From NCBI RefSeq assembly GCF_964213995.1, contig NC_135804.1:71052001-71116000 (forward strand): DNA of 64,000 nt. Reading direction: 5' to 3'. Numbering within the stretch: position 1 is the first letter of the stretch; every line of letters begins with the position of its first letter. Position numbers and translations under genes: made by a program. The DNA comes from Mustelus asterias (taxonomy: Eukaryota). Below the pieces are notes generated by a model that had not been told where the DNA came from, made no database searches, and saw only the letters and a program-made list of their open reading frames with translations. Of this stretch, positions 1 to 64,000 are shown piece by piece.

Positions 1-574
1 AGGCCGCAGCTGGAATACTGTGTGCAGTATTGGTCCCCTTATATGAGGAAGGATATATTGGCATTGGAGGGAGTGCAGAGAAGGTTCACCAGGTTGATAC
101 CGGAGATGAGGGGTTTGGATTATGAGGAGAGGCTGAGGAGATTGGGTTTGTACTCGTTGGAGTTTAGAAGGATGAGGGGGGATCTTATGGAGACTTATAA
201 GATAATGCGGGGGCTGGATAGGGTGGAGGCGGAGAGATTCTTTCCACTTAGTAAGGAAGTTAAAACTAGAGGACACAGCCTCAAAATAAAGGGGGGTCGG
301 TTTAAGACAGAGTTGAGGAGGAACTTCTTCTCCCAGAGGGTGGTGAATCTCTGGAATTCTCTGCCCACTGAGGTGGTGGAGGCTACCTCGCTGAATATGT
401 TTAAAGCGCGGATGGATGGATTCCTGATCGGTAAGGGAATTAAGGGTTATGGGGATCAGGCGGGTAAGTGGTACTGATCCACGTCAGATCAGCCATGATC
501 TTATTGAATGGCGGGGCAGGCTCGAGGGGCTAGATGGCCTACTCCTGCTCCTATTTCTTATGTTCTTGTGTTCT
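1..574 (+). mobile_element. CR1-clade LINE, 3' fragment (ORF2 C-terminus and tail)
   Basis: ORF 22-477 has the CR1 ORF2 C-terminal motifs (QYWSPY..LEGVQRRFTR..RGHSLK..FFSQRVVNLWNSLP); ends in a (TTCTTATG)-like tail at about 555-575. Confidence 0.9.
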
Positions 575-1588
575 TATAAACCGACACTCCACAGCGAAAA
601 AACGCACCGAGCTTCTCAGAAGACAAACACAGGACACGGCCGACAGAGCACCCTATGTCGTCCAATACTTCCCCGGAGCGGAGAAACTATGACATCTTTT
701 TCGGAGACTTCAACATGTCATTAATGAAGACAAACATCTCGCCAAGGCCATCCCCACACCCTCACTATTTGCCTTCAAACAACCGCGCAACCTTAAACAG
801 ACCATTGTTCGCAGCCTTCAGGAGAACAGCGACCACGACACCATACAACCCTTCCACAGCAACCTCTGCAAGACGTGCCGGATCATCGACACGAATGCCA
901 TCATCACATGTGAGAGCACCATCCACCAGATACATGATACACACTCATGCAACTCGGCCAACATTGTCTACCTGATACGCTGCAGGAAAGGATGACCCAA
1001 GGCATGGTACATCAGCGAGACCATGCAGATGGTATGACAACAGATGAACGGACACCACTTGACAATCACCAGGCAGGAGTGTTCACTTCCTGTCGGGAAC
1101 ACTTCAGCAGTCAATGGCATTCAGCCTCCGATCTTCGGAGAAGCGTTCTCCAAAGCGGCCTTCAAGACACACGACAACGCAGAATCACCAAGCAGAAGCC
1201 GATAGCCAAGTTCCGCATGCATGAGGACAGCATCAACCGGGATCTTGGGTTCATGTCACACTACATGTAACCGACACCGTTTGGCCTGGTCCTGCAAAAT
1301 CTTACCAACTGTCGTGGCTTGAGACAATACACACCTCTTTAGCCTGTCATTAAACCTCTCTCCACTCACATTGTCTGTACCTGTAAAGACTCACATTCTA
1401 ATCATTATCTTGTAATTGAGTCTTTGTCTATATATACCATGTTTGTGAACCCAACTCTCCACTCACCTGATGAAGGAGCAGTGCTCCAAAAGTTCATGGT
1501 ACCAAATAAACCTGTTGGACTTTAACCTGCTGTTATGAGACTTCTTACTGTGCCCACCCCAGTCCAATGCCGGCATCTCCACATCGTG
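575..1588 (+). mobile_element. Penelope-like element, decayed 3' part (GIY-YIG region and terminal repeat)
   Basis: Frameshifted homolog of the GIY-YIG ORF at 22839-23378 (ends AKFR..NRDLGFMSHY*); terminal sequence AATAAACCTGTTGGACTTTAACCTG is shared with the other copies. Confidence 0.85.
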
Positions 1589-2135
1589 GCTACAATGTAA
1601 ACGAAGAGATCATTAATTTTTTGGAGTAAATTGGTGGTGCATTTCCTTTTTCAAAATTCTCCAATTATCCCACACACAGTCCAATCCAGCAATAACTGAC
1701 GGGTTATTATCAGCAAGTTATACATTGCAACCAATGTCCCAGACTCCTCCATTAGAATCCACCCAGGGAGGCAGAACAATGTTGAATATTCAGGAGCGAG
1801 CATTTCTGGGAGTTCCCAACATTGATTTTAGATCTCGTGACTTTTCTTGAATTCTCATGGCAACAGATCAAACTTGGACAAGGCAACGTCCTGCTGATTA
1901 CCAACTGCTAGCTTCCCTCAGTTGAATGGGGCTTGTCCCTTGGCTTGATGGTAATGGAAAAGTAAGGGATATGTCAGGTAAGGATGTTACAGCTTGTGGT
2001 TGAACACAATTCTGCTGCTGCTGATAGTCTACAGCATCTCACAGATGACCAGTTTTCAGCTGCTAGATCTGTTCTGGGTCTCTGCTATTTAACAACACCA
2101 GGTCAAAGTCCAACAGGTTTATTTGGAAGCAAATG

Positions 2136-2172
2136 CCACTAGCTTTCGGAGCGCTGCCCCTTCGTCAGGTGG
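2136..2172 (-). ncRNA. minimal hammerhead ribozyme motif
   Basis: CCAC-CUGACGA-A-GGGGC(AGC)GCUCC-GAAA-GCUA-GUGG. Confidence 0.65.
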
Positions 2173-4324
2173 AGTGAGAGATGTGCTCACAAACAGGGCA
2201 CATAGAGACACAAACTCAATTCACAGAATAATGATTGGAATGCTAATCAAGCTCATCAATGCTAATACAGCTAATCAAGTCTTAACGGTGCAGACAATGT
2301 GAGTGGAGAGAGCATTAAGCACAGGTTAAAGAGATGTGTATTGTCTCCAGACAGACAGCTGGTGAGATTTTGCAAGTCCAGGCAAGTTGTGGGGTTACAA
2401 ATAGTGTGACATGAACCCAAGATCCCGGTTGAGGCCATCCTCATGTGTGCGGAACTTGGCTATCAGTTTCTGCTCAGCGACTCTGCGCTGTCGCGTGTCA
2501 TCAAGGCCACCTTGGAGAACGCTTACCCGAAGATCAGAGGCTGAATGTCCACGACCGCTGAAGTGTTCCCCAACAGGAAGAGAACAGTTTTGCCTGGTAA
2601 TTGTCGAGCGGTGTTCATTCATCCGTTGTCGCAGCGTCTGCATGGTTTCCCCAATGTACCATGCCTCCGGACATCCTTTCCTGCACGTATCAGGTAGACA
2701 ACGTTGGCCAAGTTGCAAATGTATGTACCGTGTGCCTGGTGGATAGTGTTCTCACGTGAGATGATGGCATCCGTGTCGATGATCCGGCACGTCTTGCAGA
2801 GGTTGCTGTGGCAGGGTTGTGTGGTGTCGTGGTCACTGTTCTCCTGAAGGCTGGGTAGTTTGCTGCGGACAATGGTCTGTTTGAGGTTGTGCAGCTGTTT
2901 GAAGGCAAGAAGTGGGGGTGTAGAGATGGCCTTGGCGAGATGTTCGTCTTCATCGATGACATGTTGAAGGCTCCGGAGGAGATGCAGCTTCTCCGCTCCG
3001 GGGAAGTACTGGACGACGAAGGGTACTCTGTCCACCGTGTCCCGTGTTTGTCTTCTGAGGAGGTCGGTGCGGTTTTTCGCTGTGGCGTGTCAGAACTGTC
3101 GTTCGATGAGTCGAGCGCCATATCCTGTTCTTATGAGGGCATCTTTCAGCGTCTGGAGGTGTCTGTTACGCTCCTCCTCCTCCGAGCAGATCCTGTGTAT
3201 ACGGAGGGCTTGTCCGTAGGGAATGGCTTCTTTTACGTGTTTAGGGAGGAAGCTGGAGAAGTGGAGCATCATGAGGTTATCCGTGGGCTTGCGGTACAGT
3301 GAGGTGCTGAGGTGACCGTCCTTAATGGAGATGCGTGTGTCCAAGAATGCAACCGATTCCGGAGAGTAGTCTATGGTGAGTCTGATGGTGGGATGGAACT
3401 TGTTGATGTCATCATATAGTTGTTTCAGTGATTGCTCACCATGAGTCCAAAGGAAGAAAATGTCATCGTTGTATCTAGTGTATAGCATCGGTTGAAGGTC
3501 CTGTGCGGTGAAGAACTCTTGTTCGATCCGGTTCAAACTTGCACAGGCTCGAACAAGACCAAGGCCATCCCCACACCCCCACTTCTTGCCTTCAAACAGC
3601 CGCACAACCTCAAACAGACCATTGTCTGCAGCAAACTACCCAGCCTTCAGGAGAACAGTGACCACGACACCACACAACCCTGCCACAGCAACCTCTGCAA
3701 GACGTGCCGGATCATCGACACAGATGCCATCATCTCACGTGAGAATACCATCCACCAGGTACACGGTACATAGACTTGGAACTCGGCCAACGTTACCGAC
3801 CTGATACACTGCAGGAAAGGATGTCCGGAGGCATGGTACATTGGGGAAACCATGCAGACGCTGCGACAATGGATGAATGAACACCGCTCGACAATCACCA
3901 GGCAAGAGTGTTCTCTTCCTGTTGGGGAGCACTTCAGTGGTCACGGGCATTCAGCCTCTGATCTTCGGGTAAGCATTCTCCAAGGTAGCCTTGACGACAC
4001 ATGACACCGCAGGGTTGTTGAGCAGAAACTGATAGCCAAGTTCCACACACATGAGGACAGCCTCAACCGGGATCTTGGGTTCATGTCACACTATCTGTAA
4101 CCCCCACAACTTGCCTGGACTTGCAAAATCTCACAAGCTGTCCTGTCTGGAGACAATACACATCTCTTTAACCTGTGCTTAATGTTCTCTCCACTCACAT
4201 TGTCTGTACCTTTAAGACTTGATTAGCTGTATTAGCATTGATTAGCTTGATTAGCATTCCAATCATTATTCTGTGAATTGAGTTTGTGTCTCTGTGTGCC
4301 CTGTTTGTGAGCACATCTCCCACT

Positions 4325-4361
4325 CCACCTGACGAAGGGGCAGCGCTCTGAAAGCTAGTGG
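4325..4361 (+). ncRNA. minimal hammerhead ribozyme motif
   Basis: CCAC-CUGACGA-A-GGGGC(AGC)GCUCU-GAAA-GCUA-GUGG. Confidence 0.6.
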
Positions 4362-4867
4362 CATTTGCTGCCAAATAAACCTGTTGGAGTTTAACCTGGT
4401 GTTGTGAGACTTCTTACTGTGTTTATCCCAGTCCAACGCCAGCATCTCCACATCTCTGCTATTTGACAGAGTTGTCAGTGCCATGTAACATGGTTGATAG
4501 TATTATACCTCAATGTGAAGAACAGAATTTGTCTCCACAAGGACCCGTGTGGTCATCGCTCCAAACAATACTGTCGTGAACAAGTGCATCTGCCAGACAT
4601 AGATTGGTGAGGATGAGGTCAAATAGATTTTTCCCTCGAGTTGGTTCCTTCACCACCTGCCATATACCCAGTCTAGCAGATTGGTCCTCCAGGAATGTGC
4701 CAACTTGATAATGGTGGTGCCACTGAGACTTTGCCCCTCTTTGATTCTTTATGGCCCAGCACTGGAATGAATTCTATGAATTTTGCGCCCTCTATCCCAG
4801 TGAATGTTCAACTAGTTGAAATGGCAAGTATTACTTTCTTATTCTTTTTGAACTTTATAGCAATGTA

Positions 4868-4955
4868 AGGGACAGCGGTTCCCGAGGGTCAGGTGTGAAA
4901 GGGGCAGCAGGTTCCCAAGGGTCGGGTGGGAAAAGGGCAGCGGGTTCCCGAGGGT
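4868..4955 (+). repeat. short tandem repeat, about 31 bp x3
   Basis: Three copies of GGG(A/G)CAGC..GGTTCCC(G/A)AGGGT. Confidence 0.6.
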
Positions 4956-5144
4956 GATGGTGAGTCACATTGTTGAACTGCTGCATTCCATTTGAGGTAG
5001 GTATTCCCACAGTTCTATTAAGTAGATATCTTTCTGTTTCTACACTAAGGTTCCTATCCTACTGCCAGGCTAGTTCACACTCTCCCCATTGCACTGGAAT
5101 CCTCTCCACCAGGATATTGTCCCGACACCATTAGGATTTTTAAA

Positions 5145-5710
5145 AATTCATTTGTGGGTCATGGGGCTTCACTTTCTGGCCAGCATTTATTGCCCATTCC
5201 TAGTTGCCCTTGAACTGATTGGCTTGCTAGGCTATTTCAAAGGGCAGTTGAGAATCAACCACATTGCTCTGAGTCTGGAGTCACGTGTAGGCCAGATCAG
5301 GTAAGGACAGCAGATTTCCTTCCCTAAAGGACATTAGTGAACCAGTTTTTTCAACAATCAACAGTGGTTTCTTGGTCATCAGTAGATTCGTTATCCCAGA
5401 TATTTTTATGAAATTCAAATTCCACTATCTGCCGTGGCAGGATTCGAATCTGATCCACAGAAATTAGCTGAGTTTCTGGATTAATAGTCCAAAGATGTGC
5501 GGGTCAGGTTGATTGGCCATGCTAAAATTGCCCCTTAGTGTCCTGAGATGTGTAGGTTAGAGGGATTAGCGGGTAAAATATGTAGGGATATGGGGGTAGG
5601 GCCTGGGTGGGATTGTGGTCGGTGCAGACTCGATGGGCCAAATGACCTCCTTCTGCACTGTAGGGTTTCTATGATTCTATGAATAGTCTGGCAATAATAC
5701 CACTCCCCAA
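5145..5710. mobile_element. SINE (minus) with nested 3' part of an HE1-type SINE (plus, about 5490-5681)
   Basis: Same family as 20780-21325 in reverse; the nested piece matches the 30474-30811 SINE, ends in TTCTATGATTCTATG and is flanked by AATAGTC repeats. Confidence 0.65.
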
Positions 5711-6044
5711 GCCATCCAGTTCATACAGATCCAACCTCCCCAATTCCAATCCCAAAATCCCAGAAATCTAAAAGCCTCCCTCCTGCACCAATCTCCAGCC
5801 ACACATTCAGCTGTTTAATTCTTCTTTTTCTGTCACTCTCCTGACATCTGGAGTCATTCAGAGATTAGAGCATTTTGAAGTCCAATTTTAAACTATGCCT
5901 GAAGGACTTCACCCCTCTCACGAGCTTTCTAATTGGTTCAGATCTGAAGCATGATCTCTGTCTGTTCCACCTGACCAATAAATTCAACCGGAAAAATGAA
6001 GAATGAAGCTGCTTCGAGACAGCAAGAGAAACTTCATCAAACAT

Positions 6045-6226
6045 CTGTCAGGAGAGAAAAGAGCTGACGTTTCGAGTCCAGATGACTCTTTATCAAAGCT
6101 GGACAAAGGGTCATCTGGGCTCGAAACGTCAGCTCTTTTCTCTCCTTATAGATGCTGCCAGACCTGCTGAGATTTTCCAGCGTTTTCTCTTTTGGTTTCA
6201 GATTCCAGAATCTGCAGAAATTTGTT
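6045..6226. mobile_element. short palindromic Penelope-type non-autonomous element with 12-bp TSD
   Basis: Inverted arms centred near 6098; TTCATCAAACAT duplicated at 6033-6044 and 6227-6238; the paralogous site at about 32180-32195 is empty. Confidence 0.75.
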
Positions 6227-6306
6227 TTCATCAAACATTTCCTTTATTTCATCATCAAATTTCCAATTTATAAAACAGGGGAGCCGAAAAATCAGTGAAG
6301 TAATGA

Positions 6307-6953
6307 AACATACAAACATAGAAAAACTACAGCACAAACAGGCCCTTCGGCCCACAAGTTGTGCCGAACACATCCCTACCTTCTAGACCTACCTATAACC
6401 CTCCATCCTATTAAGCTCTATGTACTCATCCAGGAGTCTCTTAAAAGACCCTATTGAGTTCGCCTCCACCACCACTGACGGCAGCCGATTCCACTCGCCC
6501 ACCACCCTCTGTGTGAAAAACTTACCCCGAACATCTCCTCTGTACCTACCCCCCAGCACCTTAATCCTGTGTCCTCTCATAGCAGACATTTCCACCCTGG
6601 GAAAAAGCCTCTGAGAATCCACCCGATATATGCCTCTCAACATCTTATGCACCTCTATTAGGTCTCCTCTCATCCTTCGTCTCTCCAAGGAGAAAAGACC
6701 GAGCTCCCTTAGCCTATCCTCATAAGGCATGCCACTCAATCCAGGCAACATCCTTGTAAATCTCCTCTGCACCCTTTCAATCTTTTCCACATCCTTCCTA
6801 TAGTGAGGCGACCAGAACTGAGCACAGTACTCCAAGTGGGGTCTGACGAGGGTCTTATATAGCTGCTTCATTATCCCCGGACTCCTAAACTCAATCGCTC
6901 AATTGATAAAGGCCAGCATACCATACGCCTTCTTAACCACCTCCTCCACCTGC
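6307..6953 (-). mobile_element. 5'-truncated CR1 LINE
   Basis: ORF 6389-6871 is a CR1 ORF2 C-terminus; same subfamily as 28431-29237; absent from the paralogous site at about 32113. Confidence 0.92.
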
Positions 6954-7009
6954 GAGGGTGGAGGGGGTGTTTAAGAGGGAAGAGAAGGGATCAAATAATA
7001 AATTGAGAT

Positions 7010-7560
7010 TAGCAATCGAAACAGAGAATCCCACTGTCTCCCTCACCACCAACCCCAGTGTCTTGTCCACCTACTCCCCCTCAGTGTTTCCCTTACCCCC
7101 TCTCCCAGTATTTCCCTCACCCCAATGTCTCCCCAACCCGTAGTATCTTCCCCAATCACTCCTTCATTGTCTCCCTCCATCCCTTTCCCAGTGTCTTCCC
7201 ACCTCCATAGCAATGATGGAAGAGAAGGGATCAAATAATAAAAACATTGAGATTAGCAATCGAAATAGAGAATCCCAATGTCTCCCTCACCCCCAGTGTC
7301 TCCCCCAACTACTCCCTCAGTATCTCCTTCACCACCGCCACCAGTGCACCTAACCCCAGTGTCTCCCCCACCCCCTCTCACAGTGCCTCTCCTACTTCCT
7401 CCCCGTGTCTCCCCAAACCCCTCTCACAGTGACTCCCCCACCCCCTCCCCATGTTTCCCCCACCCTCTCTCAGTGTGTCTCCCCCATCCCCTCTCCAGTG
7501 TCTCCCACATGACTCCCACATTGACTTCCCCAGCTCCTCTCCCAGTGTCTCTCCCCCACT
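7010..7560. repeat. C-rich low-complexity degenerate repeat (CCCCAGTGTCTCC)
   Basis: Recurrent CCCAGTGTCTCC motif; reverse-complement paralogs at about 31810-32050 and 50605-50845. Confidence 0.7.
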
Positions 7561-7593
7561 TATTTACAGCTCACTGCTCCCCTGGTGGTTAGT

Positions 7594-7812
7594 ACAGTAA
7601 GAAGTCTCACAACACCAGGTTAAAATCCAACAAGTTTACTTGGTAGCACGAGCTTTCAGAGTGCTGCTCCTTCATCAGGTGAGTGGCCCCTCACCTGATG
7701 AAGGAGCAGTGCTCCAAAAGCTTGTGCTACCAAATAATCCTGTTGGACTTTAACCTGGTGTTGTGAGACTTCTTATTGTGCTTACCCCAGTCCAACACCG
7801 GCATCTCCACAT
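7594..7812. mobile_element. inverted pair of Penelope terminal repeats with 13-bp TSD
   Basis: Arms are reverse complements around about 7685; CCTGGTGGTTAGT at 7581-7593 and 7813-7825. Confidence 0.85.
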
Positions 7813-8042
7813 CCTGGTGGTTAGTGTTGGAGTTGCAGCACTGTACATTTGCATTTGCCTGGTTTCTCATTGACCGGGACCCACAGGGACACAATGAAAA
7901 CTTTGTTACCATGGCAATCTTTAGTGCTAATTATCACATCAACTGTACATTTACAAATGATCACAGAATCAACATTTCAATCTCATCCTGAATCTGTCTG
8001 TAAGCCAGTAGGATATCGCGTCACGTCAACAGTCTCTGTATT

Positions 8043-8861
8043 TTAAATGGTTTTAAAGTGCTGTGATTTCAACGTCTTCTTCTCTCTTCGCTTCTTCAGT
8101 CCCTTTTCCAGAAATCTGACTGCGGTTTGTACCCATTTCTCATTCGCTTTCGCACAAATTCTCATATTCCGTCTGTTTGTAAATCTGAAAGAATGAAATG
8201 AGATGTCATTATCAGAGAGTTACAGACACCAGCTCCATATCTTTCATTTCAACACACTGCGGTCAAAACATCTTGAAAGACTTACACAATGGCGGGAATG
8301 GAGCAGCCAATTGTTTTCTTGTAGCTTACTAGCCTTTTATGAACAGTAGGAGTGGGTTTAAAATTCTCACAACATTTGACTGTTACAGTGCCAGCTGCAA
8401 TGAGATGGAGAAAGAGACACAGTTAAATATGGGATGGGTATCACAGCAGATTCTCGCTGATAGTAACATTATCCTTCAGCTGTTTCCATAGAAATACATC
8501 AACAAACCATTCGGCCCAACTGATCTATACTGGACCTCCTTTATGAACCTCCTTCAATAGTCACCTCTCAGCTTTCACTTTTCGAGAAAAAAGATACAAC
8601 TTGTTCAATCTTTCTTCTCTCATCTGGGATCATATTTGGAATAACCACATTGAAAACTGATAAATAACACGAGCAATTGGTGGAAGCCAGCAGACTATTT
8701 TAAACTGTCTGTCACAGTTTAGTTCATTCTGACATTCTCGGAGAATATTGCCAATAAGGAAGTCTCTCTCTCTTACCCGGTGAAGCAGCAACATCCTGGA
8801 TCAAGCAGATCAGCAGTGTTCCCAAAACAGCAGCAGCCACACAGTGTGCTGTCTTCATCAT
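8043..8861 (-). CDS. CC chemokine (CCL19/21-like), copy 1, 111 aa, 3 exons
   Basis: Exons 8861-8777 (MMKTAHCVAAAVLGTLLICLIQDVAASP, signal peptide), 8394-8286 (AGTVTVKCCENFKPTPTVHKRLVSYKKTIGCSIPAIV) and 8184-8043 (FTNRRNMRICAKANEKWVQTAVRFLEKGLKKRREKKTLKSQHFKTI*). GT-AG introns of phase 1 and 2, four canonical Cys and the WV motif. GCSIPAI recalls CCL21 but orthology is not established. Confidence 0.93.
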
Positions 8862-8929
8862 GTCCTTGCCCAGCTTGGAAGTGTTGAGTGTTGAAGAGTG
8901 AGTGTGCGTTGTCAGGAGCCAGTTATCAC

Positions 8930-9125
8930 CTCATGGTTGAAATTGTGTAAAACTGCAGAGTCTGCAATAGGGAGACCCCCTGGAACTTTGCCCATTCGCC
9001 AGCAATGAAAGTTCTCCAGTGTGATTGTTCCTCCGTTTCGGCATTCCCTGAAATGGGAAGTGCATGTTGTTCTGTGAATGGGAGTTCTTGGGTTAAGCAG
9101 CACTGAATGCCTGGAACTTCCTGGG
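8930..9125 (-). promoter_or_regulatory. putative proximal promoter of chemokine copy 1
   Basis: GAS-like TTCAGGGAA (9044-9052, minus), kB-like GGGGTCTCCC and C/EBP-like TTACACAAT are conserved with copies 2 and 3; the TATA position reads TTTCAA. Confidence 0.5.
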
Positions 9126-11594
9126 TCGGTGATTCTTCGACTGTCAGCTCATTTTCCCCAGATAATCTCACCACTTCCCCATCTGGGCAAAGTGAGAAAA
9201 ATCGAGCTTCCTGATTGGACCATTCCACACTGAGCACCCTGTGGGACACAGGTCTGAGCAGGCAGTGAGTTTAAACATCAAAATATATCAGTGTGTGTGG
9301 AAAAGGCAAAAAGAGTGAGTTTTCATAACACCTTTCACCATCTCAAGACATGTGAGAATCGTTCACAGTCACTGAAACTCTTCTGACATGTTGTCACTGT
9401 TGTAATGTAGGGAAGGCAGCAGGAAATTTGTACACAGCAAGATCCCACAAACAGCAATGTAATTATCGCCAGATAAACTGTTCTGATGATGTTGATTGAA
9501 AGATGTATAATTCCCAGGACACCAAATGAAGCCATGTGATATTTTACACCCACTTGAGAGGGAAGACAGGGCCTCAGCTTAACGTCTCCCATGAAATGCG
9601 GCACCACAGGCAGTGCATCATTCCCTCTGTGCGGCATTGAAATGTAAACCGAGGTTTTGTGCTCCAGGTTTCTGAGTGGATTTTGAGGCTCTGACCTGTG
9701 TGAGTGGTGAGAGTGAGACCCAATGAGCCACAGCTGAGAATGAGATCAGTGATGATGTTAATGAAAAAATTATCAATAGTTCTGAGCTGCTCCTTGTATC
9801 CTCCTATCTCCAAGTGGGAATTAGTTAGCAACCAGACTGTAGATATACTCTGATATCCATTTAACTCTCCTGTGTTTGCACCACTTTGAAACAGCTTACA
9901 GTGTTGGCATGATGTTTCTAAGCATGATACCAAACTCTCCAGCATGTGACTGACCATGCCATACCATCATCTGCCCATAGATTAGCACACCCATAATGTT
10001 AACCCTTTATACTCCACATAAATGTCACATTGTAGATCTCAGATATCAGAGAATGGAATGTAATCATCTCTTTACACAAAGTGAGTTAGTTACCCTCGAG
10101 AATCATTAATATTTATCACAAAACTGGAAAGTAACAAGTGTTGGGAGAATTGCTTTGTGGATCCAGTCCGGAAACACCGTCAACATTCTGCTTGTGCCCC
10201 AGTAGAGTATTCACCGCGTCATCAGTCATTGTTTTTTGAAATGGCTTAAATGGTGTTGCGCTTTCATTGTCTTTTCACTCAGTCTCCAATTCTTCAGTCT
10301 CCTTCCATAAGAATATAAGAACTAGGAGCAGGAGTAGGCAGTTCAGTCCCTCGAGCCTGCTCTGCCATTTAACACAATCATGGCTAATCTCAACTTTGCC
10401 TCAACTCCACTTTCCTGTCCATTCTCCATAACCTTTCACCCAATGCAGCCCGCTTGATTGCTACCACTTCCACAAACATTCACTCCGTCCACCACCACCA
10501 CCAACTGTGGCAGCTGAGTGTAACATGTGTCAATGTGGAACACCAACACCTGGCAGTTCCCCTCCAAATCACTCACCATCCTGACTTGGAAATATATTGC
10601 CGTTCCTTCACTGTCGCTGGGTCAAAGTGCTGAAACTCCCTCCTAACAGCACTATGGGTGCACTTACACCACATGGACTGCAGTAGTTCAGGAAGGCAAT
10701 TCACTACCACCTGCTCAAGGGCAATTATGAATGGGAAATAAATCCTGGTCTAGCCAGCGACATCCAGATACCAAGAATAATTTTTTAAAAGATGGCAACT
10801 GAGAAACAGAGTGTGTCCTCTTGCACCAACATTGAATGTATTCAATAAGTGGCTAGCTGTAGCACTTGGGGCAAATGGGATCAAAGGTTATGGGGAGAAA
10901 GCAGGATTAGGCTATTGGGTTGGAAGATCAGCCATGATCATAATAAATGGTGGAGCAGGCTTGAAGGGCCAAATGGCCTCTTCCTGCTCCTATCTTCTCT
11001 GTTAACAGTGTAGTTCACATCTTATACTCAATATATAAGATGGCCCTGATGGGGGTGGTATAGAATTCTTAGTATGAGGCCCTTCATTTTAGTTTTACTA
11101 TAATATGTACACTAGGTTAAGGTAATTATAAAGTGCCTTATATAGTGAGAATTCACAATGTGCTGGAACAACATATGCAAAGGTATTATAAACTACAAAG
11201 ATATCATAACTGTATAACCACAAATTAACCAAATATTATAAGCTTAAACTGTATTTTCAATATATATGTATTGTGCATCTTGACCAACTTTGTTCTGAAT
11301 GCAGCATGAAGGGAATCAGTGGGATAGGCCGAATTCTTTTAATACAATGGAGCACAGAAAGGCAGCTTGTGTTATCTGTTTTCAGATACGTGAAAACAAG
11401 TTTAATCATAGGCCTGCTATTTAAGGGAGTAAATTTGTTCATGGGTAGTAAGGCTGGGTAACAAACTGATAAAGGAGGCCCCAGTTCCAGTGAAAGAGTG
11501 ACTCCTTTCGCCAATTAAAATTCGCAGATGTTGGCTATGACCTTGGATACTAGTAATGACGTGGATTAGGTTTCCGAGGTAAAGGGGGAGGAAC

Positions 11595-13550
11595 CTACTC
11601 AGTCTCTCCTCATAAGCCAACCCTCTCAACTCCGGAATCAACCTAGTGAATCTCCTCTGCACCCCCTCCAGTACCAGTATATCGTTTCTCAAGTAAGGAG
11701 ACCAAAACTGCACACAGTACTCCAGGTGTGGCCTCACCAGCACCTTATACAGCTGCAACATAACCTCGCTGTTCATAGAGTCATAGAGGTTTACAGCATG
11801 GAAACAGGCCCTTCGGCCCAACTTGTCCATACCGTACTTTTTTTTAAAACCCCTAAGTTAATCCCAATTGCCCGCATTTGGCCCATATCCCTCTATACCC
11901 ATCTTATCCATGTAACTATCTAAATGCTTTTTAAAAGAAAAATTGTACCTGCGTCTACTACTATATCTGGCAGCTTGTTCCAGGCACTCACCACCCTCTG
12001 TGTGAAAAAATTGCCTGTCTGGATACTTTTGTATCTCTTCCCTCTCATTTTAAACCTATGCCCTCTAGTTTTAGACTCCCCGATCTTTGGGAAATGATAT
12101 TGACTATCTACCTTGTCTATGCCCCTCATTATTTTATAGGCCTCTATAAGGTCACCCCTCAGTCTCCTACGCTCCAGAGAAAAAAGTCCCAGTCTATTCA
12201 GCCTCTCCTTATAACTCAATCCATCAAGTCCTGGTAGCATCCTAGTAAATCTTTTCTGCACTCTTCCGAATTTAATAATATCCTTTCTATAATAGGGTGA
12301 CCAGAATTGCACACAGTATTCCAACTGTGGCCTTACCAATGTCTTGTACAACTTTAACAAGACGCCCGAACTCCTGTATTCAATGGTCTGACCGAACATG
12401 GAGTTTTTAAACTCCATCCCTCTAGCAATGAAGGACAAAATTCCATATGCCTTCTTAATTATCTGCTGTACCTGCAAACCAACTCCTTGAGATTCCTGCA
12501 CAAGGACACTCAGGTCCCTCTGCACAGCAGCATGCTGCAATTTTTAACCATTTAAATAATAGTCCATTTTGCTGTTATTCCAACCAAAATGGATGACCTC
12601 ACATTTACCAACATTGTACTCCATCTGCCAGAGCCTCGCCCACTCACCTAGACTTTCTATATCCCCTTGCAGACTTTCAGCTCCTCTGCACACTTTGCTC
12701 TTTCAGCCATCTTAGTGTCATCTGCGAATTTTGACACACTATACTTGGTCCCAACTCCAAATCATCTATGTAAATCGTAAACAATTGATTGCGGTCCCAA
12801 CACTGATCCCTGAGGCACACCACTAGTCACTGATCGCCAACCAGAAAAACACCCATTTACCCCCACTCTCTGTTTTCTGTTAGTTAACCAATCCTCTATC
12901 CATGCTAATACATTACCCGTAACACCATGCACCTTTATCTTATGTAGCAGTCTTTGGTGTGACATCTTGTCAAATGCCTTCTGGAAATCCAGATACACCA
13001 CATCCATAGGTTCCCCGTTGACCAAATTAGTCAAACATGACCTTCCCTTCATGAACCCATGCTGCGTCTTACCAATGGGACAATTTATATCCAAATGTCT
13101 CGCTATTTCTTCTTTGATGATTCAAGCATTTTCCCTACTACAGAAGTTAAGCTAACCGGCCTATAGTTACCTGCCTTTTGTCTACCTCCTTTTTTAAACA
13201 GTGGCGTCACATCTGCTGTTTTCTTATCTGCGGGAACCACCCCAGAGTCCAGTGAATTTTGGTAAATTACCACTATTGCATTTGTTATTTCTCCCGCCAG
13301 CTCCTTTAGTACCCGGAGATGCATTCCATCAGGAGCAAGAGACTTGTCTACCTTTAGCCCCATTAACTTGCCCAACACTACTTTTTCGTGATAATGATAG
13401 TTTCTAGGTTCTCACCTGCCATAGCCTTCCTGTCATCAATTTTTGGCATGTTATTTGTGTCTTCCACTGTGAAGACCGACACAAAATACCTGTTCAATGC
13501 CTCAGCCATTTTCTCATTTCCAGTGATTACATCCCCCTTCTCATCCTCTA
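11595..13550 (-). mobile_element. decayed CR1 LINE with a second CR1 nested at about 11774-12397
   Basis: RT fragments (NYRPVSLTSVVGK, QHGFMKGRSCLTNL, SGVPQGSVLGP) in ORFs 13103-13378, 12762-13094 and 11920-12540; two separate C-terminal segments. Confidence 0.88.
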
Positions 13551-14489
13551 AAGTTGAGTGAAGTCAACTATATAAGGGGCACCTCAGAAAATTCCTCTTA
13601 CAGACCCCTATATTTAGAAGATTTTTCGAAGTCTCAATGTTCAACTTATACATTTTGTTCCACAGTCTTGGTCATATGAATTTTTTGTTGTATGTTGTTG
13701 AGATGTGGGCATTACTGGCAAGGCCAGCATTTGTTTTTTATCCTGAAATGCCCTTGAGAACCAGATTCATGGTGCTGAGGCTTCGACGAATTCTCCAAAA
13801 AGAGATCAAACCCTTCCAAGTAGGGTTGGGGGGTGGGGGGGGCAGAGTTTAAATTCAATGAATTAATTTTAAAGATCTGGAAAAAAAGCTAGCTTCAGAA
13901 ATAGTGACAATGAAAATGGTTGTAAAACCCATCAGGTTCATTAATATCCTTTAGGAAGGGAAATCTACTGTCGTTACCAGGTCTGGCCTACATGTGAGTC
14001 CAGAACACAGCAATGTGATTAACTGGCCGAGGCAGCCAATCAAGTGAGGACAAAAAAGGATGGATAATAAATACTGAACTTCTGGAGACAACTACATCCT
14101 GTGAATAATTTAGAAAAATAGCAATGGGCTGATGGGGAAATGGGATCGGTGTGAGTTCAGACACAGGCAGCAGGGTTTTCGATCAGCTCAAGTTTACGGG
14201 GATTGGAATGTGAGATGGAACAGTTGAGTCTCGAATAAAGAGCATGGAAGAGACTTTCAGCAGCAGAGAGCTGAGGCCGGGGTGGATTCCCCAATATTAC
14301 ACATAAGGGAGTAAGTAGTCTGTCTCACTAATGGCGTTGGTGTGTGCTCAGAAATCATCTTAGGGTCAGATAGGAACCTCATGTTCTGAAGATTTTGGTT
14401 CTGACAGCTGTCAATCATTCTCTGCCCTGAGACTCTGTCAGTGCAGTCTGCACAGGTAAGACTTCATTCAGACTGTGCCATGTGGTTAG

Positions 14490-14720
14490 TGAGACTGGGA
14501 GTGGAAATGGGATCAGGAACAGGGAATGGAAATAAGATCGAGAACAGTGATTGGGAATGAGATTGGCAACAGAGAATGGGAATGGGATTGAGAACGATGA
14601 TTCGGAATAGGGATTGGAAAAGGATTTGGGAAAGGGATCAAGAACAGTGATTAGGATTGGGAATGGGATTGAGAATAGAGATTGGGAATAGGATAGGAAT
14701 ATTGATTGGATTGGGTTTGG
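14490..14720 (+). repeat. GGGAAT/GGGATT degenerate microsatellite
   Basis: Repeated GGGAATGGGATTGAGAA-like units. Confidence 0.75.
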
Positions 14721-15532
14721 GTGGGTGGGGTGAGAGAGGCTGAAGGGAGAGAGTTACTGATTGAATGAGGAGAGGCTTTGGGGCACTGGTGGGAAACTGG
14801 AGTTCAGGGACAGAGAGCTTTAGGGGTCAGGGTGCAGAGAGGGTGATGGGTTCAGCAGGAGAGAGTCTCGGGGAGTTCAGGGTGAAGCACGGAGACACTC
14901 TGTTCTCTCTAAGTTTCAGTCTCCCCTGTCTCCTCCATTCCCCCTCAGTGGGAGGAGGCAATGATGAGGCTCCAAAGAGTTTTGGGGTATTGAGGTGGAC
15001 TCCACACACTTCTGGATGTGTTCCTGGTTTGAGAAAAGAGGGAAGAAGCTGTGAAATCCCCCATGAATCATGAGCTTCCACAGGTAACTATGGTGCCGGG
15101 AATACTTTCAAAAATTGATTGGGGGAGACTTTTGGCAAGCAAAGGGATGTCAGGTAAGTGGGAGGCTTTCAAAAGTGTGTTAACCAGGGTTCAGGGTCAG
15201 TCATTCCTTTTAGAGTGAAGGACAAGGCTGGTAGAAGTACAGAACCCTGGATGACTCGGGATATTGAGGCCCTGGTCAAGAGGAGGCATATGACATGCAT
15301 AGGCAGCTGGGATCAAGTGGATCCCTTGAAGAGCATAGAGGGTGTAGTGTAGAGTTAAGAGATAAATCAGGAGGGCAAAAAGGGGACACAAGGTTGCTTT
15401 AGCAGGTAAAGCAAAGGAGAATCCAAAGAGCTTCTACAAATACATAAAGGGCAAAAGAGTAACTAGGAAGAGAACAGGGCCTTTTAAGAATTAACAATGT
15501 CGTCTACGTGCAGATCCACAAGAGATGGGTGA

Positions 15533-16220
15533 TGTTGTAGGGCAATATCAGGGATCCTGTCTTTTATATTTTAATTTATAAGTCCATTCATATTTTATTT
15601 AATTTCAGTGCAATACATGCAGGGCTACATAAAGCAAGCCCAGAGAGCCAGGCCTCACCAGAGGGAAGGGAAGAGTAACGCATGCTATCAACTTTTGATG
15701 TGCAGGAGATGGTTCCAAATTATCACAACAATGGGAGAGCCTGCATTAAGACAACTAGGCTCCATATAGTCGAGGGAGGGCTTGGTTTTCTGTAAAACAC
15801 GATCATCTACCGGGGGGGGAGGGGGAGGGCGGGGGGGGGGGGGGCGGGGGCTGGTGGGGGGGGAATGATTAACACATCGTTGTAAATCATTTGGGCAAAT
15901 ACAACGCTTTGACATTATAATCGGGTAAACCGAACTGCCCAAAGAACTGATTAATGAAGTTGTACTGAACGATGCAGTCTGCATAATGAGATTAGAAGAA
16001 CCATCTTGTATCCAACTCAAGGAATTAATATACTAACGTAAACCTTTGTGACTCAAAAAGTATAATAACCTGCACCAATCTAACAGAGGCAGAGAAGGAT
16101 TCGCAGGCAACCTGAGATTTCAGGCCGGAGTCCAGTTCTCCCTCAAGCATGTGGAAGAAAAACTTTTCTTGAAGTTTGACAAGGTCTCCAAGGCTCAACT
16201 CGTTTTATTTCCCTCCTATA
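15533..16220. mobile_element. solo LTR with 5-bp TSD
   Basis: Interrupts CR1 between GGTGA (15528-15532) and GGTGA (16221-16225); starts TGTTGTAGGG and ends CCCTCCTATA; TATA-like AAAAGTATAATAA at about 16056. Confidence 0.7.
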
Positions 16221-17098
16221 GGTGAGACCCTAAATGAACATTTCTCATCAGTATTTACTGTTGAGAAAGGCATGGATGTTAGGGAACTTGGGGAAATAAA
16301 TAGTGATGTATAAAGAACAAAGAACAAAGAAAATTACAGCACAGGAACAGGCCCTTCGGCCCTCCAAGCCTGCACCGACCATGCTGCCCGACTTAACTAA
16401 AACCTCCTACCCTTCCGGGGACCGTATCCCTCTATTCCCATCCTATTCATGTATTTGTCAAGACGCCCCTTAAAAGTCACTACTGTAGTGGCTTCCACTA
16501 CCTCCCCCGGCAACAAGTTCCAGGCACCCAGTACTCTCTGTGTAAAAAATATGTATACATTATAGAGAAGGAGGGCTGGAAGTCTTAAAACTCATCAAGG
16601 TAGATAAATCCCCTGGTCTTGATGAAGTGTATCCCAGGATGTTGTGGGAGCTTAGGGAGGAAATTGCAAGTCCCCTTGCAGAGATATTTGAATCATCAAC
16701 AGCCACAGGTGAGGTGACTGAAGATTGGAGGGTGGCAAATGTGCCTTTGTTCAAGAAGGGCTGCAGAGAAAAGTCTGGGAACTACAGGCAGGTGAGCCTA
16801 ACTTCTGTAGCAGGTAAGTTGTCAGAAGATATTCTGAGAGACAGGATCTATAGGCATTTAGAGAGGCAAGGACTGATTAGGGACAGTCAGCATGGCTTTG
16901 TGAGTGGAAAATCATGTCTCACCAATTCAATTGCATTTTTTGAAGCGGTAACCAAGAAGGGAGATAAGGGCAGTGCAGTTGACATTGTCCACATGGACTT
17001 TAGCAAGGTACTGCATGGTAGGTTGCTGCATAAAGTTAAATCTCACAGGATCCAGGGTGAGGTAGCCAATTGGATACAAAATTGGCTTGATGACAGAA

Positions 17099-17340
17099 TG
17101 TGGAGATGCCGGCGTTGGACTGGGGTGAACACAGTAAGAAGTCTCACAACACCAGGTTAACACCATGGCTTTAGGGATTCGCATTCTAATCAGTATTCTG
17201 TAACTTGATTTTGTGTCTCTGTGCACTGTTTGAGGGCACATTTCCAGTCCATCTGACGAAGGAGCAGCGCTCCGAAAGCTTATGGTATTTGCTACCAAAT
17301 AAACCTGTTGGACTTTAACCTGATGTTGTGAGACTTCTTA
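17099..17340. mobile_element. Penelope terminal-repeat insertion (inverted) with 12-bp TSD
   Basis: TTGATGACAGAA at 17087-17098 and 17341-17352; sequence matches the Penelope termini. Confidence 0.85.
17249..17285 (+). ncRNA. minimal type I hammerhead ribozyme motif (Penelope-associated)
   Basis: CCAU-CUGACGA-A-GGAGC(AGC)GCUCC-GAAA-GCUU-AUGG: intact core, stems I and II paired, palindromic stem III (AAGCUU). Confidence 0.7.
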
Positions 17341-18971
17341 TTGATGACAGAAGACAGAGGATGGTTGCAGATGGTTGTTTTTCAAACTGGAGCCCTGTGA
17401 CCAGCAGTGTACCTCAGGGATCGATTCAGGGTTATTTCTCATTTATATTAATGATTTGGATGAGAATTTAGGAAGCACAATTAGTAAGTTTGTAGATGAC
17501 ACCAAGTTTGATGGCATAGTGGACAGTGAAGAAGGTTCAGAATCTAGGATTGCAACAGGATCTTGATCAACTGGGCCAGTGGGCAGATGAATGGCAGATG
17601 AAGTTTAATTTAGATAAATGTGAGGTGATGCATTTATGAGGACCGAACCAGGGCATGACTTACTCAGTTAATGGTAGGGCATTAGGGAGAATAAAGAGAA
17701 CTAGGGGTACAGATTCATAGCTCCTTGAAAGTGGAGTCATAGGTGGATAGGGTGATGAAGAAGGCATTCCGCATGCTTGGTTTCATTGGTCAGAACATTG
17801 AATACAGGAGTTGAAACATCTTGTTGAAGTTGTACAAGATATTGGTAAGACCACACTTGGAATACTGTGTACAGTTCTGGTCACCCTATTATAGAAAGGA
17901 TATTATTAAATCAGGAAGAGTGCAGAAAAGATTTTCTAGGGTGCTACCGGGACTTGATGGTTTGAGTTATAAGGAGAGGCTGGATAGACTGGGACTTTTT
18001 TCTCTGGAGCGTAGGAGGCTTAGGGGTGAACTTATGGAGATCTATAAAATAATGAGGGACATAGATCAGTTAAATAGTCAATATCTTTTCCCAAAGATAG
18101 GGGAGTCTAAAACTAGAGGGCACAGTTTAAGGTGAGAGGTGAGAGATACAAAAGGGTCCAGAGGGGCAATTATTTCACACAGAGGGTGGTGAGTGTCTGG
18201 AACAGGCTACCAGATGTAGTAGTAGAGACGGGTATAATTTTGTCTTTTAAAAAGCATTTAGACAGTTACATGGGTAAGATTGGTATAGAGGGACATGGGC
18301 CAAACATAGGCAATTGGGACTAGCTTAATGGTTAAAAACTGGGCGACATGGACAAGTTGGGCCAAAGGGCCTGTTTCCATGCTGTAAACCTCTATGACTC
18401 TGTGACACTTTCCTCTCCCAAGGAATCTTCTATAAACCCAGGCTCCAAGAGAGTAAGAGCTGGCAGGATATTCAACTATGGAAGCCATCATTGAAGGCCA
18501 TCGTTGGACATGAGGGAGCATGGTGACTGGAGAGCTGGGTTGCGTTTCCTAACCCAGTGAACTGCGGGCAGTTTAAACATCCCCCACTCTCTCGCCCTCT
18601 CTCTTTCGCTCCACCTGAGGGCAGTTTAGACATCTCTCTATCTCTCACTCTCTCTCTCGTGCTCTCTGTTGCTCACTCTCTCTCGCTCTGTCTTTCTCTC
18701 TCTCGAAGCTCTCACTCTCACACTCTCTCTCTCTCTCTCTTGCTCGCTCCACCTGAAGCCAGCAACTCCTTACAGACTGGCCTTTTCTTCACTGTGCAAC
18801 ATGGGAAATGTTAATCGCTTGATAATTAATTCTGTGTACGAGGAGTTCAGGTCACAGAGAGATTTCCTCTAATTTTTGAGAACATGAAATTTTCTGACTC
18901 TATATTCAGTGCTCCTCTCATTCGCTAAAAAGTCTCCAGAGAAACCCAGTCACTTAGAATGCTAAATTTGG

Positions 18972-20048
18972 CCAGAACTGGCTTGCCTGCAGAAGGCAGA
19001 GAGTGGCTGTGGAGGGGTCTTTCTCTGCATGGAGGTCAGTGACCAGTGGAGTGCCCCAGGGATCTGTTCTGGGACCCTTGCTGTTTGTCATTTTCATAAA
19101 TGACCTGGATGAGGAAGTGGAGGGATGGGTTGGTAAGTTTGCTGACGACACCAAGGTAGGTGGTGTTGTGGATAGTTTGGAGGGATGTCAGAAGTTGCAG
19201 CGAGACATAGATAGAATGCAAGACTGGGCGGAGAAGTGGCAGATGGACTTCAACCCGGATAAGTGTGTAGTGATCCATTTTGGCAGATCCAATGGGATGA
19301 AGCAGCAGTATAATATGAAGGGTACCATTCTTAGCAGTGTAGAGGATCAGAAGGACCTTGGGGTCCGGGTCCATAGGACTCTTAAATCGGCCTCGCAGGT
19401 GGAGGAAGCGGTCAAGAAGGCGTACGGCGTACTAGCCTTCATTAATCGAGGGATTGAGTTTAGGAGTCGGGAGATAATGCTGCAGCTTTATAGGACCCTG
19501 GTTAGACCCCACTTGGAGTACTGCGCGCAGTTCTGGTCACCTCATTACAGGAAAGATGTTGAAGCCATTGAAAGGGTGCAGAGGAGATTTACAAGGATGT
19601 TGCCTGGATTGGGGGGCATGCCTTATGAGGATAGGTTGAGGGAGCTTGGTCTCTTCTCCCTGGAGAGACGAAGGATGAGAGGTGACCTGATAGAGGTTTA
19701 CAAGATGTTGAGAGGTCTGGATAGGGTAGACTCTCAGAGGCTATTTCCAAGGGCTGAAATGATTGCTACGAGAGGACACAGGTTTAAGGTGCTGGGGGGT
19801 AGGTACAGAGGAGATGTCAGGGGTAAGTTTTTCACTCAGAGGGTGGTGGGTGAGTGGAATCGGCTGACGTCGGTGGTGGTGGAGGCAAACTCGTTGGGGT
19901 CTTTTAAGAGACTTCTGGATGAGTACATGGGATTTAATGGGATTGAGGGCTATAGATAGGCCTAGAGGTGGGGATATGATCAGCGCAACTTGTGGGCCGA
20001 AGGGCCTGTTTGTGCTGTGGCTTTCTATGTTCTATGTTCTATGTTCTA
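18972..20048 (+). mobile_element. young 5'-truncated CR1 LINE
   Basis: Uninterrupted 318-aa ORF 19003-19959 (FADD RT motif), almost identical to 60876-61940; (TTCTATG)n tail. Confidence 0.95.
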
Positions 20049-20275
20049 AAGGGGAAAGTGGGACAGTTCGAAGTTTTTCTTAGATCACCAGCTGCAGCTT
20101 TCACTTCCCCAACAAGGACATTGAGAGTATCTGATGGAGAATTGAGAGAGCTCAGGAAGAGAGAAATTCCAGGTAATAAACCAAGCCCCACTCTCACTGG
20201 GAATCCCTTCACACTGGGAATCCATTCACACTGCGGATTCATTCACATTAAAGATGCACTCGCACTGGGGAATAG

Positions 20276-21560
20276 ATAGGCTGAGACTTGGGCGGAATAG
20301 TGGCAGATGGAATTTAATCCGGACAAATGCGAGGTGATGCATTTTGGAAGGTATAATGCAGGCGGGAAGGCTACAGTAAAGGGCAGAACCCTTAGAAGCA
20401 TTAACATAAAAAGGGATCTAGGCATACAGGTCCAGAGTTCCCTAAAGTTGGCAACACAAGTGGATAAGGTGGTCACGGAGGCATATGGCATGCTTGCCTT
20501 CATCATGTGGGACATAGAATATAAAATTGGCAAATCATGTTTCCGCTGTGTCACAATTGGAATATTGCATACAGTTCTGGTTGCCACACGACAGAAGCAT
20601 GTGGAGGCTTTGGAGAGGGTGCAGAAAGGATTTGCCTGGTTTGGAGGGTTTTCACATGAACATTGGAGGCTGAGGGGCGATCTAATAGAAGTCTACAAAA
20701 CTATGAGAGGCACAGATAGAATGGACATTTGGAGTCTTTTTCCCAGGGTAGAAATATCAATTACTAGGGGACATAGGTTGGGGAGGCGATGGCCTAGTGA
20801 TATTATGGCTAGATTATTAATCCAGAAACTCAGCTAATGTGCTGGGGACCCGGGTTTGAATCCTGTCATGGCAGATGGTGGAATTTGAATTCAATAAAAA
20901 CAAATCTGGAATTAAGAATCTACTGATGACTATGAAACCATGAAAAACCCAGGGCTATTTAAAGGATACTGGCAAGTACCTTTATCAGAAAAGATAAAGG
21001 AAGTTTTGGCTTTTGTAATGCCAAATGGTCTGTATCAATTTAAAGTTATGCCATTTGGAATGAAGAATGCACCAGCAACATTCCAAAGCCTAACCAACAA
21101 GGCCATTTCTGGACTAAATAATTGTGCAGTGTACATAGACAGTCTGGTGGTTCACTAATGTCCTTTAAGGAAGAAAATCTGCCGTCCTTACTTGATCTGG
21201 GCTAAGTGTGACTCCAGAGCTACAGCAAGGTGGTTGACTCTCAGCTGCCCTCTGAACAAGGGCAATTAGGGATCAGCAATAAATGCTGGTCAGCCAGCGA
21301 CACCCATGTCCCACAAATGAATTTAAAAATAGATCTAAGGTAAAAGGGGGAAACTTTAAAGGCAACATCAGAGGCAAGTTTTTTTACACAGAGGGTGGTA
21401 AGTGCCTGGAATGCGCTGCTAGAGGAGATGATAGAAACAGATACAACAGCAATATTTAAGAGGCATCTTGACAGTTACATGAATTGGCAGGAAATAGAGC
21501 AATATGGACCACGTAGAGGCAAAAGGTCTTTAGTTTAAAAAGGCGTCATGTGTCGGTGCA
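20276..21560 (+). mobile_element. old CR1 3' fragment interrupted by a SINE (about 20780-21325)
   Basis: ORF 20307-20837 MEFNPDKCEVMHFGR..; CR1 resumes at about 21330 (TTTACACAGAGGGTGGT). Confidence 0.75.
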
Positions 21561-21594
21561 GGTTTGGTGAGCCAAATGGCCTGTTGGAATTTTC

Positions 21595-22500
21595 GTTGTT
21601 AATTGTGCATGATGTAGATGTAGAAAATGCTGTTCCAATTAAGCAACATCCATATAGACTTAATTTACTAAAGTTGGCACAGGTTCAAAAGGAGATTGAA
21701 AACATTCTTAAGAATGATATTATTGAAGTGAGTTGCAGCAATTGAAGCTCACCTATAGTGATGGTACCAAAATCAGATGGTGCACAATGATTACATGTGG
21801 ACTACAGAAAAGTCAATGTAGTTATGAAGTCAAATTCATATCCTATTCCTCAAAATGGTGGGACAAGGAAATTTTATTTCAAAATGCCATTTAGTTAAAG
21901 GATATGGCAGGTACCTTTATCAGAAAGGGTAAAGGAAGTTTTGCCTTTTGTAATGCCAAATGGTCTGTATCAATTTAAAGTTATGCCATTTGGAATGAAG
22001 AATGCACCAGCAACATTCCAAAGCCTAACCAACAAGGCCATTTCTGAACTAAATAATTGTGTAGTGTACATAGACAGTCTGGTGGTTTTCAGTCAGATAT
22101 GGAAAGAATATTTGGAACATTTAAAGAAATTGTTTGTTCGACTACAGGAGGCAGGTTTGGTGGTAAAGTTGGCGAAAAGTGAATTAACAAATTCCCAAGT
22201 CACATTCTTAGTCTGTATAATTGGAGATGGACAGATGGCTGCACAGAATGTGAAAATGAATGTTATTGGCCAGTTCCCAAAACAGTCAACCAGAAGAGAA
22301 GTGCTGAGATTCCTAGGCATGAGTGGTTTCTACAAGAAATTCATGCCATATTTTAGCTAAAAAAGCACAGGAAATGTCAATGGATATCTGAATGTCAGGG
22401 GGCAGTTGACAATCTCAAAACTGTGTTAACCACCACATGAGTTTTGGGAGCACCGAATTTTGCTAAGCAACTCAAGGTGGGTGTTGCTGTTGTACTGTTA
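21595..22500 (+). mobile_element. Gypsy-type LTR retrotransposon reverse transcriptase remnant
   Basis: PIKQHPYRLN, SSPIVMVPK, DYRKVN, GLYQFKVMPFGMKNAPATFQ, YID, FLGMSGFYKKF, with stops and frameshifts. Confidence 0.85.
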
Positions 22501-22513
22501 CTAAAGATAACAT

Positions 22514-23377
22514 GATGTGGAGATGCCGGCGTTGGACTGGGGTAAACACAGTAAGAAGTTTAACAACACCAGGTTAAAGTCCAACAGGTTTATCTGGTAG
22601 CAAAAGCCACACAAGCTTTCGGAGCTGCAAGCCCCTTCTTCAGGTGAGTGGGAATTCTGTTCACAAACAGAGCATATAAAGACACAAACTCAATTTACAT
22701 GAATAATGGTTGGAATGCGAATACTTACAACTAATCAAGTCTTTAAGAAACAAACAACGTGAGTGGAGAGAGCATCAAGACAGGCTAAAAAGATGTGTAT
22801 TGTCTCCAGACAAGACAGCCAGCGAAACTCTGTGGGGGTTACAAATAGTGGGACATGAACCCAATAGCCCGGTTGAGGCCGTCCTCATGTGTGCGGAACT
22901 TGGCTATCAGTTTCTGCTCAGGGACTCTGCGCCGTCGTGTGTCGCGAAGGCCGCCTTGGAGAACGCTTACCCGAATATCAGAGGCCGAATGCGCGTGACC
23001 GCTGAAGTGCTCCCCAACAGGAAGAGAACAGTCTTGCCTTGTGATTGTCGAGCGGTGTTCATTCATCCATTGTCGCAGCGTCTGCATAGTTTCCCCAATG
23101 TACCATGCCTCGGGACATCCTTTCTTGCAGCGTATCAGGTAGACAACGTTGGCCGAGTTGCAAGAGTATGTACCGTGTACCTGGTGGATGGTGTTCTCAC
23201 GTGAGATGATGGCATCTGTGTCGATGATCCGGCACGTCTTGCAGAGGTTGCTGTGGCAGGGTTGTGTGGTGTCGTGGTCACTGTTCTCCTGAAGGCTGGG
23301 TAGTTTGCTGTGGACAATAGTCTGTTTGAGGTTGTGCGGTTGTTTGAAGGCAAGAAGTGGGGGTGTGAGGATGGCCA
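22514..23377 (-). mobile_element. Penelope-like element 3' part with intact GIY-YIG endonuclease domain
   Basis: ORF 22839-23378 contains CxxC..NVVYLIRCKKGCPEAWYIGET..EH..H; terminal repeat at about 22514-22650. Confidence 0.9.
22610..22646 (-). ncRNA. minimal hammerhead ribozyme motif
   Basis: CAC-CUGAAGA-A-GGGGC(UUGCA)GCUCC-GAAA-GCUU-GUG. Confidence 0.62.
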
Positions 23378-23382
23378 ACGTT

Positions 23383-24287
23383 GGGGGATTTTACCATTTT
23401 GAGTCTAAGTGCCGGATCTGGGCGTCAAATAGATCCGCGCCTGGAATCCTCTTTGCAGCGCGCCCATATGCGTTTTGCCACGCTGTGTGCGCAGCTTAGC
23501 GCTGGTGGACTGAATGGAGCTCTGAACTGCGCATGCGCAGTTCGAAAGAAATCTGACAGCGCGCCCGGGCGCGAAAAAAAAAGCAGAAAGCGGAGAGAGC
23601 GGCTCTCTGACGTTCATCCCCTGGGGGGGGGGGGGGTTGGGAGGAGAGGGGGTGTGACCGATCATCCCTTGGGGGGGTGGGGGGGGGGTGGGGGGGAGGA
23701 GAGGGGGTGTGACCGATCATCCCCTGGCGGAGGGGGAGGAGAGGGGATGTGACGTCTCATCCTCTGGTCGGGGGGGGGGGCGGTTCCGCTCTCTCGCACC
23801 TGCAGTGAAGAGTAATCTGTGGCTGGTAGTTTACCAGTGATGGTGCCAGGAGGGATCGGCCGCAGACACGCAGCAGAACCCCCCCGACCAGAGGATGAGA
23901 CATCACACCCTCTCCCCTCCCACCCCCCCTCCCACCCCGACCAGAGGATGACCTGGGTCAGGGAGCCGTTGCAGTCTCTGACCCCGCTCTTCGGAGGCTG
24001 CAGCGGCAACTTCAGACTTTCATTTTGCAGGTCGGTAACAGCGCGGACGCGGTTCGGGCCAGAAGACGGTAAAGTGGGATTTGGCGGTAGAGTTGGGCGC
24101 GCGGTTCATTATGTCAATTTAAAAGAATGCAAATGCATTTAAATCGCTGGACCCGAGCCCACATCGGGTTTCGGTAAAGCCGCGATCTGCTCGGAATCGG
24201 GTGCAGATCGCGGTATATGCCCGACACCCAACTTTACTGCGATTTCGCACCCGTTTTCGGGCGCGATGTTTTGGTAAAATCAGGCCC
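23383..24287. mobile_element. GC-rich non-autonomous TIR element (Harbinger-like MITE) with internal G-rich minisatellite
   Basis: Termini GGGGGATTTTACCA and TGGTAAAATCAGGCCC are imperfect inverted repeats; CpG-rich; internal repeats at 23620-23770. Superfamily is inferred. Confidence 0.6.
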
Positions 24288-24391
24288 TGGGAATCCAATC
24301 ATACAGATGATTCACATACACTAAGAATCTGTTCACACAATGGATCCATTTACACTAAGAATCCATTCACACTGAGTTTTCATTTAGGGTG

Positions 24392-24963
24392 ATAGAATCA
24401 TAGAGATTGACAGCATGGAAACAGGCCCTTCGGCCCAACTTGTCCATGCCCGCATTTTGCCCATATCCCTCTATACCCATCTTACCCATGTAACTGTCTA
24501 AACGCTTTTTAAAAGACAAAATTGTACCCGCCTCTACAACTACCTCCTGTTCCAGACACTCACCACCCTTTGTGTGGAAATAATTGCCCCTCTGGACCCT
24601 TTTGTACCTTTCCCCTCTCACCTTAAACATATGTCCTCTAGTTTTAGACTCCCCTAACTTTGGGAAAAGATTTTGACTATCTAGCTGATCTATCCCCTCA
24701 TTATTTTATTGACCTCTATAAGATCACCCCTAAGCCACCGCGCTCCAGAGAAAAAAGTCCCAGTCTATCCAGCTTCTCCTTATAACTTAAACCATCAAGT
24801 CCCGGTAGCACCCTAGTAAATTTTTTCTGCACGGTTTCTAGTTTAATAATATCCTTTCTATAATAGGGTGACCAGAACTGTACACAGTATTCCAAATGTG
24901 GCCTTACCAATGTCTTGTACAACTTCAACAACACATCCCAACTTCTGTATTCAATGTTCTGAC
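24392..24963 (-). mobile_element. CR1 3' fragment (duplicated at about 46010-46580)
   Basis: ORFs 24716-24976 and 24367-24630 give a frameshifted CR1 ORF2 C-terminus. Confidence 0.85.
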
Positions 24964-25482
24964 ATTGAAGACCCATTTACATTGAAGATCCATTCATACT
25001 GAGGATCCATTCACACTGAGCATTCATAGAATCGTAGACTCCCTCACCATATTCCTACATTATTACCCAGCTAATCCCCCTAACCTACTCATTTTTGATG
25101 ATCCAATTACATTGAGAGTCAATTCATTCTGAGGATCCATTCACATTGAGGATTAATTCAGATGCTTTTATTGAATTCGAATTCCACCATCTACCGTTGT
25201 GGGATTTGAAACTGGATCCCAGAACATTAGCTCAGTTTCTGGATCAATAGTTGAGCGAAAATACCACAAGGCTATCGCCTCCCCTGAGGGTTCATTCTCA
25301 CTGACAATCAATTTCACATTGAGAACCCATTCATACCTTGGAATTCCTTATCACTGAGAATCAATTCATACTGCTAATCCATACACACTGCGAATCCATT
25401 CACACTCGAGAATCCATTCACACTGACACTCAATCATACTGAGAATCCATTCACAGACAGTTAATTTGTGTTGGGGAGAAAT

Positions 25483-27452
25483 AGAACATAGAACATAGAT
25501 AGAACATAGAACATTACAGTGCAGAACAGGCCCTTCGGCCCACGATGTTGCACCGACCAGTTAAAAAAAAAAACTGTGACCCTCCAACCTAAACCAATTT
25601 CTTTTCGTCCATGAACCTATCTACGGATCTCTTAAACGCCCCCAAACTAGGCGCATTTACTACTGATGCTGGCAGGGCATTCCAATCCCTCACCACCCTC
25701 TGGGTAAAGAACCTACCCCTGACATCGGTTCTATAACTACCCCCCCTCAATTTAAAGCCATGCCCCCTCGTGCTGGATTTCTCCATCAGAGGAAAAAGGC
25801 TATCACTATCCACCCTATCTAAACCTCTAATCATCTTATATGTTTCAATAAGATCCCCTCTTAGCCGCCGCCTTTCCAGCGAAAACAATCCCAAATCCCT
25901 CAGCCTCTCCTCATAGGATCTCCCCTCCATACCAGGCAACATCCTGGTAAACCTCCTCTGCACCCTCTCCAAAGCCTCCACATCCTTCCTGTAATGTGGG
26001 GACCAGAACTGCACACAGTACTCCAAGTGCGGCCGCACCAGAGTTGTGTACAGTTGCAACATAACGCTACGACTCCTAAATTCAATCCCCCTACCAATAA
26101 ACACCAAGACACCATATGCCTTCTTAACAACCTTATCTACTTGATTCCCAACTTTCAGGGATCTATGCACACATACACCTAGATCCCTCTGCTCCTCCAC
26201 ACTATTCAAAGTCCTCCCGTTAGCCCTATACTCAACACATCTGTTATTCCTACCAAAGTGAATTACCTCACACTTCTCCGCATTAAACTCCATCCGCCAC
26301 CTCTCGGCCCAACTTTGCAACCTGTCTAAGTCTTCCTGCAAACTACGACACCCTTCCTCACTGTCTACCACACCACCGACTTTGGTGTCATCAGCAAATT
26401 TGCTAATCCACCCAACTATACCCTCATCCAGATCATTAATAAATATTACAAACAGCAGTGGCCCCAAAACAGATCCCTGAGGTACACCACTTGTAACCGC
26501 ACTCCATGATGAATATTTACTATCAACCACCACCCTCTGTTTCCTATCCGCTAGCCAATTCCTGATCCAATTTCCTAGATCACCCCCAATCCCATACATC
26601 TGCATTTTCTGCAGAAGCCTACCATGGTGAACCTTATCAAACGCCTTACTAAAATCCATATATACCACGTCCACTGCCTTGCCCCCATCCACCTCCTTGG
26701 TCACTTTCTCAAAAAACTCAATAAGGTTAGTAAGGCACGACCTACCTGCCACAAAACCATGCTGACTATCACCTATCAATTCATTACTCTCCAAATAACT
26801 ATAAATCCTATCCCTTATAATTTTTTCCAACATCTTGCCGACAACAGAAGTGAGACTCACCGGTCTATAATTCCCGGGGAAGTCTCTGTTCCCCTTCTTA
26901 AACAATGGGACAACATTCGCTAACCTCCAATCTTCTGGTACTATACCAGAGGCCAACGACGACCTGAAGATCAGAGCCAGAGGCTCTGCAATCACTTCTC
27001 TTGCCTCCCAGAGAATCCTTGGATAAATCCCATCCGGACCAGGGGATTTATCTATTTTCAGACCCTCCAGAATATCCTGCACATCCTCCTTATCAACTGT
27101 AATACTGTCTATTCTACTCCCTTGCAACCCAGTGTCCTCCTCAGCTATATTCATGTCCCCTTGCGTGAACACCGAAGAGAAATATTGGTTCAATGCTTCA
27201 CCAATCTCCTCCGGTTCCACACATAACTTCCCTCTGCCATCTATAACTGGCCCTAAACTTGCCCTAACCAACCTTCTGTTCTTGACATACCTATAGAACG
27301 CCTTAGGATTCTCTTTAACCCTATCCGCCAAAGTCTTCTCATGTCCCCTTTTAGCCCTTCTAAGCTCGCTCTTCAACTCCCTCTTAGCCAATCTAAAGCT
27401 TTCTAGTGCACTACCCGAGTGCTCACGTCTCATCCGAACATAAGCCTCCTTT
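25483..27452 (-). mobile_element. young 5'-truncated CR1 LINE, present only in unit A
   Basis: Open RT frame within ORF 25589-27586 (FADDTK); (CATAGAA)n tail at 25483-25512; empty site at about 47097. Confidence 0.95.
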
Positions 27453-28430
27453 GTGGGGGTGGCGGGGCGGGGGGGGGGGGTGGCGGGGGGGTGGGAGATC
27501 TGGAAAGTGGGTTTCTGATGAGTGAATGAAGAATGGGTTAAATCCACAGTGATAGACCTGAGAAGGAGACTGAATGAAAAAGACAATGAAAGCGCAACAC
27601 CATTAAAACCATTTCAATTGCAGTGACTGATGCAGTGAAATACTCTCCTTAAATGCGGTGAATCCTCTACTGGGGCACAGGCAGAATGTTGAAGGTTTTT
27701 CAGGACTGGATCCACAAAGCAATTCTCCCAACACTTGTAACATTCCAGTTTTGTGATAAATATTAATGATTCTCGGGGGTAACGAATTCACCTTGTGTAA
27801 AGAGAATGATTACATTCCATTCTCTGATATCTACAATGTGACATTTGTGCGGAGTATAAAGGGTTAACATTATGGGTGTGCTAATCTATGGGCAGATGAT
27901 GGTGTGGCATGATCAGTCACATGTTGGAGAGTTTGGTATCATGCTTTACAACATCGTGCCTACTTTGTAATTTGTTTCAAAGTGGTGCAAACACAGGAGT
28001 GTTAAATGGATATCAGATTATATCTACAGTCTGGTTACTAACCAATTCCCACTCGGAGATTGCAGGATACAAGGAGCAGCTCAGAACTATTGACAATCTT
28101 TTCATTAACATCATTACTGATTTCATTCTCGGCTGTGGCTCATTGGGTCTCACTCTCACCACTCACACAGGTCAGAGCCTCAAAATTCACTCAGAAACCT
28201 GGAGCACAAAACCTCGGTTTACATTTCAATGCCGCACAGAGGGAATGATGCACTGCCTGGGCTGCCCACATTTCATGGGTGATGTTAATCTGAGGCCTGT
28301 TGATCCAGAAGGAATTCTTCCAGTGTAGACAATAAAAATATAACAAAACTTACTCCAACTTATAAATCAAAGAAAAGGTTTTATAAAGAAACATCATGGT
28401 TTTATAAAGAGATATCATGAAGTCCATCAA

Positions 28431-29237
28431 GCAGATGGACTTCAACCCAGATAAATACGTCTTGCCCATTTTGGTAGGTCAAATGGGATGAAGGAATACA
28501 ATACAAAGGGAAAGACTCTTAGTACTGCAGAGGATCAGAAGGACCTTGGGGTCTGGGTCCATAGGACTCTGAAATCGGCCCCGCAGGTGGAGGAGGTGGT
28601 TAAGAAGGCGTATAGTGTGCTGGCCTTAATCAATCGAGGGATTGCGATTAGGAGTCCGGGGATAATGATGCAGCTATATAAGACCCTCGTCAGACCCCGC
28701 TTGGAGTACTGTGCTCAGTTCTGGTCGCCTCACTATAGGAAGGATGTGGAAAAGATTGAAAGGGTGCAGAGGAGATTTACAAGGATGGTGCCTGGATTGA
28801 GTGGCATGTCTTATGAGGATAGGCTGAGGGAGCTTGGTCTTTTCTCCTTGGAGAGACAAAGGATGAGAGGAGACCTAATAGAGGTGTATAAGATGTTGAG
28901 AGGCATAGATCGGGAGGACTCTCAGAGGCTTTTTCCCAGGGTGGAAATGTCTACTATGAGAGGACACAGGTTTAAGGTGCTGGGGGGTAGTTCAGGGGAG
29001 ACGTTAGGGGTAAATTTTTCACACAGAGGGTGGTGGGCGAGTGGAATCGGCTGCCGTCAGTGGTGGTGGAGGCCAACTCAATAGGGTCTTTTAAGAGACT
29101 CCTGGATGAGTACATGGAGCTTAATAGGATGGTGGGTTATAGGTAGGTCTCGAAGGTAGGGATGTGTTCGGCACAACTTGTGGGCCGAAGGGCCTGTTTG
29201 TGCTGTAGTTTTTCTATGTTTCTATGTTCTATGTTTC
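28431..29237 (+). mobile_element. 5'-truncated CR1 LINE, present only in unit A
   Basis: ORF 28488-29084; TTCTATG tail; empty site at about 48114. Confidence 0.92.
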
Positions 29238-30054
29238 TACTCCAAACTTGAGGCCTCACTCTGAGCCATTCCAAGTTCCCCACAATTCCCAACATGTTCT
29301 AATTTATACTGAGTCAGCTGGTCATCACGGCATTCTCTCATTGGTGACATGGTTTACTCAGCCAACTGACCCTTACAGCTTGTTACCATTGGTCACATCA
29401 CAACAGATGCAATGTTATCACGAGTTACATTCTAACAAGGCCGTGTCGGCCCTCTCAAGGTGGGGTAAAATATCACATGGCTTTATTTAGGAGTTGTGGC
29501 TTTTGCTACCAAATAGACCTGTTGGACTTTAATCTGGTGTTGTTAAACTTCTTACTTTATTCAGGATAGCAGGGCAGCTCTCCCTGGTGTCCTGGGAATT
29601 ATACATCTTTCAATCAACATCATCAGAACAGTTTATCTGGCGATAATTACATTGCTGTTTGTGGGATCTTGCTGTGTACAAATTTCCTGCTGCCTTCCCT
29701 ACATTACAACAGTGACAACATGTCAGAAGAGTTTCAGTGACTGTGAAGCATTCTCACATGTCTCGAGATGGTGCAAGACAGTTACGGAAAGACAGTCTTT
29801 ATGCCTTTTCCACACACACTGATATATTTTGATGTTTAAACTCACTGCCTCCTCAGACCTGTGTCCCACAATGTGGAATGGTCCAATCAGAAAGCTCGAT
29901 TTTTCTCACTGGTTATCTCTTTGCCCAGATGGGGAAGTGGTGAGATTATCTGGGGAAAATGAGCTGACAGTCGAAGAATCACCGAACCAGGAAGTTCCAG
30001 GCATTCAGTGCTGCTTAACCCAAGAACTCCCATTCACAGAACAACATGTACTTC

Positions 30055-30175
30055 CCATTTCAGGGAATGCCGAAACGGAGGAACAATCACACTGAGAACT
30101 TTCATTGCTGGCGAATGGGCAAAGTTCCAGGGGGTCTCCCTATTGCAGACTCTGCAGTTTTACACAATATAAACC
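30055..30175 (+). promoter_or_regulatory. putative inducible promoter of chemokine copy 2
   Basis: GAS-like TTCAGGGAA 30059-30067, kB-like GGGGTCTCCC 30131-30140, C/EBP-like TTACACAAT 30160-30168, TATAAA 30168-30173, about 80 bp upstream of the ATG. Confidence 0.55.
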
Positions 30176-30248
30176 ATGAGGTGATAACTGGCTCCTGACA
30201 ACCCACACTCACTCTTCAACACTCAACACTTCCAAGTTGGGCAAGGAC

Positions 30249-31369
30249 ATGATGAAGACAGCACACTGTGTGGCTGCTGCTGTTTTGGGAACACTGCTGA
30301 TCTGCTTGATCCAGGATGTTGCTGCTTCACCGGGTAAGAGAGAGAGACTTCCTTATTGGCAATATTCTCCGAGAATGTCAGAATGAACTGTGACAGACAG
30401 TTTAAAATAGTCTGCTGGCTTCCATTATTTGCTCGTGTTATTTATTAGTTTTCAATGTGTTTATTCCAAATATAGAATCATAGAATCCCTACAGTGCAGT
30501 CGGAGGCCATTCGGCCCATTAAGTCTGCACCGGCAACAATCTCATTTGGCCCGATCCCTGTGACCCCACATATTTACCCCGTTAATTCCTCTAACCTACA
30601 CATCCCAGGACACTAAGGGGCAATTTAGCATGGCCAATGTACCTAACCCGCACATCTTTGGACTATAGGAGAAAACCGGAGCACCCGGAGGAAACCCACG
30701 CAGACACGGGAGAATGTGCAAACTCCACAGATAGGGACCCAAGCTGGGAATCGAACCGAGGCCCCTGGAACTGTAAGGCACAGTGCTAACCACTGTGCTA
30801 CCGTGCCGCCCAAACTATGATCCCAGATGAGAGAAGAAAGATTGAACAGATTGTGTTTTTTTTCTAGAAAAGTGAAAGCTGAGAGGTGACTGTTGAAGGA
30901 GGTTTATAAACACCAGTACAGATCAGTTGGGCCAAATGGTCTGTTTCATTTCTGTTGATGTATTTCTATGGAAACAGCTGAAGGATAATGTTACTATCAG
31001 CGAGAATCTGCTGTGATACCCATCCCATATTTAACTGTGTCTCTTTCTCCATCTCATTGCAGCTGGCACTGTAACAATCGAATGTTGTGAGAATTTTAAA
31101 CCCACTCCTATTGTTCATAAAAGGCTAGTAAGCTACAAGAAAACAATTGGCTGCTCCATTCCCGCCATTGTGTAAGTCTTTCAAGGTGTTTTGACCGCAG
31201 TGTGTTGAAATGAAAGATATGGAGCTGGTGTCTGTAACTCTCTGATAATGACATCTCATTTCATTCTTTCAGATTTACAAACAGACGGAAGATGAGAATT
31301 TGTGCCAAAGCAAATGAGAAATGGGTACAAACCGCAGTCAGATTTCTGGAAAGGGGACTGAAGAAGTGA
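30249..31369 (+). CDS. CC chemokine (CCL19/21-like), copy 2, 96 aa, 3 exons
   Basis: Exons 30249-30333, 31063-31171 (AGTVTIECCENFKPTPIVHKRLVSYKKTIGCSIPAIV) and 31273-31369 (FTNRRKMRICAKANEKWVQTAVRFLERGLKK*); canonical GT-AG, phases 1 and 2. Confidence 0.93.
30474..30811 (-). mobile_element. full-length tRNA-derived HE1-type SINE in chemokine intron 1 (also about 49356-49693)
   Basis: Minus strand starts GGGCGGCACGGTAGCACAGTGGTTAGCACTG (A box), has GGTTCGATTCC (B box) and a CR1-like TTCTATGATTCTA tail; absent from the copy 1 intron. Confidence 0.85.
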
Positions 31370-32669
31370 AGAGAGAAGAAGACATTGAAGGCATAGCACT
31401 TTAAAACCATTTAAAATACAGAGACTGTTGACGTGACGCGATATCCTACTGGCTTACAGACAGATTCAGGATGAGATTGAAATGTTGATTCTGTGATCAT
31501 TTGTAAATTGACAGTTGATGTGATAATTAGCACTAAAAGTTGCCATGGTAACTACATTTTCCCGTGTAAACCACAGTCGCCAAAGGTGACAGAAACAAGA
31601 TGGTGTCACTGTATCAATGTAAGTCCCAGCCAATGAAAGCCCTGAGGTCGGGCAATATTCCATAGACTGCACATTCAACAGTGTGAGGCTGTGTGAGTAT
31701 AAACAATCAGTCTCCCCATTTCAGTGGGGTTTGTCCCTCAGACCCCTGACTGTCTTTGGCCAGAGAAGATGAACAGAATTACAACCACAGCTCTCACAAA
31801 TGGGTCAGCAGTGAGGGGTCAGAGAAAGGAGGGGATGGAGAAACACTGGGAGACAATGGGGAAGTTGGTGGGGAGGCACTAGGGGTCAGGGAGAAACTGG
31901 TGGAGGGGGACATACTGGTGGAGGGGGTAGGGGAGACTGGGGATGGGGGAAACACTGAAGGAGGGGGGAAGGGAGACACTGGGGGAGTAGTTGGGGAAGA
32001 CACTGTTTGTGGGATGGGGAAGACACTGGGGATAATGGGTGAGGGAGACATTAGGATTCTCTGTTTTGATTGCTAATCTCAATGTTTTTATTATTTGATC
32101 CCTTCTCTTCCCTCATTTCTTCACTGATTTCTCAGCTCCTGCTTTTTATAAATTGAAAATGTGATGATGAAATAAAGGAGATTTTTGATTAAGTTTCTCT
32201 TGTTGTCTCGAAGCAGCTTCATTCTTCATTTTTATTCAACAGATGAACAGTGTTGAATTACCTCCCTGTTTTCATCCTCATTTTCCATTCACTCACACTG
32301 TGAGCTGATTAATGATCCTGAGGCTTTAAACAGAATGCGCAAGTATCCACGGCACATTCAGCTGTCATAGGAGCAGAGGAGTAGGAGAAGGTCATTCAGC
32401 CCATCAAAGCATGGAATGGAGACTATGCCAAAGTCGCAGAAACAGGGTGTTCTCGGGAATTTTCACATGGGATTCAGAGGGGATATCAGCCTCTAGTGGT
32501 TGTTGAGTTGTTTTCTTTTATCCACAAACTAGGTATATGTAACTTTCCATTACTTTATCAGTGTAATTTATTAACTAATTAAATAAATAAACTTGGGCAG
32601 AAGTGACAAGGCTGGTGGCATGCAGTGACTGCAGCATGTGGGAATGTGTGGGAAGCACTGTAATTCCCC

Positions 32670-34262
32670 AAAGGGATGAACTGAGAGAGATCAATATTAG
32701 TAGAGAAATAATGCTGGGACAATTGATGGGATTGAAGGTAGATAAATCCCCAGAGTACTTAAGGAAGTGGTTCTAGAAATATTTGATGCCTTGGTGGTCA
32801 TCTTCCAGGATTCTATGGACTCTGGAAGAGTCCCTGCAGATTGGAGGGTAACTGATTTAACTCCAATTTTCAAAAAGGGAGGTAGAGAGAAAACAGGGAA
32901 TTATAGACCAGTAAGCCACACATTGGTAGTGGAGAAAATTCTCAAATCCATTATCAAGGACGTTATAGCGGAGCATTTAGAAAGCAGTGGCAGGATCAGA
33001 CAGAGTCAGCACAGATTTATGAAAGGGAAATCATGCTTGACAAATCTGCTGGAATTCTTTGAAGATGTAACTCGTAGAGTTGACAAGGGGAGCCAGTCGA
33101 TTTGGACTTTCAGAGAGCGTTTGACAAAGTCCTCCACAAGAGATTATTATGCAAGGTTAAAGCGCATGGCACTGGGGGAAATGTATTAAGATGGATAGAA
33201 AACTGGTTGGCAGAGAGGAAACAAAGAGTAGGAATTAATGGGTGCTTTTCAAATTGGCAGGCAGTAACTAGTGGTGTGCTGCAGGGATCAGTGCTGGGAC
33301 CCTAGTTATTCACAATATATATTAATGATTTGGATGAGGGAACAAAATGTAACATTTCAAAGTTTGCAGATGATACCAAGTTGGGTGGGAGCATGAACTG
33401 TGACAAAAATACAGAGATCCTTCAGCATGATCTGGCCAGGTTGGGTGAGTGGGCAAATTAATGGCAGATGCGGTATAATTTTTAATAAATGTGGGGTTAT
33501 TCACTTTGGAAGCAAAAACAAGAAGGCAGACAACTACCTGAATGGCTGTAAATTGGGAGAGGGGAGTGTGCAGCAGAACGTGGGTGTCCTTGTGCACCAG
33601 TCACTGAAGGTAAGCATGCAGGTGCAGCAGGTGGTAAAGAAGGCAAATGGTATGTTGACCTTTTGTGAGAGGTTTTGAGTACAGAAGCAGGGATGTGTTG
33701 TTGCAATTATACAGGGCCTTGGTGAGGCCATACCTACAATATTGTGTGCAGTTTTGGTCTCCTTTTCTGAGGAAGGATGTTTTTGCTCTCGAGGGAGTGC
33801 AGCGAAGGTTTACCAGGCTGACTCCGGGGATGGCAGGTCTGATGTATGAGGAGAGATTGACTGGGTTAGGATTGTATTTGCTGGAGTTCAGACAAATGAG
33901 GGGGATCTCATAGAGACTTATAAAATTCTAACAGGACAGACAGGGTAGATTCAGGGAGGATATTCCCGATGGTTGCGGAGTCCAGAACCAGGATTTGAGG
34001 TAGATCATTTAGGATGGAGATGAGGAGACATTTCTTCACCCAAAAAGTAGTGAGCCTGTGGAATTCATTACCACAGGAAGTAGTTGGTGCCAAAACATTG
34101 AATGTATTAAAAGGCAGTCAGATATAGCACTTGGGGCGAATGAGATCAAAGGGTATGAGGAGAAAGCAGGATTAGGCTATTGAGTTGGACGATCAGCCAT
34201 GATCGTGATGAATGGTGGAGCAGGCTCGAAGAGCCAAATGGCTTCCTCCTGCTCCTATCTTT
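32670..34262 (+). mobile_element. decayed CR1 LINE ORF2 (duplicated at about 51490-53085)
   Basis: Frameshifted RT fragments in ORFs 32767-33913. Confidence 0.88.
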
Positions 34263-34768
34263 TATCTGCAGAAGTTGTCTTAGGCAACTTCAGCTCCAAG
34301 TTTCTGAGCTGGAGGCTGAGCTGCGGACATTGTGAAGCATCAGAGTGGGGGAGAGTTACCCAGACACTTTGTCCCAGGAGATAGTCACTCCCCTTAGGTT
34401 AGACAGAATATCAGTCAACAGTCTTGACTGCGAGTCAGGACAGTAAAGGAAGCCAGCATGCAGTAAGGGAGGAGCCTCAGTCCCTGGCTTTGTCCAACGA
34501 GTACGAGGTGCTTGTTAGCTGTGTGGATGAGCAGATTGGTCAGGGACCATAGTGAATGACGCCATTCAAGTTGGGATGAGGTGAGTGTGAAGCATCCTAT
34601 GTGTGAATGCTTGTTTAAAGTATGACACCATGATAATGTGGTTTGATCGTGATTAAAACTGTTTTTGTTTTAAAAAAAAGAGGAATATGGTAGTGATGGA
34701 AAGGGTACAGTCAGCGGTATAGGTAGTGTTCTCTAAAGCTGTGAGCGGGAACTCCGAAGTTTGTGTTG

Positions 34769-35105
34769 CCCTCTTTTTAGGTCAAACCAAACCAAGTAAA
34801 CAAACTCAGATTAAATCAGGACAAAGTAAAAGGGGCAGCTCCCCAAAAAGGAGGGGGAACAGCCCGAACAGAAATCAAAGTACAAAGGAAACTTAAAAAC
34901 ATCAAATTAAAATGTGATTATTGGGGTCAATAATGCACCCCAACCCCTGCGGTGCCCAGCGGTCGCGGAAAGCGTCAAGCACGCCCGTGAACACCGCATG
35001 CTCCCTCTCCAGGGACACCTGGTCGCGAACGTAGCCGCGGTAGAGGGGAAGACAGTCAGGATGGACGGCCCCCTCGATCGCCCGCAGCCTGGACCGGTAT
35101 CCCAG
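34769..35105 (-). mobile_element. L1/Tx1-like LINE 3' fragment (duplicated at about 53590-53926)
   Basis: Minus-strand translation ..RGYVRDQVSLEREHAVFTG..AFRDRWAPQGLGCIIDPNNHILI* resembles a Tx1 ORF2 C-terminus, followed by a T-rich 3' UTR. Confidence 0.55.
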
Positions 35106-35339
35106 TGCAGAATTTTGAATCTACTTACCTAACTAATTATTAAGGCCAGTTTACTGCTTTCCTCCCTTCAGGGAATTGTTTCGAGCAACCGATTTATTTT
35201 CCAATTGCAGCCCGACCGTCACAATGTGTAATGACTGACCTTGGAGCAGGCAGCAAACCTGCCAAGAGTATCAAAACCTATACACATTCATACAGAATTC
35301 TCCTGCTGCTGCCTTCTCACTGGGCTGTGCATTTGAAGC

Positions 35340-36540
35340 TCCTTTTTCAAGCTTTGCACATCTTTCCTTGGTCGTCACTAGCTCTTTGACTCTACTGCTA
35401 ATAGGAAATTTTCACAGATCTCCGTGTGCCGTGATGTAGTTCCTAGTAAGCTGAGCAGTTGATTTTTTCTCTGCCTCTCAGCCTCCATGTATTCTACGGA
35501 GCTCTCCCGGCAATTTTCCACTGTCATACTGAAGACTTTTATCAGGTTGTAATCTTTTTCAAGTTGATTTTGGAAGATTTCGGGGTCCTTCACTGCTGCA
35601 ACGTGTGGTATATTGGTTTTGACTGGTTGAAAAAGGTTGCAGAGACATCGATATGTCTCAATCATAACTGTTTACTGAAGGAACAGAACTATTGACAGAT
35701 GTACAAGACTAAATGTAACTCAGTGCAAGCTGTGAGCTTTCTCCGTCGAGGCTCTTTGTCATGTGACTGTCTCTTCCATCATCATGTGGGCGGTACTGTT
35801 TTTCCAGTCCCCCATACTGGGTGGGATTTTCTGTCGCTCCCTGCCGCATGTTTTCCAGTGACTGAATCATTGGCCAGTGCCAGGACCTTCCGGTCTCACT
35901 GCTATCAACGGCGTCTCCCATTGTTTGCACCCTCTGCTGCTGGAATATCCGTGGCAGGGGGGTCGCCACTGGTGGGACTGGAAGTTCCTGCCAGCGGAAG
36001 CAGCCGGGAAATCCTGCCCGTTAACTCTGTCAGCCGTAAACATCCTAACACATCTTCCTCCCTCCAAACTTCCAACACATGGAACAAGAAACATGACTCT
36101 TCTCTTTCCACCATAGAACATTCTGTAACACCTCTGTTAGGCCCCTAACTTTGTACCCTGGAGAAAATACCACACACATCTCACAGCAGTGGAACTGCCC
36201 GTTTATCCCCTTGACTATCAAATCTCAAATTATTCCAGTGTTCCGACATTCTCTGTACAATCCTTTCCAACACGGAGCCAGAGTGAAGACTGTGATCCTT
36301 AGCGATGTTGTCATGCTCACCAGTATTCAATGCTGAATACCAATTTGACCGGCTTGCACACTCCTGGAGGATTGCTGCACTGCTTGCCTCTCTCTACCCT
36401 TATTATTCTGAACTCTCTCCTGCAGATGATGATCGAGGAAGCAGTCTGCCACGTGGACGGGCACTCTTGTTATGAGTCCAGCTGCCCCCTGATCTCAGGT
36501 GCCCTCAGTGTAATTGAGCAACAGGAGACACATCCCACAA
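35340..36540 (-). mobile_element. very old CR1 5' portion (ORF1 esterase and endonuclease remnants) with nested MITE at about 35819-36020; duplicated at about 54160-55360
   Basis: Minus translation IVKGINGQFHC..VVFSPGYKVRGLTEVLQNVL resembles CR1 ORF1; ORF 35378-35665 resembles an APE region; MITE termini GGGTGGGATTTT / GAAATCCTGCCC. Confidence 0.5.
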
Positions 36541-36804
36541 GGCAGCTCCCTCTTGAGAAAGTGACCTGATATGCCCAAATGGAGCAGGAATTGCAAGTTA
36601 CAGATTACAGCTGTCCCACCATTCTAATTCAAAACTTAAAACTTCTTGGCTACAGGGTGATTATTTATATAATTGATGTTCATTTTCTCAATGAGGTACT
36701 GTCATATGTGCAGATATACGCACACACAAACATACACACACATACACACTTACACTCTATGCAAATTGGAAGTATTTTATTGTGTTTCTCTAATTTTTTC
36801 ACAT

Positions 36805-37380
36805 CTTAAAATAAGAGCAAGGAGGTCATGCTGGAATTATATAAAACATTCGTTAGGCATTAACCTGAGTACTGTGTGCAGTTCCGGTCACCTGATTACA
36901 GACAAGATGTCATGGTATTAGCGAGAGTACAGAAGAGATTGGTGAGGATGTTGCCAGGACTGGAAAATTGCGGCTATGAGGAAAGATTGGATAGGCTGGG
37001 GTTGTTCTCCTTGGAACAGAGGAGGTTGAGGGGAGATTTGCCTGAGATGTACAAAATAGTGAGGGGCTTGGATTGAGTGGATGGGAGGAGTCTATTTAAC
37101 CCAGCAGCAAGGTCAGTGACTGGGGCGCACAGATTGAAAGTGATTGGTGAAAATATTAGAAGAAAAACCTTTTCACCCAGAGGGGGTCTGGAACTCACTG
37201 CCTGAAAGGGTATTAGAGGCAGAATCCCTGAACTTATTGAAAAGGTGTATGGGTTGCACCTGAAGCACTGTAACCTGCTGGACCAAACCTGGAAAATGGG
37301 ATGAAGCTGGGTGGCTCGTTTATCGGCCGGTGCAGACACTTTGGGCAGAATGGCTTCTTTCTGTGCCTATGATTCTATGA
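36805..37380 (+). mobile_element. CR1 3' fragment (duplicated at about 55626-56200)
   Basis: ORF 36876-37076 RMLPGLE..YEERLDRLGLFSLEQRRLRGDL; CTATGATTCTATGA tail. Confidence 0.85.
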
Positions 37381-38025
37381 TTGTCCCACAGTCCAGTTTC
37401 AGCATTATCATAGAATTCTACATTGCAGAAGGAGGCCATTCGGATCATCGAGTCTGCACTCACATGCAGACACGGGGAGAATGTGCAAACTCCATACAGA
37501 CAATGACCTGAGGCTGGAATTGAACCTGGGTCCCTGGTACTGTGAGGCAGTAGTGCTAACTACTATGCCACCATGCTGTCCATTATTACCATTATCCTTG
37601 GTGATTACTCTGTGTGCTTGGAGTGCCAAATCAGGCTCCATTTCTACACAGTCAGGTTGGGGGCAGATTGCTCAGCACAAAGCAAACTCCTGCAAAGCTA
37701 CATATTCCACCACTGAGCCCCTACTGACAGTTTCAGGAGGCTTGTGTGACACTGCCTTTCATCTGGAACTTGACCAAGAACAGGAATCCAAATAATCAGG
37801 TTCGTGGACTCGGATGTTAGAATGTATTAAATCTCACCTCAATTGAATCCTGACTTGAAACTTTTCCAATGTAATTATGCAGCAGAACCACAGTCACATT
37901 CCTGCTCTAGTCACAGCCTGGAAACTTCTCCTGCCTCCTTTCTCTGTCTCAGGATAAATAGGGAGTTGCTCACCCCTCTCTTACTCACTGTTACTGTCCA
38001 CTTGTGCTGTGAACAGCCTTGAGAT

Positions 38026-40543
38026 ATGAAGTGTTATCTTCACATTGGACTCCTGCTGACCATGATCTGGATCAAGGTCAGTGATCGCGCAGGTAAGCGT
38101 CAACACATATACAGTCTACGTAGGTTTGACTCCAATCATTTGTGGAAGTTTCTTGGTATCAGGTATGCACTTTGAGATCGGATAAACAGGTGAATGTCCT
38201 TCCTGCTGGGCTCAACACAGAAAGAATGGACTGTCCAGTGACTCCTGTATTAGAGAGAGAGAAGAATTCATCCAGGATTCTATTTCTGATTACTGTCCAA
38301 TGATCCCTGGGTTAGAGAGAGAAATAAAATCATTCAGATAAAAGCAAAATACTGGAATCTGAAACAAAAACAGAAAATGCTGGAAAATCTCAGCCTCTGA
38401 CAGCATCTGTGGAGAGAGAAGAGAGCCAACATTTCGAGTCTAGATGACCTTTCGTCAGAGCACAGACGAAGCTCTGACGAAGGGTCATCGAGATTTGAAA
38501 CTTCGGCTCTATTCTCTCCCCACAGTTACTGTCAGACCTGCTGAGATTTTCCAGCATTTTCTGTAAAATCATTGAGGATTTTATTCCTGATCACTGTCCA
38601 GTAATCCCTGGGTTAGAGAGAGAGAGATAAATCATCCAGGATTCTGCTCCTGATCACTGTCCAGCAACTCCTGAGTTGGAGAGAGAGAGTGGAAATCAGC
38701 CAGGATTCTGCTCCCGATCACTGTCCAGTGATCCCTGGGTTAGAGAGACAGCACTACCTCAGTACTGACCCTTAAATAGCAAGGTGCTCCTGCAATATTG
38801 ACCTTCTGACAGTGCAGCACTCCGACAATGCTGATCCTCTGACAGTGCGGTGCCCCCTCAGTACTGACCCTCTGACAGAGCAGAACTTCATCAGTACTGA
38901 CCTACTGAAAGTGCAGGACTCAATATTGACCTTCCACAGTGCTGGCTCCCTCAGTACTGACCCTCTGACAGTGCTGGCTCCCTCAGTACTTGCCCTTTGA
39001 CAGTGCAGTAATCCCTTAGTACTGACCCTACAACAGTGCTGACCTCCCTTAGTACTGACCTTCTGACATTGTAGCACTCCCTCAGTCCTGGCTGTCTAAC
39101 TGTGAAGCACTCCTTCAGTACTGAACCTCTGTCAATGCAGCACTCCTTCACTACTGACTTGCCGACAGTGCAGCACTCCCTCAGTACTGACCCTCCAAGT
39201 GGAAATGTGAGTCGGAAAAGCAGTTGGAAAAGGAGTGGGAAATGGAATGGGAATGAGAGCGTGAATTGGAGCAGGAATGTGTGCCGGAATGGGAGCAGTT
39301 TGAGAGTATCAATGGAAATGGAAATGTGAGTGGGAGTTAGTGCAGGAATGGGGGTAGGATTTGGAGTGTGAATTGAATTGGGAACCTGAGTGGGAATGTG
39401 AGTCGCTTGGGGAGTATGAATGGTGTGAAATATGAACACAATGCAAGCATAGGATGGAGAAGGGAACATGAGCTGGGGGAACAGAAACACCAGGAAGAAG
39501 AACTGGGAGCAGGTAGAAGCTGACTGAAGTTAGCCGAGCCTAGCTGAAGAAGTCAGGTGACCTGCCAGGACTGAAAGAGCCCTTGTCGGTCAGTTTATTA
39601 GATTTCCTACAAGGCAGTTGAAAGGATTTTGGCAGTGAGATCAAACTTGGATTTTGACAGACTGTGCTTTGTGGCAGCTTAGAATCCATAGCACAGAATC
39701 TCTACAGTGCAGAAGGAGGCCATTCGGCCCATCGAGTCTTCACCGACTCTGTGAAAGAGCATCTTACCCAGGTCCACGTGTCTGCCCTATCCCTGTAACA
39801 TCATGCATTTACCATGACCAATCTACCTAACCTGCACATCTTTGGGCTTCCAGTTTGAATGCACTATCTAATCCCAGACCCCGAAATAAATGTATTGAAA
39901 AGGATGGAACAGACATGAGATAACATGTGGAGTAATTGTGAAATTAGGAAGTTACACAATTCAACTTACTTTCCCCAGGAAATACAGTTCCTAAAAATAT
40001 TTTTCAATCTCTGAGAAAAAACCATCCGGAATGTTCCAAAACATGTGAAAATTATGGCAGAATTCCAAAAGCAACTGGGTCAGAAACAGTCAGTTGGGTA
40101 TTTATCCACAGAGGGAGTGGGGAAAGGGAATGGAGAGAGGGCACAGGGGAGAAGGGAGAGGTCACAGGGGAGAGGGCACATGGGAAAGGACACAGGAGAG
40201 AGGGCGCAGAGGTGAAGGCATGGGGAAAGGAGAGAGTGGAGAATGGGACGGGGAGAGGACCCAGGGGAAAGGGGCAAGGATATTGAATCAATCCTGCTTA
40301 ACAGTGTTATCAACTTGTCTCGCCACCTCCAGAGATTTCGGTACAGAGATCGACAGCATTCCTTTTTCCTGCACTCCCTATAGAACTGTACCATATTACA
40401 CTTTGCACAGTTTGAAATGCTCCTGAGTCTCTGCGTTCAATTTTGTTCAGTCTACTGAAGAAGAGAATCTTTTCTCCAGTGAGCAGAGTTTTTGGCAGCA
40501 GGGAATCCCAGCTATAAAAGGGCTCAGTGATCTGTTTGAATAA
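38026..40543 (+). CDS. candidate small secreted protein gene (chemokine-like layout), unit A, about 92 aa
   Basis: Exon 1 38026-38092 MKCYLHIGLLLTMIWIKVSDRA(G) with donor G|GTAAG, phase 1, and GATAAATA about 70 bp upstream. Putative exon 2 39979-40097 after TTACTTTCCCCAG. Putative exon 3 40451-40543 followed by AATAAA at 40551. Exons 2-3 are speculative. Confidence 0.35.
38230..39480 (+). repeat. minisatellite cluster: about 59-bp unit (38230-38750), about 33-bp CAGTACTGACCCTCTGACAGTGCAGCACTCCCT unit (38750-39197), GGGAAT repeats (39200-39480); duplicated at about 57195-58440
   Basis: Directly visible tandem units. Confidence 0.8.
38335..38563. mobile_element. palindromic Penelope-type non-autonomous element with 10-bp TSD (duplicated 57302-57530)
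   Basis: Inverted arms around CACAGACGAA; TAAAATCATT at 38325-38334 and 38564-38573; hammerhead-like cores on both arms. Confidence 0.75.
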
Positions 40544-41153
40544 TATTACAAATAAACAGCCATCAAAACACTGGAAATGCTCAGCAGGTTTGGCAGCATC
40601 TGTGGAGAGAGGAACTGAGTTAATGTTTCAGGTCCATAAGCTTTCATCAGAAGGTTTTCCCAATTGTTAAAGTGTCACCCATCCACCTTGTACACTTCCC
40701 TCTTGTCCCAGTACTAGTGTCAAAGCCCCAAGATTCTGGAAGTTTCCCCGTCGCCACACGTTACATTGCCTGATCAATCCTGGACATGGCACTGGGAGGA
40801 ATCCCTACGTTGAATCTTTAACATCCCACATTTTCAACTCCTCCTAAAAGCCTTTTCTGTCAATGGTAATGGTTCCAACATAGAAAATATGAGCAAGAGT
40901 AGGCCATTCAGCTCTTCGAGCCTGCTCCACCATTCAGTATGATTCAGGCTGATCATTCAACTCAATAGCCTGATCCCACCTTCTCCCCAAGTCCTTTGAT
41001 CTCCTTCACCCAGGAGCTAAATTTAACTGCTTCTTCAAAGCAAACAATATTTTAGCCTCAAACAAAAACAGAAAATGCTGGAAAATCTCAGCAAGTCTGA
41101 TAGCATCTGTGGAGAGAAAATGCAGCTAACATTTTGAGTTTGGATGACCCTTC

Positions 41154-44100
41154 TGTTATGATGGCAATGGGGGATCATCAACCCTTGGGTCTCATAGAAT
41201 ATGAGCTCCCTATTAGGCAAGTGAAGGGAAGGAGCAGTGTGGGGTTTAAAACCAGCTGGCTCCTCTCAGGCCGGCAGTCGATAGACTCGGGACTGATAAG
41301 CGCTCTGGAGTCACTGAAAGGCATTTCGAACACACTGTAAATATATCGTGATGGTGACGGAAGACTGGCCTTGGTAAGATTATTACATTGATGACGAGCA
41401 GTAAAGTGAGTTTTTTCTTTGCTCCAGACCATCTGAACTGTTGAGACAAGGAATCCTCCTATAAGAAATATGTCTCTTTTTGGTAAACTTGAAGCCTACA
41501 TTGGAAACATTGAAGAGTGGGTCCAGTGTGCAGAGCTCATGTGTTTGTTTTTGGGCCAACAATTTTGAGGAGAACGAGAAACAGGAAGTGATCCTGTTGA
41601 CGGCATGTGGGGTTTCGACCTTCAATGTAATAAAAAGCCTGACTCAGCGAGATGCCCCTGACTCCAAAGGCTTTAATGAATTGGCGGAATTGGTTAAAGG
41701 CTATTATGACCCAAAACCCTCCATAATACTCCAGTGATACTGCTTTAACACAACAGGATGAACCCCTGGGGTATCTGTCACCGAATTTCAGACCAGGCTT
41801 GAAAATTGGCAGAGCACTGTGAATTCGGGCCATGTTGCAAGATAGACACGTCTGTGGAATTAACAATGCAACAGTCCAAGGAAAATTATTGGCAGAACTC
41901 AATTTGAATCTAAAGAAGGCCATTGAGATAGCCCTATCATTGGAGAATGCAGAGGAAGGAGCTGAGGGGATATCAGATATCAGTGTCCTCCAATTGGGGG
42001 AGGGACCTTAAGTAACGTCCATCCCTCAACTGAGAGCAATGATATTTTTAAATATCTTAGAATCCCATACAGCCCAAGTTGATTCACGAGGCAGTCAAGG
42101 AGGTTCAGGACCAGCCTTCAGACTCCAAGGAGCCTAGGTCAGAAGGTTGTAGATGTCAGGCGTTGGACTATTGAAATTGTTGCAGAAGACCACAACCGAG
42201 GCAAAGATATGGGGACAGTCAAAACGCGTGCAGTTGCAAAAAAAGGCCAAAGCCAGTACAGGACCATACATTGGAGTATGCCCACAACCAGAAAAAGGGA
42301 CGATGCAATTAAATTGCATCCTATGACAAAGATTGCCTGCATAATGGTGGAGTTGTTAGTAAATGACTACCCATTAAAAAATGCAAGTGGATAGAGGGGC
42401 TGCAGTCTCTGTTATCGGGGAGCAGACTTATAATTGCTTCCAAACTGGTATTCAGCTCCTGGACTTAGAAAGCACAAAGGCCCGTCTGGCCACCTACACT
42501 GGGGAACCATTACAGATAAAGGGCACCGTGGCAACCCTAGTGACTTACAGGTAGCAATCAGTTCGAATTCTACTCATCAATGTATGGGGACAAGGACCTA
42601 GCCATATGGGGAGAGATTGGCTCCAGCGCATCAGACTGAACTGACTGGAGATTTTCAGATTGGGCATGGGAGGTACTATGCAAAGTCATAAATAAGTGCC
42701 CCAAAGTCTTCCAAGAAGGGTTTGTTGGCCCCCTTGCATACCCTAAAACGGAAACATCAAAGGCAGTCTTGAGGGGTGACACAGGTGGAGGCTTTTAATA
42801 GAATTAATTCTGTCCTCTTTATTGGCCCACTTTGACCTCAAAAAAATCCTTACCTTGGCCAGTGATGCTTCTCCTTATGGGGTTGGGGCAGTACTGGCAC
42901 AATGCTGGAGAGATGGAACAGAGAAGCCTATTGCATTCGCAGCTAGGGCCCTATCGGACACTGAGCGGAGGTATTCCCAGATTGAGAAAAATAGGTTGGC
43001 AATTGTCTTTGGCGTTAAAATGTTCCATCAATATGCCTATGGTAGATGCTTCATCATACTAATTATCATAAACCATTGCTGGAACTCTTTAAAGAAGACA
43101 AGGTCATATCCTCCATTGCCTCCAACTAGCGAGAGCATTGGACTTTGTTCCTGGAGGCTTATGAATACCTCCTAGAGCACTGTCCCAGGACCAGGATAGC
43201 TAACGCCGATGCTGTGAGTCATCTGCTGTTGCCCATAAATCCGGCTCATGGAAGAGGTTATGATGACCCTCAATATTTTGGACAGCTTGCCGGTATTAAT
43301 CAAGACATTGACACAAAAGGATCCAGTCCTATCTAAATTAAAACATATAATATTATTATTATATCAGAAGTTAGCCCTCAAATAAAACAAAACACTAGTT
43401 GATGAAGAGAGACGAGCTTAGTGCTGAGGATGGCATCATCCTCTTGGGTTCCCATGTCCCATGTCACCCAGGGCGACATCCGATACTTATGGAATTATAT
43501 CATAGCTATCCTGGGATTTCAAAGATGAAGATGCTAGCCAAGAGCTACACATGGTGGCCCAGTCTTAATGTGGACATTAATGACTTGGTCAGACAATGAG
43601 AGTCGTGACAAGAAAATCAAAACCTCCCTCCACAGCCTGCCTAAATCCATGGGAGAGGCCTGGTAGACCCTGGGTGTGAGTACATGTGGACTTTGCCAGC
43701 CCTTTTTTGGGCTCCATGTTCCTGATTATACTCGACACGCATTCCAAATTGTTGGAGATATTTCTCATGATTTTCACCACTTCCCATGCTACTATTGAGA
43801 AACTAAAACAAAGTTTCTGCATGCATGAGTTACCTGAAGTCCTAACCTCTGACAATGGCACTGCCTTTACTAGAACTGAGTTTCAGGCCTTCACGCTTTC
43901 CAATGGAATCAACCACATTAGGACAGCACCCTATCACCCATCATCGAATGTGTTGGCTGAATGGGCGGTGCAGACTTTTAAGCTTGGCATGAAGAACCAA
44001 CCCGCAGCATCCACAGAGACCAAACTGGCATATTTGACTATCGGACTACCCCTTACACAATGACAGGAATTGCCCCAGTGGGTTTATTAATGGGATGGAG

Positions 44101-44918
44101 GCTTCAGACAAAATTAAGCTGACTGTTCCCAAACCTGGCAGGGAGGGTGGAGCCCAACAAGAGAAGCAGAAGAAGAATAATGATCCTGCAAGAACAGAAA
44201 GAACATTCAAAACTGGTGACCCAGTCCACATGAGGAACTTTGGGGATAGTCGCAGTTGGGTCCCTGGGGATTGTAACAGAAAAGGGAGCTCATGTCTTTT
44301 AAGTACAGGGCAAAATTGTTAAGAAACAACTGGAACATCTCAGGAGTAGGGAGCCCATGCCAGTGCAGGCCTTATTAGCAGCCATGCGGTTTGCCACTGC
44401 CAGCATTGAGCCACAACTGGAAGTCAACACACACCTGCCCCTCCAGGTGATGAGGTCACGGATTCCAAGATGGAAGCAGAATAGACCGACACCCCAACGG
44501 ATGCAAGACCCAGGAAGAACCGACGACAGTGATTTCATGGCGCTCCCTTTGGAAGCAAATGTCTCCAATCCCTTTCACATCCCTTGATCCGGTCCTTCGT
44601 CCAATCGACCCCAGGCTGATCGCTAAGCAGCGGAAAAGGCCCTCCTGTGGCAGGCATTTTGGGGAAGAAATGGACTTGAGGGGGGAGGGATGTTATGATG
44701 GCCACAGGGGACCACCTGTGGGCTTCATAGAATATTAGGCGAGTGGAAGCTTGCCCAATAGGAAGAAGCAGCGGGGGTTTCGAACCAGTTGGCTTCACTC
44801 AGGTCGGCAGGCAAAAGACTTGGGCTGACCTATACTCTGTAGCCGCTGAATGGCATTCGAAAAACACTGCAAATAAAGGGTGATGGTGACGGAATCTGGT
44901 CTTGGTAAGATTATTACA
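41154..44918 (+). mobile_element. decayed Gypsy-type LTR retrotransposon with both LTRs, RT largely deleted
   Basis: LTRs TGTTATGATGG..GATTATTACA at 41154-41387 and 44691-44918; PBS-like TTGATGACGAG; polypurine tract GAGGGGGGAGGGA; gag remnant (KQEVILLTACG), RNase H (LASDASPYGVGAVL, YSQIEK), integrase (VDFASPF, SDNGTAF, APYHPSSN..AE). Confidence 0.9.
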
Positions 44919-44992
44919 ATTTTGTCAGAGCAATTTTGGCCTCAACTGCTTTCTGTGGTAATAAATTCCACAGACTTACCATGCTCTAGCAT

Positions 44993-45420
44993 CAGTGCCG
45001 GGTTTAGACTTGGTGAGGCCCTAAGCTATATAAAGCTTGGAGGCCCCTTGTTAAAAAGTTACACCAAAAGGTCTCACAAAGGTGCGTACCAAAACAGGAC
45101 CTTGGGTCACCACAAAAAAATTGAAAACATAATTATGCCTTTTAATTATTTAATAGCAAGGTATTTAAAGTGAAAAATACAAATTATTTTCAAATGAATG
45201 CATTTACTGATTACATATTTATCATTCGGCTGGCTTGATCTCTCTCATAGATTTTGGTAATTTTTTGAGTTGCTCTTCAAGCTGGTGCTTTCTTTTTCTT
45301 TTCTGGTATCCGCTCTTAAATGTTCTCTTCATTGTAAACCTTCTGAAATTTTGTGAGGCCCCTGCGGATTGTGAGGCCCAAAGCTGTAGCTTGTTTAGCT
45401 TGTGCCTAAATCCGGCACTG
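44993..45420 (-). mobile_element. non-autonomous hAT-like DNA transposon
   Basis: 15-bp TIRs CAGTGCCGGGTTTAG / CTAAATCCGGCACTG; contains MKRTFKSGYQKRKRK.., resembling a hAT transposase N-terminus; no clear 8-bp TSD seen. Confidence 0.65.
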
Positions 45421-47390
45421 CTCTTGGTGAAGACATTTCTCCTCATCACAGTCCTAAACGGTGTACCCTGTATCCCAAGACTGTGACTCTTGGTTTTGCA
45501 AGCCCTGCCATCAAGAACATCCTTCCTGCATTTAATCCTGTTCACATTTTATAGGTTTGTATGAGGACCCCCTTATTCTTCAGGAATCCAGTGAATACAA
45601 TCCTAACGGTCAGGGAGCCGTTGCAGTCTCTGACCCCGCTCTTCGGAGGCTGCAGCGGCGACTTCAGACTTTCATTTTGCAGGTCGATAACAGCGCGAAT
45701 GCGGATCGGGCCAGAAGACGGTAAAGTGGGATTTGGCGGTAGAGTTGGGCGCGCGGTTTATTATGTCAATTTAAAAGAATGCAAATGCATTTAAATCGCC
45801 GGACCCGAGCCCAAATCGGGTGTCGGTAAAGCCGCGATCTGCTCGGAATCGGGTGCAGATCGCGGTATAGGCCCGACACCCAACTTTACTGCGATTTCGC
45901 ACCCGTTTTCGGGCGCGATGTTTTGGTAAAATCAGGCCCTGGGAATCCAATCATACAGATGATTCACATACACTAAGAATCCATTCACAATGAGTTTTCA
46001 TTTAGGGTGATAGAATCAGAGATTGACAGCATGGAAACAGGCCCTTCGGCCCAACTTGTCCATGCCCGCATTTTGCCCATATCCCTCTATACCCATCTTA
46101 CCCATGTAACTGTCTAAACGCTTTTTAAAAGACAAAATTGTACCCGCCTCTACTACTACCTCCTGTTCCAGACACTCACCACCCTTTGTGTGGAAATAAT
46201 TGCCCCTCTGGACCCTTTTGTATCTTTCCCCTCTCACCTTAAACATATGTCCTTTAGTTTTAGACTCCCCTAACTTTGGGAAAAGATTTTGACTATCTGG
46301 CTGATCTATCCCCTCATTATTTTATTGACCTCTATAAGATCACCCCTAAGCCACCGCGCTCCAGAGAAAAAAGTCCCAGTCTATCCAGCTTCTCCTTATA
46401 ACTTAAACCATCAAGTCCCGGTAGCACCCTAGTAAATCTTTTCTGCACGGTTTCTAGTTTAATAATATCCTTTCTACAATAGGATGACCAGAACTGTACA
46501 CAGTATTCCAAGTGTGGCCTTACCAATGTCTTGTACAACTTCAACAACACATCCCAACTTCTGTATTCAATGTTCTGACATTGAAGACCAATTTACATTG
46601 AAGATCCATTCATACTGAGGATCCATTCACACTGAGCATTCATAGAATCGTAGACTCCCTCACCATAATCCCACATTATTACCCAGCTAATCCCCCTAAC
46701 CTACTCATTTTTGATGATCCAATTACATTGAGAGCCAATTCATTCTGAGGATCCATTCACATTGAGGATTAATTCAGATACTTTTATTGAATTCGAATTC
46801 CACCATTTACCGTGGTGGGATTCAAAACTGGATCCCAGAACACTCGCTGAGTTTCTGGATTAATAGTTGAGCGAAAGTACCACTAGGCTGTCGCCTCCCC
46901 GAGGGTTCATTCTCACTGACAATCAATTTCACATTGAGAACCCATTCATACCTTGGAATTCCTTATCACTGAGAATCAATTCATACTGCGAATCCATACA
47001 CACTGCGAATCCATTCAGACTCGAGAATCCATTCACACTGACACTCAATCATACTGAGAATCCATTCACAGAGAGTTAATTTGTGTTGGGGAGAAATGGG
47101 GGGGCGGTGGGGGGGGGGGAGGGATCTGGAAAGTGGGTTTCTGATGAGTGAATGAAGAATGGGTTAAATCCACAGTGATAGACCTGAGAAGGAGACTGAA
47201 TGAAAAAGACAATGAAAGCGCAACACCATTAAAACCATTTCAATTGCAGTGACTGATGCAGTGAAATACTCTACTCAAATGTGGTGAATCCTCCACTGGG
47301 GCAGAATGTTGAAGGTGTTTCAGGACTGGATCCACAAAGCAATTCTCCCAACACTTGTAACATTCCAGTTTTGTGATGAATATTAATGAT

Positions 47391-47488
47391 ATAGTGGGGG
47401 TAGGGCCTGGGTGGGATTGTGGTCGGTGCAGACTCGATGGGCCGAATGGCCTCCTTCTGCATTGTAGGGTTTCTATGATTTCTATGAT
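47391..47488 (+). mobile_element. 5'-truncated HE1-type SINE, present only in unit B
   Basis: Absent at about 27770 in unit A; ends in TTCTATGAT, sharing ATGAT with the target. Confidence 0.8.
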
Positions 47489-48931
47489 TCTCGAGGGTAA
47501 CTAACTCCCTTGTGTAAAGAGAATGATTACATTCCATTCTCTGATATCTACAATGTGACATTTGTGTGGAGTATAAAGGGTTAACATTATGGGTGTGTTA
47601 ATCTATGGGCAGATGATGGTATGGCATGGTCAGTCACATGTTGGAGAGTTTGGTATCATGCTTTACAACATCGTGCCTACTTTGTAAGTTGTTTCAAAGT
47701 GTTGCAAACGCAGGAGAGTTAAATGGATATCAGAGTATATCTACAGTCTGGTTGCTAACCAATTCCCACTCGGAGATTGCAGGATACAAGGAGCAGCTCA
47801 GAACTATTGACAATCTTTTCATTAACATCATCACTGATCTCATTCTCAGCTGTGGCTCATTGGGTCTCACTCTCACCACTCACACAGGTCAGAGCCTCAA
47901 AATCCACTCAGAAACCTGGAGCACAAAACCTCGGTTTACATTTCAATGCCGCACAGAGGGAATGATGCACTGCCTGGGCTGCCCACATTTCATGGGTGAT
48001 GTTAATCTGAGGCCTGTTGATCCAGAAGGAATTCTTCCAGTGTAGACAATAAAAATATAACAAAACTTACTCCAACTTATAAATCAAAGAAAAGCTTTTA
48101 TAAAGAAACATCATTACTCCAAACTTGAGGCCTCACTCTGAGCCATTCCAAGTTCCCCACAATTCCCAACATGTTCTAATTTATACTGAGTCAGCTGGTC
48201 ATCACGGCATTCTCTCATTGGTGACATGGTTTACTCAGCCAACTGACCCTTACAGCTTGTTACCATTGGTCACATCACAACAGATGCAATGTTATCACGA
48301 GTTACATTCTAACAAGGCCGTGTCGGCCCTCTCAAGGTGGGGTAAATTATCACATGGCTTTATTTAGGAGTTGTGGCTTTTGCTACCAAATAAACCTGTT
48401 GGACTTTAATCTGGTGTTGTTAAACTTCTTACTTTATTCAGGATAGCAGGGCAGCTCTCCCTGGTGTCCTGGGAATTATACATCTTTCAATCAACATCAT
48501 CAGAACAGTTTATCTGGCGATAATTACATTGCTGTTTGTGGGATCTTGCAGTGTACAAATTTCCTGCTGCCTTCCCTACATTACAACAGTGACAACATGT
48601 CAGAAGAGTTTCAGTGACTGTGAAGCATTCTCACATGTCTCGAGATGGTGCAAGACAGTTATGGAAAGACAGTCTTTATGCCTTTTCCACACACACTGAT
48701 ATATTTTGATGTTTAAACTCACTGCCTCCTCAGACCTGTGTCCCACAATGTGGAATGGTCCAATCAGAAAGCTCGATTTTTCTCACTGGTTATCTCTTTG
48801 CCCAGATGGGGAAGTGGTGAGATTATCTGGGGAAAATGAGCTGACAGTCGAAGAATCACCGAACCAGGAAGTTCCAGGCATTCAGTGCTGCTTAACCCAA
48901 GAACTCCCATTCACAGAACAACATGTACTTC

Positions 48932-49052
48932 CCATTTCAGGGAATGCCGAAACGGAGGAACAATCACACTGAGAACTTTCATTGCTGGCGAATGGGCAAA
49001 GTTCCAGGGGGTCTCCCTATTGCAGACTCTGCAGTTTTACACAATATAAACC
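48932..49052 (+). promoter_or_regulatory. putative promoter of chemokine copy 3
   Basis: Same motifs as copy 2: TTCAGGGAA 48936-48944 and TATAAA 49045-49050. Confidence 0.55.
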
Positions 49053-49125
49053 ATGAGGTGATAACTGGCTCCTGACAACCCACACTCACTCTTCAACACT
49101 CAACACTCCCAAGTTGGGCAAGGAC

Positions 49126-50251
49126 ATGATGAAGACAGCACACTGTGTGGCTGCTGCTGTTTTGGGAACACTGCTGATCTGCTTGATCCAGGATGTTGCT
49201 GCTTCACCGGGTAAGAGAGAGAGACTTCCTTATTGGCAATATTCTCCGAGAATGTCAGAATGAACTAAACTGTGACAGACAGTTTAAAATAGTCTGCTGG
49301 CTTCCACCAATTGCACATATTATTTATTAGTTTTCAATGTGTTTATTCCAAATATAGAATCATAGAATCCCTACAGTGCAGTCGGAGGCCATTCGGCCCA
49401 TTGAGTCTGCACCGGCAACAATCTCATTTGGCCCTATCGCTGTGACCCCACATATTTACCCCGTTAATTCCTCTAACCTACACATCCCAGGACACTAAGG
49501 GGCAATTTAGCATGGCCAATGTACCTAACCCGCACATCTTTGGACTATAGGAGAAAACCGGAGCACTCGGAGGAAACACACGCAGACACGGGAGAATGTG
49601 CAAACTCCACAGATAGGGACCCAAGCTGGGAATCGAACCGAGGCCCCTGGAACTGTAAGGCACAGTGCTAACCACTGTGCTACCGTGCCGCCCAAACTAT
49701 GATCCCAGATGAGAGAAGAAAGATTGAACAGATTGTGTCTTTTTTCTAGAAAAGTGAAAGCTGAGAGGTGACTGTTGAAGGAGGTTTATAAACACCAGTA
49801 CAGATCAGTTGGGCCAAATGGTCTGTTTCATTTCTGTTGATGTATTTCTATGGAAACAGCTGAAGGATAATGTTACTATCAGCGAGAATCTGCTGTGATA
49901 CCCATCCCATATTTAACTGTGTCTCTTTCTCCATCTCATTGCAGCTGGCACTGTAACAATCGAATGTTGTGAGAATTTTAAACCCACTCCTATTGTTCAT
50001 AAAAGGCTAGTAAGCTACAAGAAAACAATTGGCTGCTCCATTCCCGCCATTGTGTAAGTCTTTCAAAGTGTTTTGACCGCAGTGTGTTGAAATGAAAGAT
50101 ATGGAGCTGGTGTCTGTAACTCTCTGATAATGACATCTCATTTCATTCTTTCAGATTTACAAACAGACGGAATATGAGAATTTGTGCTAAAGCGAATGAG
50201 AAATGGGTACAAACCGCAGTCAGATTTCTGGAAAAGGGACTGAAGAAGTGA
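49126..50251 (+). CDS. CC chemokine (CCL19/21-like), copy 3, 96 aa, 3 exons
   Basis: Exons 49126-49210, 49945-50053 and 50155-50251 (FTNRRNMRICAKANEKWVQTAVRFLEKGLKK*); ATTAAA at 50327-50332. Confidence 0.93.
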
Positions 50252-53200
50252 AGAGAGAAGAAGACGTTGAAGTCACAGCACTTTCAAACCATTTAAAATA
50301 CAGAGACTGTTGATGTGATAATTAGCATTAAAAATTGCCATGGTAACTACATTTTCCCGTGTAAACCACAGTCACCAAAAGTGACAGAAACAAGATGGTG
50401 TCACTGTATCAATGTGGGTCCCAGCCAATGAAAGCCCCGAGGTCGGGCAATATTCCATAGACTGCACATTCAACAGTGTGAGGCTGTGTGAGTATAAACA
50501 ATCAGTCTCCCCATTTCAGTGGGGTTTGTCCCTCAGACCCCTGACTGTCTTTGGCCAGAGAAGATGAACAGAATTACAACCACAGCTCTCACAACTGGGT
50601 CAGCAGTGAGGGGTCAGAGAAAGGAGGGGGTGGGGAGACACTGGGAGACAATGGGGAAGTTGGTGGGGAGGCACTAGGGGTCAGGGAGAAACTGGTGGAG
50701 GGGGACATACTGGTGCAGGGGGTAGGGGAGACTGGGGATGGGGGAAACACTGAAGGAGGGGGGAAGGGAGACACTGGGGGAGTAGTTGGGGAAGACACTG
50801 TTTGTGGGATGGGGAAGACACTGGGGATAATGGGTGAGGGAGACATTAGGATTCTCTGTTTTGATTGCTAATCTCAATGTTTTTATTATTTGATCCCTTC
50901 TCTTCCCTCATTTCTTCACTGATTTCTCAGCTCCTGCTTTTTATAAATTGAAAATGTGATGATGAAATAAAGGAGATTTTTGATTAAGTTTCTCTTGTTG
51001 TCTCAAAGCAGCTTCATTCTTCATTTTTATTCAACAGATGAACAGTGTTGAATTACCTCCCTGTTTTCATCCTCATTTTCCATTCACTCACACTGTGAGC
51101 TGATTAATGATCCTGAGGCTTTAAACAGAATGCGCAAGTATCCACGGCACATTCAGCTGTCATAGGAGCAGAGGAGTAGGAGAAGGCCATTCAGCCCTTC
51201 AAAGCATGGAATGGAGACTGTGCCAAAGTCGCAGAAACAGGGTGTTCTCGGGAATTTTCACATGGGATTCAGAGGGGAAAGAGCTCCTCCTTTATTTAAA
51301 CCTTTTCAGCCTCCAGTGGTTGTTGAGTTGTTTTCTTTTATCCACAAACTAGGTATATGTAACTTTCCATTACTTTATCAGTGTAATTTATTAACTAATT
51401 AAATAAATAAACTTGGGCAGAAGTGACAAGGCTGGTGGCATGCAGTGACTGCAGCATGTGGGAATGTGTGGGAAGCACTGTAATTCCCCAAAGGGATGAA
51501 CTGAGAGAGATCAATATTAGTAGAGAAATAATGCTGGGACAATTGATGGGATTGAAGGTAGATAAATCCCCAGAGTACTTAAGGAAGTGGTTCTAGAAAT
51601 ATTGGATGCCTTGGTGGTCATCTTCCAGGATTCTATGGACTCTGGAAGAGTCCCTGCAGATTGGAGGGTAACTGATGTTACTCCAATATTCAAAAAGGCA
51701 GGTAGAGAGAAAACAGGGAATTATAGACCAGTAAGCCACACATTGGTAGTGGAGAAAATTCTCGAATCCATTATCAAGGACGTTATAGCGGAGCATTTAG
51801 AAAGCAGTGGCAGGATCAGACAAAGTCAGCACAGATTTCTGAAGGGGAAATCATGCTTGACAAATCTGCTGGAATTCTTTGAAGATGTAACTCGTAGAGT
51901 TGACAAGGGGAGCCAGTCGATTTGGACTTTCAGAGAGTGTTTGACAAAGTCCTCCACAAGAGATTATTATGCAAGATTAAAGTGCATGGCACTGGGGGAA
52001 ATGTATTAAGATGGATAGAAAACTGGTTGGCAGGGAAGAAACAAAGAGTAGGAATTAATGGGTGCTTTTCAAATTGGCAGGCAGTAACTAGTGGTGTGCT
52101 GCAGGGATCAGTGCTGGGACCCTAGTTATTCACAATATATATTAATGATTTGGATGAGGGAACAAAATGTAACATTTCAAAGTTTGCAGATGATACCAAG
52201 TTGGGTGGGAGCATGAACTGTGACAAAAATACAGAGATCCTTCAGCATGATCTGGCCAGGTTGGGTGAGTGGGCAAATTAATGGCAGATGCAGTATAATT
52301 TTTAATAAATGTGGGGTTATTCACTTTGGAAGCAAAAACAAGAAGGCAGACAACTACCTGAATGGCTGCAAATTGGGAGAGGGGAGTGTGCAGCAGAACG
52401 TGGATGTCCTTGTGCACCAGTCACTGAAGGTAAGCATGCAGGTGCAGCAGGTGGTAAAGAAGGCAAATGGTATGTTGACCTTTTGTGAGAGGTTTTGAGT
52501 ACAGAAGCAGGGATGTGTTGTTGCAATTATACAGGGCCTTGGTGAGGCCATATCTACAATATTGTGTGCAGTTTTGGTCTCCTTTTCTGAGGAAGGATGT
52601 TCTTGCTCTCGAGGGAGTGCAGCGAAGGTTTACCAGGCTGACTCCGGGGATGGCAGGTCTGATGTATGAGGAGAGATTGACTGGGTTAGGATTGTATTTG
52701 CTGGAGTTCAGACAAATGAGGGGGATCTCATAGAGACTTATAAAATTCTAACAGGACTAGACAGGGTAGATTCAGGGAGGATATTCCCGATGGTTGCGGA
52801 GTCCAGAACCAGGATTTGAGGTAGATCATTTAGGATGGAGATGAGGAGACATTTCTTCACCCAAAAAGTAGTGAGCCTGTGGAATTCATTACCACAGGAA
52901 GTAGTTGGTGCCAAAACATTGAATGTATTAAAAGGCAGTCAGATATAGCACTTGGGGCGAATGAGATCAAAGGGTATGAGGAGAAAGCAGGATTAGGCTA
53001 TTGAGTTGGACGATCAGCCATGATCGTGATGAATGGTGGAGCAGGCTCGAAGAGCCAAATGGCTTCCTCCTGCTCCTATCTTCTATCTGCAGAAGTTGTC
53101 TTAGGCAACTTCAGCTCCAAGTTTCTGAGCTGGAGGCTGAGCTGCGGACATTAGTGAAGCATCAGAGTGGGGGAGAGTTACCCAGCCACTTTGTCCCAGG

Positions 53201-56200
53201 AGATAGTCACTCCCCTTAGGTTAGACAGAACATCAGTCAACAGTCTTGACTGCGAGTCAGGACAGTAAAGGAAGCCAGCATGCAGTAAGGGAGGAGCCTC
53301 AGCCCCTGGCTTTGTCCAACGAGTACAAGGTGCTTGTTAGCTGTGTGGATGAGCAGATTGGTCAGGGACCATAGTGAATGACGCCATTCAAGTTGGGATG
53401 AGGTGAGTGTGAAGCATCCTATTGTGTGAATGCTTGTTTAAAGTATGACACCATGATAATGTGGTTTGATCGTGATTAAAACTTTTTGTTTTAAAAAAAA
53501 GAGGAATATGGTAGTGATGGAAAGGGTACAGTCAGCGGTAAAGGGAGTGTTCTCTAAAGCTGTGAGCGGGAACTCCGAAGTTTGTGTTGCCCTCTTTTTA
53601 GGTCAAACCAAACCAAGTAAACAAACTCAGATTAAATCAGGACAAAGTAAAAGGGGCAGCTCCCCAAAAAGGAGGGGGAACAGCCCGAACAGAAATCAAA
53701 GTACAAAGGAAACTTAAAAACATCAAATTAAAATGTGATTATTGGGGTCAATAATGCACCCCAACCCCTGCGGTGCCCAGCGGGCGCGGAAAGCGTCAAG
53801 CACGCCCGTGAACACCGCATGCTCCCTCTCCAGGGACACCTGGTCGCGAATGTAGCCGCGGTAGAGGGGAAGACAGTCAGGATGGACGGCCCCCTCGATC
53901 GCCCGCAGCCTGGACCGGTATCCCAGTGCAGAATTTTGAATCTACTTACCTAACTAATTATTAAGGCCAGTTTACTGCTTTCCTCCCTTCAGGGAATTGT
54001 TTCGAGCAACCGATTTATTTTCCAATTGCAGCCCGACCGTCACAATGTGTAATGACTGACCTTGGAGTAGGCAGCAAATCTGCCAAGAGTATCAAAACCT
54101 ACACACATTCATACAGAATTCTCCTGCTGCTGCCTTCTCACTGGGCTGTGCATTTGAAGCTCCTTTTCCAAGCTTTGCACATCTTTCCTTGGTCGTCATT
54201 AGCTCTTTGACTCTACTGCTAATAGGAAATTTTCACAGATCTCCGTGTGCCGTGATGTAGTTCCTAGTAAGCTGAGCAGTTGATTTTTTCTCTGCCTCTC
54301 AGCCTCCATGTATTCTACGGAGCTCTCCCGGCAATTTTCCACTGTCATACTGAAGACTTTTATCAGGTTGTAATCTTTTTCAAGTTGATTTTGGAAGATT
54401 TTGGGGTCCTTCACTGCTGCAACGTGTGGTATATTGGTTTTGACTGGTTGAAAAAGGTTGCAGAGACATCGATATGTCTCAATCATAACTGTTTACTGAA
54501 GGAACAGAACTATTGACAGATGTACAAGACTAAATGTAACTCAGTGCAAGCTGTGAGCTTTCTCCGTCGAGGCTCTTTGTCATGTGACTGTCTCTTCCAT
54601 CATCATGTGGGCGGTACTGTTTTTCCAGTCCCCCATACTGGGTGGGATTTTCTGTCGCTCCCTGCCGCATGTTTTCCAGTGACTGAATCATTGGCCAGTG
54701 CCAGGACCTTCCGGTCTCACTGCTATCAACGGTGTCTCCCATTGTTTGCACCCTCTGCTGCTGGAATATCCGTGGCAGGGGGGTCGCCACTGGTGGGACT
54801 GGAAGTTCCTGCCAGCGGAAGCAGCCGGGAAATCCTGCCCGTTAACTCTGTCAGCCGTAAACATCCTAACACATCTTCCTCCCTCCAAACTTCCAACACA
54901 TGGAACAAGAAACATGGCTCTTCTCTTTCCACCATAGAACATTCTGTAACACCTCTGTTACGCCCCTAACTTTGTACCCTGGAGAAAATACCACACACAT
55001 CTCACAGCAGTGGAACTGCCCGTTTATCCCCTTGACTATCAAATCTCAAATTATTCCAGTGTTCCGACATTCTCTGTACAATCCTTTCCAACACGGAGCC
55101 AGAGTCAAGACTGTGATCCTTAGCGATGTTGTCATGCTCACCAGTATTCAATGCTGAATACCAATTTGACCGGCTTGCACACTCCTGGAGGATTGCTGCA
55201 CTGCTTGCCTCTCTCTACCCTTATTATTCTGAACTCTCTCCTGCAGATGATGATCGAGGAAGCAGTCTGCCACGTGGACGGGCACTCTTGTTATGAGTCC
55301 AGCTGCCCCCTGATCTCAGGTGCCCTCAGTGTAATTGAGCAACAGGAGACACATCCCACAAGGCAGCTCCCTCTTGAGAAAGTGACCTGATATGCCCAAA
55401 TGGAGCAGGAATTGCAAGTTACAGATTACAGCTGTCCCACCATTCTAATTCAAAACTTAAAACTTCTTGGCTACAGGGTGATTATTTATATAATTGATGT
55501 TCATTTTCTCAATGAGGTACTGTCATATGTGCAGATATACGCACACACAAACATACACACACATACACACTTACACTCTATGCAAATTGGAAGTATTTTA
55601 TTGTGTTTCTCTAATTTTTTCTCATCTTAAAATAAGAGCAAGGAGGTCATGCTGGAATTATATAAAACATTCGTTAGGCATTAACCTGAGTACTGTGTGC
55701 AGTTCCGGTCACCTGATTACAGACAAGATGTCATGGTATTAGCGAGAGTACAGAAGAGATTGATGAGGATGTTGCCAGGACTGGAAAATTGCGGCTATGA
55801 GGAAAGATTGGATAGGCTGGGGTTGTTCTCCTTGGAACAGAGGAGGTTGAGGGGAGATTTGCCTGAGATGTACAAAATAGTGAGGGGCTTGGATTGAGTG
55901 GATGGGAGGAGTCTATTTAACCCAGCAGCAAGGTCAGTGACTGGGGCGCACAGATTGAAAGTGATTGGTGAAAATATTAGAAGAAAAACCTTTTCACCCA
56001 GAGGGGGTCTGGAACTCACTGCCTGAAAGGGTATTAGAGGCAGAATCCCTGAACTTATTGAAAGGGTGTATGGGTTGCACCTGAAGCACTGTAACCTGCT
56101 GGACCAAACCTGGAAAATGGGATGAAGCTGGGTGGCTCGTTTATCGGCCGGTGCAGACACAATGGGCAGAATGGCTTCTTTCTGTGCCTATGATTCTATG

Positions 56201-56992
56201 ATTGTCCCACAGTCCAGTTTCAGCATTATCATAGAATTCTACATTGCAGAAGGAGGCCATTCGGATCATCGAGTCTGCACCCACACCAATAACCAGGCCC
56301 TATTCCCGTGACCTCATGTACCTACGCTGTTAATTGCCCTGACAATAAGGGGCAATTTAGCCTGGTCAATCCATCTAACCCACACATCTTTGGACTGTGG
56401 AAGGAAACCGGAGCACCCAGAGGAAACCCATGCAGACACGGGGAGAATGTGCAAACTCCATACAGACAGTGACCTGAGGCTGGAATTGAACCTGGGTCCC
56501 TGGTACTGTGAGGCAGCAGTGCTAACTGCTATGCCACCATGCTGTCCATTCTTACCATTATCCTTGGTGATTAATCTGTGTGCTTGGAGTGTCGAATCCA
56601 GGCTCCATTTCTACACAGTCAGGTTGGGGGCAGATTGCTCAGCACAAAGCAAACTCCTGCAAAGCTACATATTCCACCACTGAGCCCCTACTGACAGTTT
56701 CAGGAGGCTTGTGTGACACTGCCTTTCATCTGGGACTTGACCAAGAACAGGAATCCAAATAATCAGGTTCGTGGACTCGGATGTTAGAATGTATTAAATC
56801 TCACCTCAATTGAATCCTGACTTGAAACTTTTCCAATGTAATTATGCAGCAGAACCACAGTCACATTCCTGCTCTCGTCACAGCCTGGAAACTTCTCCTG
56901 CCTCCTTTCTCTGTCTCAGGATAAATAGGGAGTTGCTCACCCCTCTCTTACTCACTGTTACTGTCCACTTGTGCTGTGAACAGCCTTGAGAT

Positions 56993-59900
56993 ATGAAGTG
57001 TTATCTTCACATTGGACTCCTGCTGACCATGATCTGGATCAAGGTCAGTGATCGCGCAGGTAAGCGTCAACACATATACAGTCTACGTAGGTTTGACTCC
57101 AATCATTTGTGGAAGTTTCTTGGTATCAGGTCTGCACTTTGAGATCGGATAAACAGGTGAATGTCCTTCCTGCTGGGCTCAATACAGAAAGAATGGACTG
57201 TCCAGTGACTCCTGTATTAGAGAGAGAGAAGAATTCATCCAGGATTCTATTTCTGATTACTGTCCAGTGATACCTGGGTTAGAGAGAGAAATAAAATCAT
57301 TCAGATAAAAGCAAAATACTGGAATCTGAAACAAAAACAGAAAATGCTGGAAAATCTCAGCCTCTGACAGCATCTGTGGAGAGAGAAGAGAGCCAACATT
57401 TCGAGTCTAGATGACCTTTCGTCAGAGCACAGACGAAGCTCTGACGAAGGGTCATCTAGATTTGAAACTTCGGCTCTATTCTCTCCCCACAGTTACTGTC
57501 AGACCTGCTGAGATTTTCCAGCATTTTCTGTAAAATCATTGAAGATTTTATTCCTGATCACTGTCCAGTAATCCCTGGGTTAGAGAGAGAGAGGCAAAAT
57601 CATCCAGGATTCTACTCCTGATCACTGTCCAGTGACTCCTGAGTTGGAGAGAGAGAGTGGAACTCAGCCAGGATTCTGCTCCCGATCACTGTCCAGTGAT
57701 CCCTGGGTTAGAGAGACAGCACTACCTCAGTACTGACCCTTAAATAGCAAGGCGCTCCTGCAATATTGACCTTCTGACAGTGCAGCACTCCGACAATGCT
57801 GATCCTCTGACAGTGCGGTGCCCCCTCAGTACTGACCCTCTGACAGAGCAGAACTTCATCAGTACTGACCTACTGAAAGTGCAGGACTCAATATTGACCT
57901 TCTACAGTGCAACGCTCCCTCAGTACTGACCCTCTGACAGTGCTGGCTCCCTCAGTGCTGGCCCTTTGACAGTGCAGTAATCCCTTAGTACTGACCCTAC
58001 AACAGTGCTGACCTCCCTTAGTACTGACCTTCTGACATTGTAGCACTCCCTCAGTCCTGGCTGTCTAACTGTGAAGCACTCCTTCAGTACTGAACCTCTG
58101 TCAATGCAGCACTCCTTCACTACTGACCTGCTGACAGTGCAGCACTCCCTCAGTACTGACCCTCCAAGTGGAAATGTGAGTCGGAAAAGCAGTTGGAAAA
58201 GGAGTGGGAAATGGAATGGGAATGAGAGCGTGAATTGGAGCAGGAATGTGTGCCGGAATGGGAGCAGTTTGGGAGTATCAATGGAAATGGAAATGTGAGT
58301 GGGAGTTAGTGCAGGAATGGGGGTAGGATTTGGAGTGTGAATTGGATTGGGAACCTGAGTGGGAATGTGAGTCGCTTGGGGAGTATGAATGGTGTGAAAT
58401 ATGAACACAATGCAAGCACAGGATGGAGAAGGGAACATGAGCTGGGGGTCCCAGAAATCCTGAAGGGGGAGGGAGAGGAGCTGGGGGTCCCAGAAATCCT
58501 GAAGGGGGAGGGAGAGGAGCTGGGGGTCCCAGAAATCCTGAAGGGGGAGGGAGAGGAGCTGGGGGTCCCAGAAATCCTGAAGGGGGAGGGAGAGGAGCCG
58601 AAGGTCGTGATGCATATAGGTACTGCTGACATAGGTAGGAAGAGGGAAGGGGTCATGAAAAGAGAATATAGGGAGTTAGGTAGACAGCTGAGAAAGAGGA
58701 ATGCAAAGGTAGTAATCTCGGGATTGCTGCCTGTGCCGCGGGAGAGTGACAACAGGAATCGGTGGAGAATGAATGCGTGGCTGAGGGACTGGAGCAAGGG
58801 ACAAGGATTTGGGTACTTGGATCATTGGGACGTCTTTTGGGGCAGGTGTGACCTGTTTAAAAAAGACGGGTGGCACTTGAATCCCAGGGGGACCAATATC
58901 CTGGCGGGAAGGTTGGCTAAGGCTACTGGAGAGACTTTAAACTAGAAAGGTTGGGGGGAGGGAATCGAAATGAGGGGACTGAGAGCGAGGAGGTTAGCTC
59001 GCAAATAGATAAGGAATGTAAACAGGGTAAGAGGGAGGTTAGACGAGTGATGGAGAAGGGAAGTGCTCAGGCTGAAGGTCTGAGATGTGTCTATTTTAAT
59101 GCCAGGAGTGTAGTGAATAAAGTGGATGAGCTTAGAGCGTGGATTGCTGCTTCGAATTGTGATGTGGTGGCCATTACGGAGACTTGGATGTCTCAGGGAC
59201 AGGACTGGGTGCTTCAGGTGCCGGGTTTTAGATGTTTCAGGAAGGACAGGGAGGGAGGCAAGAGAGGGGGGGGAGTGGCACTGTTGATCAGGGATAGTGT
59301 CACGGCTGTAGAGAAGGTGGACGCCGTGGAGGGATTGACGACGGAGTCTCTGTGGGTGGAGGTTAGGAACAGGAAGGGGTCGGTAACGTTGCTGGGTGTT
59401 TTCTATAGGCCGCCCAATAGTAACAGAGATGTTGAGGAGCAGATGGGGAAACAGATCCTGGAGAGATGTAGGAATAACAGAGTTGTCGTGATGGGAGATT
59501 TTAATTTCCCAAACATAGATTGGAATATCCCTAGGGCTAGGGGTTTGGATGGAGAGGAGTTTGTTAGGTGTGTCCAGGAGAGTTTCCTGACACAGTATGT
59601 GGATAAGCCTACTAGAGGAGAGGCTGTACTTGATCTGGTGCTGGCTAATGAACCTGGACAGGTGGAGGATCTCTCGGTGGGTGAGCATCTTGGGGATAGC
59701 GATCATAATTCTATCTCCTTCATGATAGCATTGGAAAGAGATAGGATCAGGCAGGCTAGGAAAGTGTTTCTCTGGAGTAAAGGGAAATACAGTGTCATCA
59801 GGGAGGAAATTAGACGGGTAAATTGGAAGGAGGCATTCTTGGGGAAAAGTACCGAAGGAAAGTGGAGGATTTTCAAGGAATGTTTGTCTGGAGCTCTGCA

Positions 59901-62900
59901 TGACAACGTTCCGATGAGACAGGGGGGTGTTGGTAGGGTATGGGAACCGTGGTGCACGAAGGTTGTGATGAACCTGGTGAATAAGAAAAGAGAGGCGTAC
60001 AGAAGGTTCAGAGAGCTAGGAGGTGTTAAGGATTTAGAGGAGTATACGGGATGTAGGAAGGAGCTTAAGAAGGAAATTAGGAGAGCGAGAAGGGGTCATG
60101 AGAAGGCCTTGGCGGGTAAGATTAAGGAGAACCCCAAGGCTTTCTACAAATATGTCAAGAGTAAAAGGATGAGATGTGAAGGCATAGGACCCTTAAAAGG
60201 TGAAGGGGGAAAAGTTTGTGCGGAACCGTTAGAAATGGCGGAGCTGCTTAATGAATACTTTACCTCGGTATTCACGGTGGAAAGGGATCTGGGTGGTTGT
60301 ACTGCTGGTTTGCGGTGGACAGAAAGGATCGAGCATGTGGACATAAAGAAAGAGGATGTGTTGGAACTATTGAATGGCATCAAGGTTGGTAAGTCGCCGG
60401 GACCGGATGGGATGTACCCCAGGTTACTGTGGGAGGCGAGGGAGGAGATTGCGGAGCCTTTGGCGATGATCTTTGCATCGTCGATGGAGACGGGAGAGGT
60501 TCCGGAGGATTGGAGGATTGCAGATGTGGTCCCTATATTCAAGAAAGGGAACAGGGACAGCCCGGGAAATTACCGACCGGTGAGTCTAACCTCAGTGGTT
60601 GGTAAGTTGATGGAGAGGATCCTGAGAGACAGGATTTATGATCATCTAGAGAAGTTTAGTATGATCAAAAGTAGTCAGCACGGCTTTGTCAAGGGCAGGT
60701 CGTGCCTTACGAGCCTGGTTGAGTTCTTTGAAAATGTGACCAAACACATTGACGAAGGAAGAGCGGTGGATGTGGTCTATATGGACTTCAGCAAGGCGTT
60801 CGATAAGGTCCCCCATGCAAGACTTCTTGAGAAAGTGAGAGGGCATGGGATCCAAGGGGCTGTTGCCTTGTGGATCCAGAACTGGCTTGCCTGCAGAAGG
60901 CAGAGAGTGGCTGTGGAGGGGTCTTTCTCTGCATGGCGGTCAGTGACCAGTGGAGTGCCCCAGGGATCTGTTCTGGGACCCTTGCTGTTTGTCATTTTCA
61001 TAAATGACCTGGATGAGGAAGTGGAGGGATGGGTTGGTAAGTTTGCTGACGACACCAAGGTAGGTGGTGTTGTGGATAGTTTGGAGGGATGTCAGAAGTT
61101 GCAGCGAGACATAGATAGAATGCAAGACTGGGCGGAGAAGTGGCAGATGGACTTCAACCCGGATAAGTGTGTGGTGATCCATTTTGGCAGATCCAATGGG
61201 ATGAAGCAGCAATATAATATGAAGGGTACCATTCTTAGCAGTGTAGAGGATCAGAAGGACCTTGGGGTCCGGGTCCATAGGACTCTTAAATCGGCCTCGC
61301 AGGTGGAGGATGCGGTCAAGAAGGCGTACGGCGTACTGGCCTTCATTAATCGAGGGATTGAGTTTAGGAGTCGGGAGATAATGCTGCAGCTTTATAGGAC
61401 CCTGGTTAGACCCCACTTGGAGTACTGCGCGCAGTTCTGGTCACCTCATTACAGGAAAGATGTTGAAGCCATTGAAAGGGTGCAGAGGAGATTTACAAGG
61501 ATGTTGCCTGGATTGGGGGGCATGCCTTATGAGGATAGGTTGAGGGAGCTTGGTCTCTTCTCCCTGGAGAGACGAAGGATGAGAGGTGACCTGATAGAGG
61601 TTTACAAGATGTTGAGAGGTCTGGATAGGGTAGACTCTCAGAGGCTATTTCCAAGGGCTGAAATGGTTGCTACGAGAGGACACAGGTTTAAGGTGCTGGG
61701 GGGTAGGTACAGAGGAGATGTCAGGGGTAAGTTTTTCACTCAGAGGGTGGTGGGTGAGTGGAATCGGCTGACGTCGGTGGTGGTGGAGGCAAACTCGTTG
61801 GGGTCTTTTAAGAGACTTCTGGATGAGTACATGGGATTTAATGGGATTGAGGGCTATAGATAGGCCTAGAGGTGGAGATGTGATCGGCGCAACCTGTGGG
61901 CCGAAGGGCCTGTTTGTGCTGTGGCTTTCTATGTTCTATGGAACAGAAACACCAGGAAGAAGAACTGGGAGCAGGTAGAAGCTGACTGAAGTTAGCCGAG
62001 CCGAGCTGAAGAAGTCAGGTGACCTGCCAGGACTGAAAGAGCCCTTGTCGGTCGGTTTATTAGATTTCCTACAAGGCAGTTGAAAGGATTTTGGCAGTGA
62101 GATCAAACTGGGATTTTGACAGACTGTGCTTTGTGGCAGCTTAGAATCCATAGCATAGCATCTCTACAGTGCAGAAGGAGGCCATTCGGCCCATCGAGTC
62201 TTCACCGACTCTGTGAAAGAGCATCTTACCCAGGTCCACGTGTCTGCCCTATCCCTGTAACATCATGCATTTACCATGACCAATCTACCTAACCTGCACA
62301 TCTTTGGGCTTCCAGTTTGAATGCACTATCTAATCCCAGACCCTGAAATAAATGTATTGAAAAGGATGGAACAGAAATGAGATAACATGTGGAGTAATTG
62401 TGAAAATAGGAAGTTACACAATTCAACTTACTTTCCCCAGGAAATACAGTTCCTAAAAATATTTTTCAATCTCTGAGAAAAAACCATCCGGAATGTTCCA
62501 AAACATGTGAAAATTATGGCAGAATTCCAAAAACAACTGGGTCAGAAACAGTCAGTTGGGTATTTATCCACAGAGGGAGTGGGGAAAGGGAATGGAGAGA
62601 GGGCACAGGGGAGAAGGGAGAGGTCACAGGGGGGAGGGCACATGGGAAAGGACACAGGAGAGAGGGCGCAGAGGTGAAGGTATGGGGAAAGGGCACAGGG
62701 GAAAGGGGAGAGTGGAGAATGGGACGGGGAGAGGACCCAGGGGAAAGGGGCAAGGATATTGAATCAATCCTGCTTAACAGTGTTATCATCTTGTCTCGCC
62801 ACCTTCAGAGATTTCGGTACAGAGATCGACAGCATTCTTTTTTCCTGCACTCCCTATAGAACTGTACCATATTACACTTTGCACAGTTTGAAAAGCTCCT

Positions 62901-62992
62901 GAGTCTCTGCGTTCAATTTTGTTCAGTCTACTGAAGAAAGAATCTTTTCTCCAGTGAGCAGAGTTTTTGGCAGCAGGGAATCCCAGCTATAA
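56993..62992 (+). CDS. candidate small secreted protein gene, unit B copy (CR1 in intron 1; 1-bp indel in putative exon 3)
   Basis: Exon 1 56993-57059 identical to unit A; putative exon 2 62441-62559; putative exon 3 62927-62992 frameshifted relative to unit A. Confidence 0.28.
58439..58594 (+). repeat. perfect 39-bp tandem repeat x4 at the CR1 5' junction
   Basis: GAGCTGGGGGTCCCAGAAATCCTGAAGGGGGAGGGAGAG x4. Confidence 0.95.
58449..58945 (+). CDS. CR1 ORF1 C-terminal part, SGNH/GDSL esterase-like domain (5'-truncated)
   Basis: VVMHIGTADIG (block III), VVISGLLPVP, DGWHLN (DxxH block V); stop at 58943-58945. Confidence 0.8.
58951..61863 (+). CDS. CR1 ORF2, APE endonuclease plus reverse transcriptase, intact 970 aa
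   Basis: FNARS, AITETW, YRPPN, MGDFN, LDLV, SDHN (APE); QHGF, DFSKAFD, GVPQGSVLGP, FADD (RT); no stops. Confidence 0.96.
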   Translation: MGGGNRNEGTESEEVSSQIDKECKQGKREVRRVMEKGSAQAEGLRCVYFNARSVVNKVDELRAWIAASNCDVVAITETWMSQGQDWVLQVPGFRCFRKDREGGKRGGGVALLIRDSVTAVEKVDAVEGLTTESLWVEVRNRKGSVTLLGVFYRPPNSNRDVEEQMGKQILERCRNNRVVVMGDFNFPNIDWNIPRARGLDGEEFVRCVQESFLTQYVDKPTRGEAVLDLVLANEPGQVEDLSVGEHLGDSDHNSISFMIALERDRIRQARKVFLWSKGKYSVIREEIRRVNWKEAFLGKSTEGKWRIFKECLSGALHDNVPMRQGGVGRVWEPWCTKVVMNLVNKKREAYRRFRELGGVKDLEEYTGCRKELKKEIRRARRGHEKALAGKIKENPKAFYKYVKSKRMRCEGIGPLKGEGGKVCAEPLEMAELLNEYFTSVFTVERDLGGCTAGLRWTERIEHVDIKKEDVLELLNGIKVGKSPGPDGMYPRLLWEAREEIAEPLAMIFASSMETGEVPEDWRIADVVPIFKKGNRDSPGNYRPVSLTSVVGKLMERILRDRIYDHLEKFSMIKSSQHGFVKGRSCLTSLVEFFENVTKHIDEGRAVDVVYMDFSKAFDKVPHARLLEKVRGHGIQGAVALWIQNWLACRRQRVAVEGSFSAWRSVTSGVPQGSVLGPLLFVIFINDLDEEVEGWVGKFADDTKVGGVVDSLEGCQKLQRDIDRMQDWAEKWQMDFNPDKCVVIHFGRSNGMKQQYNMKGTILSSVEDQKDLGVRVHRTLKSASQVEDAVKKAYGVLAFINRGIEFRSREIMLQLYRTLVRPHLEYCAQFWSPHYRKDVEAIERVQRRFTRMLPGLGGMPYEDRLRELGLFSLERRRMRGDLIEVYKMLRGLDRVDSQRLFPRAEMVATRGHRFKVLGGRYRGDVRGKFFTQRVVGEWNRLTSVVVEANSLGSFKRLLDEYMGFNGIEGYR

Positions 62993-63628
62993 AAGGGCTC
63001 AGTGATCTATTTGAATAATATTACAAATAAAAAGCCATCAAAACACTGGAAATGCTCAGCAGGTTTGGCAGCATCTGTGGAGAGAGGAACTGAGTTAATG
63101 TTTCAGGTCCATAAGCTTTCATCAGAAGGTTTTCCCAATTGTTAAAGTGTCACCCATCCACCTTGTACACTTCCCTCTTGTCCCAGTACTAGTGTCAAAG
63201 CCCCAAGATTCTGGAAGTTTCCCCGTCGCCACACGTTACATTGCCTGATCAATCCTGGACATGGCACTGAGAGGAATCCCTAAGTTGAATCTTTAACATC
63301 CCACATTTTCAACTCCTCCTAAAAGCCTTTTCTGTCAATGGTAATGGTTCCAACATAGAAAATATGAGCAAGAGTAGGCCATTCAGCTCTTCGAGTCTGC
63401 TCCACCATTCAGTATGATTCAGGCTGATCAGTCAACTCAATAGCCTGATCCCACCTTCTCCCCAAGTCCTTTGATCTCCTTCACCCAGGAGCTAAATTTA
63501 ACTGCTTCTTCAAAGCAAACAATATTTTAGCCTCAAACAAAAACAGAAAATGCTGGAAAATCTCAGCAAGTCTGATAGCATCTGTGGAGAGAGAATGGAG
63601 CTAACATTTTGAGTTTGGATGACCCTTC

Positions 63629-64000
63629 TGTGATGATGGCCATGGGGGATCATCAACACTTGGGTCTCATAGAATATGAGCTCCCTATTAGGCAAGTGAA
63701 GGGAAGGAGCAGTGTGGGGTTTAAAACCAGCTGGCTCCTCTCAGGCCGGCAGTTGATAGACTCGGGACTGATAAGCGCTCTGGAGTCACTGAAAGGCATT
63801 TCGAACACACTGTAAATATATCGTGATGGTGACGGAAGACTGGCCTTGGTAAGATTATTACATTGATGACGAGCAGTAAAGTGAGTTTTTTCTTTGCTCC
63901 AGACCATCTGTACTGTTGAGACAAGTAATCCTCCTATAAGAAATATGTCTCTTTTTGGTAAACTTGAAGCCTACATTGGAAACATTGAAGAGTGGGTCCA
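63629..64000 (+). mobile_element. 5' LTR (63629-63862) and gag start of the duplicated Gypsy element
   Basis: Near-identical to 41154-41525. Confidence 0.9.

What the first reader, a model, noticed from the sequence alone, without database searches (positions are those of the whole stretch)
8043..50251. Hidden, expanding cluster of three intact CC chemokine genes
Seen: three genes with identical signal exons, CC...C...C pattern and phase 1/2 GT-AG introns, none visible in the ORF track. One is inverted and two are in tandem. Known: this exon layout is the standard chemokine structure, and chemokines evolve by birth-and-death duplication. Inference: a lineage-specific expansion of a CCL19/21-like gene (GCSIPAI motif) that lacks the usual Pro after the fourth Cys (CAKANEKW).
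Basis: partly seen in the sequence, partly recalled or inferred. Interest (0 to 1): 0.7.

Follow-up and report, generated by a model that had tools for sequence, protein, structure and literature searches.

The report
Shark chemokine array with hybrid copies
These are three of seven near-identical, already annotated shark immune-signal (chemokine) genes lying where mammals keep CCL17 and CCL22, and the repeats also carry the front end of a neighbouring chemokine that lacks its family's defining cysteine pair, which likely yields hybrid transcripts.

Summary
The three genes are real, intact and spliced, but they are not hidden: all three proteins are RefSeq records. They are 3 of 7 copies of one gene (A); five form a head-to-tail array of 19-23 kb units, 98-99% identical. 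They are not CCL19/21. The array abuts CIAPIN1 and POLR2C, marking the CCL17/CCL22/CX3CL1 locus, while a CCL21/CCL19-like pair lies on another chromosome near PHF24. The missing Pro and the multi-copy state are shared with other sharks. Only the last B is complete. RefSeq lists a hybrid of B exon 1 and A exons 2-3, which I could not confirm with reads. The inverted copy has an altered TATA box and a read-through stop.

The parts
8777..8861 (-). Gene A copy 1 (inverted), exon 1, signal peptide
   Evidence: protein equals RefSeq XP_078066433.1
8286..8394 (-). Gene A copy 1, exon 2 (CC and Cys3)
8043..8184 (-). Gene A copy 1, exon 3; CGA at codon 97 where the other six copies have a stop, giving 15 extra basic residues
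   Evidence: 4 of 4 runs laid show the stop form
8937..8942 (-). Altered TATA box of copy 1 (TTTCAA; TATAAA in the other six copies)
30168..30173 (+). TATA box of copy 2
30249..31369 (+). Gene A copy 2 (exons 30249-30333, 31063-31171, 31273-31369), 96 aa
   Evidence: equals XP_078066434.1
30473..30810 (.). About 340-nt SINE-like insertion in intron 1, present in the six plus-strand copies and absent from copy 1 (the SINE label is my inference from its high read depth and target-site-like ends)
29238..48114 (+). First full tandem unit (about 18.9 kb): gene A plus the 5' end of gene B; later units 22.9, 21.5 and 21.9 kb
38026..38092 (+). Orphan gene B exon 1 (ATG, 22-codon signal peptide, phase-1 GT donor) with its upstream promoter region; can splice in frame to exon 2 of copy 3
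   Evidence: RefSeq isoform X2 P0001
38093..38654 (+). Remnant of gene B intron 1; similarity to the complete B gene ends inside a 63-nt minisatellite (38566-38748)
49126..50251 (+). Gene A copy 3 (exons 49126-49210, 49945-50053, 50155-50251), 96 aa
   Evidence: equals P0006, XP_078066435.1/437.1
56993..57059 (+). Second orphan gene B exon 1; next gene A exon 2 lies at window-equivalent 72848

Best explanation
The three genes are copies of one spliced shark CC chemokine gene at the CCL17/CCL22/CX3CL1 locus, likely multiplied by unequal crossing-over, and their product likely attracts leukocytes through a CCR4-type receptor. Shown: gene structure, 7 intact copies, flanking genes, spliced contigs in relatives, chemokine domain. 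Inferred: the repeated unit ends inside intron 1 of the downstream gene B, so five units carry B's promoter and signal exon just upstream of the next A copy. Both first introns are phase 1, so B exon 1 can splice in frame onto A exons 2-3. This would express the A chemokine from a second promoter, with an N-terminus predicted to be 2-4 residues shorter. Copies are likely homogenised by gene conversion or repeated unequal exchange. The inverted copy 1 is likely an older, decaying duplicate. Gene B itself has lost the N-terminal segment with the CC motif and likely works as a non-signalling modulator of chemokines rather than as a receptor agonist.
For: Structure and intactness: (7 of 7). Array. 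Synteny: the only CIAPIN1 match lies 2 kb behind B's last exon, tail to tail; RNA-polymerase-subunit (POLR2C-type) exons 45 kb further; mammalian order PLLP-CCL22-CX3CL1-CCL17-CIAPIN1 in Fig. S3 of PMC3568907. Elephant shark has one CCR4-group receptor, and three elephant shark proteins expressed in gills and spleen are listed as CCL17 orthologues in a supplement of PMC3964593. Splicing. Fold: three strands and a helix, top matches all CC chemokines (low-confidence model, pLDDT 53). Orphan exons: 5 orphan and 1 complete B exon 1, one B exon 2 and one B exon 3 in 664 kb. Hybrid protein on record under two accessions. Mosaic copies: 132 of 231 site pairs incompatible; copies cluster by species or genus. 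Gene B: 2 Cys in the mature part in 11 of 11 sequences; in-frame stop just upstream of its acceptor, and only two weak micro-exon candidates in intron 1.
Against: Sequence does not pick out CCL17 or CCL22: CCL17 ranks 54th of the 60 rows shown for the family profile; CCL22 and CX3CL1 are not among them; XCL1-ancestor, CCL7, CCL5 and CCL14 rank higher. Synteny rests on one side only: no MARVEL/PLLP or NTF2 match lies near the array, and COQ9 is on an unplaced contig. The receptor is untested. The hybrid rests on the RefSeq model alone, whose evidence I could not see; only one hybrid sequence is on record although five placements are possible; LINE elements lie in the long introns it must span. 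The spliced contigs differ from this genome by about 3-6% and their RNA status is a guess. The signal-cleavage estimate is a crude -3/-1 rule. The NF-kB-like site is not beyond chance (P about 0.10).
Confidence: 0.72

Rival explanations
1. The genes are CCL19/21 orthologues or co-orthologues acting on CCR7.
For: GCSIPAI is present; exon 2 alone matches CCL21 first, at E 0.45; CSIPA occurs in only 1 of 140 unnamed chemokine representatives.
Against: Wrong neighbours; Cys spacing 21, not 24-25; a better CCL21/CCL19 pair sits on C6 near PHF24/KIAA1045; Cx[IL]PA[IV] occurs in 23 of 140 representatives; with the whole protein CCL21 ranks 34th.
Confidence: 0.05
2. The locus is the CCL17/22 locus, but gene A is a shark-specific inflammatory chemokine, like teleost CCL33/35/39, with no one-to-one mammalian orthologue and a receptor other than CCR4.
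For: Best sequence matches are MIP/MCP-type chemokines and an XCL1 ancestor; teleosts carry expanded CCL33/35/39 genes near CIAPIN1; repeated expansion is typical of inflammatory chemokines (PMC3749542 passages).
Against: A CCR4-group receptor exists in elephant shark, with no CCL17/22 ligand assigned in PMC3568907; CCL17 orthologues were proposed there later. Sequence ranks among chemokines are close together and uninformative.
Confidence: 0.3
3. The orphan B exons are passive by-products of duplication and the hybrid isoform is splicing noise or a modelling artefact.
For: No read evidence here; 12-16 kb repeat-rich introns must be spanned; no such hybrid among the 21 family records from other sharks.
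Against: All five orphans keep ATG, open frame, donor and a near-identical promoter; RefSeq lists the hybrid under two accessions; the junction is unique, so reads would be unambiguous. The orphans are young, so intactness is weak evidence.
Confidence: 0.4
4. Part of the array is an assembly artefact (haplotypes or collapsed reads laid in tandem).
For: Units are 98-99% identical and mosaic.
Against: All 15 pairs of plus copies differ (97.75-98.97%), none is near 100%; units differ by whole insertions; there is no N gap inside the array; other sharks also have several records.
Confidence: 0.06

Closest known systems
Mammalian CCL22-CX3CL1-CCL17 mini-cluster beside CIAPIN1 (human chr16, 57.4 Mb)
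   Same: Chemokine genes directly beside CIAPIN1; three-exon CC genes; the CX3CL1-type Cys2-Cys3 spacing of 21 (PMC1082905 Table 1).
   Different: Seven near-identical copies of one gene instead of three diverged genes; no CX3C motif, mucin stalk or membrane anchor; the gene next to CIAPIN1 lacks the CC motif; no PLLP match nearby.
Human CCL3L/CCL4L and mouse Ccl19/21/27 copy-number arrays; teleost CCL33/35/39 expansions
   Same: Recent segmental duplication of chemokine genes, near-identical copies, likely gene conversion (PMC3749542 passages; PMC3568907 Fig. S3).
   Different: The unit is 19-23 kb and cuts a neighbouring chemokine gene inside intron 1.
Human CCL18, formed by fusion of two duplicated CCL3-like genes
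   Same: Exons of neighbouring chemokine genes combined after duplication (PMC3749542 passage).
   Different: Here the donor is a different gene (B), the fusion is at most an alternative isoform, and the parent first exon is still in place.
XC (lymphotactin) and zebrafish CX chemokines (for gene B)
   Same: Chemokines with fewer than four signature cysteines (PMC2416438 passages).
   Different: XC keeps one N-terminal cysteine and its partner; CX keeps three. Gene B keeps Cys3 and Cys4 only, so neither canonical disulphide can form, and it has lost the N-terminal segment too.
CCL19/CCL21
   Same: GCSIPAI-like stretch around Cys3.
   Different: Locus, Cys spacing, DCCL motif; the true pair is on C6.

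Membership tests
CC chemokine (gene A) | Signal peptide, adjacent CC, Cys3, Cys4 and the Trp of the C-terminal helix | tested here: met
CC chemokine (gene A) | PF00048 above cut-off | tested here: met
   45-47 bits against 21.3
CC chemokine (gene A) | Three exons, spliced | tested here: met
   (contigs of relatives)
CC chemokine (gene A) | Three-strand plus helix fold | tested here: inconclusive
   Predicted elements and top matches fit, but pLDDT 53 and best E 7.9e-4
CC chemokine (gene A) | Chemotaxis through a GPCR | not testable with these tools
   needs recombinant protein
CCL19/CCL21 group | Location by IL11RA/KIAA1045/PIGO | tested here: not met
   PHF24/KIAA1045 on C6 near another chemokine pair; array on C4 by CIAPIN1
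CCL19/CCL21 group | CC-X24/25-C spacing and DCCL motif (DCCL as a marker is recalled; it is seen in the C6 pair) | tested here: not met
   X21 and ECCE
CCL17/CCL22/CX3CL1 locus | Adjacent to CIAPIN1 | tested here: met
   POLR2C-type exons beyond it (POLR2C as a neighbour is recalled)
CCL17/CCL22/CX3CL1 locus | PLLP, or RANBP10/NUTF2 as in birds, on the other side | tested here: inconclusive
   No nearby MARVEL or NTF2 match; these searches score only the best candidates
CCL17 or CCL22 orthologue | Best match or clade with CCL17/CCL22 | tested here: not met
   CCL17 ranks 54th of 60 rows shown, CCL22 not shown; no tree with named mammalian sequences was built
CCL17 or CCL22 orthologue | CCR4 agonism | not testable with these tools
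   needs a receptor assay
CX3CL1 | CX3C motif, mucin stalk, transmembrane anchor | tested here: not met
   96-aa CC protein
Named chemokine subfamilies CC, CXC, CX3C, XC, CX (gene B) | At least one N-terminal signature cysteine | tested here: not met
   0 N-terminal Cys in 11 of 11; PF00048 matched only from position 22 of 60

The most novel reading that the evidence does not exclude
Sharks keep, at the CCL17 position, a conserved chemokine of an unnamed cysteine class (Cys3 and Cys4 only, no N-terminal trigger segment) that modulates rather than activates receptors, and in this shark tandem duplication has put that gene's promoter and signal exon in front of five copies of a canonical chemokine, creating an expressed, N-terminally shortened hybrid: a new chemokine gene caught while forming.
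Probability: 0.3. Interest if true: 0.7.

Novelty: new variant of a known kind. Interest (0 to 1): 0.42.

Why it matters
As posed, the finding is ordinary: annotated chemokines in a tandem array. Three points add value. The array shows how a duplication break inside a phase-1 intron can swap promoters and signal exons between chemokine genes, the route proposed for human CCL18. And the donor gene is a strongly conserved chemokine that cannot form either canonical disulphide, which asks how far the chemokine fold and function depend on the CC motif.

Tried and rejected
No RNA holder was listed on record. The B exon 1 bin had no cover in the two RNA-like runs laid, so the hybrid junction could not be tested (repeats swamped the joint table). 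A CC-motif scan missed B exon 2, and I first took B for a broken gene; homologues showed that the exon exists without CC. Homodimer prediction for B gave no answer. The B model is disordered at residues 22-41 and gave no fold match at E 0.001 or better; its listed rows are chemokines. SIGMAR1 and DCTN3, recalled as CCL19/21 neighbours, lie on C1 and not near the C6 pair, so only PHF24/KIAA1045 was used. The NF-kB enrichment (P 0.01) counted one palindromic site three times; corrected P about 0.10, rejected. Contig depth was not used as copy number. No convincing signal exon was found for gene C within 20 kb. The Atlas gave only sub-0.9 chemokine leads for a B homologue. Literature searches listed no paper on this array, on a Cys3/Cys4-only chemokine or on such a hybrid; I saw listings and abstract starts, the library lacks most subscription journals, and bioRxiv supplements are closed.
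Full report
Observation. Copy 1 is on the minus strand (8861-8043, 111 aa), copies 2 and 3 on the plus strand (30249-31369 and 49126-50251, 96 aa each), with GT-AG introns of phase 1 and 2 and no codon difference in the signal exon. The full proteins score 45-47 bits on PF00048. Contigs of 3 of 3 RNA-like runs (two studies, two coded organisms, RNA status a guess) skip both introns; one joint is exact (101 nt, CT..AC) and the others are displaced by 1-3 nt beside mismatches; the DNA-like run covers the introns and lacks these joints. The genes are not hidden: the three proteins equal RefSeq records named C-C motif chemokine 5-like of Mustelus asterias, on a contig of the same length as G000:C4.

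The array. A search of the genome finds 7 copies within 205 kb; 7 of 7 have intact frames and splice sites. Copies 2-6 lie in head-to-tail units of 18.9, 22.9, 21.5 and 21.9 kb that are 98-99% identical and differ by insertions; copy 7 lies about 97 kb after copy 6. Around the gene, the six plus copies are 97.75-98.97% identical to each other and 96.1-96.9% to copy 1. Of 231 pairs among 22 informative sites, 132 are incompatible with one tree, which fits gene conversion or repeated unequal exchange; recurrent mutation or phase errors could add to it. Copy 1 lacks the intron-1 insertion of the other six, has TTTCAA for TATAAA, reads through the stop (CGA for TGA), and has no AATAAA or ATTAAA within 1300 nt of its stop. 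All four runs laid show the stop form, and most other sharks end at or near the same place, so the 111-aa form is likely derived and copy 1 likely decaying.

Which chemokine. The only CIAPIN1 match in the genome lies at C4:71,282,928, minus strand, at the end of the cluster, and POLR2C-type exons follow 45 kb further. In mammals the order is PLLP, CCL22, CX3CL1, CCL17, CIAPIN1, and teleost CCL33/35/39 genes lie near CIAPIN1 (PMC3568907 Fig. S3, parts 1-3 read). Two other genes on C6, with DCCL and 24-residue spacing, hit CCL21 and CCL19 first and lie 0.33 Mb from the one strong PHF24/KIAA1045 match, a neighbour of CCL19/21 in the same figure. Gene A has 21-residue spacing, against 24-25 for CCL19/21 (PMC1082905 passages). 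So the CCL19/21 reading fails. Against over-reading: sequence does not single out CCL17 or CCL22 either, the far side of the synteny was not found, and cartilaginous-fish CCL17 orthologues are already listed in a supplementary table of PMC3964593 (rows seen; I could not check that they are this locus). The missing Pro is a minority state (114 of 140 parsed, of 148 unnamed representatives, have it) but is shared by 26 of 26 family rows from seven shark species. Several near-identical records exist in Scyliorhinus, Cetorhinus, Carcharodon, Heterodontus and Stegostoma (records may include isoforms). In a 26-row tree (hybrid P0001 and a 50-aa fragment left out) Mustelus, Heterodontus and Stegostoma copies each form a well-supported group, as do the two Scyliorhinus species together and the two lamniforms together. 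The multi-copy state is thus recurrent or homogenised, not unique to this lineage.

About 7 kb behind each plus copy lies a second signal exon, at window 38026 and 56993 and at four places beyond the window. It is exon 1 of gene B. In 664 kb examined there are six B first exons but one exon 2 and one exon 3, behind the last copy and tail to tail with CIAPIN1. The five orphans follow the complete gene for about 570 nt into intron 1 and stop in a 63-nt minisatellite. They keep ATG, frame, phase-1 donor and promoter region. Gene A exon 2 has a phase-1 acceptor, so the orphan exon can splice onto the next A copy. RefSeq lists exactly this protein (isoform X2, two accessions). I could not confirm it with reads. 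By a crude cleavage rule A starts at Ser-Pro, ten residues before the CC, and the hybrid 2-4 residues later. The chemokine N-terminus is the part that enters the receptor, and trimming it changes activity (PMC5343877 passages), so the hybrid could differ in potency as well as in expression. Human CCL18 is a precedent for chemokine exon fusion after duplication (PMC3749542 passage).

Gene B. The 83-aa protein (RefSeq name CCL18-like) aligns to CCL18 and CCL3 only from just after their CC motif. In 11 of 11 sequences, from galeomorph sharks and a sawshark, the mature part has two cysteines, Cys3 and Cys4. An in-frame stop lies three codons upstream of the exon 2 acceptor, and only two weak micro-exon candidates, both in the repeat-rich start of intron 1, could supply cysteines. 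Its exon 3 is better conserved than A's (26 of 29 against 21-24 of 29 in three species), and it is near neutral in charge while A is +10. In chemokines Cys1 pairs with the 30s loop and Cys2 with strand 3, so B cannot form either bond. XC and zebrafish CX chemokines keep other subsets (PMC2416438 passages). My best guess, untested, is a modulator that binds other chemokines or receptors without activating them. An earlier AI note of this scan from another genome reports the same gene and locus; it is not independent support, and it means that this point is not first seen here.

Verdict. The array is a known kind of thing and is annotated. The added value lies in the locus assignment, the captured promoter and signal exon with a likely hybrid isoform, and the cysteine-deficient donor gene, whose coding core lies outside the window. 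Interest 0.42.

Noticed in passing
G000:C4:71272353-71281049 (L023-L024); first-exon copies at window 38026 and 56993: Gene B: conserved single-copy shark chemokine with only Cys3 and Cys4, tail to tail with CIAPIN1.
   Followed up: yes
G000:C4:70948543-70948166, minus (L067), 103 kb left of the window: Gene C: a third CC chemokine of this locus with 24-residue Cys spacing; exons 2 and 3 intact, exon 1 not found.
   Followed up: partly
G000:C6:141.59 and 141.65 Mb (L028, L042): The likely true CCL21/CCL19 pair, 0.33 Mb from PHF24/KIAA1045; SIGMAR1 and DCTN3 matches lie on C1 instead.
   Followed up: partly
window 58921-61860 (+): 980-codon open LINE-type frame with endonuclease and reverse-transcriptase domains, inside the intron that the second hybrid would span; partial copies at 18958-19956 and 25592-27613.
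   Followed up: partly
window 25481-27452; also 80527 and -108746 in window-equivalent coordinates: A 2-kb LINE segment is 99.5-99.8% identical at three places of the region, which suggests recent retrotransposition.
   Followed up: no
G000:C2438 (L079, L080) and the gap near C4:71,296,500: COQ9 exons sit on an unplaced contig; a 200-N gap between CIAPIN1 and POLR2C may be where it belongs.
   Followed up: no
P0186 (Stegostoma record): One gene A homologue has a Ser/Thr/Glu-rich C-terminal extension of about 34 residues, reminiscent of a short mucin tail.
   Followed up: no
window 20180-20276, 24287-25416, 45939-47031; 38252-38750; 38749-39192: 17-nt, 63-nt and 33-nt minisatellite families carried in the tandem units.
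   Followed up: no
A1 alignment, residues 27-28 of gene A: A Ser-Pro or Ala-Pro pair at the predicted mature N-terminus is kept in 25 of 25 full-length family rows; it would be a dipeptidyl peptidase IV site (recalled rule) and is absent from the hybrid.
   Followed up: partly
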